Shown: piece by piece, positions 1-64,000 of the stretch
Layout: the number at the start of each line of letters is the position of its first letter
How positions within the stretch are numbered: position 1 is the stretch's first letter
Origin: a virus
Taxonomy: Duplodnaviria; Caudoviricetes
DNA length: 64,000 nt
Strand: one strand, 5' to 3'
IMG/VR virus record: IMGVR_UViG_3300037067_010056
Span: 2,975-66,974 of that record
Notes under the pieces: model-generated
Databases searched by the model: none
Told to the model about the DNA's origin: nothing
The model's input: the letters and a program-made list of their open reading frames with translations, nothing else
Position numbers and translations under genes: made by a program

Positions 1-169
1 ACCGTGATCTGTTGGCCCTTGAGCAGTATGACAACTGAGGATTCGTAAGTGGTGGACATGATTATTACTTCGTAGGGGTTATCGCTCTGACGTAGTTCTC
101 TTGGAGGCTCGTACGGAGATGGCAGACAACCAACCGCCCATCATAGAGCTCACCCATCTTATTGAGAAG

Positions 170-310
170 TTAAGCTGGGAACTCGGGGTCACCCCCACTG
201 AGTGTGTTCTCAAGGAGAGCACAAGCGGCTTCAATGACAGCTACATGTGCCCTGGCTTCGGAGATGAGGATACTCAGAGCCTCTTTTGAATCTTGCTTTT
301 TCTTTAGCAT
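170..310 (-). CDS. 46-aa hypothetical protein (MLKKKQDSKEAL...), not in ORF track
   Basis: Manual translation; ATG lies 7 nt after a class A promoter motif (318-346, minus strand). Confidence 0.55.
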   Translation of the reverse strand: MLKKKQDSKEALSILISEARAHVAVIEAACALLENTLSGGDPEFPA

Positions 311-317
311 GACCCAC

Positions 318-346
318 TATTACGCGCAAGATACCAGGATCTCAAC
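318..346 (-). promoter_or_regulatory. Class A promoter motif GTTGAGA-N14/15-GCGTAATA (first of 9 copies)
   Basis: Same bipartite motif and spacing at 5592(+), 7632(-), 10425(+), 13113(-), 28654(-), 48519(-), 53913(-), 62667(-). Confidence 0.75.
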
Positions 347-398
347 CAATTACTGGTAATTAGGCACTTAACTAACCTAGGTTCGTTGGCCCCGGCAA

Positions 399-836
399 TC
401 AAATTACCCAACCCCTCTCATATCGAGTCGGGCGTGGTCCGCTATAGGGGAGTTCAGGTTGGGGTTCTTGAACTGCTAGATAGGTGTCAACCAAGTCCAA
501 AGCGAAGTTCTCCCATACATCCTGACTAGAGAAGTCGGTCTCAAATTCTGGGGTTAGTCGAGAGAAATGGATGGTATTAGTTATAGGGTCACAGTCCCAG
601 CGCGGTCCTTCATAATAAGCAAAACCAGAACCGTCTGGTATCGGATGTGGGGTAAAGACTCTGATATGTGCCTCGAACCACACAGCCTCACTGAGGGGAG
701 CTGCTAGCACATGGATAAAAACCTTGTAGTGATTACGAGTCTGTATAAAGTGGTCAAAGTCTGGTGGGCTACGATGATCACCAGTAACGTCAATGACTCG
801 ACAGATAGGCTCAGAAAGTCGTAGTACACTAGGCAT
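399..836 (-). CDS. Hypothetical protein with C-terminal RYxRxxVI tag
   Basis: Ends PRPTRYERGWVI*. Confidence 0.8.
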   Translation of the reverse strand: MPSVLRLSEPICRVIDVTGDHRSPPDFDHFIQTRNHYKVFIHVLAAPLSEAVWFEAHIRVFTPHPIPDGSGFAYYEGPRWDCDPITNTIHFSRLTPEFETDFSSQDVWENFALDLVDTYLAVQEPQPELPYSGPRPTRYERGWVI

Positions 837-860
837 ACTTGAATCCAGGATCTCAACCAG

Positions 861-1118
861 TTACTTTACAGTCTCCACCTCAACGGGCACCGTTGTCTTT
901 CCAAGATTCTTTCTCCACATAGCCTCACCTCGCGCATCTATGTAGTAGATGTAAGTACCGTTGTCATAGAACCGATAGACCTTAATCCCATCATGCTCTA
1001 ATAACAAAGAGACCTGAACGTCCGGATTGTTCGTCGAAGTCGTACTAACTGGATCTTTTGAGCACGAAAGTAGAGCGATACTTAGTACCGCGAGCCAAAT
1101 TCCTTTTGTCTTGAACAT
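861..1118 (-). CDS. Putative lipoprotein (DUF4884-like)
   Basis: Lipobox LLSC; LLEHDGIKVYRFYD motif; start moved to 1118, 9 nt after GGTGTA. Confidence 0.65.
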   Translation of the reverse strand: MFKTKGIWLAVLSIALLSCSKDPVSTTSTNNPDVQVSLLLEHDGIKVYRFYDNGTYIYYIDARGEAMWRKNLGKTTVPVEVETVK

Positions 1119-1186
1119 GAGCTGCATTACACCTAGACCACTTTTTCAACAAATTAAACCAGAATTGGTGTAACCATACCAACGTA

Positions 1187-1492
1187 ATGCCCGAACCAAT
1201 TCAAGAATTGAGATCCGCCAAGTCAAAGCTCCGAGCCTACGAACTCCTCGAAGCCAAGATCCTCCTTCTCCTGTCCAAGGGCGACCGGACCCACGAAGCT
1301 CTGTTTGCAGTCCTCTGCCCAACCCAAGAGGTTCAGTTTCTAGTGCGTTGTGACTCAAATGAATCAAGCCCAAAGCAAATCACCTACCGGACTTTAGGCT
1401 CACTAGTCAATAAGGGCCTCATCGAGCCTTCCAAGGGACAAACCCCAGCCATCGCCCTCATTGAGGAACTCCGTACCCTAATAGAGCCATGA
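1187..1492 (+). CDS. Hypothetical protein
   Basis: ATG start after GGTGTA; overlaps the next gene. Confidence 0.7.
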   Translation: MPEPIQELRSAKSKLRAYELLEAKILLLLSKGDRTHEALFAVLCPTQEVQFLVRCDSNESSPKQITYRTLGSLVNKGLIEPSKGQTPAIALIEELRTLIEP

Positions 1493-1755
1493 AAGCAACT
1501 GATGTTTACGCATACAACTATGCCAAAGTAGGGGATAAGTTCCTGAGTTTTCAAGTTCGAGAAATCAAGGAACACGTTGTCGTAGAGGTTACACCCACTA
1601 CAGTTCGCCTCGAGAACGGTGTGATCCTGTCCCGCATTACTGGCAAGATTGCTGGCTACAGCAATGGAGCTCTTCGATTCATGCCTAGCTACTTCCCAGC
1701 CACCAAACTCAATCTAGAACGAGCCGAACGCATGCGCCAAGGCAAGACCCGGTAG
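1489..1755 (+). CDS. Hypothetical protein
   Basis: ATGA overlap with the upstream gene. Confidence 0.7.
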   Translation: MKATDVYAYNYAKVGDKFLSFQVREIKEHVVVEVTPTTVRLENGVILSRITGKIAGYSNGALRFMPSYFPATKLNLERAERMRQGKTR

Positions 1756-1759
1756 CCCC

Positions 1760-1978
1760 ATGTCCAGAGGAAAAAACTACCGAAATCGCCCCCAAGAAGA
1801 GTGGATCTCCACCCATGTAAGCGTCGGACTGAATACCCAGGATACCCACCACCTCCGAGAAGCTTGCATCGCCACCGGTACCAATGGCGTGGAGGTGCTC
1901 CGAAGAGCTCTACGCTACTTCGTCGCCAATGGATGCCCACCCCAAGAGCCCCCTCAGTCCGACAAACCCGCGGTGTAA
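1760..1978 (+). CDS. Small DNA-binding protein, ribbon-helix-helix-like
   Basis: VSVGL strand followed by two helices (EVLRRALRYFV). Confidence 0.5.
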   Translation: MSRGKNYRNRPQEEWISTHVSVGLNTQDTHHLREACIATGTNGVEVLRRALRYFVANGCPPQEPPQSDKPAV

Positions 1979-2170
1979 TCAAACTGTGGCCGCTAAGTAT
2001 GATAAATCTTACATGTACCTCATCAACGCTATCCGAAGCGTTCTCGGCCTTGGCCCCATCCCAGGGACCGTGGAAGATACACCCGACCTCAGCTGGGATG
2101 CTTGGCCCGCTGAGTGATCTACCATAAGATACCGAGTGCTTTTCTAGGTATCATTTGATATTGTGCTCAA

Positions 2171-2362
2171 ATGCCAACCGAACAAGAAGTCAGACCAGCA
2201 CCCGATGGTCTATACGGAGTCTTCTGCGAACCAAAGGGTCACAAGCACGACCCTACCTGGACCAATTTCAAACCCAACTCCTACGAGGCCGCCGTAGCCG
2301 AAGCTGACTTCATGAACCGCTCCAACCACGCGTGGCATTACTACGCAAAACCTATCAGGTAA
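2171..2362 (+). CDS. Hypothetical protein
   Basis: ATG ORF in a co-directional run. Confidence 0.65.
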   Translation: MPTEQEVRPAPDGLYGVFCEPKGHKHDPTWTNFKPNSYEAAVAEADFMNRSNHAWHYYAKPIR

Positions 2363-2367
2363 GTCCA

Positions 2368-3102
2368 ATGCTCGGCATAGAGAAAGCCTTCATTCAAGCC
2401 AACATCGAAACCGGACTTCCACTCGACGAGACCGCCTTCGCTGTCTGGAGCGGCTGCAGAGTATTGGACATCAAGCCGGTCCTGTATAAGTGGACCCGAG
2501 ACATCGAAGGCGAGTTGACCAAGAACACCCTCGTCCACGGTGGTGTCCCCCATGTCCTGGCAGCCCTGAGACTACTCGAGGTCCCTATCCCTACCGTCTC
2601 AGACTACCCCACCCCCTTGTTCAAATTCCTGGGTCGACATGTCATAGCCACGACTATTGGGTACCTCCGGAACCGAACAACCTCCCTCCCTGTCTTCGTC
2701 AAGCCTAGAGGCGGAACCAAACTATTCAACGGTTTCATCTACACTGGAAGCATCGAAGACCAGATCCGTCTGAACACCTTCGAGAACGATACCCTCACCT
2801 GGGAATCCCAGGTCGTCAACTTCGTCTCCGAGTACCGTGTCCTCATCCACCAAGGACTCATCTTCGCATGTCGGCACTACAAGGGAGATTGCTCCGTCTT
2901 CCCCAACATGGATGTGGCCACCCAAGCTATCCAGCGCTTCAAGGACGCGCCTGTCGGGTACTCCCTCGACCTTGGTGTCACCGATGACGGTCGAACCCTC
3001 CTCGTCGAAGTCAACGACGCCTGGGCACTAGGAGCCTACGGAACCCCAAGCATCCCGTACACAGAGATGATCGTCAACCGCTGGAAAGAGATGGTCAGTT
3101 AG
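2368..3102 (+). CDS. ATP-grasp protein (R2K clade/DUF4343-like)
   Basis: PVFVKP, SEYRVLI, YSLDLGVTDDGRTLLVEVND motifs. Confidence 0.8.
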   Translation: MLGIEKAFIQANIETGLPLDETAFAVWSGCRVLDIKPVLYKWTRDIEGELTKNTLVHGGVPHVLAALRLLEVPIPTVSDYPTPLFKFLGRHVIATTIGYLRNRTTSLPVFVKPRGGTKLFNGFIYTGSIEDQIRLNTFENDTLTWESQVVNFVSEYRVLIHQGLIFACRHYKGDCSVFPNMDVATQAIQRFKDAPVGYSLDLGVTDDGRTLLVEVNDAWALGAYGTPSIPYTEMIVNRWKEMVS

Positions 3103-3317
3103 CCCTTAGCCAAACCACCCGGAGTCTCCGGGTCCCCGTGGCGCTCAATCCTAATCCCGTACTTGCACGTGGAAAGGATCTCTCCCCCGAGTACCCTCTG
3201 GACCACCTGAATGTACTCGAATGAGGTCAGGTCATGCTTCTTCCCTAGCTCTAGTAACGCTTGACGAAGATCAATCTCAGCTGCCCGAACCAGCTTCTCT
3301 CGTTCATGGAGCTTCAT
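3099..3317 (-). CDS. Hypothetical protein
   Basis: Part of an overlapping minus-strand operon. Confidence 0.65.
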   Translation of the reverse strand: MKLHEREKLVRAAEIDLRQALLELGKKHDLTSFEYIQVVQRVLGGEILSTCKYGIRIERHGDPETPGGLAKG

Positions 3318-3520
3318 GTCTTCTCTACCTGGGCTTCAAGGTTTGATCTACTATGACCACCATTGAGCACAAAACTTAGACCACAAGCATCGTCACAGAA
3401 CTGACCTACTTCAGCTAGAAGGGTGAGGCATGGGGTTTTACCACAGTAACTACAAGGAGCATCCTCACTATGCTCCCAACACTGGCCGGTAGTTGCACAA
3501 GCGTTCTCTGGGATACACAT
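3314..3520 (-). CDS. Cys-rich small protein
   Basis: Several CxxC motifs; overlaps neighbour. Confidence 0.55.
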   Translation of the reverse strand: MCIPENACATTGQCWEHSEDAPCSYCGKTPCLTLLAEVGQFCDDACGLSFVLNGGHSRSNLEAQVEKT

Positions 3521-3531
3521 ATTAACCCCCT

Positions 3532-3726
3532 TCAGGAGCTTTTCTCAAACTTGCACGGACAAGGACGAGACCCACCATTGACGCTGATGTCCACCCCTGA
3601 ACCACCACAAACAAGACACCTCCCCTCACACGAACACGGATCAACCCTGAGTACAGTCCCCTCCAACTCAGAGGTCAGATCAGAACCACAGTTCGAACAC
3701 TTCAGATCTAAAGTCAAAACTAGCAT
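3532..3726 (-). CDS. Zn-finger-like small protein
   Basis: CSNC, CLVCGG, CPC motifs. Confidence 0.55.
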   Translation of the reverse strand: MLVLTLDLKCSNCGSDLTSELEGTVLRVDPCSCEGRCLVCGGSGVDISVNGGSRPCPCKFEKSS

Positions 3727-3727
3727 A

Positions 3728-4018
3728 CTAGATCACCGGCTCCCTATTGTAGCGAGAAACTCTTTTCACTGGAGATGATATCTTCGGTACAAAGTCTGGA
3801 CAAATCTCCCAGTCGTTCTCCCAGTCGTTCTCTATGAAGTCGTCCACATAAGGGTTCCACTTCTTGGTGATGTCATCCTTGCCCAACACTTCGAAGTGAA
3901 CCGTCAAGGTTATGAATTGGTCCCCCTCCTTGTACGAGATGGAGGCCCCGCGCCTCCAAGCCCTCCGACGTACCCTCTTCCCAGAGAGCATCAGTACCTT
4001 GGCCTCCTCGAAGTTCAT
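3728..4018 (-). CDS. DUF2829/Tad2-like protein with C-terminal tag
   Basis: MNFEEA..SGKRVRRRAW...NDWE; ends RVSRYNREPVI*. Confidence 0.65.
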   Translation of the reverse strand: MNFEEAKVLMLSGKRVRRRAWRRGASISYKEGDQFITLTVHFEVLGKDDITKKWNPYVDDFIENDWENDWEICPDFVPKISSPVKRVSRYNREPVI

Positions 4019-4293
4019 ATCACTGGTTCCCTAGCGTATCGAGAAATCCGCTTCACCGGAGGCTTCATGACTAGTGGACTTTGATCAGGAAGGTCAAAAC
4101 CAAGAACATGAAACCGGTACGCATCCACTACATCACAGGCGAGCGCTTCAGCGAAGTTCACCATGGATACAACCCCCAGTACCACCCCTACTCCACTAAC
4201 AGTCCTAGTCAACGCTGAATATCTTGGTGTCGGTATCTGCCCTATCCAACAACGCCACATCGGAGTCATGGTCAGTACCGCAAGTGCACCCAT
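4015..4293 (-). CDS. Hypothetical membrane protein with C-terminal tag
   Basis: Hydrophobic segment; ends RISRYAREPVI*; start uncertain. Confidence 0.7.
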   Translation of the reverse strand: MGALAVLTMTPMWRCWIGQIPTPRYSALTRTVSGVGVVLGVVSMVNFAEALACDVVDAYRFHVLGFDLPDQSPLVMKPPVKRISRYAREPVI

Positions 4294-4537
4294 TAACCGT
4301 CAAAGAACTACAAGAGGTGCTAGAGTTTACTACAATGGTCCCATCTTGGTTGACGTTCACCACTTGATTGGCTATCGCCGGACAATCTCCGGACTCAATC
4401 GAATATGTGCACAAATAGGAAGCCCCAGGCGTTGCACAGGGGTTGGCCGGCATATCTTTTACCCCAGAACCACCCCCACCCCCGGTACCAGAACAACCAA
4501 GAACCATAGCTAGAATAACTGAAAGTTGAATCTTCAT
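4205..4537 (-). CDS. Cys-rich putative lipoprotein
   Basis: Signal peptide with lipobox VLGC, Gly linker, several Cys. Confidence 0.65.
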   Translation of the reverse strand: MKIQLSVILAMVLGCSGTGGGGGSGVKDMPANPCATPGASYLCTYSIESGDCPAIANQVVNVNQDGTIVVNSSTSCSSLTVNGCTCGTDHDSDVALLDRADTDTKIFSVD

Positions 4538-4604
4538 AGCCAGAGAGTATACAATAAAGGACTAATATCCTCAAGTCCCAAGTTAGGATTGTCCTAGGGA
4601 GTAG

Positions 4605-4943
4605 TCACTCCCGCTCCAAGTACCTCCAACCCCAACGACCCCAAGGACGAGGATACTCCGGCCTACTCGTCCAGCTCGGATAGACCGCATAGCGCGCCCG
4701 GTCAGGTACGTCCTTCCCATCAACCGTCGTCATCACCTTGACCACCACAGCTCTCTCTTCCTGAGGAAGCTCAAAGCCCGGACCGTCTGACCACAACCAG
4801 TCAACCAAGGGCACGTACTTGTGCACCCTCCCGCCTGTCGTCTCCCACGATACCGGCGCCTCCGTTCGAGCATCCAATAAACGCCCGTCAGGAGCTAGGT
4901 GCGCATAAAGAATCGGTAGTTGATTCAATGGGTCAATCGGCAT
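4605..4943 (-). CDS. Hypothetical protein
   Basis: ATG 10 nt after GGTGTA (4954-4959, minus strand). Confidence 0.65.
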   Translation of the reverse strand: MPIDPLNQLPILYAHLAPDGRLLDARTEAPVSWETTGGRVHKYVPLVDWLWSDGPGFELPQEERAVVVKVMTTVDGKDVPDRARYAVYPSWTSRPEYPRPWGRWGWRYLERE

Positions 4944-5013
4944 GCACCCTGGATACACCAAAGACCACCCGATAGTTGAATCCAATCCCAACAGAGCGTA
5001 CCATCCAACCCCA

Positions 5014-5223
5014 ATGACCCACCTCCCTCAGTGGCTAACCATCACCCTCCTCGTAGTGTCTGCCCTAGCCATACCCTCCGGTCTCTTCCTGGCTCACCTC
5101 AAAAACACCCGTGACTTCAAACGGTTAGGATTGTCAGGCAAGGACCTTCGAGCCCTGTACTGCTTCTACTTCCTCGGCAAAGGTCAACCGCCCAAGCCCA
5201 TCACCACCCCTGCTCAGGAGTGA
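5014..5223 (+). CDS. Small membrane protein
   Basis: One hydrophobic helix (LTITLLVVSALAI). Confidence 0.55.
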   Translation: MTHLPQWLTITLLVVSALAIPSGLFLAHLKNTRDFKRLGLSGKDLRALYCFYFLGKGQPPKPITTPAQE

Positions 5224-5518
5224 GCTTGTCTGCCCTCTCATACACGAACACCGTGTCCAATCGACCCTTGGGGTGCTGAGCCCGGGTCGCATCATTCCCA
5301 AGAGTGATGACCTTCCCCCGCTTCGCCCCAACATACTTGGACGATGCCTTGACCTCTATCTTTAGCTTCGACCCGACCACGCCAGCTGGCCTGGTCGGGT
5401 CCTTCCTCTCCGGAACTACCTCCACGACTACCCCAATGCCCAAGTACCCCGCAAAAGACGTCACCGAGTACGCCACCTTGTCCCCTACCCGTATCACTTG
5501 CCCCATCAGGTCCTTCAT
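5201..5518 (-). CDS. SH3/KOW-like hypothetical protein, paralogue of 38294-38749
   Basis: DLMGQVIRVGDKVAY vs DKLGQDIRVGSYIAY; ATG 9 nt after GGTGTA. Confidence 0.65.
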   Translation of the reverse strand: MKDLMGQVIRVGDKVAYSVTSFAGYLGIGVVVEVVPERKDPTRPAGVVGSKLKIEVKASSKYVGAKRGKVITLGNDATRAQHPKGRLDTVFVYERADKLTPEQGW

Positions 5519-5622
5519 GGTCAGTGGTACACCACGTCGGTCTCCACACGGGGTCAAAACGAACCGATGGCCTAATCTGGGTCAGAAAGTAGTTGAGTTC
5601 CGAGTAGACTCGCGCGTAATAC

Positions 5623-6135
5623 TTGGCAAGGGATCAACCGATGAAGTCACCTGGCAAAACCCACCTAGACCAACTCCTTAAGCTGGCTTCCAAAAACGCC
5701 ATCAACTCAGAAGTCGTCACCTGGCTTCAACGAAAGATGGACGAGGAGATCGTCTTCCCGCCACGCCAAGTCACCCTGGAAGCCCTCGACAGACTCATCC
5801 AAATGACCTCGGATGAGGTCGGATACCACGGTGGAACCCATGCTGAGGAAGTCTGCGAGCTGATCTTCGGCCAAGGTGACGACTCGGGCATGCTCCTCGA
5901 CATAGTCACCCTCGCTCGAATTGCTTTAGTCCACCTCCGAGGAACAAGCTTCCTGGTCCACGAAGTCTCGAAACAAGAGGAACCCCAGAAGAGCCTCGAA
6001 GAACTCAAAGAAGAGCTAGAGAAGGTCACCCAACAACTGCAATCCGCAGATTACTCCAAGAATACAACGAGCTTGGAAGTTCGCAGAGAAGAATTGGAGA
6101 ACGAGATCTCTGGGAGAGAAGGGCTACAGACATGA
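5623..6135 (+). CDS. Hypothetical protein with C-terminal coiled coil
   Basis: Follows a class A promoter motif; start uncertain (5623 or 5641). Confidence 0.7.
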   Translation: MARDQPMKSPGKTHLDQLLKLASKNAINSEVVTWLQRKMDEEIVFPPRQVTLEALDRLIQMTSDEVGYHGGTHAEEVCELIFGQGDDSGMLLDIVTLARIALVHLRGTSFLVHEVSKQEEPQKSLEELKEELEKVTQQLQSADYSKNTTSLEVRREELENEISGREGLQT

Positions 6136-6338
6136 AGACCATCCTAGTACCCATCAAGGTTCCGAACTGGCTGTACCGATTGGTCAAAGGCCTTCGCCGG
6201 TGCCCTTGCGGCCATGAGTGGCTACGCTACCAGTACCCGTCCTGCCCCATGTGCCGACTCAACACCATCAACCAACTGGTAGGTGAAGGCAACTGGGATG
6301 GCCTACGAGCCATCCCAAGTAAGGGTTGGAGATGGTGA
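6132..6338 (+). CDS. Small Zn-finger-like protein
   Basis: CPCGH...CPMC; ATGA overlap. Confidence 0.6.
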   Translation: MKTILVPIKVPNWLYRLVKGLRRCPCGHEWLRYQYPSCPMCRLNTINQLVGEGNWDGLRAIPSKGWRW

Positions 6339-6599
6339 AAAACAGGACTGTGGATACCAAAGTGCACATTTGGCAGTTGTAGCTAGGTGCCTTCCCAGGG
6401 GTCGTGTGGATAAGCCTTGACGTCCTGCAACCCATGAACCTTGCAGTACCGCTTGCCCTCGTCCTGAGCCCTTAGGTAAGCTTCCAGGGTCATACCTTGC
6501 CTGGTTGCAGCCTGCTTCAAGTACCGTAACTCAACCATCTAAGCCAATCACACTACCCTGGAATTACGGCCTTGTCAGAAAAATAACCGAGCCATAGAA

Positions 6600-7110
6600 A
6601 ATTTAAGGTCCAGGACCCTACTTTTGGGTCCCCTTTCATAGGGGGTGGGGGTCTGTTCGTACTCTTTCCCTGTCAATCACCGCGCCGAAGGCGCCCTGAG
6701 GGAACCCCGGAAATACCCTCCAGCGGTATAACAATCGTACGTGATCTGAATACGCCACGTAACCCCTGTCCGGACGACCGAAAAAGATAATGAATCGAAT
6801 TTACACTGTACACACAACCCACACCTAACAGGCGCTTCGCGCAGGTTAGGTGCACACTAATCACACAGTACACTGTGTTAACACTTACTAGTGCACTACC
6901 CACTCACACAATATACTGAAGATATGAGTGAGTGTGCACACAACTACCAGGCATAACGGGCGATGAGGTAGGTGAGCAGCACAAGAGTACGTGAGTATGA
7001 GCACTTATGGTGTACTGGGGGCATACTCATGACGTACCAAGAGCCGGGCGCGGAGCGCCATGCTTAGGTAGGTCAGTGGTACAGATAGACCAAGGGCGTC
7101 ACAACCCACT
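6600..7110. other. Non-coding palindrome-rich region A (candidate origin or control region)
   Basis: No credible ORF; several inverted repeats; shares 12- and 14-bp motifs in inverted order with 13200-13700. Confidence 0.45.
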
Positions 7111-7149
7111 AGGGTCATGACGCCCAACTTCATTGTAGGCAGAGTACGC

Positions 7150-7437
7150 TTACCAGGTCTTGACGCGTACGACCCAGCTCTTGGAGTCGAGCCAAGCGCG
7201 GAGAGCTTCCCAGGAGCCGGGGGCGTTTGGGAGATCGTCGAACATCATCTGGTAGACGTCGTCGAAGGTAAAGTCTCTGGGCGTGACTCGTCCCCTCCCA
7301 TCCGTGTCGTGTATCTTGAGAGGGGGTTGGGGGCTCGACAAGTCGAGGATACCATCGGGGGTCCGCTTCTCCAGGATGACTCTCTGTCTACCGATGAAGG
7401 GCTGAGCGTTGTTCTCGGTCGTAGGGTTCAGGGTCAT
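7150..7437 (-). CDS. Hypothetical protein
   Basis: Overlaps the upstream minus-strand gene. Confidence 0.65.
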   Translation of the reverse strand: MTLNPTTENNAQPFIGRQRVILEKRTPDGILDLSSPQPPLKIHDTDGRGRVTPRDFTFDDVYQMMFDDLPNAPGSWEALRAWLDSKSWVVRVKTW

Positions 7438-7625
7438 GATCGCTTCACTTGAAAGACGTGCTCGGGGTTATAGTGGGCGTAGTCTACCGTGGCGATCTCT
7501 ACGTCACGCTCCGTGGCTGTAACGCGTGTCACCGTCTCCCACCCATGGTAGTTCATGATACTTACCTCTATCTGGTCCCCCACCTGGATGTCCTTGGCTT
7601 TGACTCTTATGATGTTCGATTCCAT
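7434..7625 (-). CDS. Hypothetical protein (MESNII...)
   Basis: ATG 6 nt after class A motif 7632-7661. Confidence 0.7.
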   Translation of the reverse strand: MESNIIRVKAKDIQVGDQIEVSIMNYHGWETVTRVTATERDVEIATVDYAHYNPEHVFQVKRS

Positions 7626-7762
7626 GACTCGTATTACGCGCGAGTAGGTCCGGATCTCAACAGGCATTAAAAGGAGAGACCTCCGAAGGCGTCATTGTGA
7701 GGTAACGCAAGAGGGAGCGTACATCAAGCCAGGACGAAGGTCAACAGGCATTAAAGGGAACG

Positions 7763-7790
7763 GCCCTCTTCAGCGCCAACTGAAGAGGGC
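7763..7790. terminator. Hairpin, terminator or operator
   Basis: GCCCTCTTCAG / CTGAAGAGGGC, 11-bp perfect stem. Confidence 0.45.
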
Positions 7791-7893
7791 TGCTCAACCC
7801 ATCCACGAAAGGACACAATCAGAACGAACCAGTACGAGGTAGAGAGTACACCATCTTGGGGCGTGGATCAAGGATTTTGGTGTACTCTGGCTC

Positions 7894-8394
7894 GTGGTCC
7901 CCAAGAAACTATGTCCTGGATGCGGCACTGAGAAGCCGGCCAACATCAAGTACTTCATCCGTAGCCCGAGGTACGAAGACAACCTGAAGCCCCTGTGCAT
8001 TGAATGCACCAAGGAGGAGAGGAACGAGAAACAGCGCCCTCGTATCAGGGAGTACCATGCTACCAAGGGTAAGGAGCGCATCCGGGAGAACCCAAAGCCG
8101 TACTTCTATCGAGGGGCCAAAGGGAGTGCTAAGAAGAGAGGCATCCCGTTCAGTATCACTCTGGATGATATGCCAGAGATACCAACCCACTGCCCTGTAT
8201 TTGGGTTCCCACTAGAGATGACTCTCAAGGGGAACTCTCCACGTGCGCCTTCCCTGGATCGCATTGATACGACCAAGGGCTACGAGCCTGGCAACATCGA
8301 GTTCATCAGCTGGAGAGCCAACTACTTGAAGCGGAACGGTACTCTTGAGGAGTTCGAGCTACTCGTAGCTCACATGCGCAAGTCCGCTAAGTGA
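7894..8394 (+). CDS. HNH (His-Me finger) endonuclease with N-terminal Zn finger
   Basis: CPGC...CIEC; CPVFG...PSLDRIDTTKGYEPGNIEFISWRANYLK. Confidence 0.8.
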   Translation: MVPKKLCPGCGTEKPANIKYFIRSPRYEDNLKPLCIECTKEERNEKQRPRIREYHATKGKERIRENPKPYFYRGAKGSAKKRGIPFSITLDDMPEIPTHCPVFGFPLEMTLKGNSPRAPSLDRIDTTKGYEPGNIEFISWRANYLKRNGTLEEFELLVAHMRKSAK

Positions 8395-8862
8395 AGTAAT
8401 ACATGTAGTTATAGAGGCTGCTCATAACGGTACCGGCGTGAAAGTATATAAAAACTACATGTGGTTATTGTATTCGTTGGTGCCGGTACCGCTTTGAACG
8501 TGTTGTATAACTACATGTGCGCAAAGTACACGGATATAACGGTACTAATATCAAGTTGATACTTGCACACATGAGCGGCTACTCAAACCCCTCAGAGTAT
8601 TGTAACTGCTACTCGTGCCATAAAACGTGCCAGTATGAGAACCTCGAACTGAAGGGTCATGTGGGCCTATTGACGACCCTAACTGAGATACCTCGGTGGC
8701 GAGTGCAAATCTTTCAGTGTTACGTTCTTGCAACAACATGGCTAGCCATGTATCGTCACGGGTGTTCAGTTCACCAAGTATTGCGGGCAGTTCAAGTTGA
8801 TTGACAACTGGACTAAGTACTGGTAATTGTTGGTAACCTCTATTCCCCATACCCCTCCACTA

Positions 8863-9372
8863 ATGAATAACCGTTCAGTACGTCGCAACGCAGTACTCAA
8901 TCTGAGCAACACCCCAGAGAGCTTCGTGATCCTGCAGGAGCTATTCAACGATTCCAAGGGCAAAAGTGAGGGCAGGATCAAGTGTACCATCACGAAACAC
9001 AGGGTAGCCAAGACTGCGATACTACTTGGGATTGAAGTCCTTCTGAAGCGGTCTCCGAGTATCGCTCTGAAGCTCATCAATACTTGGGCACCCGTCCGGA
9101 AGCCAGGGCGTAGAGGGCAAGACCAGGTGAAGTATACCAAGATGGAGTTGGTGCTCGAGTGCTCATCGACCCAGGGCTTGCTTGAGAGGGTGGATCAAGT
9201 GTGGAGACTCACCTCGGGAGCTGTCTCTCACCGGCGGGTAATGACTGCTTGCTTGACAATCGGGCTGGATTCGTTGAATAAGGTTGACCCAAAGAAGGTG
9301 CGCCAGCTAATCTCCAAGGTGTGCCCAGTGCCCAAGAAGTACTTTGACGGGGAGTTACAGGATTGGCTTTAG
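8863..9372 (+). CDS. Putative DNA-binding protein (possible tandem RHH)
   Basis: Basic protein with two strand-helix-helix-like units; weak assignment. Confidence 0.55.
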   Translation: MNNRSVRRNAVLNLSNTPESFVILQELFNDSKGKSEGRIKCTITKHRVAKTAILLGIEVLLKRSPSIALKLINTWAPVRKPGRRGQDQVKYTKMELVLECSSTQGLLERVDQVWRLTSGAVSHRRVMTACLTIGLDSLNKVDPKKVRQLISKVCPVPKKYFDGELQDWL

Positions 9373-9447
9373 ACTCAAACTCGACTCCAGAGCACAGTAA
9401 GTCGGTAAAACTGATATTGATCTTCTCTATGGGAGCAATGGTATTCT

Positions 9448-9897
9448 TTGGGTTCGGGATACTCGGGCCCCGAACATCTGTCTCTGCTACTGGATGAGGA
9501 GCGCCTTCCGCGTACCGTGCGAGGACGTTCCCCCTGCCTTACTGAAAGAGTGACCGTGCCTGTTGACCTGGAGGAGTTCTGGAATCAAGTGCACCCGAGC
9601 CGGCTTATACATCGGTCGGATACGCCTACTGAAGAGGTTGATGACTTCATTGCCCCAGAGCTACTCATCAAACTCATTAGTCGATTGAAGGTAATACCAG
9701 ACCAACAACAAGAGACCTTCAATAATGATGAGAAGGGCCGAACGAAGGCCAAGATCTGTGTAGTACTCTCTCAGTTGATCCTGGGAGCTAAAGAGGGTGC
9801 TGACGTTGAAGATCAGGCCTATGACCTAATGCACCTACCTACAGACTACCTGCTAAGCACTGGTGAACGGATAATCCGCCTGAAAGGCAAGAGATGA
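9448..9897 (+). CDS. Hypothetical protein
   Basis: Overlaps the next gene; start uncertain. Confidence 0.65.
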   Translation: MGSGYSGPEHLSLLLDEERLPRTVRGRSPCLTERVTVPVDLEEFWNQVHPSRLIHRSDTPTEEVDDFIAPELLIKLISRLKVIPDQQQETFNNDEKGRTKAKICVVLSQLILGAKEGADVEDQAYDLMHLPTDYLLSTGERIIRLKGKR

Positions 9898-10196
9898 AGT
9901 ACCTCAAGCGACTGAAGAACGAGCTCCTGGACCTGACTGAGAAGCTGGCTGTGAAGGGCCCGCTGCCGGAGTATGTGAGCATCAAGAAACGCATTCGGAG
10001 GAACTCCATTCGAGTTGTGGTTGAGATGATCAAGATGGCACGGGCTCTTGATCAGGCCATAGACTACTATACCGATGAGAACGCTGGAGCCTGGGAACAC
10101 TACCTGCGTGAGTTGGAAGATTGGCTGAAGCTAGCCCCCTCAATGCCCCCAAAGCTGGTTGCGAAAAAGAACGAAGTAGTGGCAGTATCGGTGTAA
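9894..10196 (+). CDS. Hypothetical protein
   Basis: ATGA overlap. Confidence 0.7.
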   Translation: MKYLKRLKNELLDLTEKLAVKGPLPEYVSIKKRIRRNSIRVVVEMIKMARALDQAIDYYTDENAGAWEHYLRELEDWLKLAPSMPPKLVAKKNEVVAVSV

Positions 10197-10204
10197 TCGC
10201 CCTC

Positions 10205-10429
10205 ATGCATCTCAATACCTACAATCGACTCAAGGCCCTGAAGTACGAGAACCGTGGAACCCTTAGGATGGACCGTAGGCTTCAAGCGGCGGAGCGCCGA
10301 CGGGAGTTCGCGCACCACGCGCGCCTCTTTACTCGAAAAGGCCTCCTAGACATGCCCCGGTTCAGCCCGAAGTACTACGAGACTATGACCGCACTTCGAT
10401 TGAGTCGGTTCGGGATTCTTCCTGGTTGA
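10205..10429 (+). CDS. Small basic protein
   Basis: ATG 9 nt after GGTGTA. Confidence 0.6.
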   Translation: MHLNTYNRLKALKYENRGTLRMDRRLQAAERRREFAHHARLFTRKGLLDMPRFSPKYYETMTALRLSRFGILPG

Positions 10430-10460
10430 GAACCAGTACCCCTCGTGCGTAATACTGACC

Positions 10461-10655
10461 ATGAACAAGACCTTCCCAGTAGGAGCCCGAGTGTATGTCG
10501 ATGGTCGTGATGAGGCCATCATCGCTCAGGTGTTCCCGGAAGGCTCAACGTCCCTCATGGCTCCCCACTACTGCGTTCGATTCAAGGGTGGGGATGGTGG
10601 GCAGGTCAAGGTCAGTATGACGCGCGTGGGAGTCGTCAGGAAGGGCTCGAAGTAG
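10461..10655 (+). CDS. Small SH3/KOW-like protein
   Basis: FPVGARVYV motif; ATG 6 nt after class A motif. Confidence 0.7.
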   Translation: MNKTFPVGARVYVDGRDEAIIAQVFPEGSTSLMAPHYCVRFKGGDGGQVKVSMTRVGVVRKGSK

Positions 10656-10903
10656 TGGCAAACGAGATCTGTATGGCTTGGATCACTAAGTATGCTCTCA
10701 CCAAGGGCATCTACAGGGACGAAATCAAGCTGCTTGGTGATGGGGATGCCATCGCAGTGAGGAACAAGACCTACTTGGCTAAGCCTGACTGGTGGAGTAC
10801 CAGAGAAGAGGCTGTCATGCGGGCCGAGGCTCTGGTGAAGCACAAGATTGACTCCCTGAGGAAGCAGATCAAAGCCCTTGAGGAGATGAGCTTCGTCCTA
10901 TGA
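10655..10903 (+). CDS. Hypothetical protein
   Basis: Operon overlap. Confidence 0.7.
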   Translation: MANEICMAWITKYALTKGIYRDEIKLLGDGDAIAVRNKTYLAKPDWWSTREEAVMRAEALVKHKIDSLRKQIKALEEMSFVL

Positions 10904-11199
10904 CCTGGAGACTCGTTGATACTGAGCGATGGGCTGAGTCCCATCCGGATACGTTCGATATACCATCCGCTGAAGGTCGTATGAGCCTACACGTGGGGGA
11001 CGTGGCAAAGGTCATCTTCGAGTCCTTGACTCCCGGGTCTTCTCCCGAGCGTATGTGGGTCATGGTCACTGAGATTCACGAGCCCGGGAAGTATACTGGG
11101 AAGGTCGACAGTCACTCCTTCAACCAAGAGCTACCGCGCCTTGGAGACCCAGTTCAGTTCGAGTCCAAGAACGTCATGCAACTAATCAGATTCCAATGA
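10900..11199 (+). CDS. DUF2314-like protein
   Basis: ERMWVMVTE...YTGKVDS...GDPVQF pattern. Confidence 0.55.
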   Translation: MTWRLVDTERWAESHPDTFDIPSAEGRMSLHVGDVAKVIFESLTPGSSPERMWVMVTEIHEPGKYTGKVDSHSFNQELPRLGDPVQFESKNVMQLIRFQ

Positions 11200-11393
11200 A
11201 CGACTGTACCTGTCAATTGGCCCCCGGTCTTTATCGTGTAGCTTCCGATGGCTCAACCCATCTTGTGGCCAAGGTCGTCAGCAACGAGCTGAGCCGTACC
11301 AGTATCCTTGGTCTAACCGCTTTGATCTGTGTCTCCCTCTTCATGACCTACAAGGCGATCCAAAGCATACGACGAGCTAAGAAGCTACCATGA
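11196..11393 (+). CDS. Small membrane protein
   Basis: Single hydrophobic helix; overlaps neighbours. Confidence 0.6.
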   Translation: MNDCTCQLAPGLYRVASDGSTHLVAKVVSNELSRTSILGLTALICVSLFMTYKAIQSIRRAKKLP

Positions 11394-11698
11394 CCGTTGA
11401 ACAGTTCGAACTGTTTGGGCCCCCTACTAGCCCACCTCAAGCCAGGGTCTATCACAGCTCTACTGGTGATCCGACCTGGGTCGTCTACGTCACCTTGGTC
11501 ATACTCACCGGCGACCAAGCTGAAGTGGGAACGCCCTTGGCCTGTTCTTTCCCCCTGAGCCCCATCGAGATTCAAGCTGTGATCCAACTCCTCTCAGGTA
11601 AGGTCCCGAGTACGCTTGAAGCCCCAGTGGGCATCGTAGACAAGGTCGAGGGTGACTGCCCGAGACGTTGGAAGACGTACATTATCAACTGGGTATGA
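11390..11698 (+). CDS. Hypothetical protein
   Basis: ATGA overlap. Confidence 0.65.
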   Translation: MTVEQFELFGPPTSPPQARVYHSSTGDPTWVVYVTLVILTGDQAEVGTPLACSFPLSPIEIQAVIQLLSGKVPSTLEAPVGIVDKVEGDCPRRWKTYIINWV

Positions 11699-11840
11699 TC
11701 ACAAGAGCACTCTTCATCGGGCTCCTGTCCATCAGCGTATGCGCCATCCTCGGGTTCACCAGGGAAGCAGCTGTCTTCCCCGTGGTGCTATCCATGGTCT
11801 TCTCGGTCGTACTCCGGTAGCGCGCTGCCCCAAATAGGAG

Positions 11841-11881
11841 TCGAGCCAGCCTCCCGACGATGAAAAGGGAGGCTGGCTCGA
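11841..11881. terminator. Bidirectional terminator-like hairpin
   Basis: 15-bp perfect inverted repeat between convergent gene runs. Confidence 0.65.
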
Positions 11882-11949
11882 TCAGGGCTAAACGCAGAGA
11901 AATGGGGTCACCGAACTACCCTGACCAACCCAAGGTACACGGTAGCGCG

Positions 11950-12201
11950 CTACCGGTCAAGTCTCATCTCATACCCTGCATTGGGAGCCGGGATGGTATC
12001 GAGAGTCTTGTCAATCTCGACCAAGGCATCCTCCTGGCCAACGCCCAGGACTGGACCCCACTGAGAGAGTGACTTGAGAAGGGTGAAAGCATCCCCCTTG
12101 GAGTACTCGCGCGCCTGCGACCGTGGCCCCCAGTACCAATGAGGACCCTCATGGCAGAGGTAGACGCCACCGACTTCTCGATGCTTGATGACGAAGCTCA
12201 T
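11950..12201 (-). CDS. Hypothetical protein
   Basis: Operon overlap. Confidence 0.6.
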   Translation of the reverse strand: MSFVIKHREVGGVYLCHEGPHWYWGPRSQAREYSKGDAFTLLKSLSQWGPVLGVGQEDALVEIDKTLDTIPAPNAGYEMRLDR

Positions 12202-12638
12202 GACTTCTCTCCCGGGTGTTCGAACTTGTACCCATCAGTCCAAGTAATCGAGCTCCTTTGAACGTACTCACCCTTGACCACGACGGGAACCAAGTCTCGG
12301 GTGACAACCTTGTGTTGAGCCTCGGTCACGGAAGCTTTCACCACCTCGGCCCCATGAAGATAGTCAGTGGGCTGAGTTAGGTCGGTCCCAAGCCCCAGCG
12401 CGCTAGGGCTTATCTCAGTGCTTGGAGCCCTAAGACACGTCACCGGGCAGTACTCCCCGTACTCATCCTTTGACCAAGATCCAACCCAAGCATTGTAGGC
12501 TGCCTCGAAGGCCGAGACACTCCCTACAGGCTCCGCCCATTGGCGCCAACCACCCTCCTGACGGTTCATCAGGTAGACAGCCCCAGCACCATCTCGTCGA
12601 AGTACAGTGTCACAGAATAGGTTACGCTTTGCCATCAC
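12198..12638 (-). CDS. Hypothetical protein
   Basis: Operon overlap. Confidence 0.65.
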   Translation of the reverse strand: MMAKRNLFCDTVLRRDGAGAVYLMNRQEGGWRQWAEPVGSVSAFEAAYNAWVGSWSKDEYGEYCPVTCLRAPSTEISPSALGLGTDLTQPTDYLHGAEVVKASVTEAQHKVVTRDLVPVVVKGEYVQRSSITWTDGYKFEHPGEKS

Positions 12639-12891
12639 TTGGGTTCCTTAGGTTTGATAGTCGGACTGGTGGCGGGCGTCGGTCAGGACGACAGTGAGGA
12701 CAGATGACGAAGAAGATGTTCATAACCTCCTTCTCTGACTTACCCTTCAGAACCCAATGTCCTGTCTTAGGGCGGAAGGTGATAGTTACCACCTCCCCCA
12801 CTGGCTCCCCATTGGAGTCTTCCAGTTGTACCTGTCGCTCAAACCGACCTACGTGTCTCACATCAACATAGTTAACTAGGACTTGTGGCAT
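12622..12891 (-). CDS. Hypothetical protein
   Basis: Likely start MPQVLVNY; operon overlap. Confidence 0.6.
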   Translation of the reverse strand: MPQVLVNYVDVRHVGRFERQVQLEDSNGEPVGEVVTITFRPKTGHWVLKGKSEKEVMNIFFVICPHCRPDRRPPPVRLSNLRNPSDGKA

Positions 12892-13106
12892 ACATCCACC
12901 TTTGAGTTCACCAAATCGATTCGGTCTTGAATCACACTCCTGATAAACGCTGGGCACCCATAGCTCTCAGCTGAACATAGCTTGTCCCGATTGTCACTCC
13001 GAAGGTCGAGAGCATCCAGTAGTACTCGAGCCTGACCCCATTGCTGACTCAACAGTGCCCGATGGGTCACCGCAAACAGGTCAGCGGTACTGAGAGTGCA
13101 CGTCAT
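12876..13106 (-). CDS. Hypothetical protein
   Basis: ATG 6 nt after class A motif 13113-13141. Confidence 0.7.
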   Translation of the reverse strand: MTCTLSTADLFAVTHRALLSQQWGQARVLLDALDLRSDNRDKLCSAESYGCPAFIRSVIQDRIDLVNSKVDVCHKS

Positions 13107-13199
13107 GCCTCCTATTACGCACCACTCATCCTGATCTCAACAAGAATCCTGAGTATATGATGTAGGCATAGTATCCGTTCATATTTCTATGGGCACCAA

Positions 13200-13700
13200 C
13201 GCTCACTATAACTACATGTGGTTTGGACAAGACTTCAGAGCGGTATCGTCACGAACCGATACTCTGCCTACATCTACAACCCCAACCCGGCGCTCCGCGC
13301 CCAGTTCAGGTGTGACTATCCTACCCCGACTCTTTACACAGTGAATCACAAGGCGCCAGAGGTGCAGTGTTACTTCCTTGTGTGATTCACTGTGAATGTG
13401 AATGGCAGTGACTCAACACACAGTGAAAGACGTGAATTGTAGTGGGTAGGATCAGAGGTAGGTGTGAATACCGTGACATATCACTTGCGCGAAGCGCCGT
13501 GAATTGTGTGGTATTATAGTGTGTGTAGTTATTTTAGAATTTTGGGCCGCGTCGGTTTGGTATTTGCGGGTCATTGTCCGGGGGGTCGGCTGTGGCCTCA
13601 TAGGCTCTAGTAAGAATCCGAACAGCGGGCTGTGGCCTGAGAGGCTCTGCCGGCTTCCTGGCTGTGGCCTCATAGGTTCTTTTATTTGAAAGCACGTCAA
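13200..13700. other. Non-coding region B (inverted relative of region A)
   Basis: 13-bp IR 13337-13349/13382-13394; motifs shared with 6832 and 7046; triple direct repeat. Confidence 0.45.
13588..13676 (+). repeat. Three 17-bp direct repeats GGCTGTGGCCT(C/G)A(T/G)AGG
   Basis: Copies at 13588, 13628 and 13660. Confidence 0.85.
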
Positions 13701-13711
13701 GTATTGGTGTA

Positions 13712-14098
13712 TTGCTTGAAGTGGCAGAGGTATCGAGGATATTGCGCATCCGATTGAAGATAGAGCTATATGATGCGCTAGCCAGTCAAGCTATCGCTGA
13801 GGGGCATGCGAGCTTAGCGGACTGGGCACGATGCTTGATGGTACAGGCGAGGAAACCGATGACGAGTACTTTACCCAATCAAGGGCTACCTGTTGAGGAA
13901 GACCTTGAGGTCCCTCTTACCTCTTCTGAGTCACCAGAGCCTGTCTCCGAGGCAGTAGATCGGGTCATGCGATCTACTGCTGAGCCTGAGGCACCCATCT
14001 CAACCCCATCAGCACCTGTCCGTGAGCAACCCGAAGCAAGTCCATCGACAGAGGATGACACTACGTGGTTGGATGAGATGACGTTCGACTTGGGGTGA
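13712..14098 (+). CDS. RHH-like regulator with acidic disordered tail
   Basis: RIRLKIELYDALASQA...SLADWARCLM. Confidence 0.55.
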   Translation: MLEVAEVSRILRIRLKIELYDALASQAIAEGHASLADWARCLMVQARKPMTSTLPNQGLPVEEDLEVPLTSSESPEPVSEAVDRVMRSTAEPEAPISTPSAPVREQPEASPSTEDDTTWLDEMTFDLG

Positions 14099-14105
14099 GC
14101 TGACT

Positions 14106-14846
14106 ATGAATCCTGTGACCATTGAAGCTGACTCAGTTGTGCTTAGGGGCAACGTTCGCATTCCGATTCATCTGCATGCTGGTAGCAGGTGGGTACCAAT
14201 GAAACCTATCTGTACTTATCTTGGGTTACAGCAGGATGCTCAACGGAGACGACTCATAAAGACACCATGGGCTCGTCACTGTTCACTACGGGTTATAGCT
14301 GCTGATGGTAAGCGGTACTTGAACTTCTGCCTACATGTTGATGACCTTGACCTGTGGTTTAGCACGTTGGTCACTAGTAGATTACGGGGGTCACCTACGA
14401 CGGCTTACTTCATACGGAGTCGTTTGACAGGGTACATCAAGATAGGGACTTCGAGGGATGCTCGGAGTAGGTTACGGGGACTTTCCACTAGCTACCCGGA
14501 TTGCTTTGAGCTACTTGCAGTTGGGGGAGTCGAGGCGGAGCTACACGGTCGGCTTGCTGGGCATCGGGTTCATGGGGAGTGGTTTCGACCTCATGCTGAC
14601 GTGCTTGAAGCGTTACGGGAGGCTGGTGGTCGGGTTGACAAGCCGATAGCGATAGCTGGGCTTGGCCACAAGAAGAAAACTATCTGTCTTAGATCAAAGA
14701 AAAAGGTTCATCCTCCTGATAAGTTGTTGCTATCTAAGCCCATTGAAGAACCAAAGGTGATCAAGTATGATCCATTGAAGTTAAACAGTAAACCTTCCAA
14801 GGTTGATTTGTTAGTATATCGCATACATAAGCGTAATCACCCATAA
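14106..14846 (+). CDS. P22 antirepressor N-terminal-like domain fused to GIY-YIG (T5orf172/MUG113-like)
   Basis: WVPMKPICTYLGL..AQRRRL; YFIRS..GYIKIGTS..RL..L...EAELH...GEWF. Confidence 0.75.
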   Translation: MNPVTIEADSVVLRGNVRIPIHLHAGSRWVPMKPICTYLGLQQDAQRRRLIKTPWARHCSLRVIAADGKRYLNFCLHVDDLDLWFSTLVTSRLRGSPTTAYFIRSRLTGYIKIGTSRDARSRLRGLSTSYPDCFELLAVGGVEAELHGRLAGHRVHGEWFRPHADVLEALREAGGRVDKPIAIAGLGHKKKTICLRSKKKVHPPDKLLLSKPIEEPKVIKYDPLKLNSKPSKVDLLVYRIHKRNHP

Positions 14847-14857
14847 ACCTGACCCCT

Positions 14858-15157
14858 ATGCCAACCCCCACTGACTCATCCTCATCCGCTGACATGACTC
14901 TCCCCTGTGACGGGTGTCGGTTCTGTCCTACGACGTATGTGAGTGGGGTTGTCGTAGTTGGTGATGGGAGGGGTGCACCCCACTGGGATGGGGACTGTGG
15001 TCGTGGGTATGAGGTGAGCACGACGTGGGTTTGGAATGAGGACCACGAGCGTGTCATCTATCTCTTTCGGTTACCGTTCTGGACTGTATGCTCTGACCGG
15101 GATGAGCCCTATGACGGTCCACGGGTTAGTCGCTACAATCGATTACCTGTGATATAG
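14858..15157 (+). CDS. Tagged hypothetical protein (CDxCRxCPTTY family)
   Basis: Ends RVSRYNRLPVI*. Confidence 0.8.
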   Translation: MPTPTDSSSSADMTLPCDGCRFCPTTYVSGVVVVGDGRGAPHWDGDCGRGYEVSTTWVWNEDHERVIYLFRLPFWTVCSDRDEPYDGPRVSRYNRLPVI

Positions 15158-15182
15158 GTTCCCCGGTGTACTTGAGGTTTTC

Positions 15183-15857
15183 ATGCCACTTCCAGATACA
15201 ATCACTTGGTATCGTTCGAACGATGGGTCGGCGATATTCGAAGGCAGGGGTGACTATTGGAGGGTGGCGTACCTAGTCAACGGGGATCGTCACTTGGTAC
15301 TACAGCAGGTTGGTGGGCTTGTTTCAATTCCACTTACTGACTGCCACGAAGAGATAGGCAATAGAGTAAGGCCCCATGGACCCGACTTTGCCGAGTATCA
15401 TTTGAGGCGGAGCGCTTTCATTCAGGAGCGAGCGCTTGAGCTGTATCTAAGTGCAGTTCGAGCTGGCATTGACGGTATTGGGTCCTTCTATGGTGTGATT
15501 CAAGACCATGGTGATATACGAGCTGTCGAACCTATCTGGTCAAATGGACGGGTTGTCTACCTAGTACCTGGTACCTTTATGACCTACCATCGGGTTGGTT
15601 TGGTCTACTCTCCAGTGGAGCTGTTACCCGACCCAGAGCACATGTCTTTGGTTGAGCCTGAGGTACTGGGCACTCTTCCAATTACGGTTCTTGAGCGGGT
15701 GCATGGTCGTGACGTAGGCAGGCCTGATAGTGCACCTATGCAGGAGTATGCAAGTTCTTTTGGTCCTAGTATTGAGCCCACCCCTTCTGAGACTAAGCAA
15801 GCTGAGCCTGAAGTTCCGGTACGGTTATCACGGTATGAGAGGGAGCCAGTCATCTAG
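15183..15857 (+). CDS. Tagged hypothetical protein
   Basis: Ends RLSRYEREPVI*; GGTGTA 12 nt upstream. Confidence 0.85.
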   Translation: MPLPDTITWYRSNDGSAIFEGRGDYWRVAYLVNGDRHLVLQQVGGLVSIPLTDCHEEIGNRVRPHGPDFAEYHLRRSAFIQERALELYLSAVRAGIDGIGSFYGVIQDHGDIRAVEPIWSNGRVVYLVPGTFMTYHRVGLVYSPVELLPDPEHMSLVEPEVLGTLPITVLERVHGRDVGRPDSAPMQEYASSFGPSIEPTPSETKQAEPEVPVRLSRYEREPVI

Positions 15858-15926
15858 AATGTCTATCACCGTTGAGTCGGGTCTGATTGATGGGGTGAGG
15901 TAGAGCTTCACCTAGTATCGAGTACC

Positions 15927-16202
15927 ATGATAGGGGTTACCATTGTCATGTCTAGGGACCTGAGGGACTTGTTGGCTGGCAAGCCTTACACTCAAGCTTT
16001 GGGGCAGGTGGTGAGTTATCTGCTCAACTTCATTGCTCAGCCTTTCACCATAACGGTTCGTCAGAATGGGGTTATGGTGAGTCAGTTCGTGCACACATTG
16101 GGTCTTGAGTTTCAGATTCCGGAGGATGAAGAGCCCTCACCTGAGCCTGAGGTGGCTCCTATTGTTCGTATCAGTCGGTACGAGAGGGAGCCGGTCATCT
16201 GA
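15927..16202 (+). CDS. Tagged hypothetical protein (MIxV family)
   Basis: Ends RISRYEREPVI*. Confidence 0.8.
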   Translation: MIGVTIVMSRDLRDLLAGKPYTQALGQVVSYLLNFIAQPFTITVRQNGVMVSQFVHTLGLEFQIPEDEEPSPEPEVAPIVRISRYEREPVI

Positions 16203-16218
16203 CGGTGTAGGCTACTTG

Positions 16219-16518
16219 ATGATTACCCGAATAGAGGCTGCGAACCGACTTAGGCAGGTGGGTCTCATTGTCCGTGATCTAGGTGGTTCGTTTGGGATTG
16301 CCGGCGGGGGCTACAGGGACTGCTCTACGGGCATGTGCATGATCGAGGATGGGTTTAGCCTCAGGCCGGTGGGCGAAGCCTATGAGGTCTCTATAGCTCG
16401 TCTGGGTGGCTCTCAGGTGCTACCTCTTGAGGGGGCAGTTGACCTCATCCTACGGACGGTTCCCCGAGGGGTTGATATCCCTCTTCCTACTCGCAGCCCT
16501 GGGGACAACCTTTACTAA
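16219..16518 (+). CDS. Hypothetical protein
   Basis: ATG 9 nt after GGTGTA. Confidence 0.65.
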   Translation: MITRIEAANRLRQVGLIVRDLGGSFGIAGGGYRDCSTGMCMIEDGFSLRPVGEAYEVSIARLGGSQVLPLEGAVDLILRTVPRGVDIPLPTRSPGDNLY

Positions 16519-16549
16519 TACCTCACTTTCGGTGTAGTCTGGAGCTGGT

Positions 16550-16957
16550 ATGCCGTTGCTTCCGATCACATCTCATGAGCTATCGAGCAAGTCTTACGCG
16601 ATACAGGATTCGGACAGTGGTGCTACATTCAAAGTCATCCTCGTTTCGAACCCCGACCATACAACTACAGTGGTAGTCGAGCCTATAAGCTACTTGGAGC
16701 CAAGTGGTTTGGGGGATGGGTCAATGATGATAACACCACCTCCACGGGTCTCTACCTATCAGCAGGAGCCTCAGGTAGTCAATGATTGGACTCTACTGGC
16801 GTTGGTGGCAGTTCGGGCCTACTTGAGGTTACGTTATCAGTTGACGGGGCAAGGGCTTGGGGCAGAAGACCTAGGCATACTTCTACAGAAGGTTCCTCCA
16901 CCTGTTCAACCCCAGTGTAGGCGGGTTTCGAGGTACTCGCGGGAGCCTGTCATCTGA
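16550..16957 (+). CDS. Tagged hypothetical protein
   Basis: Ends RVSRYSREPVI*. Confidence 0.8.
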   Translation: MPLLPITSHELSSKSYAIQDSDSGATFKVILVSNPDHTTTVVVEPISYLEPSGLGDGSMMITPPPRVSTYQQEPQVVNDWTLLALVAVRAYLRLRYQLTGQGLGAEDLGILLQKVPPPVQPQCRRVSRYSREPVI

Positions 16958-16960
16958 CTT

Positions 16961-17368
16961 ATGCCAACGGAGCAAGCGCAACGGTTTCTTGATTGGGCTC
17001 GGTTGACGAATCCGACCATGGCGGACTATGCACTTGAGTTACTTGAGCAGTATGCTGACACGGAGGCTGGGCGGTTTCGGCTAGCGCAGTCGTATGTGAG
17101 GCCGGCTGAGCTTCTGATGCGGGGGGCGACGGGTGAAGGGTCTGGGAGTATTCAAGAAGCTCAACGAGTATGCTTATATATTGAGAGTTTCATAGGAGCC
17201 TTTCCGGAGGGGGAGCGGTTCATTGCTCCTCTCATGTCCTTACGGGAGCATCTGCTTGATCTCTATGCCTACCTGTCTCCTCGGTATACCCGGGATCAAG
17301 AGGTTCCTTTACCTGAGCCGTATGCTGGCCCTCGGGTCTCGAGGTATGATCGAAAGCCTGTGATCTGA
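16961..17368 (+). CDS. Tagged hypothetical protein
   Basis: Ends RVSRYDRKPVI*. Confidence 0.8.
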   Translation: MPTEQAQRFLDWARLTNPTMADYALELLEQYADTEAGRFRLAQSYVRPAELLMRGATGEGSGSIQEAQRVCLYIESFIGAFPEGERFIAPLMSLREHLLDLYAYLSPRYTRDQEVPLPEPYAGPRVSRYDRKPVI

Positions 17369-17369
17369 C

Positions 17370-18140
17370 TTACTCCGAAGGCGTTTCAGTCAGATACCCT
17401 ATTGGTTCACCGGGTTCATGTTGATCTGGGAGTTCACGACCGAGGTGAACCTTATCACCGTCAGTCCAACCTTGGATGTAGGCACTTGAAGCTGGTTCTG
17501 AGAATGAGGAGATACCTCTATCGCTCAGGTTTGGATGCAGTTCGTCCCTGGCTTTATTGGCTTTAGGGAGTCTTCTATCAAGCAACACTATGGCTGTAGT
17601 CGATGATTCTTGTTTAAGTTGTTTAGTTAGCTCTCTCAGTACTCTGCGGATTGAGTCAACGAGGCCTTTTCGGTAACTGTCTGCATGTCTTACCCCCAAG
17701 CCTTTGGTGTTAGTTCGAGTGAGGTTGTTGACCTGCTGTTTGATGCTGTCGTACTGTATCCTGAGCATGGCTACGTCAGAGGGTAGGCCAACTACTCTAA
17801 CTTCGATTCGTCTAGGTCCTACTTTCGGGTGTTTGGTATGGTAGTAGATTGAGCACCCGTATTGTTTGGCGAGGTCCAGGATGAGCAGATCCTTCCAGCG
17901 GTGGATTCTACCTGCAAACTCAATTGGGTGTTCACATTCGGAGGGTGTCTCGGTCGCCACAGTGTAGGTCTGGAGAAGATCGACTTGGGTCAACCTATAC
18001 TTCTGCATGAGTCGTTCGGCAGCCCCGATAGCGGTGGAAGCCTCATGTTCGGTTGTGTTATCAGCCAAGTCATAGAGACTTCTGACTCTTCTAATGACTT
18101 GCTCTAGGGTACCCTCTGGCATGGCTTCAAAAGTATACAC
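17370..18140 (-). CDS. DUF2786-domain protein
   Basis: RRVRSLYDLA..TTEHEASTA..AAERLMQKY motif. Confidence 0.75.
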   Translation of the reverse strand: MYTFEAMPEGTLEQVIRRVRSLYDLADNTTEHEASTAIGAAERLMQKYRLTQVDLLQTYTVATETPSECEHPIEFAGRIHRWKDLLILDLAKQYGCSIYYHTKHPKVGPRRIEVRVVGLPSDVAMLRIQYDSIKQQVNNLTRTNTKGLGVRHADSYRKGLVDSIRRVLRELTKQLKQESSTTAIVLLDRRLPKANKARDELHPNLSDRGISSFSEPASSAYIQGWTDGDKVHLGRELPDQHEPGEPIGYLTETPSE

Positions 18141-18228
18141 TAAACTGCCGCTAACGTTCTGGCCGATTGTACATATTCAAACATGGGGGCCTGGGCAATA
18201 GAATCGATCCCCCGGTGTACTGGCTTTG

Positions 18229-18648
18229 ATGTGGAGAAACCAAGATCCTCGGGAGTACATCAACAAGCGGGCCAACATACTGATTCTCAGGCCTACCGGG
18301 GGTGTGAGCTATCGGGTTGGTCAGGGGCAGGTTGAGACGAAGCATACTTGGACCATCACAACGTCCTTTGAGGACCATCAGCACATCGACGAGTGGGACT
18401 CTCTCTGGTGGTGGGACTGGGCTCCTAGCCTACCTGAGGCAGGTGTTGGAGAGCCTGGGGACACGGTTGATGGGGTTCGAGCTGAGTCGGTAGTGGAAGC
18501 GCTCTCCAAGGTGGTGGGACCATCCTGGTCCTTGGTACAGGATCTGGACCGACTTGGGTTCAAGGCTGGGGTGGCGCTGATAGATCCCAAGGGGGAGCGT
18601 GTTGCCTTATTTGAGCAATCGGCGTATGAAGAGCTGATTCAGATCTAG
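18229..18648 (+). CDS. Hypothetical protein
   Basis: ATG 9 nt after GGTGTA. Confidence 0.7.
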   Translation: MWRNQDPREYINKRANILILRPTGGVSYRVGQGQVETKHTWTITTSFEDHQHIDEWDSLWWWDWAPSLPEAGVGEPGDTVDGVRAESVVEALSKVVGPSWSLVQDLDRLGFKAGVALIDPKGERVALFEQSAYEELIQI

Positions 18649-18668
18649 GGTAGTAGGAGTGTAGCTAA

Positions 18669-19133
18669 ATGAATCGCCGAAGCATTCTCAAGGTGTTACC
18701 ATCGTTATTCTTGCTGCCATTGCTTAGCAAGAGGGTACAAGCCACACCGTTAGTCAGTAGCGTCCGACTTACCACCAGAGATCGCCATCAAAACAATATG
18801 GATCTGGCTGACCTATACTACTCTATCCACAATAGGGTGAGTGGGCCTTCATTGAGCCACCAGCAACTACACTTTATACACCCATTGGACTCAATCCCAG
18901 GAACAGCTCTAGTGGGGCCAGAACGCAGGGTTCCGATTAGGTTGTCACTAGGGGAGTATCTTGCAGAGATTGAGCTTCCAGCGGGCCATGATGAGAGTGC
19001 AACCTACATTCGATGGTATCTTAAGGAATACCCTGAGGTTCGTTGCTATGACTCTGTAATCCGAGAACTCACTGAGCCTCATCTTACTCTTTGCAATATC
19101 AGTCGTTTCAAAAACGACTACAACCCAGACTGA
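18669..19133 (+). CDS. Protein with Tat-like signal peptide
   Basis: MNRRSILK + hydrophobic stretch + VQA. Confidence 0.65.
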   Translation: MNRRSILKVLPSLFLLPLLSKRVQATPLVSSVRLTTRDRHQNNMDLADLYYSIHNRVSGPSLSHQQLHFIHPLDSIPGTALVGPERRVPIRLSLGEYLAEIELPAGHDESATYIRWYLKEYPEVRCYDSVIRELTEPHLTLCNISRFKNDYNPD

Positions 19134-19170
19134 GCAATAGGCCTATGATGCGCTGCAGGTTTGACCCCAC

Positions 19171-19632
19171 ATGAAGAGATATTCTGAGTTTTTCAGCACC
19201 TTGTATGACGAGTTTGGTAGTTGGGCCCACTATTCGGTTCTTCGGGCACTCGTCTGGGTTCCGCAGATGAGGGTTCACGACTTCGCGGTGATCTGGGATG
19301 AGAACCATGACACTCGAATCATTTGGGTTGTTGAGCAGCTCTATGTTCGGCTCTTACTGCACAACGTATTGTTCATAGGGGAGCGCAAGTCTCAGGTGAC
19401 GGTACTAACCATTGACCCGGTAAGTAGTGAGTTTGAGGCTGGCCTACGAGAGATCTGTGGAAGGGTCTCGTGCTACTGCGCTCATCTCTCTGTGGTTCCT
19501 TATCGGAGTGGGGGTGGGGGCATCATTGATGATTCGAGTGAGCGAGTTGATGCTTACTTGAAGGCGATTGATGCATTATGGTCTTTGGGTACCCGGGAGC
19601 CTGTTTTCAAGGCTGGTGTATCTCTGGACTGA
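19171..19632 (+). CDS. Hypothetical protein
   Basis: 153-aa ATG ORF with globular composition. Confidence 0.7.
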   Translation: MKRYSEFFSTLYDEFGSWAHYSVLRALVWVPQMRVHDFAVIWDENHDTRIIWVVEQLYVRLLLHNVLFIGERKSQVTVLTIDPVSSEFEAGLREICGRVSCYCAHLSVVPYRSGGGGIIDDSSERVDAYLKAIDALWSLGTREPVFKAGVSLD

Positions 19633-19637
19633 TTCAG

Positions 19638-20135
19638 ATGCCTACCTCGTGTGATACCTGTCGTCATTGTCCTACTACGTATCCATCGAAGGGGCTCAAG
19701 GGGAAGACTGTTAAGCAGAGTCCTGACTTTGGATGGGTGGGGACCTGTCTTCATGGGCATCCGGTTGGTATCTTGTGGGAGTGGGAGACAGATCACTTTG
19801 TGAACGAGACCTCAATGGTGCGTACCAACTTGACGCATACCATTTTGGAGTGGGACCTGATTATTCGGGTTCAGGATGCGAGTCGATTTCCCACTCAACC
19901 GAGCTTTTGGATTCTAGTAGGCCAAGAACCCATGCAGGTGGTGGAGATTGACGCTAACACTTGGAGGGTGATTCGCGGTGTTGGGGGTGAGGTTGTTACT
20001 CACATGGTGGGTGAGACTGTTATCGGTACTAAGATACCGGTGATTCGGCTGTACCGGTCAAACACTCTAGCTGATTGCTCTGACTGGGCTGAACCGGTAC
20101 GGGTCTCACGGTATGAGAGGAAGTGGGTGATCTGA
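19638..20135 (+). CDS. Tagged hypothetical protein (CDxCRxCPTTY family)
   Basis: Ends RVSRYERKWVI*. Confidence 0.8.
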   Translation: MPTSCDTCRHCPTTYPSKGLKGKTVKQSPDFGWVGTCLHGHPVGILWEWETDHFVNETSMVRTNLTHTILEWDLIIRVQDASRFPTQPSFWILVGQEPMQVVEIDANTWRVIRGVGGEVVTHMVGETVIGTKIPVIRLYRSNTLADCSDWAEPVRVSRYERKWVI

Positions 20136-20138
20136 GTC

Positions 20139-20537
20139 ATGCCAGTGGATGAGAACGTGAATACTCGGGCGCGATCCTATCGGGTGACTGACTCGAGCAG
20201 TGGGGCGTACTTTGATGTGAACTTCATCTTTGCGCCATTCATTCATAGTCGAGAGTTCACAGCGTTCGTTGACCCGGTGGGTTATGTCGAGTTAGGGCCG
20301 GATGGGCGCAGGGTGAATCCGACACCGGTGTTCTTTCAAGCTGAGGCACCCGAGCATCTTCTTGATTGGTTTCGGTTGGCTCAGTTGCTTGTCGATACCT
20401 TTCTTGAGTACAAGTGTACGGGGAGTACCTATCGGATGGAGGGTGATCCGGTATTGATAGCCCTGAAGGAGAAGGAGCCCAGTAAGGTTGAGCCCGTGGT
20501 CCGTGTGAGTCGATACGAGCGAGAGCCCGTGATATGA
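20139..20537 (+). CDS. Tagged hypothetical protein, paralogue of 16550
   Basis: SYxxxDSxSGAxFxV shared; ends RVSRYEREPVI*. Confidence 0.8.
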   Translation: MPVDENVNTRARSYRVTDSSSGAYFDVNFIFAPFIHSREFTAFVDPVGYVELGPDGRRVNPTPVFFQAEAPEHLLDWFRLAQLLVDTFLEYKCTGSTYRMEGDPVLIALKEKEPSKVEPVVRVSRYEREPVI

Positions 20538-20851
20538 TTGAGGTTCACATATCACTTTCCAGTGTTGACATCACCTACACGAGCGGTTTCCCATTGGGGG
20601 TTGTCGATGAGGACACCTACAACGACTTGATGTCTATTCTGTGGGGTCTCGATAGCCCCAAAGCGGCTCGTCACTACTTGATGGCCGTAGCTCTCTATCT
20701 CATGGACAACTATGAGTCGTCTTCTTGGAGGGTTGTTGGGTTCATTGGCACAAGGGAAGCGGGGAGGCTTGAGTGCCTACTACCTGAAGTAGAGGTCATT
20801 CCAGAGCTACCCAAACGAGTCTCACGTTATGAACGGGAACCGGTGATCTGA
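20534..20851 (+). CDS. Tagged hypothetical protein (MIEV family)
   Basis: Ends RVSRYEREPVI*. Confidence 0.8.
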   Translation: MIEVHISLSSVDITYTSGFPLGVVDEDTYNDLMSILWGLDSPKAARHYLMAVALYLMDNYESSSWRVVGFIGTREAGRLECLLPEVEVIPELPKRVSRYEREPVI

Positions 20852-20867
20852 CTGGTGTAGTGGGGGT

Positions 20868-21314
20868 ATGCCCAACCTGGTAGATCTGATTGGAAAGCCG
20901 CTCAATGACTTCAAGGTGGTACGGATGACGGAGGTTTACCGTACTGACTGTGACGGTAGGTTTGAGAAGTCCGTGGGGTGTCTCATGAATGAGGTAGAGG
21001 CTCGGGCGTATGCGACTGGGCTATCCGACTCTGCCTACACGGGAACACGCAGTGTCCTTGTCCTGACTGACGGGAAGGAAGCTTACTTCTTGGGGGACGA
21101 GGCGTTAGTGGCCGACATATCCGCTGTGCTTGACTCCATCCGTAAGAAGGCACTCTCCAAGTTGACCGCTGAGGAAATCCAAGTACTGGGCCTATCTTCG
21201 GTGTGGTTGCAGTTCTATGAAGAACACGCAACTTCCGAATGGGCATGGGAGGCTTATCTGCAAATATTGCAGGGGTATCATTCATCAATGCCGATGCATG
21301 AACCATACGGTTGA
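20868..21314 (+). CDS. Hypothetical protein
   Basis: ATG 8 nt after GGTGTA. Confidence 0.65.
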   Translation: MPNLVDLIGKPLNDFKVVRMTEVYRTDCDGRFEKSVGCLMNEVEARAYATGLSDSAYTGTRSVLVLTDGKEAYFLGDEALVADISAVLDSIRKKALSKLTAEEIQVLGLSSVWLQFYEEHATSEWAWEAYLQILQGYHSSMPMHEPYG

Positions 21315-21552
21315 AGTATTTGGGGTCTGTTCGACTTGTGAGCACAAGGAGGAGCTATCGCCTCGTGACAAGTACATGCTCTACGCTCGTGGGTGGCGTG
21401 ATGGTGGGGCTTGTACCGCGATGAAGCACCCTGACATCGAAGTGTACTCCCGGGGCTACGAGGATGGCAGCAAGGCTCGCAACGAGGCCATCACGGCCTA
21501 CTGCAAGGAGATCGGGTATCAACCCCAGGTACTCAGGGCGCAGGGTGACTAG
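21217..21552 (+). CDS. Hypothetical protein with Cys motifs
   Basis: CKYC, CRC, CSTC; start uncertain; overlaps the upstream ORF. Confidence 0.55.
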   Translation: MKNTQLPNGHGRLICKYCRGIIHQCRCMNHTVEVFGVCSTCEHKEELSPRDKYMLYARGWRDGGACTAMKHPDIEVYSRGYEDGSKARNEAITAYCKEIGYQPQVLRAQGD

Positions 21553-21806
21553 TGACCTTCTCTGAGGCTTTGGTGAAGCTCAAGTCTGGGTCTCGAGTGC
21601 GAAGACCTCAAGGGGGTGAGCTTCACTACACTTCCAACGGGGTAATACACAAGTACGACTTAAAGTCCCATATCTGGCATCACTGGATACCAATCCAATC
21701 GGACATCTTGGCAGATGATTGGGAGTTGGTGGTAGAATCGACGATTCCGAAACCTCATCCACGTTTAGGGGTACCTACACGATATGAGAGGAAATCGGTC
21801 ATCTAA
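21552..21806 (+). CDS. DUF2829/Tad2-like protein with C-terminal tag
   Basis: MTFSEAL..LKSG.RVRR...W.P.QSDILADDWE; ends PTRYERKSVI*. Confidence 0.7.
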   Translation: MTFSEALVKLKSGSRVRRPQGGELHYTSNGVIHKYDLKSHIWHHWIPIQSDILADDWELVVESTIPKPHPRLGVPTRYERKSVI

Positions 21807-21847
21807 CTCCCAGTATCCCCTGAATCTACTTATGCTGTACTCACGTT

Positions 21848-23125
21848 ATGTTCGACCTGATTGCTCTCAATGTCGCTCGACGGTATGCGGCTGTCGTTAA
21901 CCAAGGGGCGCTCGACAAGTGGGCAAAAGACCTCAAGGTGATGACCAAGATCTACCGTGACATTCCAGTGAGCATTGAGTGGGACGACACTGAGGGGCGT
22001 GAGAAGGCCTATGGGTACTTTCGTGAGGCTGAGAAGCTATTTCTCAACTTCCGCAATGGATTTGAGGCTTGGGTCTACAAGGTTGTTCTTCCTAGGATGG
22101 ACAAGAGTGAAGCCTATCTAGTGAAGGAGCTTCGCACGAGCACATGGGACTTCTTGCACACTATTAGAAGCCTATTTCCGACCAAGTGGGATGGGCAAAG
22201 TAGTCAGAATGTCAAGCACATCCCTGATCTCAGTGGGTTGAAGGCTAAGCGTGAGGGCAACATCAAGCGCTACCAGGTGGCATTCAAGAAGGTCTACAAG
22301 CAGCTCTCGGAGTACATCGAGTCCAAGGGTGGGGTGATGGTTCGCTATGATGCAGTGGACCATGTTGAGGTCGCGGGCGTTCCTGTGATTCTTGAGAACC
22401 TGGGTCGGGATGAGGGGACTTTTGACTACACGGTTGAGCCATTGAACCTGCTTGGCAAACACTTGAAGACGGTCAAGGGGGCAGGGTTCGCAGTGGCGCT
22501 TGATGGGCTCAAGGTAACGATCAACTTCACGCCTGATAAGTTTGATGAAGCGGGCAAGTACAATCCGGCTACCGATACACTCACCCTGCACCCTCTTGGG
22601 ATGATTGACACACCTGATGGGCATACTCTAATCCACGAGATTGGTCATCGGTTCTGGTTCAAGTGTCTACCTGGGCAAGCTCGGTCGATGTGGGAAGAAA
22701 TCCTCTCAGATCGTGGTGTTACTATCTTTGAGGGTGATATTGAGCGCTTCTTCCATATCGTTGAGAGCAAGCTTACCAAGGACTTTGCCTTTATGGATGC
22801 CGAGGACATCCTGAAGTTGACTTTGCCGGCGGCAAAGAGCAAGAGTGACGAGCTGAAGTTCCAAGAACTCTCAGAGACCCACATCAGGGGGCTCGGTACT
22901 GGTCCTGGGGAGCCTTTTGATGCGAAGGACTACCTACGTCGACTCATGTTCAAGAAGGACGAGGTGGTTCAGGTCGAGGAGGTCTCGGACTATGGGGATA
23001 GCAGCCCGGTTGAGGGTTTTGCTGAAGCGTTTCGGTTGTGGGTGACGAAGGGCCCTCAGACTATCAAGCCCTTCACTCGTGAGCTATTCGTTCAAGTCTG
23101 CCGAGCGGGTGACGCTCGGATCTGA
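21848..23125 (+). CDS. HEXXH zincin-like metallopeptidase, probable virion protein
   Basis: HEIGH plus SDYG...EGFAEAF; N-terminal LNVARRYAA. Confidence 0.7.
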   Translation: MFDLIALNVARRYAAVVNQGALDKWAKDLKVMTKIYRDIPVSIEWDDTEGREKAYGYFREAEKLFLNFRNGFEAWVYKVVLPRMDKSEAYLVKELRTSTWDFLHTIRSLFPTKWDGQSSQNVKHIPDLSGLKAKREGNIKRYQVAFKKVYKQLSEYIESKGGVMVRYDAVDHVEVAGVPVILENLGRDEGTFDYTVEPLNLLGKHLKTVKGAGFAVALDGLKVTINFTPDKFDEAGKYNPATDTLTLHPLGMIDTPDGHTLIHEIGHRFWFKCLPGQARSMWEEILSDRGVTIFEGDIERFFHIVESKLTKDFAFMDAEDILKLTLPAAKSKSDELKFQELSETHIRGLGTGPGEPFDAKDYLRRLMFKKDEVVQVEEVSDYGDSSPVEGFAEAFRLWVTKGPQTIKPFTRELFVQVCRAGDARI

Positions 23126-23153
23126 GATCCACAGGGGCTACCCTGTGGATCTC
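23124..23153. terminator. Bidirectional terminator-like hairpin
   Basis: 13-bp perfect stem with GCTA loop, between convergent genes. Confidence 0.7.
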
Positions 23154-23170
23154 TTCCATCCTACTTGGGT

Positions 23171-23611
23171 TCACTGAAGGGACCAAGCGTCGTAGGTGCG
23201 CTGTTTCCGTAAGACGACGATAACCCCTTTGAATCGTTCCTTCTCTCGTTGGTTACGCAGCATGATAGCCTTTGTGTGACGTACCTCTTGCTTCCTAGCA
23301 TTGTTGTCAATAATAACTTTTCGTTCGGCCTTGTCCGGATCTAGGCCTCTACGGACCCAAATCCAGTACCAACGGGCATCGTTCTCGTTACCGAAGCGGG
23401 CGAGTATACGTTCCTTCTCTTCCTTGGGAAACCCAGCAGAAGCTTGCGAGTAGCTGTAATTCGAGAACTTGGGTCTTGATGTTCGTATACCAGTGAAGTC
23501 CTTTATAGTCAGGGCTTCCATGGGCATTTGGTTGATCTCTTGAATGGTCAATGGTCTTCTATTGGGCATTTTACCTAGAGTGCAAGCAAAGGGAATTGAG
23601 TGTTGAGCCAA
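23171..23611 (-). CDS. Basic hypothetical protein
   Basis: 146-aa ORF; TTG start inside a hairpin; alternative ATG downstream. Confidence 0.6.
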   Translation of the reverse strand: MAQHSIPFACTLGKMPNRRPLTIQEINQMPMEALTIKDFTGIRTSRPKFSNYSYSQASAGFPKEEKERILARFGNENDARWYWIWVRRGLDPDKAERKVIIDNNARKQEVRHTKAIMLRNQREKERFKGVIVVLRKQRTYDAWSLQ

Positions 23612-24096
23612 ACTGGCTCAACGGCGAAGTTCACCGGATGATCTCTGATCCAAGGGAGCCATTGGGCTCCGCTGAAGCATCTGGGATTAACTTCGCTTCT
23701 TCCTCACGTTGACCTCTTTGCTTGGCCACCCGGATGTCACTGCGCCGATGTCGGCTCCGGGGTGCATGTCCTTAGGTAATCGCTTCCCCTCGAAAGTAGC
23801 ATGAGTATCTCTGAAGGCCAATCATTTTCTCATCAATGGTTTGAGTTTGGTGTACTTTGGTTTCACGTGCATACACGCCAGAGCTGCTCTAACACCTCGC
23901 ACCCGAAGTGCCCCCAGTGTGGGAAGAATCCGACCAGTAGACCTGAAGAGGAGGTTATTCTCTCAGGTCCATGGGTGTGTCTCAAGTGCGGTTACACGAT
24001 GAGGGTGCACCAGGTCATTCGGTATGTGACGGAACCGGTAGCTGGTTGGAGCGAAAAGTAGTGGTTTGGTGACTTATTATGGTGTAGTCGACAACT

Positions 24097-24432
24097 ATGA
24101 ATCGACGCAACCTTCTTCAGTCATTTGGCCTGTTACTACTAGCCCCGTTGGTTACCACTCTTGGGTGGGCAAAGGTAACTGAACCTCAGCCTAAGAAGTA
24201 CTACTTGGGATATAATCAACCCTATGACCGATCGCTCGTGAACTTTACTCGAGGTTCGAATGGTATACTTACTGCTACTCTGTTTTGGGAGCCTACTCCT
24301 GGGGCTACCCCCAACTGTATAACTGCGATGTCTCAATCAGAGTATGACCTGGAACAGTTTCACTCAAGTACGCAACGGTTTCTTGAGCGCTGTAGAAGCA
24401 ATAATATGAATGCCATAGGGGTTTCGGTGTAG
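24097..24432 (+). CDS. Protein with Tat-like signal peptide
   Basis: MNRRNLLQ + hydrophobic stretch; GGTGTA 10 nt upstream. Confidence 0.7.
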   Translation: MNRRNLLQSFGLLLLAPLVTTLGWAKVTEPQPKKYYLGYNQPYDRSLVNFTRGSNGILTATLFWEPTPGATPNCITAMSQSEYDLEQFHSSTQRFLERCRSNNMNAIGVSV

Positions 24433-24441
24433 TCACTTTCT

Positions 24442-24933
24442 ATGGCACTTGATACAGTTTGGGATACCGCAGAGAGTTTACTGGCTTCGTTGAATGCTTA
24501 CCGGTTGAACTTTCCAGAGGTATCGATATCAAACATAGACAGTCGTACTTCTGAGCCTACATTGATCTGGGTTGCGTCTAAAGAGGGAGTGATCATCCAG
24601 ACGTGGTCGATACCCTTGAAGTTGTTCCAGTCAACTTGGGGCCAGGTACGCCATACCTCCTATCAAGGGCATGAATCTCGATTGGATATCGAGAGGAGGA
24701 TTCTGGCCTTGAAAAGCAAGCCGCTCGATGACCTACGGACGCGGAGCGGTTCAGTCAAGAGTTCGTCCCTCTTGGTGTTGTTCCTCTACACCTTGATGCG
24801 GGACCATCTGACCCCTGGGGAGGTGGAAGCCATCCTTCAGGAAGAGGTCGAGAAGTATGCCGGGAAAGAGATGGAGTACTCGAACGGGTGGCTTGCAAAC
24901 TATGCCAAGGACATAGCTCGACGCTTGGTGTAA
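24442..24933 (+). CDS. Hypothetical protein
   Basis: GGTGTA 10 nt upstream. Confidence 0.75.
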   Translation: MALDTVWDTAESLLASLNAYRLNFPEVSISNIDSRTSEPTLIWVASKEGVIIQTWSIPLKLFQSTWGQVRHTSYQGHESRLDIERRILALKSKPLDDLRTRSGSVKSSSLLVLFLYTLMRDHLTPGEVEAILQEEVEKYAGKEMEYSNGWLANYAKDIARRLV

Positions 24934-24944
24934 TCTGATCCTCT

Positions 24945-25478
24945 ATGGCTCTGGCGATTGAGTGGTATCTTGACCAGCTCTCTAGTGACGATGCGGGGGT
25001 TGACTCCTGTACGGACCCAGTCTTACGAAATCGGATTCGATGGTACATTGACTGGTCAATGACCCAGAGTACCCCTTCACATGTGAGTCGTTCGGTAAAG
25101 CAACAGATCCTTGAAGCATACTTGTTCAGTCAGAATGGGCGGGACCAGTTCGCGCAGTCGATGCAGCAGCCCTGTCAGGTACGGTATGACCACTATCGGG
25201 AGATAGTTGACACTCGGAGTCAACCCTTTGATTGGACTTGGGCTCGTGTACTCAATGGCATCAGAGAGGCGCTCATTGAGCACGAGAACTTCTTCAGCAT
25301 CCTTCCTGAGGGGGAGCGGTTCACGGAGCCTGTATTCCAGCTTCGAAGGCTGATGAGGCAGATGTTCACCCTGTATCAGGAAGCTCTGCATGCATCGGCT
25401 GGTGCGGACCTTGAAGCGGTGATCCCTGGTACTAGGGGGTTTGAACGATTTGTCGACTTGAACGAGGAACCTAGTTGA
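24945..25478 (+). CDS. Hypothetical protein related to 16961
   Basis: Shared Y-x4-GR-x2-[LF]AQS-x3-P and EGERF motifs. Confidence 0.75.
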   Translation: MALAIEWYLDQLSSDDAGVDSCTDPVLRNRIRWYIDWSMTQSTPSHVSRSVKQQILEAYLFSQNGRDQFAQSMQQPCQVRYDHYREIVDTRSQPFDWTWARVLNGIREALIEHENFFSILPEGERFTEPVFQLRRLMRQMFTLYQEALHASAGADLEAVIPGTRGFERFVDLNEEPS

Positions 25479-25563
25479 GGTCTGAGTTATTCAGGTGTAG
25501 TACTAGTAGTTCAACCAAAGTAACCCTGTCAGCTACCAGACAGGGTTACAATCAAGGAGTAAT

Positions 25564-26247
25564 ATGCCAACTGAAGAGAACCCTGTTCGTATTGTGTTAT
25601 TCGCAGACCGACCTACAGCCATGCTGGTTCATGCTCATGAGGGCTCGAAGTTCCAGCTTCCACAGCTCCAAGCTCCGTTTGAGAAGGATGCTGTTGCTCA
25701 TGCAATAGGGGTCAGTGGTCTCACGGTTCGAGTCTCTGTGGAGCCAAGTACAGGTCGTTGGGGGTCAGCTATCGGTCGTAAGATTCGAGAGGAGAAGTTC
25801 GAGCGAGCTCAGCACCAGAAGCTCAGGGAGGCTCAGCAGGCTACCCTACTGAAGCACTCTAGTGACCCTCTGGAGAGTGATCGGGCGTCCTTGATGCTTC
25901 GCAAGCATCAAGTGGATGATGACCTTCGTAAGGCCAAGGTTGCTCTTGGGCAGGCCAAGGCCAAAGCGTTCAAGCACCGTATATTCTTGGACCCAATGGC
26001 CTATCGGAAGCTTGAGGCCAACGTGGAGGAACTAAAGCAAGAGTCTCAGGGCATCCAGGTAACCCTCGGACAACTCCGCAAACAAGAGGTTTCCAAGAAA
26101 CCTGGATTCGACTTAGGGAACAAGCGCTTCAGGGACTTTGCCCACAAGATCCTCAGTGATGAGCTGTTTAGCGAGATTCAGGCTCTCACCGAGAGCGATG
26201 TCGATCCTTATACCTTCGAGCCGGATTACTCTGACAATGAGGATTGA
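25564..26247 (+). CDS. Coiled-coil hypothetical protein
   Basis: 227-aa ATG ORF. Confidence 0.75.
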   Translation: MPTEENPVRIVLFADRPTAMLVHAHEGSKFQLPQLQAPFEKDAVAHAIGVSGLTVRVSVEPSTGRWGSAIGRKIREEKFERAQHQKLREAQQATLLKHSSDPLESDRASLMLRKHQVDDDLRKAKVALGQAKAKAFKHRIFLDPMAYRKLEANVEELKQESQGIQVTLGQLRKQEVSKKPGFDLGNKRFRDFAHKILSDELFSEIQALTESDVDPYTFEPDYSDNED

Positions 26248-26570
26248 CTCTTGGTGTATACTTGAGCCCATGGACCGTCGAGCGCGAGAACCCCAACAAG
26301 GTCACCTACAAGGGGAAAGTGGTTGATAGTCAGGTTATACTGACTTCAGTTCAGTACCCTTCCGAGTTCATTGGCGAGGATGGGAAGGTTGTTATGGCCT
26401 GCGAGCCTGTTGAAGCCGGACCCAGAGGCGAGCTAACCTTCGATGCTTCTGAGATACCGTTTGCGACGTCACCTTTTGATGAGGAGATGCGACCGCCAGA
26501 GATAGCACGGGACCAGATGGTGACTCATACGACGGTTGGTGGTCGAGGCATAGTTGGGAGGATTAAGTAG
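26244..26570 (+). CDS. Hypothetical protein
   Basis: Fills the gap in an operon; start uncertain. Confidence 0.55.
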   Translation: MTLGVYLSPWTVERENPNKVTYKGKVVDSQVILTSVQYPSEFIGEDGKVVMACEPVEAGPRGELTFDASEIPFATSPFDEEMRPPEIARDQMVTHTTVGGRGIVGRIK

Positions 26571-27001
26571 TGTTGATTCAACTTGCGGGCAAGTTCATCA
26601 TTGATCCGATTCGATTCCCTCAGCGGCTTATAGTTGAGCTGGATATCGGTGGTGGATTCAGTGACGGGCATCCTGAGTGTGGTTTATTCTCAGGTACAAA
26701 CGATGGTTTCGAGCATCGTGAAGAGATGGGGCAGAGGATTCATGGAACTCCCATTGATGCAGAATCCCCCTGGGTTCAGTGGTACAACATTTGTGCCCCT
26801 AATCGTTCACAACCGCATCGACGTCATGGGTATCACTATGTGGCTATTGGTTGGCATGACGGTGTCTACGCGTCATACCCAATACCTACAGAAATCATTC
26901 TCGAAGACTCTGCGGGGTCTTGGAGTGTGATCATTGGGCGGGCCCATGGTGTCACAGTCCTTCTCAACGACTATGCACCTTGGGATCAAGTGCAGCTATG
27001 A
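26570..27001 (+). CDS. Hypothetical protein
   Basis: Operon overlap. Confidence 0.65.
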   Translation: MLIQLAGKFIIDPIRFPQRLIVELDIGGGFSDGHPECGLFSGTNDGFEHREEMGQRIHGTPIDAESPWVQWYNICAPNRSQPHRRHGYHYVAIGWHDGVYASYPIPTEIILEDSAGSWSVIIGRAHGVTVLLNDYAPWDQVQL

Positions 27002-27339
27002 TTGAAAAGCTGGTCTATGACCCTGAGGACGGGTTCTACGATGAAAATGGAGTAGTTTGGGCCACCCGAGCTGCCTACCTCAAGCAGGGCGTTCTACCAC
27101 TCTGTGATTGTGGGGACTCGGATGCTATCCTCAGGTACATCGTCGATATGTTCCGATTGCATGTTGGGCAGAACACTTGGGATACCACTAAGTATGATGA
27201 TATGCCTACAATGTTCTTCCTCTCGTGGGCCAGCAATCAGGACTACATCGAGCATGGGGCGACTATTCGTTGCTCCTGGTTAACTCCAAAGGGTTCGGAG
27301 CTGCTCAAAGACATCGAAACAGTGCTCAGTGAAGGGTGA
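26998..27339 (+). CDS. Hypothetical protein
   Basis: ATGA overlap. Confidence 0.65.
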   Translation: MIEKLVYDPEDGFYDENGVVWATRAAYLKQGVLPLCDCGDSDAILRYIVDMFRLHVGQNTWDTTKYDDMPTMFFLSWASNQDYIEHGATIRCSWLTPKGSELLKDIETVLSEG

Positions 27340-27358
27340 CTAGTGCCCAAGTGGAACC

Positions 27359-27619
27359 TTAGTCATAAGATCCACTTGGGCTCAATACCACACACCTAGT
27401 GGCATCTGTACCAGAGTACACATCTTCTTCTGTGTATTCTTGTTCCTCCAGATCGGGGGTCAAATGATGCAGGTGAACCTCACTCTCACTATTGATGACG
27501 GAATTGTCGTCGATATAACCAAGCTTGCCATACCCGTTACCCTCTGCATCCCGGGCTAATACGACCAACAAGTCAGGGTCAAGCTTTGATAGGGCTTCAA
27601 TCAGGTCTCGGACTTTCAT
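27359..27619 (-). CDS. Phage hypothetical protein (MKVxDLIExL type)
   Basis: GGTGTA 11 nt upstream on minus strand. Confidence 0.7.
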   Translation of the reverse strand: MKVRDLIEALSKLDPDLLVVLARDAEGNGYGKLGYIDDNSVINSESEVHLHHLTPDLEEQEYTEEDVYSGTDATRCVVLSPSGSYD

Positions 27620-27629
27620 GGGTTGTTAC

Positions 27630-28313
27630 CTACACCTTGTGCTTGAGTTCATCGATTCGATCATGAGCCTTTTGAATGTCTTCGGGGCTCATGTAGTCCA
27701 GGTTGATCTTGAGCTGAGTCTGTAGTGACTCGAGTTCAAGTCGGGCGAGGTATCTCTTCTCGGCGGGGGCGCTCCGGGGCTTGATGAGGTACTGGACGGT
27801 TCCACCCAGCTTGCGCTTACCCACAATGGTTCCCGTTGGTGTCTCGGTACCGATCGGAGTTGTTCTCAGCACGAAGGTTGGGCCAGGGTCCTTGTCCCAA
27901 CCTCGGCCTTCAACTCGAGCACCCTCTTCTTTGATATGGCATCCGGGCTTCCACGGGGTGTTGGCATCCTCTTTGGGGATGCGCTCTGGCTTCTTCAGCC
28001 TCCCGTTCTTGTCGAGGTAGGTGACTTCCACGGTCGCGTCGAGGTAGCGTTGTCGAACCTTACGCGCCATCTCGCGCTTGTAGGTTTCATCCCAGTCCTG
28101 GTAGATCCTGGTGAGGTTGACCTTCTCCTTTTGGGGGCCAAGGGCGACTGAGATGTACCTAGTCAAGCTCCCTGGCTCGCCTTGGTAGATAGCCCCCGTT
28201 GAGTCATAGTCACACTCTCGGAGGGCATCGACGAAGGCGGGCCAGTTCTCACCTTGAGATGGCATGCGCTCCGCGCGCTCTACCAGCTCCTTGACAATGG
28301 GGTCGTTGCTCAT
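27630..28313 (-). CDS. Hypothetical protein
   Basis: 227-aa ATG ORF. Confidence 0.75.
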   Translation of the reverse strand: MSNDPIVKELVERAERMPSQGENWPAFVDALRECDYDSTGAIYQGEPGSLTRYISVALGPQKEKVNLTRIYQDWDETYKREMARKVRQRYLDATVEVTYLDKNGRLKKPERIPKEDANTPWKPGCHIKEEGARVEGRGWDKDPGPTFVLRTTPIGTETPTGTIVGKRKLGGTVQYLIKPRSAPAEKRYLARLELESLQTQLKINLDYMSPEDIQKAHDRIDELKHKV

Positions 28314-28341
28314 GCTAGTTCATGCCCAATAGGTAGAAGTT

Positions 28342-28647
28342 TCACTGCCTTGAGACTTCCTTGTGGGCCTTATCATAGAGGTGTTCCCGACCGCTGCGCC
28401 AGCTCTCGAGAGTGCAGGCATCGCACATCCAGTGATAGTCGGACCGAGGATTGTTGCTTGCATAGGCGGAGAGCCAGATGTACTTCTTGCAGGCATCAAA
28501 GAACTCGTCATCAGTCATAGTGGCCAGCTTGTCGGCGTACTCTTGACGGAGCGGCCCATCATTGCTCTTACCGGGGATGGTGACCTTGCCGTTTTCAAGC
28601 ACCAGTTCAACGCCACAAGCGAAAAGACATCGTCGTTCAGTAGACAT
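28342..28647 (-). CDS. Hypothetical protein
   Basis: ATG 6 nt after class A motif. Confidence 0.75.
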   Translation of the reverse strand: MSTERRCLFACGVELVLENGKVTIPGKSNDGPLRQEYADKLATMTDDEFFDACKKYIWLSAYASNNPRSDYHWMCDACTLESWRSGREHLYDKAHKEVSRQ

Positions 28648-28768
28648 GACCTGTATTACGCACGAGAGGATGGTTTCTCAACCTAGGTAAGACGGTACTA
28701 CGAAAAACGGACCATTGTCCAGCTTGACTTTTGGTTTTCACCTGTGTACCACTGCTTGTTATCAGCTA

Positions 28769-29017
28769 ATGCCGAGAGCCGATATAAAAGTAGGTGACTT
28801 TGTTCGGCTAGTTACTGGAAGTCCGGTGATGCTGGTATTGAGGTGCTACAACGGTTTCAATAGTAGCACACCTTACGCTATAGATGTAACATGGTACGAC
28901 CAGGGGATTAAAAAAGAAGAGCAAATAGATTCCATCTGTTTTGAGAAGTGTTCCAAACCAACTAAAGAGCAGAAGAACGTGATCCAAAGTAGGTACGAGC
29001 GCCCATGGGTCATTTAG
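28769..29017 (+). CDS. YodC/DUF2158-like protein with C-terminal tag
   Basis: IKVGDFVRLVTGSPVM..VTWYD; ends QSRYERPWVI*. Confidence 0.7.
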   Translation: MPRADIKVGDFVRLVTGSPVMLVLRCYNGFNSSTPYAIDVTWYDQGIKKEEQIDSICFEKCSKPTKEQKNVIQSRYERPWVI

Positions 29018-29027
29018 GTAGGTACTT

Positions 29028-29864
29028 ATGACATCTTGGGGTGAGTTGACAGGTGAACAACGTAGTTTAGTCAGTGTGGTTCAGCATTGGATTGATGCTT
29101 TTGGAAGTCAACCCTTCAGTGTCAGGTCTGAGGTACCTGGATTTCTACCTAGTCCAAGGAATCCGGTCTACTCGAACCTTGTACTTCTTGATGACGCCCA
29201 AGAGGAGCTATTGCGATTTTTATTGTTATATTGGAGGGAGTTGTATCTCAAGGGGTTCGATGGGGTTCGAGAAAGATCTTCCCTTGCGCCGTCAGCTTCG
29301 AGTGGGTTAGGGGTAGTCGAGAGTTGGGGCCATCTAATCCGACCCAAGGTATCAATTGTACCCTTTGAGCCGATCAGTATTAACCCGTCTCCTGATGCCA
29401 CCTCCTTAGTCTTGATGCTAGCAAGCCGGCTGTATGAGGTCTTTGGCAGCACCCAAAGCTTCCCTCCATTCTCCAGTCCAGTTGAGCAACCTCCTGAATC
29501 GGCCTGGCGTGAGTTCCAGTGGGCTGCCTCGCGTTGGGATGGTAACTTGATGGAGCGCAAAGGCTACCTGGACCCCGAATCCTATGCAGTAGAGCTTGAG
29601 GATACCGAACGGGCTCACTTGGGGTTAGCCTCGAGTTGGAGGCGGCTCGTTGATACTTTGGTTAGCTATGTCGAGGAGCGACTCTGTCAGCCCAACCCAG
29701 TACTGATTGTTTCGATTACGGGCTCTGACTTCAACCCAGGACACCGGTCCGAACTTCTGAAGTTGGCAGGGACCCTACGTCACGAGCGAGTAGCACTGAT
29801 ACTCGCAGGGGATAGTAGTTTGTACCCTAGTGGGTTACAGGTTCTTTCTTCTTCCTGCTCGTAG
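29028..29864 (+). CDS. Hypothetical protein
   Basis: 278-aa ATG ORF. Confidence 0.75.
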   Translation: MTSWGELTGEQRSLVSVVQHWIDAFGSQPFSVRSEVPGFLPSPRNPVYSNLVLLDDAQEELLRFLLLYWRELYLKGFDGVRERSSLAPSASSGLGVVESWGHLIRPKVSIVPFEPISINPSPDATSLVLMLASRLYEVFGSTQSFPPFSSPVEQPPESAWREFQWAASRWDGNLMERKGYLDPESYAVELEDTERAHLGLASSWRRLVDTLVSYVEERLCQPNPVLIVSITGSDFNPGHRSELLKLAGTLRHERVALILAGDSSLYPSGLQVLSSSCS

Positions 29865-30001
29865 CTACACGCGGGGATAGCGGCCCTTCAATCCCTGGAC
29901 GACCTCGGGAGTGAGGCCGCGAATCAAGCGGCCTGGGACGACATGTTGGAGCTTCAGAAGCGATACGACCGGGTAGTGAAGAAGATCAAGGAGAATAGGT
30001 C

Positions 30002-30211
30002 ATGAGCTACGAGATTCGGTACAAGGACAAGTATACAGGCAAACGAGAAGTTCACGTGTATCGTGGCAATGATGCTGGGGCCGAGGGTTGGGCTCGGTCC
30101 TTGGCTAAGGACCATGAGTGCAAGGCTGAAGCGGTCCGGATTGCGGACGTGCCCAACGACTCCTCGGGGAAGGTAACTCACCTGATCACGGTGGGTGATG
30201 ACCAAAAGTAA
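30002..30211 (+). CDS. Hypothetical protein
   Basis: Operon member. Confidence 0.65.
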   Translation: MSYEIRYKDKYTGKREVHVYRGNDAGAEGWARSLAKDHECKAEAVRIADVPNDSSGKVTHLITVGDDQK

Positions 30212-30214
30212 GCC

Positions 30215-30424
30215 ATGAGTCGACCAAGTGCTGGTGAGCTCGAGACCTTTATTGTTACAGACCACACCGGGGCTCCCCCTGAAGCGGTTGAACTCTTCAC
30301 AAGTGAGAGCAGTGATGGTGTACCAACAGCGATAGTTCATCATCCGGAGGCTGGCTGGTTCGTGATTCAAACGTCGGGTCAGGGTCCGTATATCATCTGG
30401 CCCGTTGAGGAGAAGAAGGCATGA
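30215..30424 (+). CDS. Hypothetical protein
   Basis: Operon member. Confidence 0.65.
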   Translation: MSRPSAGELETFIVTDHTGAPPEAVELFTSESSDGVPTAIVHHPEAGWFVIQTSGQGPYIIWPVEEKKA

Positions 30425-30687
30425 TGTTTCTGGTTACAGGGCCTAAAGGTCGTATTGATTGTCAGGCGTTTCCAGTTGAAGCGCCAACAGCAGACGATGC
30501 GGCCATTGGGGCTGGGACTCAGTTAGATTTAGAGATCACGGGTCGGGTGAGTACCCTTGACTTTAGGGACCCTAGATCGTCTCGAGAGTACGAGTTCGTA
30601 CGTCATGTAAAGGATCGGTCTGACGAGCTAGTTCACTTCAAGGTTGAGCCAACAGTGGTTCTCCAGGTTGGGAAGGTTAAGAGGTAA
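30421..30687 (+). CDS. Hypothetical protein
   Basis: ATGA overlap. Confidence 0.65.
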   Translation: MMFLVTGPKGRIDCQAFPVEAPTADDAAIGAGTQLDLEITGRVSTLDFRDPRSSREYEFVRHVKDRSDELVHFKVEPTVVLQVGKVKR

Positions 30688-31127
30688 TGTCCAAGTTCGT
30701 TGCTGACTTAGCAGAGCGCATTGGCGTCCCCTACCTAGCGGAGCGCGACCACGAGAAGCTACTTGGGCATCGATTGAAGGAGGTTCCGAAGGAAGAAGCT
30801 ATCAAGCAGGGACTATTCCCTACTCGTCGCTTCCGCTCTCCTACTGGTGAGATACTCGAAACGGATGAGTTCCCCACCATGGACCATGAGCAGCTGACCG
30901 AGGAAGTTTGGACAAGAGATCATTGGCCAACTGACCCAAACAACACGGTCTTGGAAGCTCTGCAGAAGGTCCCCCATGGGATCATTGCGATCTACTACCA
31001 CATGACCTGTCTGAACATCGTTTTGGTGACCCCGGAGCGTGAGCTAATTGGTATCCGGAGAACGGCTCTCTATGATAGGAATGAAGTTCAGGCTCTGAAC
31101 CGATTGAAGAAAGCTGCAACAGCATGA
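30687..31127 (+). CDS. Hypothetical protein
   Basis: TAATG overlap. Confidence 0.7.
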   Translation: MSKFVADLAERIGVPYLAERDHEKLLGHRLKEVPKEEAIKQGLFPTRRFRSPTGEILETDEFPTMDHEQLTEEVWTRDHWPTDPNNTVLEALQKVPHGIIAIYYHMTCLNIVLVTPERELIGIRRTALYDRNEVQALNRLKKAATA

Positions 31128-31137
31128 ACAAGCATAA

Positions 31138-31175
31138 AGTGAACCCCGACCCAAAGACTTGAGTCGGGGTTCACT
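31138..31175. terminator. Bidirectional terminator-like hairpin
   Basis: 13-bp perfect IR between convergent genes. Confidence 0.7.
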
Positions 31176-31190
31176 AACCAACACGTCGTA

Positions 31191-31811
31191 TTAGCAAGCT
31201 GGTAGCTGATCAGCGAGTGCTATCACGGCGTTGACACGAGCCTGCAAAGCTGTGTCTCCCTTTGCGACCGCTTCCGACAGGCGATACTGCAGTTGTTCCA
31301 AGAGCAGCGCTCTACCTATGTCTCCTACATACATCACACCCTTCAAGATGGTGAGCCTATCTGCCACTACAGGGAAAACCCCTTGTGCCACGATCTGGTC
31401 AATGAGCGGGTGTACGATGGCTTGAGCACAGATCTTGAGCGTCGGTAGCAAGAGGTTAACGCAGGCCTCTTCGCCACATCGTGGCGAGATCATTTGCACC
31501 GACGTCTCTTCATTATGCCCATGGCAGCAACGAGTCCACACCTTGTAGCAACCTGGAGGAATGTCTACCTCAATGTGATTGAAGAAGGTTCCAACCGGAG
31601 GCATCAACATGATTCGTTGGGCGCCTTGGTAGAAGTGGTTTGTTATAGTATAGTTGGGGTACCTGGCCTGCAGTTGTGCTACAATTTCTGGCCAAATATC
31701 GACCAGATATGTACCTGTGCAGGCTTGGATCACCAAGTCGGTACGCCACATATCGGTTAACAAGTCACAGTTTCGGCTACGAACCCAAATATTCAAACGA
31801 GCTAGTCCCAT
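31191..31811 (-). CDS. Hypothetical protein
   Basis: 206-aa ATG ORF. Confidence 0.75.
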   Translation of the reverse strand: MGLARLNIWVRSRNCDLLTDMWRTDLVIQACTGTYLVDIWPEIVAQLQARYPNYTITNHFYQGAQRIMLMPPVGTFFNHIEVDIPPGCYKVWTRCCHGHNEETSVQMISPRCGEEACVNLLLPTLKICAQAIVHPLIDQIVAQGVFPVVADRLTILKGVMYVGDIGRALLLEQLQYRLSEAVAKGDTALQARVNAVIALADQLPAC

Positions 31812-32137
31812 AACTGACTTCCCTTCCTAGACACATGATGTGTCCGTGAATCATATTGGGTTTTAGGGCCTAGGTCAATCAAGATTTTGAGAACTTAAAA
31901 ACACGAACAATTACAATATCCTACAAAGTAGGATCAGAGGCTCAGGAACCGACCGATAGGTTCTACACTTTTTGGTGTAAGGGGTTATAATCGAAGTAAT
32001 TATGCCGTCTAGTTAGGCGCTTCTATTCGAACATAGTGGAAAGGATTCTTTATGAGCAAACTTACCAGTTGGAGAGTGAATCTTCTACGTCGTTGCTGCT
32101 CCGGTAGCAAACGATACCCGTCGGGTGGGGAAGACTG

Positions 32138-32419
32138 ATGCTGCAGTGGGCTCTGACCGTGGTTGGTCTGACGACCATCATCACGCAATCCAAGCTCCTT
32201 GCACCTATCCGACGGGGTTTCGAAAACCTGACAGGGTCGAAGTTCCTCTGTTGCCCGATGTGCATGGGTTTCTGGGTGGGCTTCGGCCTGTCCCTTATTG
32301 GCTTGAGTAATACTACCTTGCCTCTGTTGCTTCGTTGGTTAGTTGACGGGTGGGCTTCGAGTGGTCTGAACTGGATCGTCTACGTGATCCTAGTTCGGTT
32401 GGGCGCAAAAGACCTGTAA
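32138..32419 (+). CDS. DUF1360-like membrane protein
   Basis: Hydrophobic protein with FLCCPMCMGFWVG motif. Confidence 0.6.
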   Translation: MLQWALTVVGLTTIITQSKLLAPIRRGFENLTGSKFLCCPMCMGFWVGFGLSLIGLSNTTLPLLLRWLVDGWASSGLNWIVYVILVRLGAKDL

Positions 32420-32526
32420 CCCAAGCGACAGACCGATGGGGACACCCCGAAGATAGTCCAAGATAGCTTTGACTTAGGGCCAAACGTATAGCATGCTGTG
32501 AGCCCCTAACTAAAAGCGGCCCAAAG

Positions 32527-33270
32527 ATGAAGTCTGACAGCTTAGATGATCGGATGCGACGGCTTGAGTGCTACCACTCGATGGCGGTCCTTCCCGGAGC
32601 TTGGATGGTTATTCGTGTTGATGGGCGGAGCTTCACTCGATTGACCAAGGTGTTTGAGCATCCGTTTGACTCCAAGTTCCACGAGTACATGGTGGCGACG
32701 GCTCTTGCCCTACTGGTCGAGCTAGGCGGGATTTATGCCTTCACAGAGTCGGACGAAATCTCGGTCCTCCTCCCTCTCGATACTGACCTATTTGGTCGAG
32801 AGATCGAGAAGCTGGTCTCAATCTCGGCGGGCGTAGCCTCCTCAGTGTTCTCGGTTCAGTTGAGTCATGCAGCTCACTTCGATAGTCGCGTGTGGGTTGG
32901 TGTCTCGAACAATGATGTGATTGACTACTTCCGGTGGAGGCAGGCGGATGCCACCCGATGCTGTCTGAACTCCTGGTGCTACTGGACTTTGAGAAAGGCT
33001 GGCAAGAGCGCCTTGGAGGCGACGAAGGCTCTTGAGGGCAAGACCTTCAGTGAGAAGAACGAGATACTGCACAAGCACGGGATCAACTTCAACAACGTTC
33101 CTGCGTGGCAGAAACGAGGATGTGGGCTCTACTGGAGGAGCTTCGAGAAGGAGGGGTTCAACCCCAAGAAGAACGAAGTCAGTATGGCTATGAGGAGACG
33201 GGTTCACATTGACAGGAACCTCCCTCGGGGTACAGAGTATGCTGACTTCGTCCTGGCTTTTATGTCATAA
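32527..33270 (+). CDS. thg1: tRNA(His) guanylyltransferase / Thg1-like 3'-5' polymerase
   Basis: IRVDGRSF, ESDEIS, FDSR, YFRWRQADA..CLN motifs. Confidence 0.9.
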   Translation: MKSDSLDDRMRRLECYHSMAVLPGAWMVIRVDGRSFTRLTKVFEHPFDSKFHEYMVATALALLVELGGIYAFTESDEISVLLPLDTDLFGREIEKLVSISAGVASSVFSVQLSHAAHFDSRVWVGVSNNDVIDYFRWRQADATRCCLNSWCYWTLRKAGKSALEATKALEGKTFSEKNEILHKHGINFNNVPAWQKRGCGLYWRSFEKEGFNPKKNEVSMAMRRRVHIDRNLPRGTEYADFVLAFMS

Positions 33271-33280
33271 TACTGTCTCT

Positions 33281-33742
33281 ATGGACCTAATCATCTTCGT
33301 GGGCCTTCAGGCAGCTGGCAAGACTACTTTCCGTGGTTTGGAGCTTCCGAACCATGTCGTTGTGAGCAAAGACCTTATGATTGGAGATCGAAGGACTGGG
33401 GTCTCGAAGGCTGTACAGCAAGTACGGCTCATTCGCGGGGCTCTGAGTAACGGTCAGTCAGCAGTCGTGGACAACACGAACGTAACCCTGGAAGAACGGG
33501 CTGAGCTGATACTGCTTGGGCGAGAGTATTCGGCTCGGGTGCTGGGTTATCACTTCAAGTCCACGGTTGAGCAGTCAATGGCACGCAATCTTATGAGGAC
33601 TGGTAAGGCCTGCATACCTCGTGTTGGCATCCTGACTAAGGCGAAGTTGTTCGTTGCCCCAACCCTAGCTGAGGGCTTTGACGAGCTGTACGAGGTCGTG
33701 TGGGGTCCGGGCAAGACCTTTCTCAAGGCTAGGGTCCTGTGA
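33281..33742 (+). CDS. P-loop kinase (AAA_33 / polynucleotide-kinase-like)
   Basis: GLQAAGKTT Walker A; VVDNTN. Confidence 0.8.
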   Translation: MDLIIFVGLQAAGKTTFRGLELPNHVVVSKDLMIGDRRTGVSKAVQQVRLIRGALSNGQSAVVDNTNVTLEERAELILLGREYSARVLGYHFKSTVEQSMARNLMRTGKACIPRVGILTKAKLFVAPTLAEGFDELYEVVWGPGKTFLKARVL

Positions 33743-34272
33743 CCATCAAGCCCATTCGATGGTTTGAGATAACGGATGGGAAGGTTCCGCCGGCCTTTCA
33801 CACCCATACCAATACCTCTGTTGTTGTGTGCTTGGACTACAAGGATACTAACAATCAGCGGGCGGGGTTTGAAGCTTACTCCCTCTGTCGTGATAGGATC
33901 TCGCTCATCAAACTCATTAGCGAGTGGAGTAGTGAACCGTTATGGGATCAGCTCACTATAGGTGCTCAGGATTTGATCAACTTGGCAGCCTTAGATACTG
34001 AGTATGGTTTCCTAGATGGGAACCTGTACGGAATCTTCTGGGTACAACAGGGTGTTACTCCGCAAGGGATTGTACACTTGGGGCTCGCATACGCAAGCTC
34101 CACCAACGAGCTGACCCCTTGCCAAGGGATGAAAACTGTAAGCGCCCGAGATGATTCGCATCACGTCTGGGTGACGCCCCAGTGCGCGATCCCATTACTT
34201 GTCGATGTCAAGCTACCCAGTGACCAGCCTATTCGTAGGTTATCACGGTATGAGCGCTCTTGGGTGATCTAG
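33739..34272 (+). CDS. Tagged hypothetical protein
   Basis: Ends RLSRYERSWVI*. Confidence 0.8.
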   Translation: MTIKPIRWFEITDGKVPPAFHTHTNTSVVVCLDYKDTNNQRAGFEAYSLCRDRISLIKLISEWSSEPLWDQLTIGAQDLINLAALDTEYGFLDGNLYGIFWVQQGVTPQGIVHLGLAYASSTNELTPCQGMKTVSARDDSHHVWVTPQCAIPLLVDVKLPSDQPIRRLSRYERSWVI

Positions 34273-34293
34273 TTCCCGGTGTAGTTGATCTGC

Positions 34294-34551
34294 ATGAAGT
34301 TCATACTAAATTTAGTATCAGTCCTCATCTTTATTGCCTGGATGCTACCCTGGACGAACGAGGCTGATACTCGTAGAGCCCTCAGGTACAGTGGTTTCAC
34401 AGAGGTACAGACCCGTGGGCATGGCTTCTTTGCGTGCATGAGCGATTGGTCAGCGACAGAATTTGAGGCTACCAATCCGGTGGGTATGAAGCGGGTCCCT
34501 GGTGTCGTCTGTTGCGGGCTCTTCATGAAGGCCTGCACCGTTCGGTGGTGA
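34294..34551 (+). CDS. Small phage membrane/secreted protein
   Basis: N-terminal hydrophobic helix; GxxCCG..K.CTVR; GGTGTA 10 nt upstream. Confidence 0.7.
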   Translation: MKFILNLVSVLIFIAWMLPWTNEADTRRALRYSGFTEVQTRGHGFFACMSDWSATEFEATNPVGMKRVPGVVCCGLFMKACTVRW

Positions 34552-34555
34552 AGTC

Positions 34556-34768
34556 ATGATCTTCATGCGAAAGGATGCACTACGGATTTCAAGTTATTTA
34601 CTGTTCATGGTCAGTGTTGTTCTGTTAGCAGACGGGTATCGACGTGAGTTTAATGCAATCGAACGACGCCTTGAGTCCCAACAACGTGATATAAATCGGT
34701 TGGCAGATACGCTCGAGAGGGTTGTGGACACCATGGCTGAACTGGCTAAGCAAAACAGGGATAGGTGA
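34556..34768 (+). CDS. Small membrane protein with coiled coil
   Basis: TM helix followed by heptads. Confidence 0.6.
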   Translation: MIFMRKDALRISSYLLFMVSVVLLADGYRREFNAIERRLESQQRDINRLADTLERVVDTMAELAKQNRDR

Positions 34769-34772
34769 TCCC

Positions 34773-35015
34773 ATGTCAAAGGGTAACCGTCGAGTCAAGA
34801 ACGTCTCAGGGCATCCGGCCCCTGGTACTTACGCCCAAGACCAGAAGGGACCTAAGTTCCCTGACAATATCGACTTCTCGAGAGCCTGGGCTGAGGCTCG
34901 AATTTATGATTCCAGTTTGCCAGTGAACCCACCGAAGAACCTTCCTGAAGAGGCTCAGCGGGGGATCATCCTACTGGCTCGGAGAGTTCTCAAGCTCGAA
35001 TCGGAGTGGTCATAG
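34773..35015 (+). CDS. Hypothetical protein
   Basis: Operon member. Confidence 0.6.
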   Translation: MSKGNRRVKNVSGHPAPGTYAQDQKGPKFPDNIDFSRAWAEARIYDSSLPVNPPKNLPEEAQRGIILLARRVLKLESEWS

Positions 35016-35039
35016 GTTGTCCCGGTGTAGAGACAATCT

Positions 35040-36215
35040 ATGGAGCCTGCAAACAGAAGCAAGTGGACCTTCGAAGTAGCTGTAAGTAGTAAGAAGTTCC
35101 ACACCAAAGCGAAGCAATTAGCAAGCCTTCGTGAGCATAGCTTTGAGGAGCTGATTGAAAAAGCTGAGTCTACTCAACTAGAGGCAGAAGAGGGGGTTAC
35201 TCATGATGAGTTCGTGAGTCGGTTACCTCCAGAGGTACGATCTGCCTACCTGAGTGAGATGGAGTTTCTGAGGCAGATTAACCTAAGCAAAGGACCTCTT
35301 CTATCACCGGAAGTCAGGTTCGTGTTTAACCCTCGTGGTGGTAAGCCTGTAGTAGAGGCCCAAAAAGAGATCTCTATTGATACGGTTGCTGGGATTACCT
35401 CGTCCCTTGGTAGCATCAGTGAGTTGTCGGATGAGTTCATATTTGGGATTGGACTCTTTGATGCAGATTCAGAGGTTCACACACCCTATGAAGACTTGTT
35501 GCCGCATATTTGGAATTCAGTTCCAAAGTTTCCTAGCCCAGACCTACGAGGGGTTCAGAATCTAGTAACCAATCGTAGCCTTGAAGAGCGATCCCAGGTC
35601 GAGCAAGAGGCTATTGCGGAAGCACGACAGGTAGTGGTTTACATGCCCGATGTAACACTCAACAAGCTTTCAAAGGAACATAGCTCCTGGGCGCAGTACT
35701 ACCAACTAGCCCCTTTGAGTACTCGCCCACCTGCTGAGGTAGACGAAGAAGCAGTAGCTCAAGCTCGTGTCCGGATTGAAGAGGTCAAGGCGCAGTTGAA
35801 GGCGCAGTACTTAGACGATGAGGGTCGGGTGCGTCTCGTTATCCTTTATGGAGGCAACGAAGACCTCTGCTTGAAGGTACTCTCCCTCAAACTGCACAGT
35901 GGGATCATAGATGAAACCCCCGTGGAGCTTGCAGAGACCTCTTTGAACAACATTGCTGACATGAGGAAGCTTCGTGAGTACGAACGAGTACGAGAAACTG
36001 GCGCTCTCAGTGATAGTGATATGGAAGAGATCCGTCAAGAGTACCTCAAGATCCACCCCCAGCTTGGTTTGTCAAGAGATGTGCTAGCTCAGATGTTGGT
36101 GGGCTTGATCCGCTTGATACCTCGAGAGATTCTTAGTACTGGTGTTCTTGCTGACTTACTCGGATCAACCCCTTCAATCGTAGAGCAGTTATTGCTTGAG
36201 CGGTTCACAGTATGA
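35040..36215 (+). CDS. Acidic hypothetical protein (391 aa)
   Basis: Long ORF; GGTGTA 10 nt upstream. Confidence 0.8.
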   Translation: MEPANRSKWTFEVAVSSKKFHTKAKQLASLREHSFEELIEKAESTQLEAEEGVTHDEFVSRLPPEVRSAYLSEMEFLRQINLSKGPLLSPEVRFVFNPRGGKPVVEAQKEISIDTVAGITSSLGSISELSDEFIFGIGLFDADSEVHTPYEDLLPHIWNSVPKFPSPDLRGVQNLVTNRSLEERSQVEQEAIAEARQVVVYMPDVTLNKLSKEHSSWAQYYQLAPLSTRPPAEVDEEAVAQARVRIEEVKAQLKAQYLDDEGRVRLVILYGGNEDLCLKVLSLKLHSGIIDETPVELAETSLNNIADMRKLREYERVRETGALSDSDMEEIRQEYLKIHPQLGLSRDVLAQMLVGLIRLIPREILSTGVLADLLGSTPSIVEQLLLERFTV

Positions 36216-36649
36216 TCATAAACCACCCTCAGCACGTGACTTGGACATATCTTGTGTTCCAAGAGGACAAGCCTCAATGTGGTGACTATGTCGACCCACG
36301 CGGGCACCACTGGTACGTCCGTCGAGTCTACCCTGAACCCGGAGTGGTCCTTCGGGAGCCCTCTCTGCCGTCATGGTATGTTGAGATGGGGTCGGACCAT
36401 CCTGCCTATCGACTTGAGCCTGGCGAGGAGATTCGACGGTTTTTCAATCCCAGTGAGATTGGGCTTCGACGGGAGCATCTGACCGATATGCTTCGAAGGA
36501 TGCAATTACCGGGCTTTGATTATGTTCGGGTTTCAGAGGATGGTTTTACCCTTATTGTAATAGTATCTACGCCAGATCTGGTAGGCATTCCATCTGAGGT
36601 TGATGGAATGCCTGTGGAATGTCGGTTGACTGAAACAGTCACACTTTGA
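36212..36649 (+). CDS. Hypothetical protein
   Basis: ATGA overlap. Confidence 0.7.
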   Translation: MIINHPQHVTWTYLVFQEDKPQCGDYVDPRGHHWYVRRVYPEPGVVLREPSLPSWYVEMGSDHPAYRLEPGEEIRRFFNPSEIGLRREHLTDMLRRMQLPGFDYVRVSEDGFTLIVIVSTPDLVGIPSEVDGMPVECRLTETVTL

Positions 36650-36825
36650 TTGATCTGACTTGCCTTGGCGCTCGGAGTTGGCTATGCTCCCCACACTCGT
36701 TTGGTTTCCAGTTCCCCTATACGCTACCTCCTGAAGTAATTCAAGATCAGGGCACGGGGGAACTGAGGATCAGACCAGCCATCATCAGTCGCTAGGGATT
36801 GGAACCTTGCGAGTAACTAAGGCTT

Positions 36826-36854
36826 GAGCGGCCCATCTGACAAATGGGCCGTTC
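36826..36854. terminator. Hairpin, terminator-like
   Basis: CGGCCCAT / ATGGGCCG stem in an intergenic region. Confidence 0.4.
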
Positions 36855-36885
36855 GCCTTTAATCCTCGGTGTAGGCATAAGATCT

Positions 36886-37203
36886 ATGGATTATGATGAC
36901 CCAGTCCGGATGGTAGATGACATTCGTCAACATGTCATCTATACCGGGCATCAAGTGGCACCAGCAGATGACCCCAGCCGTCAGTTTCTAGGGTACGTCT
37001 GCATGCACTGTGAGGCTGATTCCTTCTGGCATTGCTCGGCCCTGCATATTCATGCTCTTCCAAGTAGTGTACTTGAAGCCAATATGCTTCGATTCGCTTT
37101 GGGGAGTCAAGCAAGGCGCGTGAAGCTGACAGAGTACCTCAATGATAAGACTCAACCCACACCTCGTCGACTGTCACGGTACGAGCGCAAGTGGGTGATC
37201 TGA
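36886..37203 (+). CDS. Tagged hypothetical protein
   Basis: Ends RLSRYERKWVI*; GGTGTA 12 nt upstream. Confidence 0.8.
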   Translation: MDYDDPVRMVDDIRQHVIYTGHQVAPADDPSRQFLGYVCMHCEADSFWHCSALHIHALPSSVLEANMLRFALGSQARRVKLTEYLNDKTQPTPRRLSRYERKWVI

Positions 37204-37208
37204 GTTAC

Positions 37209-37391
37209 TCATCCCTTATGATGCGGCGCAGTACCTTCAAGCACGCGAGTCCCAATGTCGTTGTCGATAGCATCTAGTTCAGCTAGGCATAGCTCTGCAC
37301 GTTCTCTAGACTTATGGTGCTCCCAAGGGTATGACGCATACTTGCGCAAGTGTAGTTCGATTATAGCTAGCTTCTCTTCTCGTTTCGTCAT
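37209..37391 (-). CDS. Hypothetical protein
   Basis: Overlap with 37388. Confidence 0.55.
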   Translation of the reverse strand: MTKREEKLAIIELHLRKYASYPWEHHKSRERAELCLAELDAIDNDIGTRVLEGTAPHHKG

Positions 37392-37660
37392 AGGAGGTAG
37401 TCCTCTGCCCCTCTGTCTGGACTGAAGGGGAGCTCGAGTTGAGGTGTCTTCAACCTCTTGAGGTGTCTTCTGGCACGCTTGATGAGCGGCCTGGCGATGT
37501 CAGAGTGGACGCTGATGAAGGTTCTGTTTGGTACATACCATGAGCTTGGGGGGACGTTGGCGAGCGTTAGAAGACGTATGACGTCTTCGCGACTGAACAA
37601 GGCCAAATCAGTCTCCGAGTGCAGGTCCACGTACATCAAGAAACCTTCGTCGTCGTCCAT
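37388..37660 (-). CDS. Hypothetical protein
   Basis: GGTGTA 12 nt upstream on minus strand. Confidence 0.7.
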   Translation of the reverse strand: MDDDEGFLMYVDLHSETDLALFSREDVIRLLTLANVPPSSWYVPNRTFISVHSDIARPLIKRARRHLKRLKTPQLELPFSPDRGAEDYLL

Positions 37661-37701
37661 GGGGTAGCACTTTACACCAAGATCACTGAGATTGACAACG
37701 A

Positions 37702-38331
37702 TTGTCGCACCATGGTACGACTCGCTCGGTGCCCCTGCCCATTCACATCAAATGGTATGAGACCCCAGAGAACCTGGATGGACTGAAAGCTCTCAAGTGC
37801 TCTAGGACGGATAGCAGTGTTCCAGTGGTATCAACTGGGATGGGTGGGGTCTTGGTTAACTTCGAGCGCAGACTCGAGAAGTGGCATATCGAGTGGAATA
37901 ATGTAGATGGGAAGATCACATACCACTTCAATCTGAGTGATACTATGGGGCTGACTGACCCTTTGAACCTCATGCTACCTGTTGTGAAGTTCACCGACAG
38001 ATGGTCTAGAGCACGCGGAATGAACTTTGACCTATCAAGGTTGATTAACAACCGGGTAGGCCAACTTCTTAGGTTCCTTGGAGACAAGTGGTTATTGGTA
38101 CCGAACGGGACCCTCTTCATTGTGACGCGGGCCGGGATCAAAACATCACTGGCCGATAATAGGTCTTGGAGCCTGATTATCGGGTATTCAGCGGTTGAGC
38201 CAGAGCCTAAGTTCCAATGCAAACCGATGTACTCGGACACTCCAGAGTTGCGGATACCTAAGAGCTTTGAGGTGGTGCAGGCTCCTGACCCCCCTAGGTT
38301 ATCGCGGTATGAGCGGCCTTGGGTGATCTAG
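37702..38331 (+). CDS. Tagged hypothetical protein
   Basis: Ends RLSRYERPWVI*; start uncertain. Confidence 0.75.
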   Translation: MSHHGTTRSVPLPIHIKWYETPENLDGLKALKCSRTDSSVPVVSTGMGGVLVNFERRLEKWHIEWNNVDGKITYHFNLSDTMGLTDPLNLMLPVVKFTDRWSRARGMNFDLSRLINNRVGQLLRFLGDKWLLVPNGTLFIVTRAGIKTSLADNRSWSLIIGYSAVEPEPKFQCKPMYSDTPELRIPKSFEVVQAPDPPRLSRYERPWVI

Positions 38332-38749
38332 CCCTAGTCCTCTTCTTGGACTTATCGGGCCACTGGAAGGCGTCCAGAAGCACCTTGTACTCGATTGGTA
38401 CCTTGAGTGGGTCGAGAACAACGATACGATCTGGGTACATGAGAGTGCCCAGCTTGCTGAGGGTGAGCGGATACTTCTTGATGTCGTAGTGACTGAGATC
38501 ATCCTCAACGCCTACGACAGACAAACGATGGGGCGAAGATGAGTAGGTAAGAGGGTCCAGGGGCTTCGAGGTTAGCTTTAGGACGCGTCCTATCTTGATA
38601 GAGGCACAACGACCCAAGGCGTGCCCATAGGCGATGTATGAGCCAACCCTGATGTCCTGGCCCAACTTGTCCTTCAGAAAGTCCACCTTTTCTCGAGGGG
38701 CACCATCCTTGTGTCTTGGTGTTGGATTACCTGCAACGAAACTGGCCAT
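38294..38749 (-). CDS. SH3/KOW-like hypothetical protein, paralogue of 5201
   Basis: DKLGQDIRVGSYIAY. Confidence 0.7.
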   Translation of the reverse strand: MASFVAGNPTPRHKDGAPREKVDFLKDKLGQDIRVGSYIAYGHALGRCASIKIGRVLKLTSKPLDPLTYSSSPHRLSVVGVEDDLSHYDIKKYPLTLSKLGTLMYPDRIVVLDPLKVPIEYKVLLDAFQWPDKSKKRTRARSPKAAHTAIT

Positions 38750-38765
38750 AGTTCAGAGTTACCCT

Positions 38766-39014
38766 TCAGGTCTGGTCTTTACCCATTGGTCCGTAGAACC
38801 AAACTTCCCCTTCTGTAGGGTATTCAGGATCTATACGCCTCCTGGCGAGACCAAACTTCTCGAGTGCCTCATTGGCTCGCATCTCACTCCAGTGAAAGTC
38901 TAGCTCTTCCATGCACTTCCACATTACTAAAGCAAAATCTTCCTTACTGAGGTCATCCCGAGCAAACTCTCGAAATAGCTCCCCGAACAGGTATGCACTT
39001 CTGTGGTCACCCAT
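38766..39014 (-). CDS. Hypothetical protein
   Basis: GGTGTA 11 nt upstream. Confidence 0.7.
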   Translation of the reverse strand: MGDHRSAYLFGELFREFARDDLSKEDFALVMWKCMEELDFHWSEMRANEALEKFGLARRRIDPEYPTEGEVWFYGPMGKDQT

Positions 39015-39092
39015 TGAATTGGTAATACACCGGTACTGGTTGCTTGACTAGCGTTTTGGGTTCTAGTAGCGTAACTCTCCAAGGAATCAAGT

Positions 39093-39452
39093 ATGAAGAC
39101 CAGGATACAACGCGGATTTACCCTCATTGAGCTGATTATTGTCATATCTATCATCGGAATCGTGGCGGCCATCCTCATTGGGTTAGTGTTCCACGGCTGT
39201 TCTTCATCGCGCGGGACAGCTGAAGATGAGGCTAAAGCGTATGCTGCATCCATGGGCATCCAGATATACGGGGTTTCGTGCATGAACCGGGATACTGATG
39301 GTGATGGTTATGTCTCTTGCAGCTTGTCAGTGAAGGACAAGAACGGTAACCCGACGGTAACCCCTATTGAATGTGCGTCCAGGTGGCAGATCGCCAACGA
39401 TGGCTGCAAAGTCCCTGTGCTTCAGGCGGGAGCACTTCGAGGTTTGCGATGA
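39093..39452 (+). CDS. Prepilin-type (class III signal) protein
   Basis: QRG|FTLIELIIVISIIGIVAAIL N-methylation motif. Confidence 0.8.
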   Translation: MKTRIQRGFTLIELIIVISIIGIVAAILIGLVFHGCSSSRGTAEDEAKAYAASMGIQIYGVSCMNRDTDGDGYVSCSLSVKDKNGNPTVTPIECASRWQIANDGCKVPVLQAGALRGLR

Positions 39453-39901
39453 GCAAAACAGCTTACGGGAGAATATTCTACGGATATTTGTTGAGCCATC
39501 AAGTATCAAAAACGGCTAACGGGACAGTATTCGAGTGTTTTTCGAACTCGAATCATGAAGTGGTTAGCGGGAAGAGCTACTGCCCTTCTTGCGGGTCTCA
39601 CGTGAAGTTAGTCCCCAAAATGGACTACTCAGAGGTACTCAGGGAGTATGCCCTCAAGCACCATATCTCTCTAGATGAGGCCTATGGTGAGTTTTCCAAG
39701 TATGAGCATAAGGCTCCTCTCAAGTACAATGACAGGGAAAAGGATCAGAACTGGGTCTTCGGAGGTTTGATAGCCGAGGGTGGGACGAACTCGTGCGGGG
39801 CGTTCAACTTGATAGACCTTGATGCTCTAACTGCCTTTTTCAAGGAGCTGAAACTCGACCCAGAGAAGGCGAGCTACTACCTGATGGTAGAATTGGACTG
39901 A
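39449..39901 (+). CDS. Hypothetical protein with Zn ribbon
   Basis: YCPSCG; ATGA overlap. Confidence 0.7.
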   Translation: MSKTAYGRIFYGYLLSHQVSKTANGTVFECFSNSNHEVVSGKSYCPSCGSHVKLVPKMDYSEVLREYALKHHISLDEAYGEFSKYEHKAPLKYNDREKDQNWVFGGLIAEGGTNSCGAFNLIDLDALTAFFKELKLDPEKASYYLMVELD

Positions 39902-39914
39902 ATACTCATGAATC

Positions 39915-39953
39915 TACTTGAAAAGTATCGACCGCTCTGGTACTTTTCAAGTA
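39915..39953. promoter_or_regulatory. 13-bp inverted repeat ending 4 nt before the HU-like start codon
   Basis: TACTTGAAAAGTA / TACTTTTCAAGTA. Confidence 0.5.
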
Positions 39954-39957
39954 AATT

Positions 39958-40743
39958 ATGATTAAGGCTGACTATATCGCTGAGATTCACTCTGAACTAG
40001 GAGACTTCCAGGTAACCAAAACTGCTGTTAGGGCGTTTTTGGAGGCCCAGAGGAAGGTACTCGAGCGGTACCTGAAGAAACACCGACAAGTCAGCATACC
40101 AAACGTCCTCAAGATCAAGCTCGTCAATACCCCTCCGAAGGCTGAGAGACTTGCTCGGAACCCTTCGAATGGGGAGCCACTGATAATAGCGGCTCGACCA
40201 GCATCGAAGAAGCTGAAGGTCTTGTTCCTGACCGAGTTCAAGATTGGTGTTGGGGCTATAGGGTCGATATCAGTCCAGAAGTCGTTGGAGAAGCGTAAGG
40301 CGGCTGAACCCATAAAGGCTCAGAAGGCGGCACGCGAGAGGGCTATCTCGAAGTTGAGTCCTGAGGAGTTGGAAGCATTGGGCTTGGGTGAGCTGGCAGG
40401 TACTGTACCCAAGAGAAAGCACACGCGTCAGGCAGTGGAGACAGTTACTTCAGAGCAGCCCCCACTGGAGGTACCTGAGCCAAACCCTCCAGTGGTTCAT
40501 GCGCGGACATCAGTAGCTCACCTGCGATCTCTTGAGGTAGTACCGAAGGACCGTGAACCCAAAACTCTGGTTGAACGCATTGTGTGCATTATGAAGCAAG
40601 ACACGATTGAGTTTGACACTATCTGTGCTCGGCTTGAAGCTCACGACTGGTTACCTCAACGTAGGTCCTCTATATCGAACATCATGAGCGGACGAAGGGA
40701 CCTCTTCGAAAGCCCCCAACGGAGCTTTTACCGAGTCAGATAG
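39958..40743 (+). CDS. HU/IHF-like DNA-binding protein with C-terminal winged-HTH-like extension
   Basis: MIKADYIAEI..VSIPNVLKIK..ARNPSNGEPLIIAARPASKKLK. Confidence 0.75.
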   Translation: MIKADYIAEIHSELGDFQVTKTAVRAFLEAQRKVLERYLKKHRQVSIPNVLKIKLVNTPPKAERLARNPSNGEPLIIAARPASKKLKVLFLTEFKIGVGAIGSISVQKSLEKRKAAEPIKAQKAARERAISKLSPEELEALGLGELAGTVPKRKHTRQAVETVTSEQPPLEVPEPNPPVVHARTSVAHLRSLEVVPKDREPKTLVERIVCIMKQDTIEFDTICARLEAHDWLPQRRSSISNIMSGRRDLFESPQRSFYRVR

Positions 40744-40744
40744 G

Positions 40745-41065
40745 ATGCCTATCGAGGTTGTATTCCGAGAGTCTGAAGACGACTTTGAGGTCTTCAGCGC
40801 AGGGGGTACCCTTGGCCCGGATGGGCCTTCTGAGCTATTCCAAGACTTGAATGAAATTCTGGACCAGGGTGGATCGAATCGTCAGATCCTGATGAATATA
40901 GCGGGTCGCTTGATTGACGTATACCCAGGCGTTGAGTGGACTATCAAGGTTGAGCGGTACGACGGATACACTTATTGGCTTCGATTTGACATTGGTGTTG
41001 GTAACTCTCTTGCATCAAACCCAATCAAACGGATCTCGAGGTACGAGAGGGACCCAGTGATATGA
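40745..41065 (+). CDS. Tagged hypothetical protein (MxIEV family)
   Basis: Ends RISRYERDPVI*. Confidence 0.8.
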   Translation: MPIEVVFRESEDDFEVFSAGGTLGPDGPSELFQDLNEILDQGGSNRQILMNIAGRLIDVYPGVEWTIKVERYDGYTYWLRFDIGVGNSLASNPIKRISRYERDPVI

Positions 41066-41418
41066 TTGAAGTAGTACTCAATGTCCAACCCAATAGAACA
41101 GTTCTGTTTTATGGGTTTGAGTGGCCAACCGTTGAGGAGGATGGTTTCTCTCCTGAGGGAGCTGAGGAGTTGGAGCGTACTCTCGGTGAGTTGCTTGGGG
41201 AGTTGGATGTTGGCGAAGCTGTCTCAACCAAGATACTGACAATATCGAATTACTTATTCGATAACTACTATGTATACTCATCGCGCGTGGTCATTCTCCA
41301 TGATCTGGTCGAGTTCAGTCGAATCGAGTACAACGTGATTGATAATCTACCAGTAGGGGAGCCGGAACCAAAACTAGTCAACCGAGTCTCTAGGTATGAT
41401 CGGGAGCCGGTCATATAA
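41062..41418 (+). CDS. Tagged hypothetical protein (MIEV family)
   Basis: Ends RVSRYDREPVI*. Confidence 0.8.
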   Translation: MIEVVLNVQPNRTVLFYGFEWPTVEEDGFSPEGAEELERTLGELLGELDVGEAVSTKILTISNYLFDNYYVYSSRVVILHDLVEFSRIEYNVIDNLPVGEPEPKLVNRVSRYDREPVI

Positions 41419-41746
41419 CTGGGTCCCGCTGGTATCGGTTCTTGAGTTTGGGTGTTTTCTTAGGCTTGGTCAGCATGGGCTCTCCCTTGACCCCGACCGG
41501 CGGTGAGATCCACTTCCCGTGGCATCGAGAGCAGGTCCGATGGGTGTGAGCCTCCTTGAGCCAGCACCACCGGCGTAGCCGTACCCAGAATCCAATGAGA
41601 GGGCCACAGGCGACTGGGGTAAAAACTCCTTCGTGCCCGTGGTTCTCTCCACTACCACATCGGGAGCACCTAAGATCATCTATTTTCCAAACGAAGAAGT
41701 AGTAGTCCCCGGCTCCACAGTAAGGGCAGGGTCCGTTGGTTGCCAT
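41411..41746 (-). CDS. Tagged Zn-finger protein
   Basis: CPYC, CSRC x2; ends KNRYQRDPVI*. Confidence 0.75.
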   Translation of the reverse strand: MATNGPCPYCGAGDYYFFVWKIDDLRCSRCGSGENHGHEGVFTPVACGPLIGFWVRLRRWCWLKEAHTHRTCSRCHGKWISPPVGVKGEPMLTKPKKTPKLKNRYQRDPVI

Positions 41747-41788
41747 TGATCTTCACATACACTGAATCGTTGCTACTTTTCAAGGGGC

Positions 41789-42214
41789 GTGATAGTTAAG
41801 GAGCCTCAGTTGGAGCTAACCATGCCATTTTCAGTCGGTGATATCGTCCGAGTGGTCAAGCAGCCGACAGACATGCATGCTCGTATTTTGGGTGAGGTGG
41901 GGTTTATTGAGTCCCTTCACGAGAATGGGACTCATGCAGGGTTCTGCGCGTTGAAGATCACTGGGGAGGTAGGTAGTTGCGGTACAGTAATGCTTGACTG
42001 TATCGCTCCCGAGTCGGCTCCACGCTGGGTTGAAGCAAAGCGGTGGCATGACGATAACTTGGCCAGAAGGCTAGAAGAGTTCAGAGCACGAACCGAGCGA
42101 ATCAACGCCAGAATCCAAGAGATCGCAAAGAAGCACTTAGTCTCATTCGATGAAGCGACTGAGATTCATGAGGAGATTGAGCATGTGATCTCACGAAGCG
42201 GGTGGCCTGAATAG
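41789..42214 (+). CDS. Hypothetical protein
   Basis: FSVGDIVRV motif; start uncertain. Confidence 0.7.
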   Translation: MIVKEPQLELTMPFSVGDIVRVVKQPTDMHARILGEVGFIESLHENGTHAGFCALKITGEVGSCGTVMLDCIAPESAPRWVEAKRWHDDNLARRLEEFRARTERINARIQEIAKKHLVSFDEATEIHEEIEHVISRSGWPE

Positions 42215-42286
42215 CCGTGGATGACTCAACTCGTCAGCTGACCCCTTTGGGGCGAGAATTAGTTATATGATGGTGTACTGGTTTCC

Positions 42287-42775
42287 ATGGATCATCTAAG
42301 ATTTCCGAAACCATTTGATCAGACTAACGGGCAACCCAGTATCCAGATCCCTCCAATTCAAGTATTGGAGATCTACAATCGGTCTCAGAACCCACCAAAG
42401 ACCCAAGTTGACCAATGGGTGCGAGAATGGTTCGAGTGGAAGGCAAAAGACAGTGGGTGGGCAAGTATCACTTGGCTTCAGTCAAACCCTGAGGTGTCAG
42501 CAAAGAACGATTGCTTATTGAGCGTCGTCACGAAAACTGATGACTATACCACGCGTATCACTGAACTAAGTACGGATGGTGATCCGGTGTCACTCTTGGA
42601 GTATCAACAGGCGTTGGGGATGGTAAGCAAGGTGCTCCGGCAAGCACTACCCGAATGTAAATTGACTCTCTTGGAAGAGCCTAATCAAGTAGGCAAGGTG
42701 GTCCTGAGCACCCCTGCAGGGAAGCCCCTCTTGATAGTTCAAAAGTTCGAGAGTATCGAGGCCCAGCATGCCTGA
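42287..42775 (+). CDS. Hypothetical protein
   Basis: GGTGTA 9 nt upstream. Confidence 0.75.
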   Translation: MDHLRFPKPFDQTNGQPSIQIPPIQVLEIYNRSQNPPKTQVDQWVREWFEWKAKDSGWASITWLQSNPEVSAKNDCLLSVVTKTDDYTTRITELSTDGDPVSLLEYQQALGMVSKVLRQALPECKLTLLEEPNQVGKVVLSTPAGKPLLIVQKFESIEAQHA

Positions 42776-43475
42776 GGAAGTAGAATATGCCTACGAGTAT
42801 AAGGACCACATGTGGGTCCGCAAGCTGAATGCTGCTTGCCATTGGGAGATCAAGGAACTCTGGATGCATGCGGTCCCGTATGCCGACCTTCGGAAGTTTG
42901 GGCGACATGAACTATACCTGGTTCTAAAACCTCAGAAGATTGATGAAACTGGAAGGTGCCATCAATCAACACTTGATGGGGTTGGTATCTACACGGTTAG
43001 GGGCCAGCCTGAGCATCACTTCATCACGATCATGAAGGATGGGTCTGAGAGGGTGTTCTGCGAGAACCATCATGTGTCCCTATCGGGTCAGAGGTGTCGC
43101 TATTGCGATGGTGATACGTCTCCCCCTATCACAGAGTTCGAAGTCTATGAACGCCACATTATGGCTCCTATAGAAGACCGTGAGATTGACAGGCAGGATA
43201 TTTGGCCGATATCAACCTTCTGTGGAGTGTCGGACACCATTCAGCGTAAGTTCGAGCAGCTGGTGCGTGATCATCAAAAAGTATGCCACCGTCGTCACTT
43301 CGGCGTTGATAACCGGTGGATATTCATGTTTGAGCCAACCCATGCGGTCCCGGTTGCCGCATGGGTCAAGGTCAGCGTAAGGTGTCAACATTGTGGGCTT
43401 GAAGTTGTACTATTGAACGAGATCGATGATGACTGCCCCTATGCCAAGCATTCAAGGGCTGACCTCCATCTCTGA
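42768..43475 (+). CDS. His/Cys-rich hypothetical protein
   Basis: CRYC, CQHC; overlap. Confidence 0.75.
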   Translation: MPEEVEYAYEYKDHMWVRKLNAACHWEIKELWMHAVPYADLRKFGRHELYLVLKPQKIDETGRCHQSTLDGVGIYTVRGQPEHHFITIMKDGSERVFCENHHVSLSGQRCRYCDGDTSPPITEFEVYERHIMAPIEDREIDRQDIWPISTFCGVSDTIQRKFEQLVRDHQKVCHRRHFGVDNRWIFMFEPTHAVPVAAWVKVSVRCQHCGLEVVLLNEIDDDCPYAKHSRADLHL

Positions 43476-43478
43476 ACC

Positions 43479-43730
43479 ATGTATATCTCTGAAAAGTACA
43501 AGGAATCCATTCGGAGGTACATCAAGGCTGAGGTAGAGCGTGGGACTGGTCCCATAACGTATGAGCTTGGGGACTGGGTCATCTACAATCGGGTTTGGGA
43601 TGACTTGAAGAATGAGATGTGTCGACGCGCGGGGGTTGTTGGGGCGGTCACAGCCAATATGGTGACGGAGCGTCTACACATGCTGATGATACGTCGAGTG
43701 TCGAGGTATGACCGCCCCTGGGTGATCTGA
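43479..43730 (+). CDS. Tagged hypothetical protein
   Basis: Ends RVSRYDRPWVI*. Confidence 0.8.
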   Translation: MYISEKYKESIRRYIKAEVERGTGPITYELGDWVIYNRVWDDLKNEMCRRAGVVGAVTANMVTERLHMLMIRRVSRYDRPWVI

Positions 43731-43745
43731 AGGCCTATGTAGGCG

Positions 43746-44066
43746 TCAACCAGCAAGTGGAGGCGGCTCAACATCATCGAATAGAACCCGTTCAACTTGG
43801 CTACTCCAATGCAAGCAAGCTGAATCATTGACAATAAACTCTCCCCACTTGACCCAAACATAGAACCCTGGCTTGAGGTCCTCGTGGTAGTGGTGACCCC
43901 CGGCCCGTGTTGTGAACATCTCTTTGGGCCTGACAAATAGGTTGAAGTCAGGGAAGATGAGCATAGTCCCGTCTTTACTCGTGGGGTCAGGGACTTTGTC
44001 AACGAGGGGCTCACAAAGTAATTCCCCATTGGAGTATATTCGTACTCTTTGCTTGTTATTGGGCAT
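43746..44066 (-). CDS. Hypothetical protein (MPNNKQ...)
   Basis: Internal ATG 14 nt after GGTGTA removes the overlap with 44132. Confidence 0.6.
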   Translation of the reverse strand: MPNNKQRVRIYSNGELLCEPLVDKVPDPTSKDGTMLIFPDFNLFVRPKEMFTTRAGGHHYHEDLKPGFYVWVKWGEFIVNDSACLHWSSQVERVLFDDVEPPPLAG

Positions 44067-44131
44067 ACAGGCCCCCAGTATACACCTATTTGGAATACCA
44101 GGGTCCTGTTCTGTGATACGGTTTGGGCAGT

Positions 44132-44497
44132 ATGGCCAATCTGTCACAGGAAGAAGAGAATTATGCTCGAGACGATGGTTACGAGAGCTTGGCCGAAACC
44201 TTCGAGAGCCTTCTTTATGGGGCTTTCGGGAGCCAAGGGCTGATTCCCAATGAAGGGAAGCCAGGGCGTTTGATAAAGGCACGCAACCCCGGTGAGGAGG
44301 CGCGGGTCAGAGTATGTGTGGCCAACGGGATGATGGCTCTCATCGCACAGGTGTACTTAGAGAATGGTCAATCGGCAGCCCAAACGATGATGGACTTCTC
44401 AACGATACTTCATCACGTGGAGACCGGGTGGTCCGGTCCTGACGATGGGAAGAAACCCACCAACCTGCGCGTCATTCACGGTGAGAAGAAGACATGA
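44132..44497 (+). CDS. Hypothetical protein
   Basis: ATG ORF; overlaps the downstream start. Confidence 0.6.
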   Translation: MANLSQEEENYARDDGYESLAETFESLLYGAFGSQGLIPNEGKPGRLIKARNPGEEARVRVCVANGMMALIAQVYLENGQSAAQTMMDFSTILHHVETGWSGPDDGKKPTNLRVIHGEKKT

Positions 44498-44600
44498 AAG
44501 AGTCCCTCGTATTCATTGGGTGCTTGGTTTCTGCAGCGTTACTTGGTATAGGTCTAGCTAAGCTCGAGTTGAGACGTCGAAAGAAGTGTGGTGACTGGTC

Positions 44601-45362
44601 ATGAAGTTTGAGATAGCGATCTACCGTAACCTCAAGTACTTGAACCAACCTGGGGAAGAGCCCTGGGTGGCCTCCTGCAGGCCTTTCCCTTGGACTGAGG
44701 ATAAGCCCATTCGAATATGCGGGCCCACCCCTCGTGAGGCTCAGGATAGGATGAAGCGTATCATTCAGCAGCATCTCGACATGGGATACCCTGAGCTAGT
44801 GACCAACAGCGTCGAATTGACTCCAAGTGATCACGCAAAAGATACCTGGAGAGAGCAGTGGGGTCAGAAACAAAACTCGAGTGAGCTGAAGGTACGGGTG
44901 GTCGCCTACGAGGGCCTGATCATCATTGAACCCAAGGACCCTGAGAATAATGTGGGCAAGGACTTTGGTTGGATACCGATGGGGCAGACTCGTATCGGGA
45001 GTGTCCTCTGTGATACGAAGAAACGTCTAGGTGTCTCTCATCAAGCCTTCGAGTTGATGAGGAAGATCCAGGTTGGGCGGGACTGTATTGGAGATATCGA
45101 CTGGTTCGCGTGCGACGACGGTACTTATGCCTTCTCGTGGTTCGGGCCGATCTACCGAGTTATCAACTTAGAAACTTCGATAGCAGCCCGTAGCTTCCAT
45201 ATCATTGACAAGCTGCTGGAAACGTGCACACTCATCTCCAACGACGTCCCAGCTGAGGCTGTAGAGTTGATTGATAGACTTGGGCGTTCCGTTGTTACTT
45301 GGAAGGATCAAGCGGGTATCAATCTACCTGAGGAGACTCTGGGAACGGAGTTCGGTGGTTGA
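44601..45362 (+). CDS. Hypothetical protein, HicB-like N-terminus, ends in GG
   Basis: WVASCRPFP...GPTPREAQDRMKRII; C-terminus EFGG*. Confidence 0.7.
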   Translation: MKFEIAIYRNLKYLNQPGEEPWVASCRPFPWTEDKPIRICGPTPREAQDRMKRIIQQHLDMGYPELVTNSVELTPSDHAKDTWREQWGQKQNSSELKVRVVAYEGLIIIEPKDPENNVGKDFGWIPMGQTRIGSVLCDTKKRLGVSHQAFELMRKIQVGRDCIGDIDWFACDDGTYAFSWFGPIYRVINLETSIAARSFHIIDKLLETCTLISNDVPAEAVELIDRLGRSVVTWKDQAGINLPEETLGTEFGG

Positions 45363-45383
45363 AAACGGTGTAACTACCAGCCT

Positions 45384-45506
45384 ATGAGTACTGGGGTTAT
45401 ATTTAGGAAGTGGGATGAAGAGGATAGCAGCAGTGAAGAACCCTCGCTGCTATTCGAGGAAGAGGAGGAAGAAGATCCGCCTCCGGTAGTAGCTATGACT
45501 CCTTAA
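45384..45506 (+). CDS. 40-aa acidic peptide, in frame with the downstream PvuII-like ORF
   Basis: MSTGVIFRKWDEEDSSSEEPSLLFEEEEEEDPPPVVAMTP*; GGTGTA 11 nt upstream. Confidence 0.55.
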   Translation: MSTGVIFRKWDEEDSSSEEPSLLFEEEEEEDPPPVVAMTP

Positions 45507-45995
45507 AGAGATGTCGCGCACCTCGTATCCCTAGTTGCTCCCTTAGAGGTAGAGGCTAATAAGGTTGGTATATTCAATGTATTTGATGAGGGTGGGTACA
45601 AGACTCTACTGCTTTGCACTATGTTTGGCCTTCGTGTGATACAAGGTAGAGGGGATGACGCTATAGATGACTTTGGTCATACTTTTGAGCTGAAGACCAT
45701 AAACATCAAGTGTAGAAATGGGCTAGTCAAGTCGAGACTGCCTGATGTCTCAGTTTCAGTGAGGGTCTGCTCAGCTCTCATCGAGAGGTATAGGAAGACC
45801 ACTAGCTGGGTTATTGGAGTCTTCTTTGGTCACACCCCTGTAGAAGTTTGGCAAGTACCATCTGTGGCGCTAGAGCCATTGTACAAGCACTGGTTGACGC
45901 TGGTGGATAAAAAGGGTTCTGATGTCAATAACCCAAAGGTTCCGTTTAACATGATCCGAAAAAAGGGAACTCGGGTTTACCGAGCACGAAGATAG
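45495..45995 (+). pseudogene. PvuII-family type II restriction endonuclease interrupted by in-frame TAA at 45504-45506
   Basis: GRGDDAID..FELKTINI, IERYR..W, DVNNPKVP..KGTRVY match PvuII from recall; similarity extends upstream of ATG 45621. Confidence 0.65.
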
Positions 45996-46027
45996 CTTCT
46001 GCACTCAAGATGGTGTAAGTATTAGCC

Positions 46028-46393
46028 ATGAAGACGGATGAACTGAGTCTAAGGGTTGAAGTTGGTCAGTATTGGGTTGACAGATATACTCTCGAAATTC
46101 AAAGGGTGAGCCGGGTAGAAGAGAACAAGGTTCACTTCGAAAGCGGAGCGTTCTTCGTCAGGCCTATCGGAAATAGGTTCACTCTCTTGTGGCATACCAC
46201 GACAATCTACCGATCTTACTTCAGATATAGCAATGTTGTTCCTGGTCAGGTATGGGTGTCCAATCAAAGTCAGGAGGTGTTCTTCATCCACCCTAGTCAA
46301 GAGGGTGTTGATACGGTAACCGGTGTTCGGGTTCTCTCCGACAGCTCTCGGATCAACGGTCCTTGCTCCCTGGTTCAGAACGTGCCCGTGTGA
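46028..46393 (+). CDS. Hypothetical protein with internal VxxGQxW duplication
   Basis: VEVGQYWV and VVPGQVWV; GGTGTA 10 nt upstream. Confidence 0.7.
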   Translation: MKTDELSLRVEVGQYWVDRYTLEIQRVSRVEENKVHFESGAFFVRPIGNRFTLLWHTTTIYRSYFRYSNVVPGQVWVSNQSQEVFFIHPSQEGVDTVTGVRVLSDSSRINGPCSLVQNVPV

Positions 46394-46397
46394 TCTC

Positions 46398-46433
46398 TGA
46401 GGTTGGCTCCAAGGCGTCTTGAAGCCAACCTCA
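46398..46433. terminator. Bidirectional terminator-like hairpin
   Basis: 11-bp IR between convergent genes. Confidence 0.6.
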
Positions 46434-46449
46434 ACCTGATCAAGCATCG

Positions 46450-46932
46450 CTAGTTAGAACAGGGGCTGAACATGACCTCTTGCTCAGCAAGGCACTCTTC
46501 AGTCCCAATCCAGGGGAAAAATCCCGTGTTGCCTTCAAGGTCTGAGTCTAGGCATACGAAGTTGTTGACTCTCCGGATGCAACTCAAATAAGTGTAGGCG
46601 GCTGGGACACAGATGGGGGTAAATGTATCGGCAAAGTTGCAGATACAGGTCTTCAATTCAACTGTGTGTGTCCTACCGCATAGGGTCGGGTAAAGAGGGA
46701 GTACTGTAGTGCTGCAATAGTGGCGCCAAAACTCGACTTCGGACGTATCCTTGTTGACATCACAGGTGATCCGATGAGGGTTATGGCAGGTAGGCGCGAG
46801 GGTAGTAGTAGCATTCAGTTGGGATTCGGACCCCGCCGTCACATCACTCTGCGGGCTCGACCCGCAGCCAACCGCTAAAAGAAGTCCAAGAGTCAAACCA
46901 ATAATCGAGATCTTACTGAGAGTCTTCATCAT
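46450..46932 (-). CDS. Cys-rich putative lipoprotein
   Basis: LLLAVGC lipobox; many Cys. Confidence 0.75.
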   Translation of the reverse strand: MMKTLSKISIIGLTLGLLLAVGCGSSPQSDVTAGSESQLNATTTLAPTCHNPHRITCDVNKDTSEVEFWRHYCSTTVLPLYPTLCGRTHTVELKTCICNFADTFTPICVPAAYTYLSCIRRVNNFVCLDSDLEGNTGFFPWIGTEECLAEQEVMFSPCSN

Positions 46933-46988
46933 TACTCCTTTGGAACAGGGTTACAACCTTATACATATAAAGTTAGGTAAGTAAAATA

Positions 46989-47717
46989 TTACAGGGTGGA
47001 TGTGTCAATCCACCAGGTGATCAAAAATGAGACTGTTTTGACGCTGAACTGACCTCGTCTGTGGTAGATCTGACCAATCAGCATCGGGTCAGGCTTGCGT
47101 CGAGTACTGGGTAGAATACCGATGGCGTCGAATAGCTTCAGCTTTTGGGCTCGGTCGAGGTCTTCGAGGATCTCAATGCGAGCCAGACTAGCCGGGAAGG
47201 TAACCTCTCTGAAGTGGTCCGCATGGCGAACCCTCTTGGGTTTCTCTCCTTCCTCGGTCTCGACCCGGGTGGACATCTTCGGGATTGGGTCCACATATCG
47301 ACCCTCGCCGGGTGCTAGCATCATGGCCTTTTGCTCGTTGGTGTGGTCTCTAAGAGTAGGCGAGGCCTTCGTAGTACGTATGGCAATGAGTTCGATGGGA
47401 AAGTTGGGTACAATGCAATACCCAGCCTCCAGGGCCAACTTGATCTTCTCGTAGTAGCTCACGCTCCCCCGTGCGAGCATGACTCGGTTGGCATAGGTAG
47501 TGGTCCGCTGCTTCATCTCCCGGGCCTTGGCGAGCTTGGTCTCAGCTTCGGTGAGTAGATCCCTCTCGGCTTCAATCCTTGCATCAGCCCAAGTGAGGAG
47601 CTTCTGCTGGGCTAGGGCCATCTCACTGGAGTTGCGCGCCACTACGACTAGATCCGTGCTCATGGGTAGTGGTAGTTCGACCCCTGTTGCACTCTCAACA
47701 ACTTCTAGGTCTTCCAT
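46989..47717 (-). CDS. Hypothetical protein
   Basis: 242-aa ATG ORF. Confidence 0.75.
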   Translation of the reverse strand: MEDLEVVESATGVELPLPMSTDLVVVARNSSEMALAQQKLLTWADARIEAERDLLTEAETKLAKAREMKQRTTTYANRVMLARGSVSYYEKIKLALEAGYCIVPNFPIELIAIRTTKASPTLRDHTNEQKAMMLAPGEGRYVDPIPKMSTRVETEEGEKPKRVRHADHFREVTFPASLARIEILEDLDRAQKLKLFDAIGILPSTRRKPDPMLIGQIYHRRGQFSVKTVSFLITWWIDTSTL

Positions 47718-47720
47718 GAC

Positions 47721-48107
47721 TTACTTTCCTTTTGCCTCATCCTTGATGTAATCGAGAACCACTCTACGAATACCTTTGAAGGCCTCGTCTTGATTTTTGT
47801 CAAGCCAACTCAGGCTTGGAAACTCGATGCAGGTCCCCATGAACTCGCTATCCTCCTCGGACCATGCCACTTGGTAGGTATAGTGATCAGCATTGAGAAC
47901 AATAGGGTGGCGTGCAAACGGCTTGAGATGATCGAATACATCCCGGTCAACGAAATCGTCATCCTCAGGGTTGGCATGGCCTGAGGTAATCTGGTCTTGG
48001 TACCCAGCTTCACGACAGATCCGACAGATCCATTCGAACTTGGGTGGCGCGGGTGGGTTCTGAAACGTTGGTCTACCACTGAATATCTTGGTGTGATTGC
48101 AGGGCAT
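47721..48107 (-). CDS. Zn-finger plus HicB-like antitoxin domain protein
   Basis: YTYQVAWSEEDSEFMGTCIEFPSLSWL..QDEAFKGIR. Confidence 0.7.
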   Translation of the reverse strand: MPCNHTKIFSGRPTFQNPPAPPKFEWICRICREAGYQDQITSGHANPEDDDFVDRDVFDHLKPFARHPIVLNADHYTYQVAWSEEDSEFMGTCIEFPSLSWLDKNQDEAFKGIRRVVLDYIKDEAKGK

Positions 48108-48110
48108 TGC

Positions 48111-48512
48111 CTACTCCGAGCGGGTTTTCATGTTGTCTACAGCTGAGTTCACGCCCTGTATGAAGGCGGTCCCGCTAATCTTGTTGATGAGTGTGACGAA
48201 TACATCTCTTGGTATGAGCCCTGCTGTCACTGAGGAGAACACGGCATCGGAAACTGCCTCCAACGTGACTCCATCCTCACCAAGGTCATACTGCTCAGCA
48301 AGCCGGTACAGGCGCTTCATCTCATCCCATTGACTCACCAGTTGAAATGATTCTCGTTTGAGCTTCTGGTTAGTGATACCGTCGAAGGATCTATTGAATT
48401 TCCGAGTGCCCCCCTCAAGCCAACTCACCCGAACAAACTTACCCCCCATGTCACGATAGACAGTACCTTCGGTATCGATTGAGAAGTCAGTCCTATTAGC
48501 CGTAGAGTCCAT
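48111..48512 (-). CDS. Hypothetical protein
   Basis: ATG 6 nt after class A motif. Confidence 0.75.
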   Translation of the reverse strand: MDSTANRTDFSIDTEGTVYRDMGGKFVRVSWLEGGTRKFNRSFDGITNQKLKRESFQLVSQWDEMKRLYRLAEQYDLGEDGVTLEAVSDAVFSSVTAGLIPRDVFVTLINKISGTAFIQGVNSAVDNMKTRSE

Positions 48513-48615
48513 TCCCAGTATTACGCATTGATTGCATGGATCTCAACTACTTTAGTGGGTCATGGGTATTATTATTTGCTTTTACACTCCAAGTGTGCGT
48601 AATCTCTCGTCCGAT

Positions 48616-49638
48616 ATGGGAAGTTTCAATCAAGTATGCATGCTCTCAGGCCTACCTATCACCTACGAGGACCCGGTACGGGCGCTCCTTGTGTCGGAGC
48701 ACTATCGGGCTACCTTGGGGAAGGCTACGTGCGACTATTCGTCAAAGTACCTCCCAAGGACGTTCCCCATACGTGGAATCTATAACGATTACGGAAGACT
48801 AGATGAGATCAAGGATGACGTGTTCAAGCGCCTCTGGGTCCAGGGGCTGCATACGGACATGTTTGAGCTTAGTGTCGGGAAGAACCCATGTCACGACATC
48901 GCGGTGACTCGGGACATGGACTTCGACCAGCTCTGGGAGGCCATCTGGGAAGAGCGGCTCATCGTTCCAGGTCACTGGAGCTACGGGAAAGAGAACCGTA
49001 CAAGTATACAGTCACCCTCGGTAGCGGAGCCTGAAGACCTTCCCTTTGGGATTAGGAACGTGCGGGTCCAAGTAGCCATAATCCGGGAGGATGTTTGGCA
49101 GACGATGATGGCCTACCCGTTTAAGTCCTGGCGGGATGACTTTCCAACCTCTTTAGAATCCCTGAAGACCCTTGTTGCCAGCTACTGGACCGAATGTCAG
49201 AGTATGTTGGCATCAGCAACCCCTATCGAAAATCTAACTACGGCTGAGGATCTGTCCTCAGCGTTTATCAGGGGGACGGACATCTACTCAATTCGGAGCA
49301 CCATCCAAGGCTCTTCAAATCGTCGTAGGCATGACCACTACCTGGCCAGTTGTATCCGGGATGAGTGTGGGCTTGGGTTAGGGTCCCATTGGTTGATGGC
49401 GCTCGAAGGCGCAGTCAAGCCTGAAGAGCTACCCGAGTTTCTGTCGGGTGTGTCCGAGATGATCTGGTTCGAGATTGTGAACAACTTCCGGGGTCGGGGT
49501 AACCTATGGAAGCCTTCCTACGCGGGTGGTCAAGACCGCCCCTGGAAGACCTGGTTGAGATACCACCAGGATATGATGGGCATACTCGATGGTATCATCA
49601 AGAGGGAGACCGAGGAGGGCTACGACGGAGAAGAGTGA
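48616..49638 (+). CDS. Hypothetical protein (MGSFNQVCMLSGLPI...)
   Basis: Long ORF; start moved to the internal ATG. Confidence 0.8.
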   Translation: MGSFNQVCMLSGLPITYEDPVRALLVSEHYRATLGKATCDYSSKYLPRTFPIRGIYNDYGRLDEIKDDVFKRLWVQGLHTDMFELSVGKNPCHDIAVTRDMDFDQLWEAIWEERLIVPGHWSYGKENRTSIQSPSVAEPEDLPFGIRNVRVQVAIIREDVWQTMMAYPFKSWRDDFPTSLESLKTLVASYWTECQSMLASATPIENLTTAEDLSSAFIRGTDIYSIRSTIQGSSNRRRHDHYLASCIRDECGLGLGSHWLMALEGAVKPEELPEFLSGVSEMIWFEIVNNFRGRGNLWKPSYAGGQDRPWKTWLRYHQDMMGILDGIIKRETEEGYDGEE

Positions 49639-49850
49639 TGCCAGAAACCCCTGAAGTTCTACGAGCTATTAGAGAGTCGGTCAAGTGCCCAGGAACTACA
49701 TCATTTCAATGTGACGCAAACGGTAAGCCCTATCTGTGCATCAGCATCAGTAAGGGTGAATCGATGCAGATCCCCACTGACAACTTCACAGTGGACTGCA
49801 TGCGGGCAGTTATCGAGGCCTTTGAAGTTCAACGTAAGATTATGAGGTAG
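49638..49850 (+). CDS. Hypothetical protein
   Basis: TGATG overlap. Confidence 0.55.
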   Translation: MPETPEVLRAIRESVKCPGTTSFQCDANGKPYLCISISKGESMQIPTDNFTVDCMRAVIEAFEVQRKIMR

Positions 49851-50100
49851 CTCCAAGCTCGTCTTTGGCTAGTTTGATTAGGTACCTCATCACAAGCCAA
49901 TCCTCGACACAGTCACCCGAGGACTCATACCACTTGTCATCGTCTTTCATGAACTTCACGAACCCTTCCTTGAAGCTATTAACCTCTTCAGCGGTCAGCC
50001 CCTGCTTGGTCAGGTTGAAGTCATTGCACCCGTGGTTACTGAATTCCCTGGCCGCTTCTTCCAATACTTGAGTTAAAACCTTCAGTTGTGCCTTGTCCAT
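49840..50100 (-). CDS. Hypothetical protein
   Basis: ATG 9 nt after GGTGTA in a palindrome. Confidence 0.7.
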   Translation of the reverse strand: MDKAQLKVLTQVLEEAAREFSNHGCNDFNLTKQGLTAEEVNSFKEGFVKFMKDDDKWYESSGDCVEDWLVMRYLIKLAKDELGATS

Positions 50101-50104
50101 TCAC

Positions 50105-50116
50105 TGGTGTACACCA
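50105..50116. promoter_or_regulatory. Palindromic TGGTGTACACCA, back-to-back class B motifs
   Basis: Lies 9 nt and 8 nt from the divergent ATGs at 50100 and 50120. Confidence 0.6.
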
Positions 50117-50119
50117 ATC

Positions 50120-50251
50120 ATGCACTTTTGCGGAAACCCATTTCATGATCTTCCCTTTTATCTGGTGACAGTGCTACCGTTCATAGGTACAATTATCGCC
50201 TGGGTTCGCTCAATGAAGATTCGAGTTCAAGCGGCCCTCAAAGGCAAGTAA
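50120..50251 (+). CDS. 43-aa membrane peptide, not in ORF track
   Basis: MHFCGNPFHDLPFYLVTVLPFIGTIIAWV...; stop abuts the next start. Confidence 0.6.
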   Translation: MHFCGNPFHDLPFYLVTVLPFIGTIIAWVRSMKIRVQAALKGK

Positions 50252-50668
50252 GTGTCTTGGTTCGAGTACGGTACCCCAGAGAAAAGGTCCTGGCGCAAGG
50301 GCGTTGCCCTACGAGTACGGGATCTACCCCCGGATCTCCTGGCCTACGTCAAAAAGTACAAAGGGCGGTTCCAACAGATCCTCTATGTCTTGGTCGTTGA
50401 GATCAAGAACGACGGCCATGTCCTCCTTGAGTATCATTGCGGTAGTCGAATCCTGTCACCAAAACAGACGGTGATCACTCAACATGTCAAAGAGAACCCA
50501 GCGTGGATTTGTGAGGGTGACCTTGGTCGCGGGTATGTTGAGGAGAGACCAAAGAGGAAACCTTCCAAGCTCAAAGCGGTCCAGGCTGAGCTTGATGCAT
50601 TGAAGGCCAAGGTTATCTGCCATCATGGGCACATTAGACCCTGCCATATTTGTGACAACGATGAATGA
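50252..50668 (+). CDS. Hypothetical protein
   Basis: Operon member. Confidence 0.7.
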   Translation: MSWFEYGTPEKRSWRKGVALRVRDLPPDLLAYVKKYKGRFQQILYVLVVEIKNDGHVLLEYHCGSRILSPKQTVITQHVKENPAWICEGDLGRGYVEERPKRKPSKLKAVQAELDALKAKVICHHGHIRPCHICDNDE

Positions 50669-50949
50669 GGTCCCAAGTGATTGAAGACGAAGTTCAGAGG
50701 CTACCTGAGGTCCTCCAAGAGGCTGGACGAGAAGTACTCACCAAACTCGACGAGTACTTCCATGAGCCGGTCCTAGTCAAGCCAGACGAGGAGCGGCCTT
50801 GGATGTGGGCCTTTGCAATCCAAACTCGATTGCCGGCGACTGAAGCCGAAGCACTCTTTGATCTGTTCTTCGACGAGTACTGGAACGAGGTAGACGATCC
50901 AAAGCGTCTTGAGGGTATTCTTGTGACCTTAGAGTATCCTCATGCCTGA
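50665..50949 (+). CDS. Acidic hypothetical protein
   Basis: ATGA overlap. Confidence 0.7.
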   Translation: MRSQVIEDEVQRLPEVLQEAGREVLTKLDEYFHEPVLVKPDEERPWMWAFAIQTRLPATEAEALFDLFFDEYWNEVDDPKRLEGILVTLEYPHA

Positions 50950-51394
50950 CCCATACAATCTCAACAACTCTCCGATCAGGGTCGCGCACGCTGAACTCGA
51001 ACGCTATGGTGAGGACAGCGCCTATAAGTCAAAGTGTCCTGTGTGCGAGGGTGGTATCCTTCTGGTCACTCGACTCCAATCCGATGGGCTCAAGCTATCT
51101 AGGTATGATAGTTGTGTATCCTGCGGTCAAACCTTTTTCTACACGGATGACACGATCAACGGTGAGGAGTTCAGCAAGAGGTGCCCCTTCCCCATGTTCG
51201 AGCTAGTGGGTCCTCCCTGCGAGCTCCCAGGGTGCAATGGAGTTCTCGTCAACACTATCGCACTCAAGACCCAGATCTTCTCTAAGAAGTGTAGTGTCTG
51301 TCACGCTGAGTTCAACAAGATGCCGGTCAAGGATGCGATGGCTTGGGCTGTTCATACTATCGAACGTGTGTTCAAAGGTGAAGGTACTAACTAA
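50942..51394 (+). CDS. Multi-Zn-ribbon protein
   Basis: CPVC, CVSC, CELPGC, CSVC. Confidence 0.75.
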   Translation: MPDPYNLNNSPIRVAHAELERYGEDSAYKSKCPVCEGGILLVTRLQSDGLKLSRYDSCVSCGQTFFYTDDTINGEEFSKRCPFPMFELVGPPCELPGCNGVLVNTIALKTQIFSKKCSVCHAEFNKMPVKDAMAWAVHTIERVFKGEGTN

Positions 51395-51396
51395 CA

Positions 51397-51675
51397 ATGG
51401 CTATTCGCAGGTCTCGTGACAAGAAGTTCTTGGGCTTCTTGCTCAAGTCCAGCCCAAACTTGAGTAGGGTTTGGATGAATGAGGATGTAACAGGAGATCC
51501 ATTCATCTGTATCGCTCATCGGGTTGATCTCTGGGAAATTACTGTGGCCGTGAACAAATACAGGTTCGAAGGGAAAGGCCATACAGAGTCGAAGGCTCGC
51601 ATCGATTTTGCAAACAACTTCGTGGCGCTTCGTCAGGCCATCGGCTTGGTTGATAGTTGGGCAAGTAGAGAGTGA
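51397..51675 (+). CDS. Hypothetical protein
   Basis: Operon member. Confidence 0.65.
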   Translation: MAIRRSRDKKFLGFLLKSSPNLSRVWMNEDVTGDPFICIAHRVDLWEITVAVNKYRFEGKGHTESKARIDFANNFVALRQAIGLVDSWASRE

Positions 51676-51678
51676 TCT

Positions 51679-52032
51679 ATGGGAACGACTACAGATGCAT
51701 ACTTGGTTTACGGAGTCAGAATCGAAAGTGATTCATTGAACTCAGATGGTGGTTGGCGTGCCGAAGAAGGGACCCCCAAGTGGATGCTCTACAACGTGCA
51801 TGAGCACGATGGGCTACGTATTCAGGCTCACTGCAGTAGTGAGTTCCCTGAGTTTATTGTCTGCTCAGCTACACCCCGGTATGTGGCCAGCCGAGGGTAC
51901 CCAGAGAGTATTGACCCAAGACAACTGGTGGTGCCCGAAGGGACGGACGACAAGATCCTGGCCTATTGCAAGAAGCACGGACTCAAGACCGAGGGAAACG
52001 TAAGCTGGCTTCTCTGTAGTTATTGGGGTTGA
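51679..52032 (+). CDS. Hypothetical protein
   Basis: Operon member. Confidence 0.7.
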   Translation: MGTTTDAYLVYGVRIESDSLNSDGGWRAEEGTPKWMLYNVHEHDGLRIQAHCSSEFPEFIVCSATPRYVASRGYPESIDPRQLVVPEGTDDKILAYCKKHGLKTEGNVSWLLCSYWG

Positions 52033-52061
52033 TGTAGTCTACTTATCGTGCCACCTAAAGC

Positions 52062-53477
52062 ATGGTCCTTGATGTCCTAGCCTTGAGGGTAGCAGCCCGG
52101 TACAAGATAGCTGCCGAAGCCGCCTTGTGGAATGCAGCTGTCAAAGAGGTGAGCGCATTCAACAAGAACTATGCGAAGCTTCAGAAGCTCTCGGCCCCGG
52201 TTAAGGACAACGATGTGAAGCTCTTGATGACTTTCTCTAGTGGGCCTCAGGGAGGCCTACCGGGAAGTCATAGTTCTAGTCTTACTCGTTGGGCACAGGT
52301 ATGTGCTCCGATAGAGTTGAAGGACCAGACTGAAGACTTGCTCGCAAGCCGAGCTACCTTGAGGGATAAATTTGTCCTTGATGTTGCGGACAACAAGGAG
52401 CCACTCGATGAACTAGTGAAGCGGGTTGAGGCTCACACAAGTATCGTCCAGTACCTCATGTCCAGTGTCACTACGGCCTCCTTCACGTACCAGGGATTTA
52501 AAGTATCAAACCCAGAGCGGATGTCAGATGGTTTCTGTCGTCAGACACTTGAAGGGGTTGATTACTTGAAGGCTCTCTTCAAGAAGCGTGGGGTAGACAA
52601 GGCACTGTATGATGGGATAGCAGAGATCAGTCTGGTCCCGGATAACTCCTACCTCAGTAACAAGAAGGCATCTGGTCAGTACTTTGCTACTGCGAGGAAG
52701 ATATATTTGAGTGGATCTATCGGCGGTGACCGCAAGGGCAGGTTCATCAAGTGGGTGAACGAGGTTTTCCTCCATGAGTTCGGACACTTCGTGCACATGA
52801 CGTTCATCTCAGGAGAAGCTCGGGCTGACTGGGATGCTGGGTGGTTGGCACAGACCGGCGAAGGTGAGATCCTGAATGTGACTCAGGGTGACCGCCAGAG
52901 ACTGTTCGGACTACTAAAAGGAAAAGACTTCGACCTGGCAGCCACTTACAAGAAGCTTGACCCCTCAGACAAGGAGCGATTCAGAGTGTGGTTAGGTGAC
53001 TCGCCTTTGGGTTATGCCATTGCAGTACCTAGTGGTAAGTCAGGGTTCAAACCAACCCGTCGAGGTCAGGACATTCTTGAGAAGATTGAGTTCCCTGATC
53101 GCTTGCCTGACTATGGGCCCAGTGGGATGAAGCCCTCTGACGTAGAGTTCGAGAAGAAGAAGATCACTGAAGCTATAGATCGGTTGGGATTGGACAATCC
53201 CATAGTGCTCGAAGTACCCAAGGGCAAATCGGAGATGAGTGACTTGGGTATTGTCTCCGATTACGGGGCCACCGATGAGCAAGAGGACTTTGCCGAGACG
53301 TTCGTTGCCTTCATGAGCGCTCCCGAGAAGCTGACTCCGACCTCGAAGTTCCGGATGCAGAGAGCCTTATCACTATCAGGGCTCTACGGGAAGCCAGTGA
53401 TGAAGCTTGCAGAGGACCTCATCGTGGATGCTGTAGCTCACCGGTACCTGCAAGCGTCTGGCCACTCACAGGACTAG
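52062..53477 (+). CDS. HEXXH zincin-like metallopeptidase, probable virion protein
   Basis: HEFGH plus SDYG...EDFAETF; LRVAARY at N-terminus and AVAHRY at C-terminus. Confidence 0.7.
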   Translation: MVLDVLALRVAARYKIAAEAALWNAAVKEVSAFNKNYAKLQKLSAPVKDNDVKLLMTFSSGPQGGLPGSHSSSLTRWAQVCAPIELKDQTEDLLASRATLRDKFVLDVADNKEPLDELVKRVEAHTSIVQYLMSSVTTASFTYQGFKVSNPERMSDGFCRQTLEGVDYLKALFKKRGVDKALYDGIAEISLVPDNSYLSNKKASGQYFATARKIYLSGSIGGDRKGRFIKWVNEVFLHEFGHFVHMTFISGEARADWDAGWLAQTGEGEILNVTQGDRQRLFGLLKGKDFDLAATYKKLDPSDKERFRVWLGDSPLGYAIAVPSGKSGFKPTRRGQDILEKIEFPDRLPDYGPSGMKPSDVEFEKKKITEAIDRLGLDNPIVLEVPKGKSEMSDLGIVSDYGATDEQEDFAETFVAFMSAPEKLTPTSKFRMQRALSLSGLYGKPVMKLAEDLIVDAVAHRYLQASGHSQD

Positions 53478-53906
53478 AGAGATCCCGTACTTGTGCTTGT
53501 TCAGGATACTGATTGCACGAATCTTGTCAGCATTCGGGTAGTGGTCGAATAGAGCGAAACGGGAGAACTTACCACAGAAGAATGCAGAGATATTAGCGTT
53601 ATCTCCAAGTATGGTTGGTGGTGTACTCGCAAAATCAACTGTGTTCGGGGTAAACGCAGCGTGAGTTGAGTTACCGTTATACCTGGATTGCCACGAGTTT
53701 GTTTTGCTCATGACCTGGTATTCAAAGGGTTGGGCAGAAGATCCACTGGTGAGGTATCCTGTATTTCTGAAGGCTGTATTGCCAAAGCCATCATAGATCC
53801 CAGGCCCACCATAGTCAGTGCTAATTGGAACAAATGAGCAGTTACCCTGGGCGCCACCTAGTCCCTTCTCTTCTCGTGGGCTTAGGTTCGATTCTACGCT
53901 GCTCAT
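53466..53906 (-). CDS. Hypothetical protein, beta-rich
   Basis: ATG 6 nt after class A motif. Confidence 0.7.
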   Translation of the reverse strand: MSSVESNLSPREEKGLGGAQGNCSFVPISTDYGGPGIYDGFGNTAFRNTGYLTSGSSAQPFEYQVMSKTNSWQSRYNGNSTHAAFTPNTVDFASTPPTILGDNANISAFFCGKFSRFALFDHYPNADKIRAISILNKHKYGISLVL

Positions 53907-54056
53907 ATCTAGTATTACGCATGAGGAGGTCAGACCTCAACAAGTCTCACGTAATATGTGGGTTTAGGTATCAGTGCAACAGTCAGTGCGAAGATAACCA
54001 CTACTGCTGTCCATGGTAAACACTCAAGTCATCACAACGGGAAATCTAAAGTAGGT

Positions 54057-55034
54057 CTAGATCACCCTATAGGAGTAGGTTGAGGTATCAAGAGCTATAC
54101 CTACTACAGAGAAACCGACTCCAGCTGATATAGTGACGATCGGGGGTGCCCCTGGTGTCCCACCTCGGGTTAATGGAGTTACGACAACAAAGTTTGATGC
54201 AGTGATCCCAGTGAAGGCTACGGCAACTGGAGTTGCGCCGTTGAGCACGAAGGTGCCTTGTTGTGCATTTGCACTCGGTAATGCGAGGTTTGCAGTCATC
54301 ACTCGATTGCCAGTACCTGTAGTGCTGACTGCTACGAACAGACCGTTACCGAATACCACTGAACCCCAGTTATTATCAGCAGCACTTGTCCTAATGGTCC
54401 AATTGATCCCATCAGGTGAGGTCATCACTCGATTGCCAACTCCGTCAATACTTGTAGCAACGAACAACCCATTCCCGTGTGTCACACTACGCCAGCTATT
54501 ATCAGCAGCACTAGTGCGAATTACCCAAGAGCTTAGTACATTAGTGTAGTTTACGTCACTGTCACGTTCGGTGATTGGGTTAACCCATTGAGCAGCTGTT
54601 CCACTGGTAGCTGTGAGGACTTGACCAGCAGTCGGGGCCGCAGCGGCCGAGACTGCTACCACTGTTGAAGAGGTTCTGATCCCAGAAGCCGTACGGTCGT
54701 CAGATAGACGAGGATCACTGGTCTGAACAGTGTTCTGAGGGATCTCGGCTTCGATCTCTGTTCGCAACTCATCAAGACCACCTGCGGTCAATACAGCCAC
54801 CACTGATGCTCCAGCAGAATGAGTTGTTGGGGTCGTCCCTTCTATACCCCTAGTGACGGTCCAGGTAGCTCCTGAGACTCCAGTAACCAACATGAGCTCT
54901 TGACCAACCCCAATCCTGAATTCAGGCTGAGTTGGAAATCGAGTCGTGCTCTGAACCGTGATGCTTAGATCATCAGCTTCAATCGAGGCGGCCAGGCTAG
55001 TTGAGCCACGAGTAACGAATCTCTCCGTAGTCAT
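54057..55034 (-). CDS. Putative tail/virion structural protein with beta-propeller-type repeats
   Basis: VTRGIEGTT..HSAGASV N-domain; two W.IRTSAADN.W.SV..GNGLFVA.S..G.GNRVMT repeats. Confidence 0.7.
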   Translation of the reverse strand: MTTERFVTRGSTSLAASIEADDLSITVQSTTRFPTQPEFRIGVGQELMLVTGVSGATWTVTRGIEGTTPTTHSAGASVVAVLTAGGLDELRTEIEAEIPQNTVQTSDPRLSDDRTASGIRTSSTVVAVSAAAAPTAGQVLTATSGTAAQWVNPITERDSDVNYTNVLSSWVIRTSAADNSWRSVTHGNGLFVATSIDGVGNRVMTSPDGINWTIRTSAADNNWGSVVFGNGLFVAVSTTGTGNRVMTANLALPSANAQQGTFVLNGATPVAVAFTGITASNFVVVTPLTRGGTPGAPPIVTISAGVGFSVVGIALDTSTYSYRVI

Positions 55035-55081
55035 GCTGAAGGAGCTTCATAAGAGCTTCCTCAACATGAACATTCATTTGG

Positions 55082-55756
55082 TCACAACGGGAAGTCGAGG
55101 GGTTGATCAAGAGCCCCATTAGTAAGAGTTTCTTCGGGACCCGGTGTGGGCGGCTGGATTTCGTCCACCGTATCACAGGTTTGAGCCCAGACGATTGAAC
55201 CATTGAAGGCTAGGTAGTTGGGGATAACCTGACTACCCAATACCAAGAAGTTCGGTTGGAACAATCCCGGGTCAACTCCAGGCTCAACCGCCCAAGGCTC
55301 CGGATTACGATCCCCTACTTGAAGTATGGCGGTTGAATTCTGATGGATAGGCACATCCAAGTTGTATGAGAATCGAACCTTGATCTGAGTACCTTGAGAG
55401 TTGGCTGACCCACTTGGAAGCCCAACCCCTAGGATGGTGCCAACCCCATCGATAGATAGGTAGGCCATTGGACGGTTGGAGTCATCCAGCGCGATACCAA
55501 CGAACTTCGTCGGATTTGGCCATTGATCAACGAAGAATGCTACCGAGCGATTTGCTCCAGGAGCTCCAAGAACAAGGAGTACCTCTATCGTACCTTTGTC
55601 CGTCACACCCAGTTGTTGGATTGAGTAAGAACCAGGGTCCCCAGTGACAAGCAAACCAGGCCCCTTCAGAGGTTGGACCACGTTGAAGTGTAGTGAAGGC
55701 GAGTAGTCGACTACGCCTATTAGGCCCGTTGGGTAGTAAATCTTGAGTTCAGTCAT
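55082..55756 (-). CDS. Putative structural protein, beta-rich
   Basis: Start MTELK overlaps the TAA of the mini-ORF. Confidence 0.65.
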   Translation of the reverse strand: MTELKIYYPTGLIGVVDYSPSLHFNVVQPLKGPGLLVTGDPGSYSIQQLGVTDKGTIEVLLVLGAPGANRSVAFFVDQWPNPTKFVGIALDDSNRPMAYLSIDGVGTILGVGLPSGSANSQGTQIKVRFSYNLDVPIHQNSTAILQVGDRNPEPWAVEPGVDPGLFQPNFLVLGSQVIPNYLAFNGSIVWAQTCDTVDEIQPPTPGPEETLTNGALDQPLDFPL

Positions 55757-55809
55757 TAGATCACCCTGTCCGAGGTCAGGTCCTGGGTCATGAACCGCTC
55801 CGTCGTCAT
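55756..55809 (-). pseudogene. 17-aa mini-ORF MTTERFMTQDLTSDRVI, remnant of a 54057-like gene
   Basis: Same first six and last three residues, and the same upstream 15-mer, as 54057-55034. Confidence 0.55.
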
Positions 55810-55925
55810 ACTGAATAGAAGCGCATAAGAGCTTCCTCGTGAGGTTGATGGGCCGCACCAATCGGGTTTTATTTGTTAGTTGTTGTGCGGGTAGCCGCTA
55901 TTATGCTAATCTCAACCGGATTACG

Positions 55926-56678
55926 ATGCATTTAGACAACCAGCAAAGAATACGGTACGAGCGGCACATCATGCTCCCCGAGGTAGGAGAGGCTGGTCAA
56001 GTACGTTTACTGAAAAGCAAGGTGCTCCTCGTTGGCGCGGGAGGGCTTGGTTCACCCATTGCGCTCTACTTGGCGGCCGCTGGCGTCGGTACTCTGGGCG
56101 TCGTGGACAACGACTCAGTGAGCCTGTCGAACCTCCAGAGACAGGTTATCCACACTCAAGTAGGCAAGCTCAAGGTCCCTAGCGTCACAGAAGCAATCCA
56201 GAGACTGACCCCGGACGTTTCGACCATCGAGTACCTAGGGCGGATGACTGCAGCCAATGCAGATCAATACTTCAATGTGAACTACGATCTCGTCATCGAT
56301 GCTTGTGATAATCTAGCCACACGGTATATAATCAACGAGAACTGTGTGAAGCGTAAGATCCCTTGGATACATGGGGCGGTCTCGCGATACGAGGGTCAAG
56401 TGACCACGTTCACGTTCGGAACGGCTTGTTATCGATGCTTGTACCCAGATTTAGACATCCTCTTCGGGGGCGGTCGTCCACCTCGTTCTGGTGGCGTGCT
56501 CGGAGTTGTCCCGGGGATGATTGGCATGATACAAGCAACAGAAGCACTCAAGCTACTTCTCAAAATAGGGGACTCTCTATCGGGCCGGATGATTATCTTC
56601 GACGCCCTGAGTATGCGGTTCCAAGAGATGAAGCTCCGCCCCAGGTCAACAAGTTGTCCCGCCTGCAATGGAATTTGA
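55926..56678 (+). CDS. moeB: MoeB/ThiF-family E1-like adenylyltransferase
   Basis: RY.RHI.LPEVG..GQ, GAGGLGSP, SNLQRQ, CYRC, CPAC. Confidence 0.85.
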   Translation: MHLDNQQRIRYERHIMLPEVGEAGQVRLLKSKVLLVGAGGLGSPIALYLAAAGVGTLGVVDNDSVSLSNLQRQVIHTQVGKLKVPSVTEAIQRLTPDVSTIEYLGRMTAANADQYFNVNYDLVIDACDNLATRYIINENCVKRKIPWIHGAVSRYEGQVTTFTFGTACYRCLYPDLDILFGGGRPPRSGGVLGVVPGMIGMIQATEALKLLLKIGDSLSGRMIIFDALSMRFQEMKLRPRSTSCPACNGI

Positions 56679-57107
56679 ATGTCAACTGCTGAAGATATTG
56701 CACCCCTCATAGCTAGTAACCTCAATGTTCAGAAGGCGATGAGAAGGTATGCTACGATTCGAATAGACCTAGATGACTTCGATGGGGATCGACGAGGGAT
56801 AGCTGAGGCTTTGGATGAGGCGGAGATCGCCCTTGTCACTGAGATCCTCTTGTGTCGACTTGATGCTGAGCACCGAGTATCACAACCTATTCCGAAGTTG
56901 AGCTTCACTAAGAAGGGAATACTGAAAGGATTTACCTGCTGTAAGAACGTTGCCCAAGGGCAGGAACCGTTCAAAGCTTGTGGTAAAAAAGTCACTAACC
57001 TGTATGCTCACAACGGGCACGTCAATGAGGGACTCTGCGGATACTGCAAGGATCACAACTACGTCTGTGGGGTTCTACTATGGAGCCAACCTAAAGAGGA
57101 TGTATGA
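56679..57107 (+). CDS. Hypothetical protein with Cys-rich C-terminus
   Basis: Directly follows moeB. Confidence 0.7.
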   Translation: MSTAEDIAPLIASNLNVQKAMRRYATIRIDLDDFDGDRRGIAEALDEAEIALVTEILLCRLDAEHRVSQPIPKLSFTKKGILKGFTCCKNVAQGQEPFKACGKKVTNLYAHNGHVNEGLCGYCKDHNYVCGVLLWSQPKEDV

Positions 57108-57355
57108 AGACTGATGTCATCCCACTTCGATGGGTCGAGGACACTGAGAAATGGGCCAAGCTAGTCTTCGGAGGTGGGATCACCAAGAGAGAGCTGACCT
57201 ACCTGGGCGCTACGATCCATGCTGACTTCGAGTTGAGCTACGAGAGTCTAGCCCCATACGTGACCAAGGTACTTGACCTGGCAGCTCCGTTGGAGGGGGC
57301 TGGACTAACCATCAAGCTGATTGAGATCAAAGGTGGAGAGGTAAAGGTCTGGTAG
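57104..57355 (+). CDS. Hypothetical protein
   Basis: ATGA overlap. Confidence 0.7.
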   Translation: MKTDVIPLRWVEDTEKWAKLVFGGGITKRELTYLGATIHADFELSYESLAPYVTKVLDLAAPLEGAGLTIKLIEIKGGEVKVW

Positions 57356-57357
57356 AC

Positions 57358-57600
57358 TCAACCCTTCATGAAGTTGGCGGGGCTGTCTTTTCGGACCTTG
57401 TGTTTGATCTCGTCTCTGACCTTGCGCTCTTCAGCGGGTGGTGGCGGGTCATCAATGGGCGTTGCTGGAGCTCCACAGTTCCTGCAGACACCCCCCTTCA
57501 CTCGGAGGGGCGCATGGCAGTAGAAGCACTTGTCACGTCCCATTCCAGCCTGGAGGGCTCTGGAGGCTACTCGCTTGATGATGTCCAACCTACTGATCAT
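57358..57600 (-). CDS. Small double-Zn-ribbon protein with N-terminal RVASR motif
   Basis: KRVASRALQAG; CFYC, CRNC. Confidence 0.7.
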   Translation of the reverse strand: MISRLDIIKRVASRALQAGMGRDKCFYCHAPLRVKGGVCRNCGAPATPIDDPPPPAEERKVRDEIKHKVRKDSPANFMKG

Positions 57601-57677
57601 ACTCCACCACCCATACAGTTTGGTATAAGTTTCTTATTTTATCGCACCGCTCGACCCCTCGCGGGATAACTCGCTAT

Positions 57678-59150
57678 TCAATGAACCACTTGAGGCAGCC
57701 GCGACGTCTAAGTCGTCCAAGCTTTCTTGTACGTGCTCCAACCCCCATACACAATGAACCACTGAGCCACACCTTCCGTGGGATTTGTAGATCAAGTCGA
57801 GATTGCTCCAATCCCCCATACACAATAAACCACTGAGGTATCAACCTCCCGATTAGGGGTTGAGGGAAAATCTACATCTAGCTCCAATCCCCCATACACT
57901 CAAAGAACCACTGAGGCCAATCACCGCTATTCTGAAGCGCTCCGCCATACGTGCTCCAACCCCCATACACAATGAACCACTGAGGCCAAAAAAACCTCAT
58001 TGCGCTTTCTTGAAGCACTTATTGCTCCAATCCCCATACACTCAAAGAACCACTGAGGCGTACTTCTAGCCGCGAGGTCAGGAGAGCTACTCTCGCTCCA
58101 ATCCCCATACACAATAAACCACTGAGGCGCTGTCGCCAAAGGAAAAGTCCAAGAAGCCGCCAACCTCCAATCCCCATACACTCAATGAACCACTGAGTCT
58201 GCGAAAACTGGCAGTCCGATGGCCAGTCACTAGAGGCTCCAATCCCCATACACTCAAAGAACCACTGAGGCCCTCGCGCCAGGGCTGACATTGCATTCCG
58301 TCACATTCCTCCAATCCCCATACACAATGAACCACTGAGGCACAATCGTCACGTCGTGATGGCGACCTGATCAGAGACTCCAATCCCCATACACTCAAAG
58401 AACCACTGAGGCCGAGTACTTGGCGCGGATGACCCACGCAAGACGAGTACCTCCAACCCCCATACACTCAAAGAACCACTGAGGCCCGACATCGGCAATC
58501 CCGACAAGGCATCCGTCCTCAAGCTCCAATCCCCATACACTCAAAGAACCACTGAGGCCGTCCATCATCTCAGGAAGAAGCGCTCGGGAGCACAGTCTCC
58601 AATCCCCATACACTCAAAGAACCACTGAGGCCCAACCACAAGGGTCCCCATGCGAGACCTCCGACGAATGCTCCAATCCCCATACACTCAAAGAACCACT
58701 GAGGCCTGCTTCTTTGTCTTCCTGTTCGTAGGAATCCTCGGCTGCTCCAATCCCCATACACTCAAAGAACCACTGAGGCTTCCAGAGGTTCCGCCGAATA
58801 TAGCGAGAGCCTCATGGCTCCAATCCCCATACACTCAAAGAACCACTGAGGCCCCATCTAGGCAGTTACACCGCCGGCACTCGGTTCCTGAGCTCCAATC
58901 CCCATACACTCAATGAACCACTGAGGCTACCGATCACAATTCTACGTAGTCTATACCAGAGAATGGCTCCAATCCCCATACACTCAATGAACCACTGAGG
59001 CGCAAGCGATTGAAGATAAGCCACCAACAGGTGTTGGCTCCAATCCCCATACACTCAATGAACCACTGAGGCCGCAGTCATAAACAACCCGCCAGGTACG
59101 ATTGGACTTGAACCGCTCCAATCCCCATACACTCAATGAACCACTGAGGC
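57678..59150 (-). CRISPR. CRISPR array: 20 repeats (consensus 36 bp) plus 1 partial terminal repeat, 20 spacers of 35-42 bp
   Basis: Plus-strand consensus GCTCCAATCCCCATACACTCAA(A/T)GAACCACTGAGGC. Degeneration at the low-coordinate end places the leader above 59150 and implies minus-strand transcription. Confidence 0.97.
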
Positions 59151-59409
59151 CCTCAGTATGAGATCCTCAGTAGTTCTATACACTTACAATACTACATGCG
59201 AGAGGGTCTGCATAACCGTCTCAGCATGAGTCCTACCTGACTCCCGGTAGATCAGTGAACCGTATAGGTGATACAAACCACCTGGTTACTTCTGACTACA
59301 TGGGAATCAGATGCAAGATTTTCAGAGAACAGTCTCTCTAGTGGAAGAGAGTGCAATGCGAGCGGGTACAAGGTCTAGTATATCACCGAACCGCTCGCAA
59401 GATAAGTTA
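59151..59409 (-). promoter_or_regulatory. CRISPR leader containing anti-repeat elements
   Basis: CCTCAGT at 59151-59157 and CCTCAGTAGTTCT at 59165-59177 are inverted relative to the repeat end. Confidence 0.65.
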
Positions 59410-60147
59410 CTAGGCAGCTTTCGAATCATTCTTCCTAGAACCACCTCGTCTAGCCGACCTAAACCCATCAACCAGAATTTGGAGCTTCCGGTTCTTATCC
59501 CCAGAGATTTCGAGCTTACTCTTCAAGGACGCAATCCTCTTCTTAAGCTTCTTGATGGTCTCGTTCGCTTGGACTAGTTCTTCCTTGGCCGTGGTTCTGG
59601 AATCCATCCTTACTCTCTTTGTCATTGATCCCGGGTTGGCTTCCCCAACTTCAGCTATCAGACGGATAACCTCCAACCTCAACAAGAAGGACTTCTTGTT
59701 GGTAGTCATGTACTCAACTACCTTGTCGAAACCTTTTGTGTGGAACTTCGTCTGAAGCTTCTTTGTGACAAGAACCGCCGCGCTCAGACCAATCTTCTTC
59801 AGCACGTTCAATGGGGTTCGTGCAAGGGCTACCTTGCAATCCCCATATCGTGTTGGGTCATAGATGTCACGTTTCCGGAGGAAGGTTGCAAAACTCCACT
59901 TAGTGCTATCCGACTCATTCCGCCAAATGGAATCCTCGATCTCCAACTGGTAGAGATAGAGTACAATACGCTCCTCATTGACCTCAGCAGCTACCTTTAG
60001 GCGAGTTAGCTCCTTTAGGACTATAGCCCAACTCTCCCCCTCCACCAGCTCTGGAGCTTTGCTGTCACGGATGAGATTCTTGAGACGTACCTCTTCTAGT
60101 TGCGTTTGCATCTTTAGTGGTCTTTCTGGTAGGTGCTTGGACTTCAA
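59410..60147 (-). CDS. Basic cas-linked hypothetical protein with C-terminal coiled coil
   Basis: Lies between cas gene and leader and overlaps the cas 3' end; start 60147 or 60111. Confidence 0.8.
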   Translation of the reverse strand: MKSKHLPERPLKMQTQLEEVRLKNLIRDSKAPELVEGESWAIVLKELTRLKVAAEVNEERIVLYLYQLEIEDSIWRNESDSTKWSFATFLRKRDIYDPTRYGDCKVALARTPLNVLKKIGLSAAVLVTKKLQTKFHTKGFDKVVEYMTTNKKSFLLRLEVIRLIAEVGEANPGSMTKRVRMDSRTTAKEELVQANETIKKLKKRIASLKSKLEISGDKNRKLQILVDGFRSARRGGSRKNDSKAA

Positions 60148-62038
60148 TTGAAGGTGCTTCCGATTCGGAAGTTTCCAGATTAGTTGTTTGATTCTTACGG
60201 GCTCTGCTGTCTCGGATCACCTTCCGGAAGCTCTCACTCACCGCATCGTAGTCATACACCTTGCTCGGCGTTCCAGCTCTGAAGGTGGCCCAAGCGGTCA
60301 AGAAGTCTTTGGGGATCTCTTGCTTACACTCGTCGTTGTTGCAAATGTAGTTGCTGGATATCTTGTCAAACTCCATCTTCCCTTTCAGGCACGATGGGCA
60401 TAGAGAAGTTCCAACCTTGAGTACTCGGTAGTTGATCCCCGCCTTGGTCAAGGCCCAGATAATCTTCTCACGAAGTAGTGCACTCGGGAACCGCCTCAGG
60501 ATCTTCTCAATGCGCTTGTCCGGGTGATGCGCGAGGTGGGTGCTCCAATCATTGAGCAACACTTCAGCATAGGGCTCTCGAGTCTGAACCCAACCTTCGT
60601 GAGTCAAGGTCATCCCGCTCGCCAGTCTAGCGACTAAGGAACCTTGTTGCTCACAATAGCTCTTGGTGAACAAAGCTTCCTTCTCTGAGACCTCCGTTTT
60701 GATCCTCAAGAATCGATTTCGACCGTGACCCCGAGCTCCACGTCCTTGATGATTCAGGTGTTGAGCCATGCTACTCCGTTTGGCGTCGAAAGCCAACTTG
60801 GTCTGGAGAAGGCTGTCTTGGACCAGATCGTAGGTGAACACCTCGTTTGGATCTTTCCCTAACGCCTTGAACTGTTTCAATGACTTGGCTGTGGGCTTAT
60901 GAGGTGTCCGCCGACCTTCGAATTGAAGCCGATGAGCAAAGTAAGACTTGCTGTCGTCTACCCTACCAACACCGCGACCATTACTAGCCCACAGGCGTAG
61001 GATTGAATCCAGACCAGGGCAGACTACGAGAGTGTCCACGCCTTCTTTTGTGCTTGGTCTTGGGTAGGAGTAGGACACCTTAAGTTGGAACCGATAACGG
61101 TCATCATCCCATACCAGGCGAGCACCCCCTATCGTGTACTCACTTCCCGGCTTCAGGATCTTGTGAAGGGTTGACCATTGAGAGTTGCCTCTTGCAACAG
61201 CTTTTCCTGTCAAGTGGGGTGACCGGCCATTGACAGCTGCTCGTAGAGTAAGGATTACATCGAGATCGCGTCCGCATAGCACTAAGTCAAAGCACTCTCG
61301 AGGTAATGGGAGGCTCTTAGCCTTGAACCAAGGTGGAGATTGTTCAGCCTCTTTCTTAAGCCAGGTCCTCATCTTATCTGAGGCTTGTTTAGAAGCAAAA
61401 GCGGTCAAGCTCCCCGAAAGAGGGTTGTCACTTAACTTGTTACGAGTAGCACCCTCTTTCGCCTTCTTGCCCTTCGAGGTCTTGAGTTGGACGCGCTCTA
61501 CCGTAGCGCCGATAGCTTCAGCCAAAACTGGGTATGGCTCTCTACCTTCCTCTTTGAGGAGTGATCTGACTACAGCTCGTTGCCCTTTAGTGACCAACTG
61601 GATCACCTCGAATAGTTCTGGGTAGTGATCTACCGGCTCCTCCTTGGGCTTGGCTTCATCTTGAGTAGCTGTCTCTTCTGCTCCCTTCTTAGGCTTCTTT
61701 TTCTTGTGCTTCTTCACCCACTTCTGGTGGGCTACTTGCTGACCTTCAGCGGCTTCGCCCTCTGTTTTAGCATGCCAGCTCCAAGGTTCGAGTTCGAGTG
61801 TCACTGATCCTGGGATACGGAAACAACACTCAATAGCGTCTTGTGATCGCTCATCCATCCATTCAGAGCGAGGGCGACCAATGAGCTTGTTCCCATCCTT
61901 GACCTGCCACCCCTTAGAGGTCTTGTTGACATAAGGCTTTTCAACCCCTCGATTCCTGAGTTCCTCAACTAACCATAGTGAAGTGGCGGCTACAACGGGG
62001 TCTACTTCAGCTTTTGGCTTTGTACTAGGCATACACAT
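60065..62038 (-). CDS. cas12f: Cas12f/TnpB-like type V effector, predicted nuclease-dead
   Basis: WED motif LHKIL..EYTIGGARLV..RFQLKVSYSY; RGHGR; TSLCPSC...CNNDEC Zn finger; RuvC-I VVCPG (D to C), RuvC-II LLND (E to N), RuvC-III KD intact. Confidence 0.8.
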   Translation of the reverse strand: MCMPSTKPKAEVDPVVAATSLWLVEELRNRGVEKPYVNKTSKGWQVKDGNKLIGRPRSEWMDERSQDAIECCFRIPGSVTLELEPWSWHAKTEGEAAEGQQVAHQKWVKKHKKKKPKKGAEETATQDEAKPKEEPVDHYPELFEVIQLVTKGQRAVVRSLLKEEGREPYPVLAEAIGATVERVQLKTSKGKKAKEGATRNKLSDNPLSGSLTAFASKQASDKMRTWLKKEAEQSPPWFKAKSLPLPRECFDLVLCGRDLDVILTLRAAVNGRSPHLTGKAVARGNSQWSTLHKILKPGSEYTIGGARLVWDDDRYRFQLKVSYSYPRPSTKEGVDTLVVCPGLDSILRLWASNGRGVGRVDDSKSYFAHRLQFEGRRTPHKPTAKSLKQFKALGKDPNEVFTYDLVQDSLLQTKLAFDAKRSSMAQHLNHQGRGARGHGRNRFLRIKTEVSEKEALFTKSYCEQQGSLVARLASGMTLTHEGWVQTREPYAEVLLNDWSTHLAHHPDKRIEKILRRFPSALLREKIIWALTKAGINYRVLKVGTSLCPSCLKGKMEFDKISSNYICNNDECKQEIPKDFLTAWATFRAGTPSKVYDYDAVSESFRKVIRDSRARKNQTTNLETSESEAPSIEVQAPTRKTTKDANATRRGTSQESHP

Positions 62039-62058
62039 CTCTCATGCTGGTGTAGGGA

Positions 62059-62300
62059 GCCTTCGAGCCGTAGTCCGATGGCAATTGACTTGTTGAGAAC
62101 ATGCCATTTTGACCAACTCCAACTCCACAACCCCTACATTCAGTGGATCAAAGCAGAAAACTGGACCAGATTGTGAGAATGTATGGGGTCTGACCACTCT
62201 GGGTCAGACTTAGCTGAGTGCATGATAGCCTCGCCTTAAGGGCTATGGAGGTGCCCTAATAACACACTATCTGGTCCAGTTTTCTGCTTTGTTCCGTGAT
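62059..62300 (-). ncRNA. Candidate structured guide-scaffold/tracr-like RNA upstream of the cas gene
   Basis: 23-bp perfect IR (62149-62171/62269-62291), two internal hairpins, anti-repeat 62174-62188, degenerate repeat 62123-62143; strand inferred. Confidence 0.55.
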
Positions 62301-62306
62301 TCACAG

Positions 62307-62335
62307 ACTATCTCACGAGTTGCCTGGACTTGCAA
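62307..62335 (-). promoter_or_regulatory. Putative sigma70-type promoter TTGCAA-N17-GATAGT
   Basis: Lies between the upstream terminator and the 5' arm of the structured element. Confidence 0.35.
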
Positions 62336-62343
62336 CAGAAAAT

Positions 62344-62382
62344 GACACAGGCCTGCTAATTTATCATTAGCAGGCCTGTGTC
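62344..62382 (-). terminator. Rho-independent terminator of 62394-62660
   Basis: 17-bp perfect stem, 5-nt loop, followed by ATTTTCT on the minus strand. Confidence 0.75.
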
Positions 62383-62393
62383 GAAGGTCAGGA

Positions 62394-62660
62394 CTACCAC
62401 CGGACATCGGCAGGGAGTCGCTCATAAGCCCGTTGGCAATCATCCTCGTACTTCATCGCAGTAGAGATTTTGCCTTCTAGCCGGAGGCCGATGGCAATTG
62501 ACTTGTTGAGGGCGTAGCAGGCCAAGACTTCAACGATCTTATGAGCATCCGACCGATTCCCTACGATCTCAGAAGCCTTATTCCTAGTGGTGACATGCCA
62601 CTTGGACCAGAAGGACCGTAGTTCGTCTTGGTTCATCGAGTCGAAGTTCGGAATCTCCAT
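62394..62660 (-). CDS. Hypothetical protein; a 39-nt internal segment is copied at 62059-62097
   Basis: ATG 6 nt after class A motif. Confidence 0.75.
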   Translation of the reverse strand: MEIPNFDSMNQDELRSFWSKWHVTTRNKASEIVGNRSDAHKIVEVLACYALNKSIAIGLRLEGKISTAMKYEDDCQRAYERLPADVRW

Positions 62661-62734
62661 GCCACCTATTACGCCCCAACTCGGAGGATCTCAACCAACT
62701 TGTTACGAATGATCTTTCGGTGTAAAGTCCACGC

Positions 62735-63103
62735 ATGGGAAATCTTGAAACCGTCACCCCAGCAACTCTGGATGCCCACTTGAGCGTTCTCGTGGATTCA
62801 GAGCCTGATCTTGGGACCATCTCGCACTTGAATCACGAGGGCGACACCACGTACACCTGGGACAGGAAGAACAAGGCTGAGTGTGAAGCGGCCCAGGCCC
62901 ACTTTGAGGCTCTGAAGGCCAAGGGGTTCCTCGTATTCAAGGTCAATCGTCTTGGCGGTAAGCAGAAGAAGCCGACAACGGGTGAATTTGATCCTAAGGC
63001 TGGCAAGTACATCTACACGGCCCCCGAGGATGCCCCGGAGATGGCTACTGAGTTTGACCCTCAGGCCAATTATGTAGCAACCCCAGCGATGCAGGGCGGA
63101 TGA
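62735..63103 (+). CDS. Small protein ending in di-glycine (PAMQGG)
   Basis: GDTTYTWD..E.EAA..F..LK.KGF..EFDP.A repeated twice; GGTGTA 10 nt upstream. Confidence 0.8.
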   Translation: MGNLETVTPATLDAHLSVLVDSEPDLGTISHLNHEGDTTYTWDRKNKAECEAAQAHFEALKAKGFLVFKVNRLGGKQKKPTTGEFDPKAGKYIYTAPEDAPEMATEFDPQANYVATPAMQGG

Positions 63104-63124
63104 TGCTATAGTGGTGAGGTAATC

Positions 63125-63442
63125 ATGAAGATCAGGTTCAGAACAGCCAATAATCGAAGAACCTTTCACATCCAGGATGGTGGACGAGTATTCCTACCTC
63201 AATGGCGCATGCGCCAGATCCGGTGGGAAGAGGCGATGCTAAACTCGATTGCCAAGCGTGAGAATCTCATTGGTACGCTTCATCACGGGTTCTGTGGTTG
63301 TGGATCTATTGGCTGCCAGGGGACCCCATACATCCCCCAGAACGCTGATGCTCGACCTGAAGGGTGCACTGAGGAGCCAGTGGTCAAGAATCCCCCCAAG
63401 GTTGACCCGGAACGAGAGTGTCCTCACTTCGCATCGAGGTGA
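63125..63442 (+). CDS. Hypothetical protein with Cys/His motif
   Basis: HHGFCGCGSIGC. Confidence 0.65.
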   Translation: MKIRFRTANNRRTFHIQDGGRVFLPQWRMRQIRWEEAMLNSIAKRENLIGTLHHGFCGCGSIGCQGTPYIPQNADARPEGCTEEPVVKNPPKVDPERECPHFASR

Positions 63443-63481
63443 GCCATTCATCTCCACATCCATTATCTTGAACCTGGAGAG

Positions 63482-64000
63482 ATGCCTCTCTATGAGTTCG
63501 GAGTAACACGCTCGTATCAGTGGTATGGGGCTGCCGTCGGGCAGTATGGTGGCCACTGGGAAGTCAGGGGAAGTATCCAGAGGGAGCGCAAGACTCTCCT
63601 CAGTCTAGAGGTTGACGAGCCTCTCACTCTGTTCGTTGATGAGCTGACGAACCGCCTTCGAGAGTTGGAGTTGGTTGACCTCGACATCGGACCTATTGGC
63701 GAGGACGGTATTCCAACCCTCGATTGCGTTCGTAGAGGGCAGGGTCCTTTTGATGTTGATGGGACTCTCTTACTTGCTATTCGTTCTGTGTGCTCTATCG
63801 ATGGGGTTACTGACTGGGATAACTATAATGGGGGTCGATTCGCTGACAGACACCAAGGCGTCATCCTCACAGGTGGGCTGGCATTCATCGAGGGGATCAA
63901 GGTTGGTACTGACCTCGAAGGGCAGGACCCAACCCGCGTGATCGAACAGACGTGTCTTATGCTGGCCGGAAAAGACTTCGACCGTAACACACCTAATCTC
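63482..64000 (+). CDS. Hypothetical protein, truncated by window end
   Basis: Open from ATG 63482 (MPLYEFGVTR...) to 64000 with no stop. Confidence 0.65.
   Translation, partial: MPLYEFGVTRSYQWYGAAVGQYGGHWEVRGSIQRERKTLLSLEVDEPLTLFVDELTNRLRELELVDLDIGPIGEDGIPTLDCVRRGQGPFDVDGTLLLAIRSVCSIDGVTDWDNYNGGRFADRHQGVILTGGLAFIEGIKVGTDLEGQDPTRVIEQTCLMLAGKDFDRNTPNL

Follow-up and report, generated by a model that had tools for sequence, protein, structure and literature searches.

A C-terminal peptide tag shared by unrelated accessory proteins in one clade of phages looks like a portable address label for one partner

Twenty small ORFs in a 64,000-nucleotide stretch of uncultured phage DNA (the window) finish in nearly the same peptide, which raises the question of what such a tail does and what, if anything, reads it. 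The first-pass annotation had named these ORFs by their starts or, for minus-strand genes, by their low coordinates, and all twenty were found to end in the tag. Its core is [ST]-R-Y-x-R-x-[PW]-V-I-stop, usually with R-[VLI] directly before it, and the whole tag comprises 9-11 residues. The full core closes 17 of the 20 ORFs, and the other three carry slightly degenerate forms (PTRYERGWVI, NRYQRDPVI and PTRYERKSVI). The back-translated pattern R-Y-x-R-x-x-V-I-stop had 20 matches in the window, compared with a mean of 0.02 expected from 100 dinucleotide-preserving shuffles. Moreover, RY.R..VI had 0 internal copies in the six frames of the whole 66,974-bp record, and across all related loci the only internal copies were three loose look-alikes, all without the core, which agrees with the earlier statement that the tag occupies the extreme C-terminus only.

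The tag is real, selected at the peptide level, strictly C-terminal, portable and restricted to one clade. Among 63 distinct tags from related contigs, R-7, Y-6, R-4 and I0 were invariant and four further positions were nearly so; position -2 was Pro in 38 and Trp in 24, and 62 ended in an aliphatic dipeptide. No other C-terminal dipeptide was enriched in these genomes. The codons vary freely, as had been claimed: all six Arg codons occurred at R-7 and all six at R-4, Ser-8 was encoded by TCN and AGY, Ile0 by ATC, ATA and ATT, several Val codons were used, and the stops were TGA (40), TAG (14) and TAA (9). With every synonymous codon and each of the three stops in use, it is the peptide that is under selection. 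The 20 residues preceding the tag were rich in Pro (14.5% vs 5.8% in the protein bodies) and Glu (9.8% vs 6.2%), which confirmed the reported Pro/Glu linker.

The tag was found in one clade of uncultured phages from groundwater and landfill and nowhere else among the contigs searched. The genomes of these phages are probably about 450-500 kb in size, and a 443-kb contig belongs to the tag-bearing members. The scan beyond the window that the first-pass annotation had proposed recovered the tag in related phage contigs, and both strict patterns gave 0 matches in 185,579 prokaryote species genomes (596 Gb). Two syntenic relatives, the G001 contig and G002, carry 9 tags and 22 intact tags, respectively, and the tag is retained by orthologues in both and in metagenome contigs. 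Roughly every sixth accessory gene is tagged, or 15-20% of local genes. In agreement with the earlier remark, no described tag of this form was found in the open-access literature, Pfam, PHROGs or NCBI-style names.

In the ORFs described below, the stop codon that closes the tag lies at the last coordinate on the plus strand and at the first on the minus strand. On the minus strand, 399..836 (145 aa, no Pfam family) ends PRPTRYERGWVI, with tag and stop at 399-434; 3728..4018 (96 aa) consists of a Tad2-like domain (residues 1-67), an 18-residue linker and the tag KRVSRYNREPVI, and its tail has pLDDT <50 in an AF2 model that is poor in its entirety; and 4015..4293 (92 aa) ends KRISRYAREPVI. On the plus strand, 14858..15157 (99 aa) belongs to a Cys-motif family, ends PRVSRYNRLPVI and keeps the tag in all its orthologues (G001, G002, L040 and L046), 15183..15857 (224 aa) has a long Pro/Glu linker before VRLSRYEREPVI, and 15927..16202 (91 aa) ends VRISRYEREPVI. 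The protein of 16550..16957 (135 aa, RRVSRYSREPVI) is a paralogue of that of 20139..20537 (132 aa, VRVSRYEREPVI), and 16961..17368 (135 aa, PRVSRYDRKPVI) closes a co-directional block and has distant homologues without the tag in G001 and G002. The ORF at 19578..20135 (185 aa) ends VRVSRYERKWVI and may truly start at the Met-Pro at 19638. The protein of 20534..20851 (105 aa, KRVSRYEREPVI) is a paralogue of that of 41062..41418 (118 aa, NRVSRYDREPVI), where V-I-stop overlaps the next ORF tail-to-tail by 8 nt. A second Tad2-like domain (residues 1-60) is present in 21552..21806 (84 aa), followed by the degenerate VPTRYERKSVI with Ser (TCG) at -2, and 28769..29017 (82 aa, alternative TTG start at 28715) ends IQSRYERPWVI. 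Directly 3' of the Thg1-like and AAA_33 kinase genes lies 33739..34272 (177 aa, RRLSRYERSWVI), the tag of which is kept in G002, and this is followed along the strand by 36844..37203 (119 aa, RRLSRYERKWVI) and 37702..38331 (about 200 aa, PRLSRYERPWVI). The start of the latter is uncertain, its orthologues opening with MPLPIHIKWY, and the tag is identical in orthologues at 57-58% identity. Finally, 40745..41065 (106 aa) ends KRISRYERDPVI, 41411..41746 on the minus strand (111 aa) is a Zn-ribbon protein (CPYC...CSRC) with the degenerate tag KLKNRYQRDPVI that is kept in its G001 and L044 orthologues, and 43479..43730 (83 aa) has RRVSRYDRPWVI straight after a hydrophobic helix, without a Pro/Glu linker.

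The bearers had been described as unrelated and of different folds. Most are unrelated; some window proteins are paralogues, and with the tag trimmed the 20 form about 16 BLAST clusters, while 73 tagged ORFs form 36. As for the folds, the Tad2-like domain of two window ORFs (Pfam E 1e-9) and the Zn-ribbon are recognisable, but the YodC-like match (DUF2158) of 28769..29017 is weak and falls below the Pfam cut-off. The membrane protein rests in the window on the single, borderline hydrophobic segment of 4015..4293(-), whereas two orthologous tagged proteins of the relatives are clear 3-TM integral membrane proteins, with the tag on the cytoplasmic side. An HU-like type was also found. The clients span soluble, DNA-binding and membrane proteins, and the majority have no recognised identity. 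Complete Tad2-like and HU-like domains are followed by a spacer and then by the tag, which outlasts divergence of the bodies, being 79-84% identical between homologues whose bodies share 33-47% and 68% identical between unrelated bodies; with its synonymous variation and strictly terminal position, these features uphold the proposal of a portable label at the peptide level. That the tail is without function as a peptide, and reflects chance, a paralogue family or an element of the DNA or RNA (such as a terminator, a repeat or a site of recombination), can practically be dismissed. Some paralogy among the bearers would fit it, but it was rejected on the 20 matches against 0.02, the lack of a nucleotide consensus with all synonymous codons and stops in use, the demonstrably different domains among the bodies and the conservation of the tag far above them.

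We favour, with a probability of roughly 0.6, the reading that the tag is a docking motif bound through its free C-terminus by one clade-specific receptor. In this reading the tag is a short linear motif, which has become attached to no fewer than 36 unrelated families of accessory protein and is usually held clear of the folded body by the Pro/Glu-rich spacer. A single receptor may read it in an extended conformation, in which one continuous strand face would present the conserved positions 0, -2, -4, -6, -8 and -10 (I, P/W, R, Y, S/T and R). The epitope would include the terminal Ile with its free carboxylate. If many clients share one receptor, as proposed, the constancy of the tag beside drifting bodies would be accounted for. 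Most likely the phage itself encodes this receptor, at a locus outside the 67-kb fragment. No PDZ, TPR, SecB-like or other known peptide-binding domain was recognised by Pfam among the 97 untagged window proteins, and the sole candidate from synteny is a clade-restricted, acidic, Trp-rich protein of 139 aa at 18229-18648, whose model (pLDDT 61) is not confident. A point against docking is that a simple degron or PDZ ligand is rarely as long and rigid as these 11 conserved residues. As to the outcome of docking, transfer to an adaptor or AAA+ unfoldase/protease, for turnover timed by the phage, can be suggested tentatively, and so can non-proteolytic recruitment to a hub or site; virion loading for co-injection is unlikely, and covalent modification is very unlikely. 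The remaining probability goes to outcomes of some other kind.

Several known tails share this layout. The SSB tail (DDDIPF), the chemoreceptor NWETF, PIP-box/clamp motifs and PDZ class II ligands are likewise short, tethered C-terminal peptides for a common partner, recognised in part through a hydrophobic final residue and the free carboxylate. However, the phage motif is basic and, at 9-11 positions, longer; neither a PDZ nor a clamp gene was observed; and in the SSB and chemoreceptor cases one tail-bearing protein serves many readers, whereas the phage tag has many bearers. In toxin-antitoxin-chaperone systems, ChAD (chaperone addiction) is reported to be a portable C-terminal tail on unrelated antitoxin families, recognised by one dedicated SecB-like chaperone that decides the fate of the client (10.1101/2024.02.24.581848). 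Each ChAD locus has a single client and an adjoining chaperone gene; the phage tag differs from it in sequence and in having dozens of clients per genome, and no SecB-like gene was recognised among the 97 untagged window proteins.

A degron would be a special case of docking, in which an adaptor is bound by the basic/aromatic part while a host or phage AAA+ protease takes hold of the aliphatic V-I-COOH end, so that the accessory class is cleared together or the protease is flooded. The ssrA tag, which acts with the SspB adaptor and ClpXP, combines an SspB site with LAA-COOH, and MuA carries a basic ClpX signal. The phage tag resembles both in its two-part layout of 11 residues at the extreme C-terminus, with upstream recognition residues, a terminal hydrophobic pair and a presumed need of a free aliphatic end, and in being portable to any protein. 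A degron would also suit soluble clients as well as membrane clients with a cytoplasmic tail, and would require no stoichiometric hub for so large a share of local genes. On the other hand, the phage tag is gene-encoded instead of added by tmRNA, and its basic/aromatic R-Y-x-R plus P/W-V-I is unrelated to AANDENYALAA. Natural degrons are short and degenerate, and the phage tag is much more strongly conserved than the ssrA and MuA signals. Since the tag is absent from the prokaryote genomes searched, it is not a full copy of a host signal. The fragments examined yielded no recognisable protease or adaptor gene, and it is hard to see why a stoichiometric sponge such as Tad2 should be destabilised. 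A role as degron is put forward as a doubtful candidate.

Virion loading or ejection, in which the tag would dock anti-defence and DNA-binding proteins in the procapsid or tail for delivery into the next host along with the DNA, has its models in encapsulin cargo-loading peptides and the T4 capsid-targeting sequence. Encapsulin cargo consists of a folded protein, a flexible linker and a short C-terminal peptide, and the phage tag shares this architecture, including the conserved terminal peptide, the Pro-rich linker and unrelated cargo; the encapsulin reader is one HK97-fold shell. Tad2-like anti-Thoeris sponges and the HU-like client would profit from immediate delivery, and in one client family a domain is shared with a tail-fibre-like protein (residues 71-149 of the 19578..20135 protein resemble the N-terminus of that at 54057-55034(-)), with weak matches to PHROG tail/virion families. 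Nevertheless, integral membrane proteins are impossible as capsid cargo, and because some clients are of this kind, universal capsid loading is unlikely, which weakens the earlier suggestion of a capsid-loading signal as the general role. In addition, the tagged genes lie in long arrays of small accessory genes away from structural genes, with no capsid, portal or prohead-protease gene in the fragments examined, and the tag is dissimilar to the encapsulin and T4 signals, the latter being N-terminal and cleaved and the looser likeness of the two. Loading into the virion is regarded as improbable.

The first-pass annotation had also offered the tag as a substrate mark, the terminal Ile carboxylate being activated by an ATP-grasp or E1-like enzyme for extension or ligation. 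Both enzymes are truly present: an R2K.2 ATP-grasp gene at 2368-3102 (Pfam R2K_2, E 6e-39), which sits among three tagged genes, and a ThiF/E1-like gene at 55848-56678 (Pfam ThiF, E 5e-72), within a variable island with a CRISPR locus. Protein modification is the predicted role of the R2K clade, and RimK lengthens a protein at its C-terminus (PMC4431377). A free C-terminus, taken here as essential, would fit as well. In G002, however, the ATP-grasp gene is a decayed remnant that lacks residues 21-125, among them the nucleotide-binding VKP region, and goes out of frame after GVTDDG, while the 22 tags of G002 are intact, and no ThiF gene turned up in the G001 contig with its 9 tags; a second enzyme copy may lie elsewhere in the genome of about 500 kb. 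Both enzymes are widespread in phages and bacteria that have no tag. RimK, E1 and MccB-type enzymes use Glu, Gly-Gly or Asn ends, and the tag ends in Ile. The proposal is not supported, and such a mark is quite improbable.

Action in cis, either through the nascent chain at termination, by ribosome pausing or translational coupling, or as an exopeptidase-resistant cap, would agree with the constant position of the tag beside the stop codon and with the overlap of some tagged genes with the next start (ATA-TGA / ATGA). A cap or arrest peptide without a trans-acting reader, however, needs no invariant R-7, Y-6 and R-4 on 36 families, and action in cis is judged highly improbable. Coupling has no downstream partner for five of the 17 tagged genes on the plus strand, each of which ends a co-directional block opposite a convergent gene. 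A Met-Pro start occurs in 20 of 47 tagged proteins compared with 46 of 397 others, and it would hinder exopeptidases, as would the frequent Pro at -2, although Trp takes that position in the 24 tags mentioned above.

All 20 ORFs of the window that the first-pass annotation had listed as sharing a C-terminal tag were found to terminate in the motif [ST]-R-Y-x-R-x-[PW]-V-I-stop, three of them in a slightly degenerate form, and the motif was often preceded by R-[VLI]. The back-translated pattern R-Y-x-R-x-x-V-I-stop gave 20 matches in the window, compared with 0.02 expected from dinucleotide-preserving shuffles. No internal copy of the motif was present in any frame of the record, and only three loose internal look-alikes, all missing the core, occurred in all the related DNA that was fetched. 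Among the 63 distinct tags from the window and related contigs, with positions counted back from the terminal Ile (position 0), R-7, Y-6, R-4 and I0 were invariant. V-1 was retained in 62 tags, S/T-8 in 61 and R-10 in 46, and position -2 was occupied by Pro (38), Trp (24) or Ser (1). Synonymous codons varied freely, as had been claimed: all six Arg codons were used at both R-7 and R-4, Ser was encoded by TCN and AGY, Ile by three codons, and the stops were TGA (40), TAG (14) and TAA (9). This free synonymous codon use indicated that selection acts on the peptide, and it excluded a nucleic-acid element. Furthermore, a role of the tag in translational coupling was argued against by the 5 of 17 plus-strand tagged genes that had no same-strand gene downstream.

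The coding DNA of the tag showed two further peculiarities. The Pro (CCG) and Trp (TGG) codons at position -2 are joined by single-base steps via Ser (TCG), and the sole Ser-2 tag (ORF 21552-21806, tag at 21780-21806) uses TCG. In the syntenic relative G002, the stretch G002:C1:96237-96263 (+) reads ...RVSRYDRK-TAG-V-I-TGA, with a stop codon precisely at the P/W position. Because CCG, TCG, TGG and TAG are single-base neighbours, the TCG and TAG cases have the appearance of transitional states, or of casualties, in a switch between Pro and Trp. In addition, convergent pairs of tagged genes overlapped tail to tail by exactly 8 nt, in the window at 41411-41418 and elsewhere at G001 44369-44376 (the second syntenic relative) and in the related loci L044 7333-7340, L050 1446-1453 and L051 2288-2295. 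Within this overlap, V-I-stop written GTC ATA TAA on one strand is GTT ATA TGA on the other; the arrangement was found in two unrelated gene pairs and was kept across genomes.

The window spans bases 2975-66974 of an IMG/VR record of 66,974 bp and is part of a huge phage genome, probably of roughly 450-500 kb. Two syntenic IMG/VR relatives were identified, G001 (66 kb) and G002 (98.5 kb), for which CheckV completeness values of 13% and 19%, respectively, would put the complete genome at close to 500 kb. A metagenome contig of 443 kb also contained pieces nearly identical to G001. The public DNA runs containing the window were from groundwater and landfill metagenomes, and no RNA run was listed among them. 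The recognised genes of the window encode an R2K.2 ATP-grasp enzyme, a ThiF protein, a Thg1-like enzyme with an AAA_33 kinase, an HU-like protein, P22-antirepressor/T5orf172, DUF2786/DUF7168 and tail-fibre-like proteins, a PvuII-like nuclease and a Cas12-like protein with a CRISPR array, and the majority of the remaining genes matched no recognised family. The Cas12-like gene (60065-62038, minus strand) was 95% identical between the source record and G002, and the G001 homologue (36607-38433, minus strand) was only 27% identical and lay in a different genomic place; the CRISPR locus thus appears to be a mobile island inside the clade.

The tag was narrowly distributed. In IMG/VR, strict back-translated patterns matched G001 and G002 only, several times in each, and looser patterns added one tag in each of two fragments from the same samples and one chance match without a stop. 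Tag density was 1 in 36.6 kb in G003, a further IMG/VR fragment, versus 22 in 98.5 kb in G002, so tags are concentrated in particular genome regions. In JGI metagenomes, the Pro version was found as 16 stretches on 12 contigs, often several per contig. Neither strict version had any match in 596 Gb covering the genomes of 185,579 prokaryote species. The complete tag is therefore not copied from a host protein, and phages of this kind are absent from those genomes, whether as integrated or as binned copies. In the distant members L050 and L051, R-10 was often missing and [ST]-R-Y-x-R-x-[PW]-V-I was retained, which defined the latter as the minimal core. When the 40-residue tails were run as a profile against 5.8 billion proteins, only 10 matches reached E<=1, the motif being too short for database-wide E-values. 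In the open-access literature on huge phages, phage degrons and phage SLiMs, no description of such a tag was found beyond the analogies discussed here.

The tag-bearing proteins (clients) were diverse. After removal of the final 12 residues, 73 tagged ORFs fell into 36 BLAST clusters, and the 20 window proteins represented about 16. According to Pfam, complete Tad2-like domains precede the tag in two clients, covering residues 1-67 of a 96-residue protein and 1-60 of an 84-residue protein, and an HU domain lies ahead of it in G002; another client carries a Zn-ribbon. Two orthologous clients on more distant contigs are clear membrane proteins with three transmembrane segments, in which the basic residues after the third segment would place the tag on a cytoplasmic tail. 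No antitoxin family and no signal peptide was found among the clients. The 20 residues preceding the tag were enriched in Pro (14.5% vs 5.8%), Glu and Lys. For a Tad2-like tagged protein, the AF2 model (pLDDT 53) was too poor for fold searches, and the low confidence of the tail lends weak support to disorder. Moreover, tags were 79-84% identical in homologous pairs whose bodies, that is, the proteins minus the tag, were 33-47% identical, and were still 68% identical between unrelated bodies. Orthologues in G001, G002 and metagenome contigs nearly always retained the tag. Untagged homologues existed for a few clients (an HU-like paralogue, the tail-fibre-like protein and distant relatives of 16961-17368), which showed that the tag is an add-on. 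One tagged protein, of 177 aa, was linked to RNA repair: its gene and those of a Thg1-like tRNA-repair enzyme and an AAA_33 kinase make up an overlapping operon at 32527-34272 (+), which is conserved in G002. Upstream of tagged genes, neither GGTGTA nor SD-like motifs were enriched, which provided no evidence for a shared expression class. As a separate observation, residues 71-149 of the tagged protein 19578-20135 (+) shared 45% identity with the first 80 residues of the tail-fibre-like protein 54057-55034 (-), whose C-terminus matches K1-lyase_C; a virion-type domain is reused on a small tagged protein.

Of the functions that had been proposed, an address label is the best-supported reading, and we put its probability at about 0.6; the observation behind it is solid and extends further than first reported. 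All 63 tags lay directly at the stop, which suggests that the free C-terminal carboxylate would form part of the recognised epitope. Furthermore, conservation alternated, with positions 0, -2, -4, -6, -8 and -10 conserved and -3 and -5 variable, the pattern expected if the tag were an extended strand whose one conserved face contacts a receptor, in the manner of beta-strand addition. Many clients would then bind one receptor, and this many-to-one arrangement would account for the lack of drift in the tag.

The tag behaves like portable terminal signals such as the ssrA/SspB/ClpX system, encapsulin cargo peptides, ChAD tails and the docking peptides of SSB, chemoreceptors, clamps and PDZ ligands. 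However, its sequence matches none of them and, apart from the linker layout of encapsulin cargo, it fails the testable defining features of these families. Two sub-cases of the address label, namely recruitment to a hub and a degron that marks clients for turnover, are each regarded as somewhat doubtful and of equal weight. The V-I-COOH end with the upstream R-Y-x-R resembles, in form only, the two-part ssrA layout of an aliphatic end for ClpX and upstream adaptor residues, whereas ssrA is added co-translationally by tmRNA to stalled chains and the present tag is encoded in frame in each gene before a normal stop. A class II PDZ ligand has hydrophobic residues at 0 and -2 and a free carboxylate; the tag has Ile0 in 63/63 but Trp (24), Pro (38) or Ser (1) at -2. 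Most bacterial PDZ proteins are periplasmic, whereas the clients lack signal peptides, and no PDZ family was detected among the 97 untagged window proteins. ChAD tails, known from toxin-antitoxin-chaperone systems, sit on antitoxins whose genes lie next to one for a SecB-like chaperone; the window proteins included no recognised SecB family, and the clients belong to no antitoxin family.

Loading into the capsid was likewise considered. Encapsulin cargo peptides are, like the tag, C-terminal and placed behind a flexible linker on unrelated proteins, but their cargo is soluble and the HK97-fold shell gene adjoins the cargo genes. By Pfam and PHROGs, neither the window nor the fragments G003 and G005 contained a recognisable family of capsid or encapsulin proteins, and two clients are membrane proteins. 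The T4-type capsid-targeting sequence is N-terminal and is removed by the prohead protease, whereas the tag is exclusively C-terminal. The idea of capsid loading was weakened as a universal role by the clients with three transmembrane segments, which speak against a shared fate as capsid cargo, and we judge it unlikely in that form.

The proposal that the tag marks substrates for a carboxylate-activating enzyme, either an ATP-grasp or an E1-like protein, fared worse and is considered very improbable. The ATP-grasp protein encoded at 2368-3102 is a good member of R2K.2, a family predicted to ligate amino acids onto proteins, its targets being unknown (PMC4431377; PMC7824862). For RimK/R2K-type ligases, the enzyme is expected wherever its substrates are. 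The gene is intact in the source record and in G001, but in G002 it is a remnant (G002:C1:75654-76066, minus strand). Residues 21-125, and with them the VKP region that binds the nucleotide, have been lost in frame, and a 1-nt frameshift follows GVTDDG, near residue 211. Despite this decay, G002 has perfect tags on the gene adjoining the remnant and on 21 others. The ThiF gene, which shares a variable block with the CRISPR locus, is present in the source record and in G002, and none was detected on the G001 contig with its 9 tags; moreover, the tags end in V-I, versus the Gly-Gly on a beta-grasp protein or the C-terminal Asn/Glu peptide of E1-type substrates. Thus, neither enzyme tracks the tag in the fragments seen, with a second copy possible in the unseen 80% of the genome. 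The ThiF/MoeB-type E1 itself (55848-56678) looks canonical, with two CxxC pairs, and is followed by 142-aa and 83-aa ORFs without a family. The 83-aa protein has GG five residues ahead of its C-terminus and may therefore represent a ubiquitin-like small module. The whole block (55848-57355, plus strand) is absent from G001.

The HExxH proteins encoded at 21848-23125 (+) and 52062-53477 (+) were examined as possible peptidases that process the tag, and were dropped as specific readers because their zincin family is far wider than the tag. It occurs in many large phage contigs and is embedded in multidomain proteins of 1000-3000 aa, up to 3182 residues; the 425-aa copy was missing from the G002 contig. 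The two proteins are paralogues that share an N-terminal ALxVAxRY and resemble the metallopeptidase module of polyvalent proteins. Searches of PDB sequences with the 425-aa zincin and the ATP-grasp protein gave no match.

No known peptide-binding domain was recognised among the 97 untagged window proteins, and the receptor is probably encoded beyond the window fragment. Neighbourhood statistics did not discriminate, since at this tag density most genes have a tagged gene no more than two genes away. A 139-aa acidic, Trp-rich protein (18229-18648, plus strand) stands out weakly as a candidate tag reader and is offered as a lead only. It adjoins the main tag cluster in the source record, G001/L040, G002 and L043, it contains the invariant stretches YRVGQGQVETK and WDxLWWWD, and its eight homologues in 5.8 billion proteins were all from the tag-bearing clade. 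The AF2 model of this protein (pLDDT 61) was too poor for fold searches, and no useful result came from ESM Atlas for the conserved neighbours of 227 and 139 aa. Other leads come from G005 (IMGVR_UViG_3300031712_000051), an IMG/VR fragment of the same phage type, where genes for a VWA protein, an RtcB RNA ligase and a GroEL-like chaperonin (L068:621-8576) lie near a tagged 210-aa gene whose start overlaps the stop of the chaperonin gene; the VWA and GroEL-like proteins are candidate readers only.

More tentatively, the tag may be a proteome-wide address code, in which one C-terminal peptide of 9-11 residues would route at least a sixth of the accessory proteins to a single dedicated phage-encoded receptor or machine of an undescribed kind. 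The routed clients would include anti-defence sponges, DNA-binding, RNA-repair-linked and membrane proteins, and the machine could be, for instance, a timer of turnover under phage control or a platform for delivery. Most accessory proteins of huge phages have no known function, and one peptide on dozens of its proteins provides an experimental handle on all of them. It groups unknown genes into one functional class together with known anti-defence proteins (Tad2-like), and a synthetic 11-mer could be used as bait for the reader. Should the reader prove to be a phage machine that turns over, recruits or delivers its clients, infection control would have an additional, new layer. Even with an ordinary host protease as the reader, the tag would be, to our knowledge, the first example of a phage equipping a substantial fraction of its genes with one and the same encoded degron. 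In addition, the pair of tag and reader could serve as an orthogonal targeting module.

Finally, the opposite end of the tagged proteins also showed a bias. A Met-Pro start was found in 20 of 47 tagged versus 46 of 397 untagged proteins in the source record, G001 and G002 (odds ratio 5.7, p ~8e-7, without correction for orthology). Together with the Pro at position -2, this start may confer resistance to exopeptidases at both ends.

Follow-up and report, generated by a model that had tools for sequence, protein, structure and literature searches.

A phage-carried Cas12f derivative with a degraded RuvC site, its own predicted tracrRNA and a partner gene: a candidate module for RNA-guided DNA binding without cleavage

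A stretch of 64,000 nucleotides of phage DNA, referred to here in its entirety as the window, carries a CRISPR locus whose effector is an uncharacterised Cas12f variant, accompanied by a tracrRNA, a coupled partner and an array of a kind that is turning over. We propose that the locus is a tracrRNA-dependent, type V-F-derived module whose effector is without DNA-cutting chemistry, and that it serves RNA-guided binding without cleavage, directed at competitors or at genes of the host, in which the partner may assist as a co-factor; we give this reading a probability of roughly 55%. The concept itself is not new, although the initial annotation spoke of a distinct system, since a huge-phage 'dCas14' without a catalytic residue was described in 2020, with repression proposed (PMC7162821), and sizeable branches of Cas12f whose catalytic sites are altered were noted in 2023 (PMC10691335). 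The locus would nevertheless represent a sizeable family of naturally dead Cas12f systems that retain the full CRISPR logic of a tracrRNA and long, evolving arrays, and that also carry an accessory protein outside known families. It would show Cas12f evolving into a binding-only effector along a path independent of dCas12f-sigmaE, provide a concrete case of a phage using CRISPR without cutting and without adaptation genes of its own, and is predicted to offer a compact, naturally nuclease-free and multiplexed DNA binder.

The features of the locus are as follows.

57676-59150, minus strand: CRISPR array of 20 repeats plus a truncated terminal repeat, with 20 spacers
59151-59409, minus strand: leader, assigned from sequence, holding a short anti-repeat
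59410-60111, minus strand: partner gene, 233 aa, starting inside the end of the dCas12f ORF
60065-62038, minus strand: dCas12f gene, 657 aa, from the ORF, family profile and AF2/Foldseek; start probably at 62032
62107-62147, minus strand: degenerate repeat-like element, 3' of the tracrRNA and just upstream of the cas start, resembling the repeat 3' half
62140-62300, minus strand: predicted tracrRNA, from RNAalifold, covariance model R1 and anti-repeat/repeat covariation
62307-62335, minus strand: promoter-like element, read from sequence, conserved in related loci L001 and L003
62344-62382, minus strand: intrinsic terminator of the upstream 88-aa ORF (17-bp stem, then a T-run), also kept in L001 and L003; bounds the module on its 5' side

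The product of 60065-62038 on the minus strand is a true Cas12f-clade protein. The family profile matches AsCas12f over its whole length (E 2.6e-67, residues 11-418 covered), and the AF2 model (pLDDT 84.8) has best Foldseek matches that are all Cas12f, reaching 2.9e-18 against 8j12_A, so that the Cas12f-like character first suggested from sequence is borne out by both profile and structure. The motifs named for the 657-aa ORF are also all there, namely GHGR at residues 437-440, Cys547/550/566/571 and the poly-Lys patch at residues 109-118; the database call P0003 places the start two codons downstream, giving 655 aa. The C4 zinc finger formed by Cys547/550/566/571 is at least 90% conserved among 110 relatives, and the Pfam Cas12f1-like TNB domain (PF07282) is matched by 21 of 40 relatives. 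What did not hold is the length of the N-terminal extension, put initially at about 200 aa: effector residue ~206-216 aligns to AsCas12f residue 95, leaving a surplus over AsCas12f of only ~110 aa, which consists of an extra N-terminal domain and a Lys-rich disordered insert. For the N-terminal 200 residues, Atlas gave no lead strong enough to use. The effector family comprises at least 105 clusters at 50% identity, found so far almost exclusively in phage and metagenome contigs.

In the profile alignment to AsCas12f, Cys340 falls in the column of the RuvC-I Asp, Asn496 in that of the RuvC-II Glu and Asp578 in that of the RuvC-III Asp, which places all three residues as annotated, with only the third acid retained. 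The loss at RuvC-I is a property of the whole family, as neither Asp nor Glu occurs in this column in any of the 110 relatives (His in 46, Arg in 37, Cys in 9). Thus, the description of the protein as apparently nuclease-dead agrees with both its degraded triad and its relatives, and because the effector is without the residues needed for DNA cutting it most likely binds and silences its targets instead of cutting them. The RuvC-II Glu and the RuvC-III Asp are, however, each kept in 82 of the 110 relatives, the query clade being without the former, and their retention by most of the family suggests that the pocket still has some role, for example in RNA processing or nicking.

An alternative is that the active site has been rearranged and the effector remains a nuclease, in which case interference would involve cutting; such an enzyme might nick DNA, degrade ssDNA collaterally or merely process pre-crRNA as an RNase. 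Although the RuvC-I Asp was lost long ago, about three quarters of the family keep the RuvC-II Glu and RuvC-III Asp, 46 of the 110 have a His in the RuvC-I column, and many TnpB/Cas12 groups with replaced catalytic residues have been argued to be still active (PMC10691335). Moreover, Glu492 shares its strand and its face with residue 496 and in the query clade is enriched in members that have lost the canonical RuvC-II Glu (9 of 20, against 15 of 90), such that it could partly rebuild the site. Against this, nowhere in the family is the RuvC-I Asp replaced by an acid, the only other conserved acidic columns, 452 and 454, sit in a helix away from motif I, and Asp344 is not conserved even within the close clade. 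The Cys/Asn/Asp arrangement of the query, together with two close relatives that are without the RuvC-III acid, looks like progressive decay, and we regard a cutting enzyme as unlikely. Decay of the whole locus into a non-functional Cas12f remnant is already very unlikely: the catalytic residues are lost and adaptation genes are absent, but more than 100 clusters at 50% identity conserve the ORF, the zinc finger, the GHG motif, the tracrRNA structure and the partner, and the arrays are still changing.

Directly upstream of the dCas12f gene and on the same strand lies a structured RNA of about 190 nt, predicted to fold into a closing stem of ~35 bp with three internal hairpins and an unpaired anti-repeat at ~62175-62188. 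RNAalifold across three loci gave 53 pairs, 8 of them compensatory, and covariance model R1 found homologues at the equivalent position in further loci (78 bits in L006/L007, 82 bits in L009 and 48 bits in L005), so that the RNA stands upstream of the effector in 6/6 independent loci. Across these six, canonical pairing accounts for 96% of cells, and compensatory changes occur in 31 of the 53 pairs. Duplex-energy scans for anti-repeats gave no discrimination in GC-rich loci, which the covariance model resolved; a search of the window and loci against Rfam returned no family. The anti-repeat covaries with the CRISPR repeat, matching four repeat types, and on this comparative evidence, together with the covariance-model matches in distant loci, we assign the RNA as the tracrRNA of this system. 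That the system has its own tracrRNA, with an anti-repeat that covaries with the repeat across loci, supports a Cas12f derivative over the relic of a TnpB that merely neighbours an array unrelated to it.

The array contains 20 full repeats of 34-37 nt, running from 59150 down to 57735, a truncated 21st repeat at 57696, and 20 spacers of 35-42 nt, in agreement with the 20 spacers counted initially. The repeats decay toward low coordinates, which places the leader at 59151-59409 and transcription on the minus strand, so that, as had been proposed, gene, partner, leader and array are co-oriented. Within the leader, a short anti-repeat lies at ~59165-59177 and corresponds to the first repeat's 5' half, and L002 and L003 have a like arrangement immediately ahead of the first repeat. 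The repeats of the family have a common length and a common 3' end. Arrays are present in the window and in L001, L002, L003, L005, L006 and L007; none was found at L009.

Comparison of these arrays shows that spacers are gained and lost between near-identical phages and that the system is in use. The window and L002 encode an identical protein and have trailer spacers in common, and differ in their leader-end spacers; L001 has one trailer spacer in common with the window, whose leader-side spacers are unique, and L007 carries one additional leader-end spacer relative to L006. Further array variants occur on contigs from landfill, groundwater and peat runs. Continued turnover in loci where adaptation genes are absent fits acquisition in trans, as the suggested reliance on host spacer acquisition would have it. 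No protospacers were found for the window array in GenBank phages or plasmids or in four related virus records, for two spacers in IMG/VR, or for all spacers of all loci in their own genome and related loci. A partial spacer match at G001:68387-68413 includes repeat bases and a 14-nt match at 63662 is of low complexity, and both were put down to chance.

Phage carriage is indicated by the IMG/VR virus records and by tail-protein PHROG matches in the window. The source contig is a 67 kb record with a CheckV completeness of 13%, from which the prediction is that it represents part of a very large phage genome. Neither Cas1, Cas2, TniQ nor sigma70_r2 was found in this record, which upholds the stated absence of cas1/2, Tn7 genes and a sigma factor. 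The genomic context draws on five independent related locus types. Across five virus records, two of which are 99-100% complete and represent complete phage genomes of ~106 kb, Cas1, Cas2 and TniQ were not found; with TniQ (PF06527) absent in 5/5 records, no Tn7 genes were seen. The sigma domain PF04542 is absent from G000, G002, G003 and G004 and its sole match, in G001, is ~37 kb off the locus, so that no sigma factor is locus-adjacent.

The partner is the most conserved accessory feature of the locus and was underweighted in the initial annotation. In each of L001, L003, L005, L006 and L009 a homologue lies at the equivalent position and overlaps the cas stop, and the overlap of partner start and cas stop is found in every locus across five divergent locus types, which points to coupled, stoichiometric synthesis. 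The family, 13 clusters in all, appears confined to loci with this effector family, and relatives of the partner occur on contigs equal in length to those of P0005, P0006 and P0009. The protein has a helical N-domain, a coiled coil of ~50 residues and a basic tail (AF2 pLDDT 81). It matched no Pfam, NCBIfam, PADLOC or PHROG family, seven members having been searched against Pfam, and solved structures matched its sequence only in coiled coils. A Foldseek search gave nothing significant. VIA aligned residues 25-168 with ParB/Spo0J/KorB DNA-binding domains at Z scores of 6.7/6.1/5.9, weak values under the tool's caution level, and Atlas gave a weak DUF3102 lead. Only ~25 residues precede the helical domain, leaving little room for a ParB/Srx CTPase domain, for which Pfam gave no N-terminal match in the seven members.

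One possibility is that dCas12f alone is a CRISPRi-type silencer and that the partner could be merely a regulator of locus transcription, outside the effector. Small HTH-type regulators are common beside cas operons, dCas12f-sigmaE loci are also accompanied by HTH proteins (PMC13472631), and the best fold leads for the partner are DNA-binding domains. The cas stop/partner start overlap in 5/5 divergent locus types, with the coupled and stoichiometric synthesis that it implies, and the apparent limitation of the partner family to loci of this effector family argue in the other direction, and we find this account possible and somewhat doubtful. More speculatively, and with slightly less expectation of being right, the partner may be a new kind of CRISPR co-effector, where a guide-placed dCas12f loads or anchors a dimeric ParB/KorB-like protein and the two assemble into a complex, programmed by RNA, that silences or bridges DNA and by which phages of ~100 kb to ~0.5 Mb would shut down rival elements without cutting.

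The nearest known systems are the type V-F Cas12f proteins (AsCas12f/OsCas12f/SpCas12f1), the best sequence and structure match to the window effector, which have the same fold, domain order, C4 zinc finger, GHG motif, tracrRNA with 36-nt repeats and small size. Their intact RuvC Asp-Glu-Asp triad is not found in the window effector, as no member of the clade has the RuvC-I Asp and the query has also lost the RuvC-II residue, and the window system differs further in its ~110 extra N-terminal residues, obligatory partner gene and phage carriage. Cas12m (type V-M) is of a different Cas12 lineage (profile E 6.6e-5 against 2.6e-67 for Cas12f; Foldseek 3e-10 against 3e-18 with the effector model) and, unlike the window system, has no partner protein. 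It works with crRNA alone. Its non-canonical RuvC, and interference via tight DNA binding and silencing, nevertheless provide a precedent for binding-only interference (PMC10442227). Similarly, 'dCas14' is a phage-encoded Cas14/Cas12f without a catalytic residue and without Cas1/2/4, also from a very large phage, as predicted for the window's record; its description is a single sentence, without partner, tracrRNA or family analysis, and the comparison is with that description only (PMC7162821). The dCas12f-sigmaE proteins (PMC13472631; PDB 9n9c) are likewise nuclease-dead Cas12f descendants that bind DNA by guide RNA, but match only distantly (E 4e-15, where active AsCas12f reaches 2.6e-67), are C-terminally truncated and, beside rpoE, use fused single guides mostly without arrays (PMC13472631), whereas the window effector keeps its C-terminus, zinc finger and RuvC-III Asp, and its locus has a long 20-spacer array, a separate tracrRNA and no adjacent sigma factor. 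Cas12k (V-K CAST) and TldR are also dead TnpB/Cas12 relatives serving as RNA-guided DNA binders, each on a different branch, the former differing in that the window system has no Tn7 genes and the latter in its omega-RNA and lack of an array. Cas12r of Thermus Lalka phages was rejected as a relative, since its RuvC is active, its repeats are 29 bp long and it lacks a tracrRNA.

From the gene order, the minus strand would express the tracrRNA, dCas12f, the translationally coupled partner and a 20-spacer pre-crRNA. The tracrRNA anti-repeat would pair with the 3' half of each repeat, consistent with their complementarity and covariation, and the guide complex would load onto dCas12f, probably a dimer as in Cas12f. 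This complex may then bind matching dsDNA beside a PAM and stay bound, which would keep a rival mobile element, or genes of the host, from being transcribed or replicated with no cutting. The dimerising partner, possibly with a ParB/KorB-type DNA-binding domain, might act as a co-factor at the bound site, its most likely role, for instance making the roadblock more stable or more extensive, and host Cas1-Cas2 acting in trans would insert the new spacers seen at the leader end. Guided recruitment for ends other than silencing, such as activation, tethering or partition-type DNA handling via a ParB-like partner, or an anti-CRISPR decoy soaking up host Cas12f guides, seems to us quite improbable. 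There is a dead Cas12f that was recruited for activation together with sigmaE (PMC13472631), and the weak ParB/KorB-like and DUF3102 leads would suit such a role, but the locus is without a sigma factor, long arrays that turn over at the leader end typically serve immunity or competition rather than housekeeping, and a pure decoy is argued against by the system's own tracrRNA and array.

The module also extends further than annotated, as its 5' start lies not at 62038 but upstream at ~62335, with the RNA gene included. Here the putative promoter has a -35-like hexamer at 62335-62330, a 17-nt spacer and a -10-like hexamer at 62312-62307, and scores under a strict sigma-70 consensus scan. At the other side of the RNA gene, the degenerate repeat-like element changes in step with the repeat in L003.

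The module occupies window positions 57676-62335, where one strand, the minus strand, carries the RNA, both genes, the leader and the array. It is a real, coherent RNA-guided system that probably functions, and we put the probability of a working tracrRNA-dependent dCas12f system at about 0.85.

Features of the module and of its upstream border (window coordinates)
62382-62344, minus: strong terminator of the preceding gene, 17-bp stem
Between terminator and structured RNA, minus: promoter-like element
62300-62140, minus: structured RNA (tracrRNA)
62147-62107, minus: degenerate repeat-like element
62038-60065, minus: effector ORF, 657 aa
ATG at 60111, within the 3' end of the effector ORF, minus: partner ORF, 233 aa
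Between partner ORF and array, minus: leader, 259 nt
57676 (low-coordinate limit of the module), first repeat near 59150, minus: CRISPR array

Delimited by script, the array comprises 20 full repeats of 34-37 nt plus a truncated 21st, and 20 spacers of 35-42 nt, in agreement with the 20-spacer array of the initial annotation. The repeats are perfect near 59150 and decay towards 57700, which shows where the leader lies and which way the array is transcribed. At the leader end (59165-59177, minus) there is a short anti-repeat directed at the first repeat's 5' half, seen in three loci, namely the window and the related loci L002 (about 3509-3535) and L003 (about 5054-5078); the two can pair as a hairpin, and processing of the first unit may be under its control. 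A 39-nt direct repeat (36/39 identical), at 62059-62097 in the cas 5' UTR and 62472-62510 inside an upstream 88-aa ORF, is also present in loci L001 and L002, not in L003, and resembles a scar left by recombination or duplication.

The effector is a Cas12f protein. Searched alone, the 657-aa sequence had no relevant match in Pfam or NCBIfam, was assigned by PADLOC to Cas12u3 (E 0.004) and reached Cas12f1 in the PDB at E 0.46, through the GHG motif only. Run exhaustively on 1.84 billion representatives, phmmer gave 105 relatives. The profile of the 110-member family scored E 2.6e-67 with AsCas12f chains, covering almost their entire length, and E 1e-27 to 1e-61 with other Cas12f proteins, compared with only 4e-15 for the Sternberg dCas12f (9n9c) and only 6.6e-5 for Cas12m. 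The AF2 model from the family alignment is confident (pLDDT 84.8, pTM 0.80) and its best Foldseek matches are all Cas12f; profile and structure thus bear out the Cas12f-like identity first proposed. The N-terminal extension, initially put at about 200 aa, is corrected to a surplus of about 110 residues over AsCas12f, since query residues ~206-216 align with AsCas12f residue 95; it is a small folded domain, kept in much of the family, with a Lys-rich disordered insert.

All residues listed in the initial annotation were found in the ORF. In the profile alignment the RuvC-I Asp of AsCas12f falls in the column of Cys340, its RuvC-II Glu in that of Asn496 and its RuvC-III Asp in that of Asp578. 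Across the 110 sequences the first column holds His (46), Arg (37), Cys (9) and otherwise mainly aliphatic residues, with Asp or Glu in none, and therefore the first catalytic Asp was lost ancestrally and family-wide. The second holds Glu in 82 and Asp in 8, and the third Asp in 82 and Glu in 11; this Glu and Asp, kept by most members, hint at a pocket perhaps with residual function. Beyond the RuvC-I loss, the query's own clade has degraded further. A caveat is Glu492, on the same strand as residue 496, which is enriched where the canonical Glu is missing (9 of 20 members versus 15 of the 90 others). Asp344, suggested earlier as able to rebuild the active site, is unconserved even in close relatives, and with Asp497 the query has the usual residue for the second position of the RuvC-II motif (85/110). 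That some nuclease activity survives in the effector seems to us improbable.

A duplex scan pointed to 62100-62300 as the region of interest, where internal hairpins accompany a perfect long-range stem of 22 bp. This upstream RNA is kept in L001 and L003 (protein identity 95% and 71%, respectively), and RNAalifold on the three sequences gave 53 pairs, 8 with compensatory changes and 1 broken. A covariance model built on the same three matched L009 (82 bits, E 5e-21), L006 and L007 (78 bits, E 7e-20) and L005 (48 bits, E 1.6e-11), each time on the strand of the Cas12f-like gene and immediately before its conserved N-terminal domain. Database ORFs at these GC-rich loci begin upstream and read through the RNA (L006 9965-10109, L009 9995-10139, L005 2077-2267), so that their annotated N-termini are artefacts. 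In the six-locus alignment canonical pairs fill 96% of the paired cells, and compensatory changes occur in 31 of the 53 pairs, values biased toward the structure because the alignment was fitted to the covariance model.

The structured RNA is a tracrRNA. Flanked by its third hairpin and by the 3' strand of its closing stem is an unpaired segment, the anti-repeat, which is the complement of the CRISPR repeat's 3' half and co-varies with the repeat in four repeat types (window, L003, L006/7 and L005); the family repeats are all 36 nt, with identical final bases. Array, RNA and protein therefore form a single system. The alternative raised initially, a TnpB relic beside an unrelated array, is excluded by this change of anti-repeat in step with repeat. 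The L001 array (12888-14351) has two repeat types, 13 identical and then at least 7 with another 5' half and the same 3' half, which fits the 3' half being the portion read by tracrRNA and protein. Lying 3' of the tracrRNA (62107-62147, minus) is a degenerate version of the 3' half of the repeat, which in L003 is altered in parallel with the repeat itself. Paired with the anti-repeat in cis, this element could make a natural single-guide-like RNA, the cas 5' UTR serving as 'guide', and autoregulation is possible by this route; a convincing target for this 'guide' was sought and not found. Just upstream of the L006 tracrRNA, about 9850-9900, is a sequence resembling a tRNA T-arm and acceptor 3' end, where an Rfam scan found no tRNA or other family; it may be an att-site remnant. 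Window spacer 1 likewise starts with a T-arm-like motif.

Downstream of the Cas12f-like gene every locus carries a homologue of the partner ORF, about 200-245 aa long (23-68% identical to the window copy in the alignment; the L001 copy, 95%). Its start overlaps the effector stop by 4 to 47 nt, which makes translational coupling of the two genes probable. A profile search gave 13 clusters only, all unnamed, and in three of these the longest contigs (62,528, 28,072 and 4,760 bp) equal those of the effector homologues P0009, P0006 and P0005. The AF2 model (pLDDT 81) has a helical domain (residues 7-158), a single ~50-residue helix and a basic tail, and had no significant Foldseek match. VIA-align placed ParB, Spo0J and KorB DNA-binding domains in its top four domain matches at Z 5.9-6.7, scores that according to the tool may reflect a common arrangement, and a language-model atlas gave a DUF3102 lead. 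That the partner may be a dimeric DNA-binding protein counts here as a lead, not a finding. We lean slightly towards interference by binding only, with the partner involved.

New V-F subtypes in huge phages have been reported, together with one 'dCas14' that lacks a catalytic residue, comes with a spacer targeting the host's glycyl-tRNA synthetase and was proposed to act by repression (Al-Shayeb et al., 2020; PMC7162821). Altered catalytic sites have also been noted in large branches of Cas12f, with the caution that activity is possibly retained (Altae-Tran et al., 2023; PMC10691335), and thus the idea of a phage dCas12f is not new. The 2026 dCas12f-sigmaE paper (PMC13472631) mentions a separate CRISPR-associated dCas12f cluster in Chitinophagaceae that is C-terminally truncated; the Cas12r found in Thermus phages has no tracrRNA and is nuclease-active. 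No publication pairing a Cas12 with a ParB-like partner came up in our literature search. Seemingly undescribed in the literature searched are the loss of the Asp across the whole clade with the C-terminus intact, the conservation of the tracrRNA, the obligatory partner and the evidence that spacers are still turning over.

The window's IMG/VR virus record (67 kb) has a CheckV completeness of 13% and its 95%-identical relative G001 (98.5 kb) one of 19%, both implying a phage genome of roughly 0.5 Mb. The loci at greater distance are on phage genomes of about 106 kb, of which one has direct terminal repeats and a completeness rating of 100%. The window has PHROG matches to tail proteins, and a scan of 185,579 species genomes gave one relative, on a 4.4-kb MAG contig. 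Cas1, Cas2 and TniQ were not found in any of five virus records, and a sigma70_r2 domain occurs in G001 only, about 37 kb from the locus; the initial annotation had likewise recognised no cas1/2, Tn7 genes or sigma factor in the window.

The arrays are still changing. L002, whose protein is identical to the window's, shares spacers 13-15 with it, and towards the leader eight other spacers stand where the window has twelve; L007 has one additional leader-end spacer relative to L006; and the L001 array has only the oldest spacer in common with the window. Run contigs from landfill, groundwater and peat aligned to the region include variants with spacer blocks skipped or replaced and genes 95-100% identical. 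Such polarised turnover, when complete genomes lack cas1-cas2, suggests that a host system supplies adaptation in trans, as proposed for huge phages generally (PMC7162821). Protospacers were found neither in GenBank phages or PLSDB plasmids, nor in IMG/VR (two spacers searched), nor in the phage's own 67 kb or related records.

Neighbouring genes vary between loci (RNA ligase, DHH phosphoesterase, M50 peptidase, DinG-like helicase), leaving tracrRNA, effector, partner and array as the conserved core. The DinG-like helicase (Helicase_C_2 plus DEAD; L005 98-2065), immediately upstream of the tracrRNA on the Armatimonadetes MAG contig only, is reminiscent of type IV systems but is not kept at other loci. 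Beside the module in the window are a tail-fibre-like protein with a K1-lyase C-terminal domain (54057-55034, minus) and a ThiF-family enzyme (55839-56678, plus).

Follow-up and report, generated by a model that had tools for sequence, protein, structure and literature searches.

A predicted hairpin between the leader and the newest repeat of a phage-borne, Cas12f-like CRISPR array

The window analysed here is a 64,000-nt stretch of Caudoviricetes DNA (positions 2,975 to 66,974 of IMG/VR record IMGVR_UViG_3300037067_010056), and all positions below are those of the window unless another locus is named. The record itself is a 67-kb virus fragment with an estimated completeness of 13%. It carries one phage-borne CRISPR locus, type V-F-like and read on the minus strand, at positions 57660-62400. 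Read 5' to 3' on that strand, the locus consists of a tracrRNA, a Cas12f-like effector gene, a gene for a 245-aa partner protein, a leader and the array. A strong terminator (62382-62344) closes the gene that precedes the locus, and the region 57000-64000 had no match to any Rfam family. The main features are the following.

~62125..62300, minus strand: upstream structured RNA, the conserved tracrRNA of the clade, recognised by its anti-repeats, by compensation in the related locus L003 and by a homologue in the L013/L014 subfamily
60065..62038, minus strand: Cas12f-family effector, 657 aa, recognised by profile matches and by the TNB domain of its relatives
59410..60147, minus strand: partner gene, 245 aa, between effector and leader, overlapping the 3' end of the effector gene
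59151..59409, minus strand: leader, 259 nt, strongly structured and conserved
57660..59150, minus strand: CRISPR array, 20 recognisable 36-nt repeats and a decayed terminal repeat
59115..59150, minus strand: first repeat, leader-proximal and newest, 36 nt

The effector alone had no Pfam or NCBIfam match. A profile of 25 relatives matched the Cas12f structures 8j1j, 7wju and 9i8y (E = 4e-32 to 1e-30), and the Cas12f TNB domain was found in relatives of the effector. No Asp or Glu is invariant among the 25 relatives. The RuvC-I and RuvC-II positions of the 657-aa effector are not acidic and the third motif alone keeps an Asp, so it may not cut DNA. Judged by these residues and by its array, the effector is probably a non-cutting, DNA-binding protein whose array is still acquiring spacers. 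An AlphaFold model of it was too poor for use (pLDDT 38.7). The 245-aa protein encoded downstream matched no known family. A homologue occupies the same position in locus L013 (6688-7419; 29% identity over 108 aa, E = 7e-13), and the protein looks like a conserved partner of this effector clade.

The effector belongs to a family with six proteins in a collection of 5.8 billion. We compared the window with three related loci, L001, L002 and L003, whose effectors are 95%, 100% and 71% identical to that of the window, respectively. Three independent lineages entered the comparison; the family members P0005, P0007 and P0008 (57-80% identical) stood outside it.

The direction of the array could be read from its repeats and spacers. 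Repeats degenerate toward the 577xx end, and the terminal one is without its 3' half. The window and L002 have two spacers in common, both at this far end of the array, and all of their leader-adjacent spacers differ. The restriction of spacer sharing to the far end and the degenerate repeats found there indicate that new spacers enter at 59150, which makes 59151-59409 the leader. Within the repeat, the 3' half, adjoining the following spacer, is the conserved half, and the indels of old repeats lie in the 5' half. In the distal array of L001 the 5' half is wholly different while the 3' half is the same. Given this free variation among old repeats and the divergence seen in L001, the conserved handle does not include the 5' half. 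The repeat-guide form of the crRNA is supported by this distribution of sequence change. This is the form expected of Cas12 systems, and in a repeat-guide array the extraneous repeat is the decayed last one.

The repeats of these loci also record some of their history. A shorter variant, with 2-4 nt missing from the 5' half and a constant 3' half, makes up the older repeats at 57730-58340 and those of L003 at 5880-6960. In L001, the main array is followed by a second run of eight repeats (9818-10350) that have the 3' half in common with it and an unrelated 5' half. This second run suggests an evolutionary replacement of the 5' half, with the tracr-binding half retained. L003 also contains an orphan repeat of the old short type (4797-4822) directly after the stop codon of the partner gene, so that the whole L003 leader is flanked by repeats, like an oversized spacer.

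The upstream RNA contains two anti-repeat segments, one of 12 nt (62177-62188) that is complementary to repeat nt 17-28 and one of 5 nt (62246-62250) that is complementary to nt 31-35. Two differences in the L003 anti-repeat compensate for changes in the repeat of that locus. An nhmmer search with a profile of the upstream RNA detected a homologous element in the distant subfamily L013/L014 (E = 5e-7), the anti-repeat of which matches the quite different repeat of its own locus over nt 17-27 and by a further 7 bp to the repeat end. From these complementarities, we take the tracrRNA to be this RNA upstream of the effector, predicted to bind the spacer-proximal half of every repeat. A further upstream segment, 62140-62156, was considered as a conserved partner for the 5' half of the repeat and rejected, as the pairing was not significant and is weak in L003, at -10.4 kcal/mol. 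When the tracrRNA was cofolded with fragments of the pre-crRNA, even the well-supported pairing with the 3' half was not recovered, and the cofolds were uninformative on competition for the first repeat.

Several further observations concern the surroundings of the tracrRNA. A 39-nt stretch in the gap between the tracrRNA and the effector gene (62059-62097) is a 92% copy of 62472-62510, which is part of the neighbouring upstream gene; the copy is missing in L003. About 25 nt upstream of it on the minus strand lies a degenerate 3' half of a repeat (~62125-62143). In L013/L014, the tracrRNA (5041-5129) lies inside the annotated 5' end of the effector ORF, and the database proteins apparently translate through the RNA. 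A candidate tRNA-like T-arm sequence was seen at ~4900-4950 of L014, just upstream of the L013/L014 effector gene.

At the other end of the locus, where the leader meets the array, the last 26 bases of the leader are predicted to fold onto the first 13 bases of the first repeat in the minus-strand transcript. The elements of this hairpin are as follows.

59165..59176, minus strand: distal leader arm, flagged earlier as an anti-repeat, a 12-nt complement of nt 2-13 of the first repeat
59152..59162, minus strand: apical mini-hairpin of leader bases only, with a 4-bp stem and a 3-nt loop, which holds the proximal inverse copy
59138..59149, minus strand: 3' arm of the hairpin, nt 2-13 of the first repeat

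The main helix has 12 bp, one of them a U:G pair (59172/59142), and joins leader bases 59176-59165 to repeat positions 59149-59138. It is extended by the apical stem, in which 59162-59159 pair with 59155-59152 (4 bp). The predicted hairpin has 12 + 4 bp in all and contains a small internal loop. An earlier note, made from the letters of the window, had pointed to three motifs on the plus strand around this junction, namely ACTGAGG at 59143-59149, its inverse at 59151-59157 and a 13-mer at 59165-59177, and all three are in place. The 12-bp pairing with one G:U that it described for the minus transcript was reproduced and exceeds chance. It also correctly assigned this pairing to the 5' half of the repeat (nt 2-13) and an element at 62174 to the 3' half. 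Since the tracrRNA occupies nt 17-28 and 31-35, the hairpin covers the half of the repeat that is left free. By complementarity, then, the leader is the predicted cis partner for this other half, and of the first repeat only. The earlier note placed the proximal inverse copy (59151-59157) correctly, but its role had to be revised. Pairing of this copy with the repeat was rejected because the loop would be only 1-2 nt, which is too short; in every fold it forms the 3' arm of the apical stem instead.

The hairpin is more stable than expected by chance. The 55-nt element folds at -25.2 kcal/mol (z = -5.27), with none of 200 shuffles as good, and the duplex between leader and repeat 5' half, at -21.5 kcal/mol, was reached by one of 1000 dinucleotide shuffles. 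The probability that nt 1-13 of the first repeat are paired with the leader is 0.92, against 0.26-0.36 for shuffled leaders, and it was reached by none of 100 shuffled leaders when 60 nt of leader were folded and by 3 of 100 when 100 nt were folded. For internal repeats, the corresponding pairing probability has a mean of 0.21 with 60 nt of upstream sequence and a mean of 0.51 (maximum 0.84) with 100 nt. On the minus strand of the window, the leader 12-mer has a single occurrence outside the array. The 12-bp helix is also present in the fold of the whole leader, which has a z-score of -5.31, and in the alignment fold.

We looked for signals that would place the hairpin in a transcript. No sigma-70-type promoter was found in 57500-62800, and the interval from the leader start to the hairpin has no terminator and no sigma-70-like promoter. 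A role of the hairpin itself as a terminator was rejected, there being no U-tract behind it. A 10-nt extended -10-like motif occurs three times in the window, where 0.4 occurrences are expected:

59377-59386, minus strand: extended -10-like motif at the leader start
62307-62316, minus strand: extended -10-like motif before the tracrRNA
30847-30856, plus strand: extended -10-like motif

Two of these copies precede non-coding RNAs of the CRISPR locus, and by its placement the motif may be a promoter element. We infer that transcription of the leader runs through the hairpin element.

Conservation in homologous leaders had been set beforehand as a test of the pairing, and the hairpin is indeed predicted in L001, L002 and L003. 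In all four loci it lies at the homologous place, with energies of -22.7 to -26.6 kcal/mol and z-scores of -4.2 to -5.7, and was equalled by no shuffle. The leader arm pairs with the repeat at the homologous position at -19.9 to -22.9 kcal/mol. Pairing probabilities across the loci are 0.91-1.00, a level reached by at most one in 100 shuffled leaders in L001-L003. The leader arms of L001 and L002 differ from that of the window at two bases, which turn a U:G pair into C-G and an A-U pair into G:U; both changes keep the pairing only in the minus-sense RNA. Contigs from peat and groundwater metagenomes carry the same two pair-preserving variants, and four DNA runs aligned to this stretch showed L001-type variants only.

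The more divergent L003 still forms 12 bp, although its leader arm has undergone four changes and its repeat arm two. One pair is compensated, from G-C to A-U, matching a C-to-T change of the repeat; another pair is gained at the loop end and one is lost at the base, which shifts the helix by one step. The apical stem is invariant in the four loci, and its loop has a single change, in L003. Over the alignment, 96.9% of pair cells are standard, with one pair compensated and two varying on one side, and the newest repeats of L002 carry an uncompensated change at the terminal pair. With four sequences the covariation is not significant, as 140 of 500 shuffles reach the observed score. Mean column identity, with the 71%-identity locus included, is 90% in the hairpin region compared with 81% over the leader and first repeat, and hardly any change affects the 12 leader bases adjoining the junction. 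Being part of a repeat is enough to explain the conservation of the repeat arm. The leader arm, for its part, could be kept for some other reason, as the whole leader is conserved too.

Outside this family we did not find the feature. The 97-nt leader of the L013/L014 subfamily showed no significant sequestration of the first repeat. A search of IMG/VR for more lineages by repeat pattern yielded nothing new, searches of IMG/VR with two conserved RNA motifs gave chance matches only, and protein patterns searched in species genomes found nothing. The hairpin is so far confined to one small family. This distribution bears on whether it has any function at all. It could be the leftover of a partial inverted duplication of the repeat, its similarity among loci arising from quasi-palindrome template switching or reflecting short divergence. 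The statistically weak covariation, the close relationship of the window, L001 and L002, and the lack of the feature in the related subfamily L013/L014 are what such a leftover would lead one to expect. We nevertheless consider it very unlikely, as L003 retains 12 bp despite its four leader-arm and two repeat-arm changes, and as the hairpin region is better conserved than the leader and first repeat as a whole.

The near-invariance of the 12 bases next to the junction also suits a signal that acts at the level of DNA. Spacer acquisition occurs at the leader-repeat junction, and Cas1-Cas2 or a host factor might recognise, or bend the DNA at, the inverted copy of the start of the repeat that lies 15 bp inside the leader. 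If one protein read both half-sites, these would co-vary as the two arms of a helix do. A need for the repeat 5' half only in adaptation, at the first repeat, would likewise account for its decay in old repeats and its lack of tracrRNA pairing. We know of no integrase that requires an inverted repeat copy in the leader. No Cas1 gene was found in the record of the window, nor in three phage records related to it, of which two are 99-100% complete, so that an integrase could only come from the host. The two leader variants of L001 and L002, moreover, are mismatches in DNA but wobble pairs in minus-sense RNA, and the apical mini-stem has no obvious role in DNA. A DNA-level signal thus appears quite unlikely to us.

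A role in RNA could take a different form, which the earlier note had put forward as a cis-tracr. The leader would be a scaffold of the tracrRNA type, and the newest spacer would come as a ready-made, natural single guide. In engineered Cas12f sgRNAs, the 3' end of the tracrRNA is joined to the 5' end of the repeat. The geometry of the leader is similar: its 3'-terminal anti-repeat runs into the first repeat, as an equivalent of the 'stem 5' of such guides, and stem 5 of the SpCas12f1 sgRNA is a repeat:anti-repeat duplex (PMC12255294). The leader is thus a structured RNA directly upstream of the array and co-oriented with it that ends in an anti-repeat, and its structure and conservation are unusual for a leader. 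In the middle of the leader, the entire 3' half of the repeat has a potential partner in 59293-59315 (-22.3 kcal/mol, a value reached by 25-31 of 1000 shuffles). A distant phage relative has a comparable layout. Rctr197k (L021), a virus in GenBank, has a leader with a collinear, full-length anti-repeat 42 nt before the first repeat.

In two related loci, however, the mid-leader pairing is weaker or disturbed. The homologous site of L003 reaches only -14.0 kcal/mol, a value attained by 142 of 1000 shuffles, the complement in L001 has a disruptive change, and in the predicted folds 59293-59315 is buried in helices internal to the leader. The tracrRNA that is conserved in the clade lies upstream of the effector instead: it covaries with the L003 repeat and has a homologue in L013/L014. 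A profile of the leader, by contrast, matched nothing beyond its own close family, with L013, L014 and L021 among the loci that gave no match. The answer to whether the leader is a tracrRNA is therefore mostly no, and we regard a natural single guide as unlikely in the window. The Rctr197k locus deserves mention in its own right. It spans 119281-119773 of KX853510.1 and has a 467-aa Cas12f relative labelled 'transposase-like', a 237-nt leader and a four-repeat array. By its complementarity, its leader anti-repeat looks like a leader-encoded tracrRNA that is not annotated as such.

The reading that we favour, with moderate confidence, is that the leader-repeat hairpin of the pre-crRNA shapes the processing or stability of the first, newest crRNA. 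The leader arm would be the 5' arm of a hairpin in the minus-strand precursor transcript, where it pairs with the spacer-distal half of the first repeat (nt 2-13). Because tracrRNA pairing is restricted to repeat nt 17-36, the hairpin would not block guide formation. The tracr duplex would stop at nt 17 and the hairpin at nt 13, leaving two helices on the first repeat and three unpaired bases between them. The 5' flank of the newest crRNA would thus be double-stranded to nt 13 and would have a 3-nt single-stranded gap before the tracr-bound handle. Internal repeats would have a spacer in front and a 5' half that is fully single-stranded. The hairpin might then fix the site at which the first crRNA is cut or trimmed, that is its 5' boundary, or might protect or stabilise it, and the level of the newest guide would be set through such hairpin-defined cutting or protection. 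It might also keep the 5' half of the first repeat from other pairings and the leader from interfering.

Two further ideas about what the hairpin does are more speculative, and we give the pair of them together only a slim chance. In one, each crRNA would keep the spacer-distal repeat half at its 3' end as a second functional tag, for another factor such as the 245-aa partner protein to read, and the hairpin would silence the copy that is preceded by the leader. If this were true, it would amount to extraneous-RNA suppression in a Cas12-type, repeat-guide system. Alternatively, by analogy, the hairpin may be the type V counterpart of a leader-driven prioritisation of the newest spacer.

What gives the hairpin its interest is that structures of this kind have until now been linked to a single problem, namely the extraneous crRNA that the first repeat of guide-repeat arrays yields (II-A and several Cas13 systems). 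That problem does not explain a first-repeat hairpin in an array that is Cas12f-like, repeat-guide and dependent on a tracrRNA. A functional hairpin here would mean that leaders tune crRNA biogenesis in type V as well; it would act on the repeat half that stays out of the tracr duplex, and the system concerned is phage-encoded and probably does not cut. It also provides a testable handle on how pre-crRNAs of the Cas12f type are cut, a question that is poorly described.

The closest known structures are found in other CRISPR types. Leader-repeat hairpins with a function have been described in VI-B and related Cas13 systems (Migur et al. 2026, PMC13187072) and in type II-A (Liao et al. 2022, as summarised in PMC13187072). 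In both II-A and VI-B, which are guide-repeat systems, they stop the first repeat from yielding an extraneous crRNA, and a repeat-guide VI-A control had no leader-repeat hairpins (PMC13187072). As in those systems, leader RNA just upstream of the array is predicted to fold onto the first repeat and to do so better than scrambled leaders. The fold recurs in the three related loci, without significant covariation, and not in L013/L014. The first repeat alone is affected here too, a limit that follows from new repeats being copied from the first one. The systems differ in the form of the crRNA, which is guide-repeat in II-A and VI-B and repeat-guide here, and in what is occluded. The published hairpins block a part of the repeat needed by the tracrRNA or by Cas13, whereas the one in the window covers the half that the tracrRNA leaves untouched (nt 2-13). 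Owing to these differences in crRNA configuration and occlusion, the hairpin is not a member of the II-A/VI-B class by mechanism, and because the array is repeat-guide, the published rationale of suppressing extraneous crRNAs does not apply. The form of the hairpin is thus already known from II-A and VI-B, and what is new is its presence in a repeat-guide, Cas12f-like locus.

With V-F1 Cas12f systems, the locus shares an effector of the Cas12f family and a structured RNA that ends in an anti-repeat, followed by a short loop and the 5' part of the repeat, which is the geometry of stem 5 in the sgRNA. It differs from them in where the conserved scaffold with the spacer-proximal anti-repeat is encoded, which is in front of the effector gene and not in the leader; the leader supplies only the spacer-distal complement. 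Nuclease-dead Cas12f homologues adjoining CRISPR arrays have also been reported (Hoffmann, Wiegand et al., PMC13472631). Like these, the effector in the window has no conserved RuvC triad, an adjacent array and a guide at the 3' end of the scaffold. The characterised dCas12f proteins are C-terminally truncated and come without a tracrRNA-like species (PMC13472631), whereas the effector described here is longer (657 aa) and phage-borne, with a separate tracrRNA and a 20-spacer array that is still acquiring.

Follow-up and report, generated by a model that had tools for sequence, protein, structure and literature searches.

What is the structured element that lies directly in front of a cas gene in this phage genome, and how is it connected with the CRISPR array of the same locus? 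The DNA analysed here (the window) is 64 kb long and forms the last 64 kb of a single 66,974-bp virus record. Read from right to left on the minus strand, the locus comprises an 88-aa gene, a terminator hairpin, the RNA element (62098-62300), a 657-aa gene, a 245-aa gene, a leader of ~250 nt and a CRISPR array. A sequence-only reading of the element had proposed a tracrRNA or a natural single guide, possibly autoregulating cas expression. The tracrRNA part of this inference held up, on the strength of covariation, the scaffold and the effector, but neither a natural single guide nor an autoregulator was established. The features of the locus are as follows:

62394-62660, minus strand: 88-aa gene, the upstream neighbour of the RNA element
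62344-62382, minus strand: intrinsic terminator of the 88-aa gene (17-bp stem, 5-nt loop, T-rich tail)
62307-62335, minus strand: candidate sigma70-type promoter, read from the sequence
62145-62300, minus strand: probable tracrRNA scaffold of ~156 nt (comparative fold of five copies)
62265-62295 with 62145-62175, minus strand: P1, the long closing stem (consensus fold)
62239-62257, minus strand: P2, hairpin with an invariant loop (4 of 6 pairs covary)
62244-62252, minus strand: invariant P2 loop, candidate second contact with the repeat (complementarity to the repeat end)
62212-62235, minus strand: P3, invariant hairpin (consensus fold)
62188-62209, minus strand: P4, variable hairpin (compensatory changes)
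62177-62188, minus strand: anti-repeat, single-stranded, between P4 and the 3' arm of P1
62140-62223, minus strand: 27-codon open frame that starts in the P3 loop (translation)
62123-62141, minus strand: repeat-like half unit, directly after P1
62039-62122, minus strand: remaining cas leader, a decayed second copy of the 88-aa gene (local alignment and frame translation)
60065-62038, minus strand: effector gene, 657 aa (profile and fold matches to Cas12f)
59410-60147, minus strand: 245-aa gene, between the effector gene and the array
~57735-59150, minus strand: CRISPR array of ~20 units with 36-nt repeats (repeat scan)

The 657-aa protein itself has no Pfam match and only a weak match to the PADLOC model Cas12u3. 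Its family proved informative: five close homologues share 57-80% identity with it, and a profile search retrieved 145 more distant ones, many of which match Cas12f models (PADLOC Cas12f/Cas12u3) and the Cas12f zinc-ribbon domain. A profile built from 40 family members matched AsCas12f with an E value of 1e-48, and the best matches of the AlphaFold model (pLDDT 81) were AsCas12f, SpCas12f1, OsCas12f and a natural nuclease-dead Cas12f. The protein carries an extra N-terminal region of ~200 aa. At the catalytic positions, the first Asp of AsCas12f aligns with Cys340 here and with Arg or His in many relatives, the others being mixed but non-acidic, the column of the catalytic Glu holds Asn496, and the third catalytic Asp is present as D578 in the window protein but replaced by E, G or T in close homologues. 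Because the RuvC catalytic residues are absent, we infer a loss of cleavage, and the effector is very probably a Cas12f-type protein that binds DNA without cutting it. A motif rich in Gly, Arg and His (residues ~432-442) is nearly invariant over 40 aligned relatives, though the catalytic residues have been lost. Inactivated branches of Cas12f and a CRISPR-linked dCas12f cluster are known from sequence surveys (PMC10691335, PMC13472631), and Cas12f1 uses a long guide RNA of ~200 nt (PMC12255294).

Immediately 5' of the orthologous gene, homologous elements were found in four further contigs of viral or metagenomic origin, namely L001, L003, L006 and L007 (the last being the same as L009 and related to L006). 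Protein identity to the window effector is 95% for L001, 71% for L003 and 32% for L006, so that the set spans 32-95%, and every genome has exactly one copy of the element, always directly 5' of the cas gene. RNAalifold analysis of the five copies, which represent four independent lineages, returned a single consensus structure of 49 pairs, 24 of them with compensatory changes; the covariation in homologous loci that the sequence-only reading had proposed as a check is thus present. Across the alignment, 95.9% of the cells were paired, compared with 78.8% after shuffling (a value as high was reached in 0 of 500 shuffles) and 25-40% when the pairing partners were slid by 1-3 columns, figures to be read with the size of the set in mind, five sequences from four lineages, and with a shuffle control that ignores relatedness. 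Given the slid controls and the double changes, a chance origin of the paired structure is very unlikely.

In the consensus fold, P1 encloses the three hairpins P2-P4, and the anti-repeat stays single-stranded before the 3' arm of P1. The closing stem contains the perfect 23-bp inverted repeat (62149-62171/62269-62291) that had been noticed at the outset, for which, by our own arithmetic, the chance of occurring within 200 nt is about one per 10^9 such stretches; the repeat in fact extends to 31 nt at 94% complementarity (62145-62175/62265-62295). One of the two hairpins originally drawn inside it, at 62188-62209, is real and corresponds to helix P4, which is conserved with compensatory changes. 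The window sequence also allows the other, at 62225-62246, but the orthologues do not retain it, and it was dropped as a conserved helix; the comparison backs P2 and P3 instead. Searches for further relatives added no members to the set: Rfam 15 covariance models run over 57500-62800 gave no relevant match at E values up to 1, scans of genome contigs for the element found none, and a looser DNA pattern retrieved only chance matches in viral contigs (L032-L034). The alignment of 40 proteins was too diverse to serve a locus search.

We then compared the element with the repeats of the array. The conserved part of the 36-nt repeat is its 3' 20 nt, and degenerate units at the cas-distal end of the array retain only the 3' half, as expected for the handle of a type V crRNA. 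The proposed anti-repeat at 62174-62188 proved real; it pairs with the repeat over 13 bp with a 2-nt bulge as first drawn, and an alternative pairing of 62177-62188 with repeat nt 17-28 gives a continuous helix of 12 bp with one U.G. The part of the repeat paired in this way is the conserved 3' half, immediately 5' of every spacer, and it is this part just 5' of the spacer that is retained on type V crRNAs. In the window the duplex of anti-repeat and repeat has an energy of -22.5 kcal/mol, which none of 1000 shuffled repeats reached; across the copies, 0-39 per 1000 shuffled repeats reached the cognate energy. These values refer to duplexes of the anti-repeat only, since folding of the whole RNA against the repeat was uninformative, long sequences pairing promiscuously.

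The pairing follows the repeat. The four lineages carry four different repeats, and in each a single-stranded segment of the element complements nt 17-28 of its own repeat; the helix has 12 bp in the window and 11 bp in each of L003, L006 and L007, with one U.G in that of L007. The anti-repeat thus changes together with the repeat in L003, L006 and L007. Cognate duplexes have energies of -20 to -22.5 kcal/mol, compared with -8 to -13 kcal/mol for most non-cognate ones. The window anti-repeat reaches only -8 to -9 kcal/mol with the repeats of the other lineages, and the anti-repeats of L006 and L007 reach -9 to -13 kcal/mol with window-type repeats; that of L003 is less selective, at about -20 kcal/mol with several repeats. 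A second contact is suggested by P2: the core of its invariant loop complements the bases, likewise invariant, with which the repeat ends. This complementarity spans 5 bp for the window clade, and in L006 and L007, where loop and repeat are both extended, it spans 7 bp. The P2 loop probably pairs with the 3' end of the repeat as a second, pseudoknot-like contact, one for which covariation gives weak support because loop and repeat end are near-invariant, the loop being fully so within the window clade.

Other parts of the array region also deserve mention. The end of the array leader (59151-59177) contains a second anti-repeat, complementary to repeat nt 2-13, which forms a 12-bp hairpin with the first repeat (59115-59150) that is kept in L001 and L003 with one compensatory pair, and conserved hairpins lie further upstream in this leader. 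Given the leader anti-repeat, the element upstream of the effector gene may not be the only RNA that pairs with the repeat. The spacers of the five arrays had no match in the GenBank phage collection and, in the related phage genomes, none except one shared old spacer; with no protospacers found, no PAM could be derived. The first 23 nt of the oldest spacer of the window array (~57700-57735) are identical to a trailer-end spacer in the array of the related phage G004 (31805-31827), and as the other spacers differ, the arrays share ancestry and diverged later. The 245-aa gene has no Pfam match; a homologue is present in the distant L007 (9679-10410; 29% identity, E 7e-13) and the gene is also kept in L003, judged by eye. 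It looks like a dedicated accessory gene of this CRISPR system.

The strand of the RNA, which had been left open, can be assigned to the cas sense (minus). Among the consensus pairs, G.U cells number 19 when the element is read this way, compared with 5 the other way, and the U.G of the anti-repeat:repeat duplex in the window and L007 would turn into A.C on the other strand. Together with the terminator and the promoter-like site ahead of the element and the cas frame that runs through it in relatives, these observations place transcription of the RNA in the cas sense; folding energy by itself does not prefer this strand for all of the copies. In the same orientation, the conserved half of each repeat comes before its spacer. 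The terminator postulated ahead of the element was found as a 17-bp hairpin on the minus strand (62344-62382), a perfect inverted repeat that is also present in L001 and that sits between the 88-aa gene and the candidate promoter. The sigma70-like promoter fared less clearly: a layout of -35 box (62330-62335), 17-nt spacer, TG (62314-62315) and -10 box (62307-62312) is readable and is the same in L001 and L003, but with 8 of 12 matches it falls below the threshold of the consensus scan. The distant loci do not conserve it. From its position, transcription would start near 62300. A terminator scan found no terminator between the RNA element and the cas start, so the cas mRNA most likely has this RNA as its 5' leader, from which the tracrRNA would be released by processing. 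In L006, a gene of ~52 codons (5633-5791) stops three bases short of the ATG from which the frame through the RNA element runs, and a consensus -35 box lies further upstream; promoter placement thus differs between the clades.

Taken together, the locus contains a Cas12f-type gene and an array, an anti-repeat that covaries with the repeat and a conserved scaffold, and we consider it highly likely that 62145-62300 on the minus strand encodes the tracrRNA of a phage-borne, nuclease-dead CRISPR system of the Cas12f type. Cas12f proteins require a tracrRNA; one beside a Cas12f-type gene is expected, and the core finding is therefore ordinary for the field. In the mechanism that we propose, a promoter just behind the terminator of the 88-aa gene would drive the RNA as the 5' leader of the cas mRNA. 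The exposed anti-repeat would then pair with nt 17-28 of each repeat in the crRNA and the P2 loop with the last bases of the repeat, and the Cas12f-like protein would bind scaffold and crRNA together and be guided to matching DNA. Being catalytically dead, the effector would bind this target instead of cutting it.

Directly after P1 lies a sequence that complicates this picture. The degenerate repeat noticed at 62123-62143 is real, and it is the sole repeat-like unit outside the array in the 67-kb genome. Its core (62123-62141) looks like the 3' half of a CRISPR repeat; in the window and in L003, base changes particular to the lineage's own array repeat recur in it. It can pair in cis with the anti-repeat, at -19.0 kcal/mol in the window (reached by 10 of 1000 shuffles) and -20.0 kcal/mol in L003 (6 of 1000). 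The pseudoknot between the two that had been drawn from the window is possible there, but it is not conserved in the family: in L001, with its 95%-identical effector, the pairing is at -11.7 kcal/mol and not significant, and the half unit was not found in L006 or L007. L003 also has two solitary repeat units outside its array, at 4788-4824 and 9724-9760, the latter 2.7 kb away and abutting an ATG that resembles a gene start.

These properties invite the reading that the RNA and the half unit together form a natural single guide, whose guide part after 62123 steers the dead Cas12f to a fixed site, such as its own locus or a phage gene, and so controls transcription. There are precedents, in that natural fused guides of dCas12f with guide parts of 14-16 nt are known (PMC13472631) and such a fusion has been proposed to arise from a tracrRNA and a half repeat (PMC10691335). 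Similarity to the 3' half of the repeat, the shared lineage-specific changes and the cis pairing in the window and L003 all fit such a guide, and its sequence has one exact match of 14 nt elsewhere in the genome (63662-63675). That word is, however, the only such match; it overlaps the repeat-like part and a short tandem motif, is at about chance level (~0.05 such matches expected) and has no counterpart in G004 or L003. The presumed guide of the 62123-62141 unit had no conserved target in related genomes, and no PAM could be derived from the spacer searches. Its sequence, moreover, is part of a decayed copy of the neighbouring gene: the cas leader (62039-62122) is a second, internally deleted copy of the 88-aa gene, which accounts for the 39-nt direct repeat between 62059-62097 and 62472-62510 (92% identity). 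With the weak pairing in L001 and the missing unit in L006 and L007 added, we regard a natural single guide as improbable. The decayed remnant is also present in L001, where the intact upstream copy is mostly deleted.

Beside a tracrRNA, the half unit can occupy the anti-repeat in cis, which gives the leader a fold like that of a single guide. It may be a regulator of cas expression or assembly, or a leftover; it may sequester the anti-repeat, draw the protein to its own leader, or be a relic of the route described in PMC10691335.

The element also overlaps a reading frame. Most distant relatives have the RNA within the opening codons of cas. No stop interrupts the cas frame anywhere along the RNA element in L006 and L007, and in the database gene calls of seven distant relatives (P0008, P0009 and P0011-P0015) a conserved N-terminal peptide is the exact translation of the P2 loop and P3. 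The flanks of this peptide, which encode stems, vary freely in the distant relatives. In the window, L001 and L003 the same frame is interrupted by stops, and all helices and the anti-repeat are retained. In these three the N-terminal motif has a stop (62236-62238 in the window) instead of a lysine codon, and more stops follow downstream. The window's stop at 62236-62238 lies five codons ahead of the ATG of the 27-codon frame, which ends at the TGA at 62140-62142; this short frame (62140-62223) is most plausibly what is left of the N-terminal reading frame. Between L006 and L007, changes in P4 keep the pairing and alter the amino acids. Retention of the helices despite the stops, together with these pairing-preserving changes, shows that what all lineages share is a constraint acting on the RNA. 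That the frame is open in many divergent members suggests that these relatives translate through their tracrRNA. We had also considered P3 as the ribosome-binding site and start codon of the cas gene, a reading that was dropped as a general one because in P0008 that codon is Lys and the start lies further upstream.

The open frame in L006 and L007, the peptide shared by the seven relatives and a Shine-Dalgarno-like run ahead of the 27-codon frame in the window could be taken to mean that what is conserved is an N-terminal extension or a small upstream peptide, with no RNA function. However, three of the five copies have lost the frame to stops and kept every helix, the P4 changes preserve pairs at the expense of amino acids, and the anti-repeat tracks the sequence of the repeat, for which a peptide has no reason; we consider a purely protein-coding element very improbable. 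Least credible of all is a DNA element (the end of a mobile element, a recombination site or a protein-binding palindrome, with incidental complementarity to the repeat), as the arms of the 31-nt inverted repeat that would speak for it change by compensatory substitutions and G.U pairs that DNA palindromes do not tolerate, the 39-nt direct repeat flanking it at a distance is part of a gene duplication and no target-site duplication, and each genome has its one copy fixed beside cas.

The probable tracrRNA can be placed among known guide RNAs. Its nearest counterpart is the tracrRNA of the type V-F1 (former V-U3) effectors AsCas12f and SpCas12f1 (PDB 8J12, 9I8Y; PMC12255294). In both cases a long structured RNA lies beside a mini-Cas12f gene and an array, it is the spacer-proximal half of the repeat to which the anti-repeat pairs, and the effectors are homologous by profile (E 1e-48) and fold. 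The RNA described here differs in that it lies 5' of the effector gene, apparently as a co-transcribed leader, and inside the first codons in relatives; the effector is dead, has the additional ~200 aa at its N terminus and is carried by a phage, and a half repeat is fused to the RNA. The natural single guides of the dCas12f-sigmaE systems (PMC13472631, PMC12259091) share with it a dead Cas12f-type effector and a scaffold followed by a repeat-derived 3' end, and the same work likewise found guide scaffolds near arrays by covariation and mentioned a separate cluster of CRISPR-array-linked dCas12f (PMC13472631). In contrast to these systems, an array of ~20 spacers is kept here and the scaffold would act through its anti-repeat, like a tracrRNA; the locus is phage-borne and without a sigma factor gene, and no fixed target was found for the half repeat.

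Two further comparisons concern the position of the RNA and its possible feedback. The omegaRNA of ISDra2 TnpB overlaps the tnpB reading frame, and here too, in the relatives of the window element, the scaffold shares DNA with the effector coding sequence. In Streptococcus pyogenes, the long form of the Cas9 tracrRNA serves as a natural single guide that represses the cas promoter, its guide part matching that promoter beside a PAM. In both, the tracrRNA can fold onto a repeat-like segment and could exert feedback on the expression of cas, but no such promoter match was found here and the effector family differs. As for TnpB, the proteins belong to the same superfamily (for the evolutionary framing see PMC10691335) and a candidate pseudoknot-like contact lies next to the guide, but here the gene is overlapped at its 5' rather than its 3' end, a CRISPR array supplies the guide in trans and there is no transposon.

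The type of RNA is itself known; what is distinctive here is first its position as the probable leader of the cas message and then the repeat look-alike. We have entertained a bolder interpretation, which we think doubtful, in which the scaffold is a dual-use element that couples the supply of guide RNA to the dosage of the effector through feedback on its own mRNA or DNA. If this were true, the ancestral scaffold inside the first cas codons would allow the protein, bound to its own message, to block its own translation; this clade would have dropped the frame, and the fused half repeat would make a single-guide-like fold by which the effector recognises its own mRNA or DNA.

For the system itself, identification of the probable tracrRNA ties the ~20-spacer array to the 657-aa protein and provides a parts list for the guide RNA (scaffold, anti-repeat and repeat handle) with which an uncharacterised phage relative of Cas12f, one that would only bind DNA, could be reconstituted. 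With its array still in place and a half repeat joined to the tracrRNA, the locus resembles an intermediate on the proposed way from tracrRNA-dependent Cas12f to the dead effectors with single guides (PMC10691335). In the family as a whole, the same stretch of DNA carries both the guide scaffold and the 5' end of the effector gene, and one clade has given up the coding but retained the RNA; this clade, with its abandoned frame, is a clear natural case of RNA constraint outweighing protein constraint.
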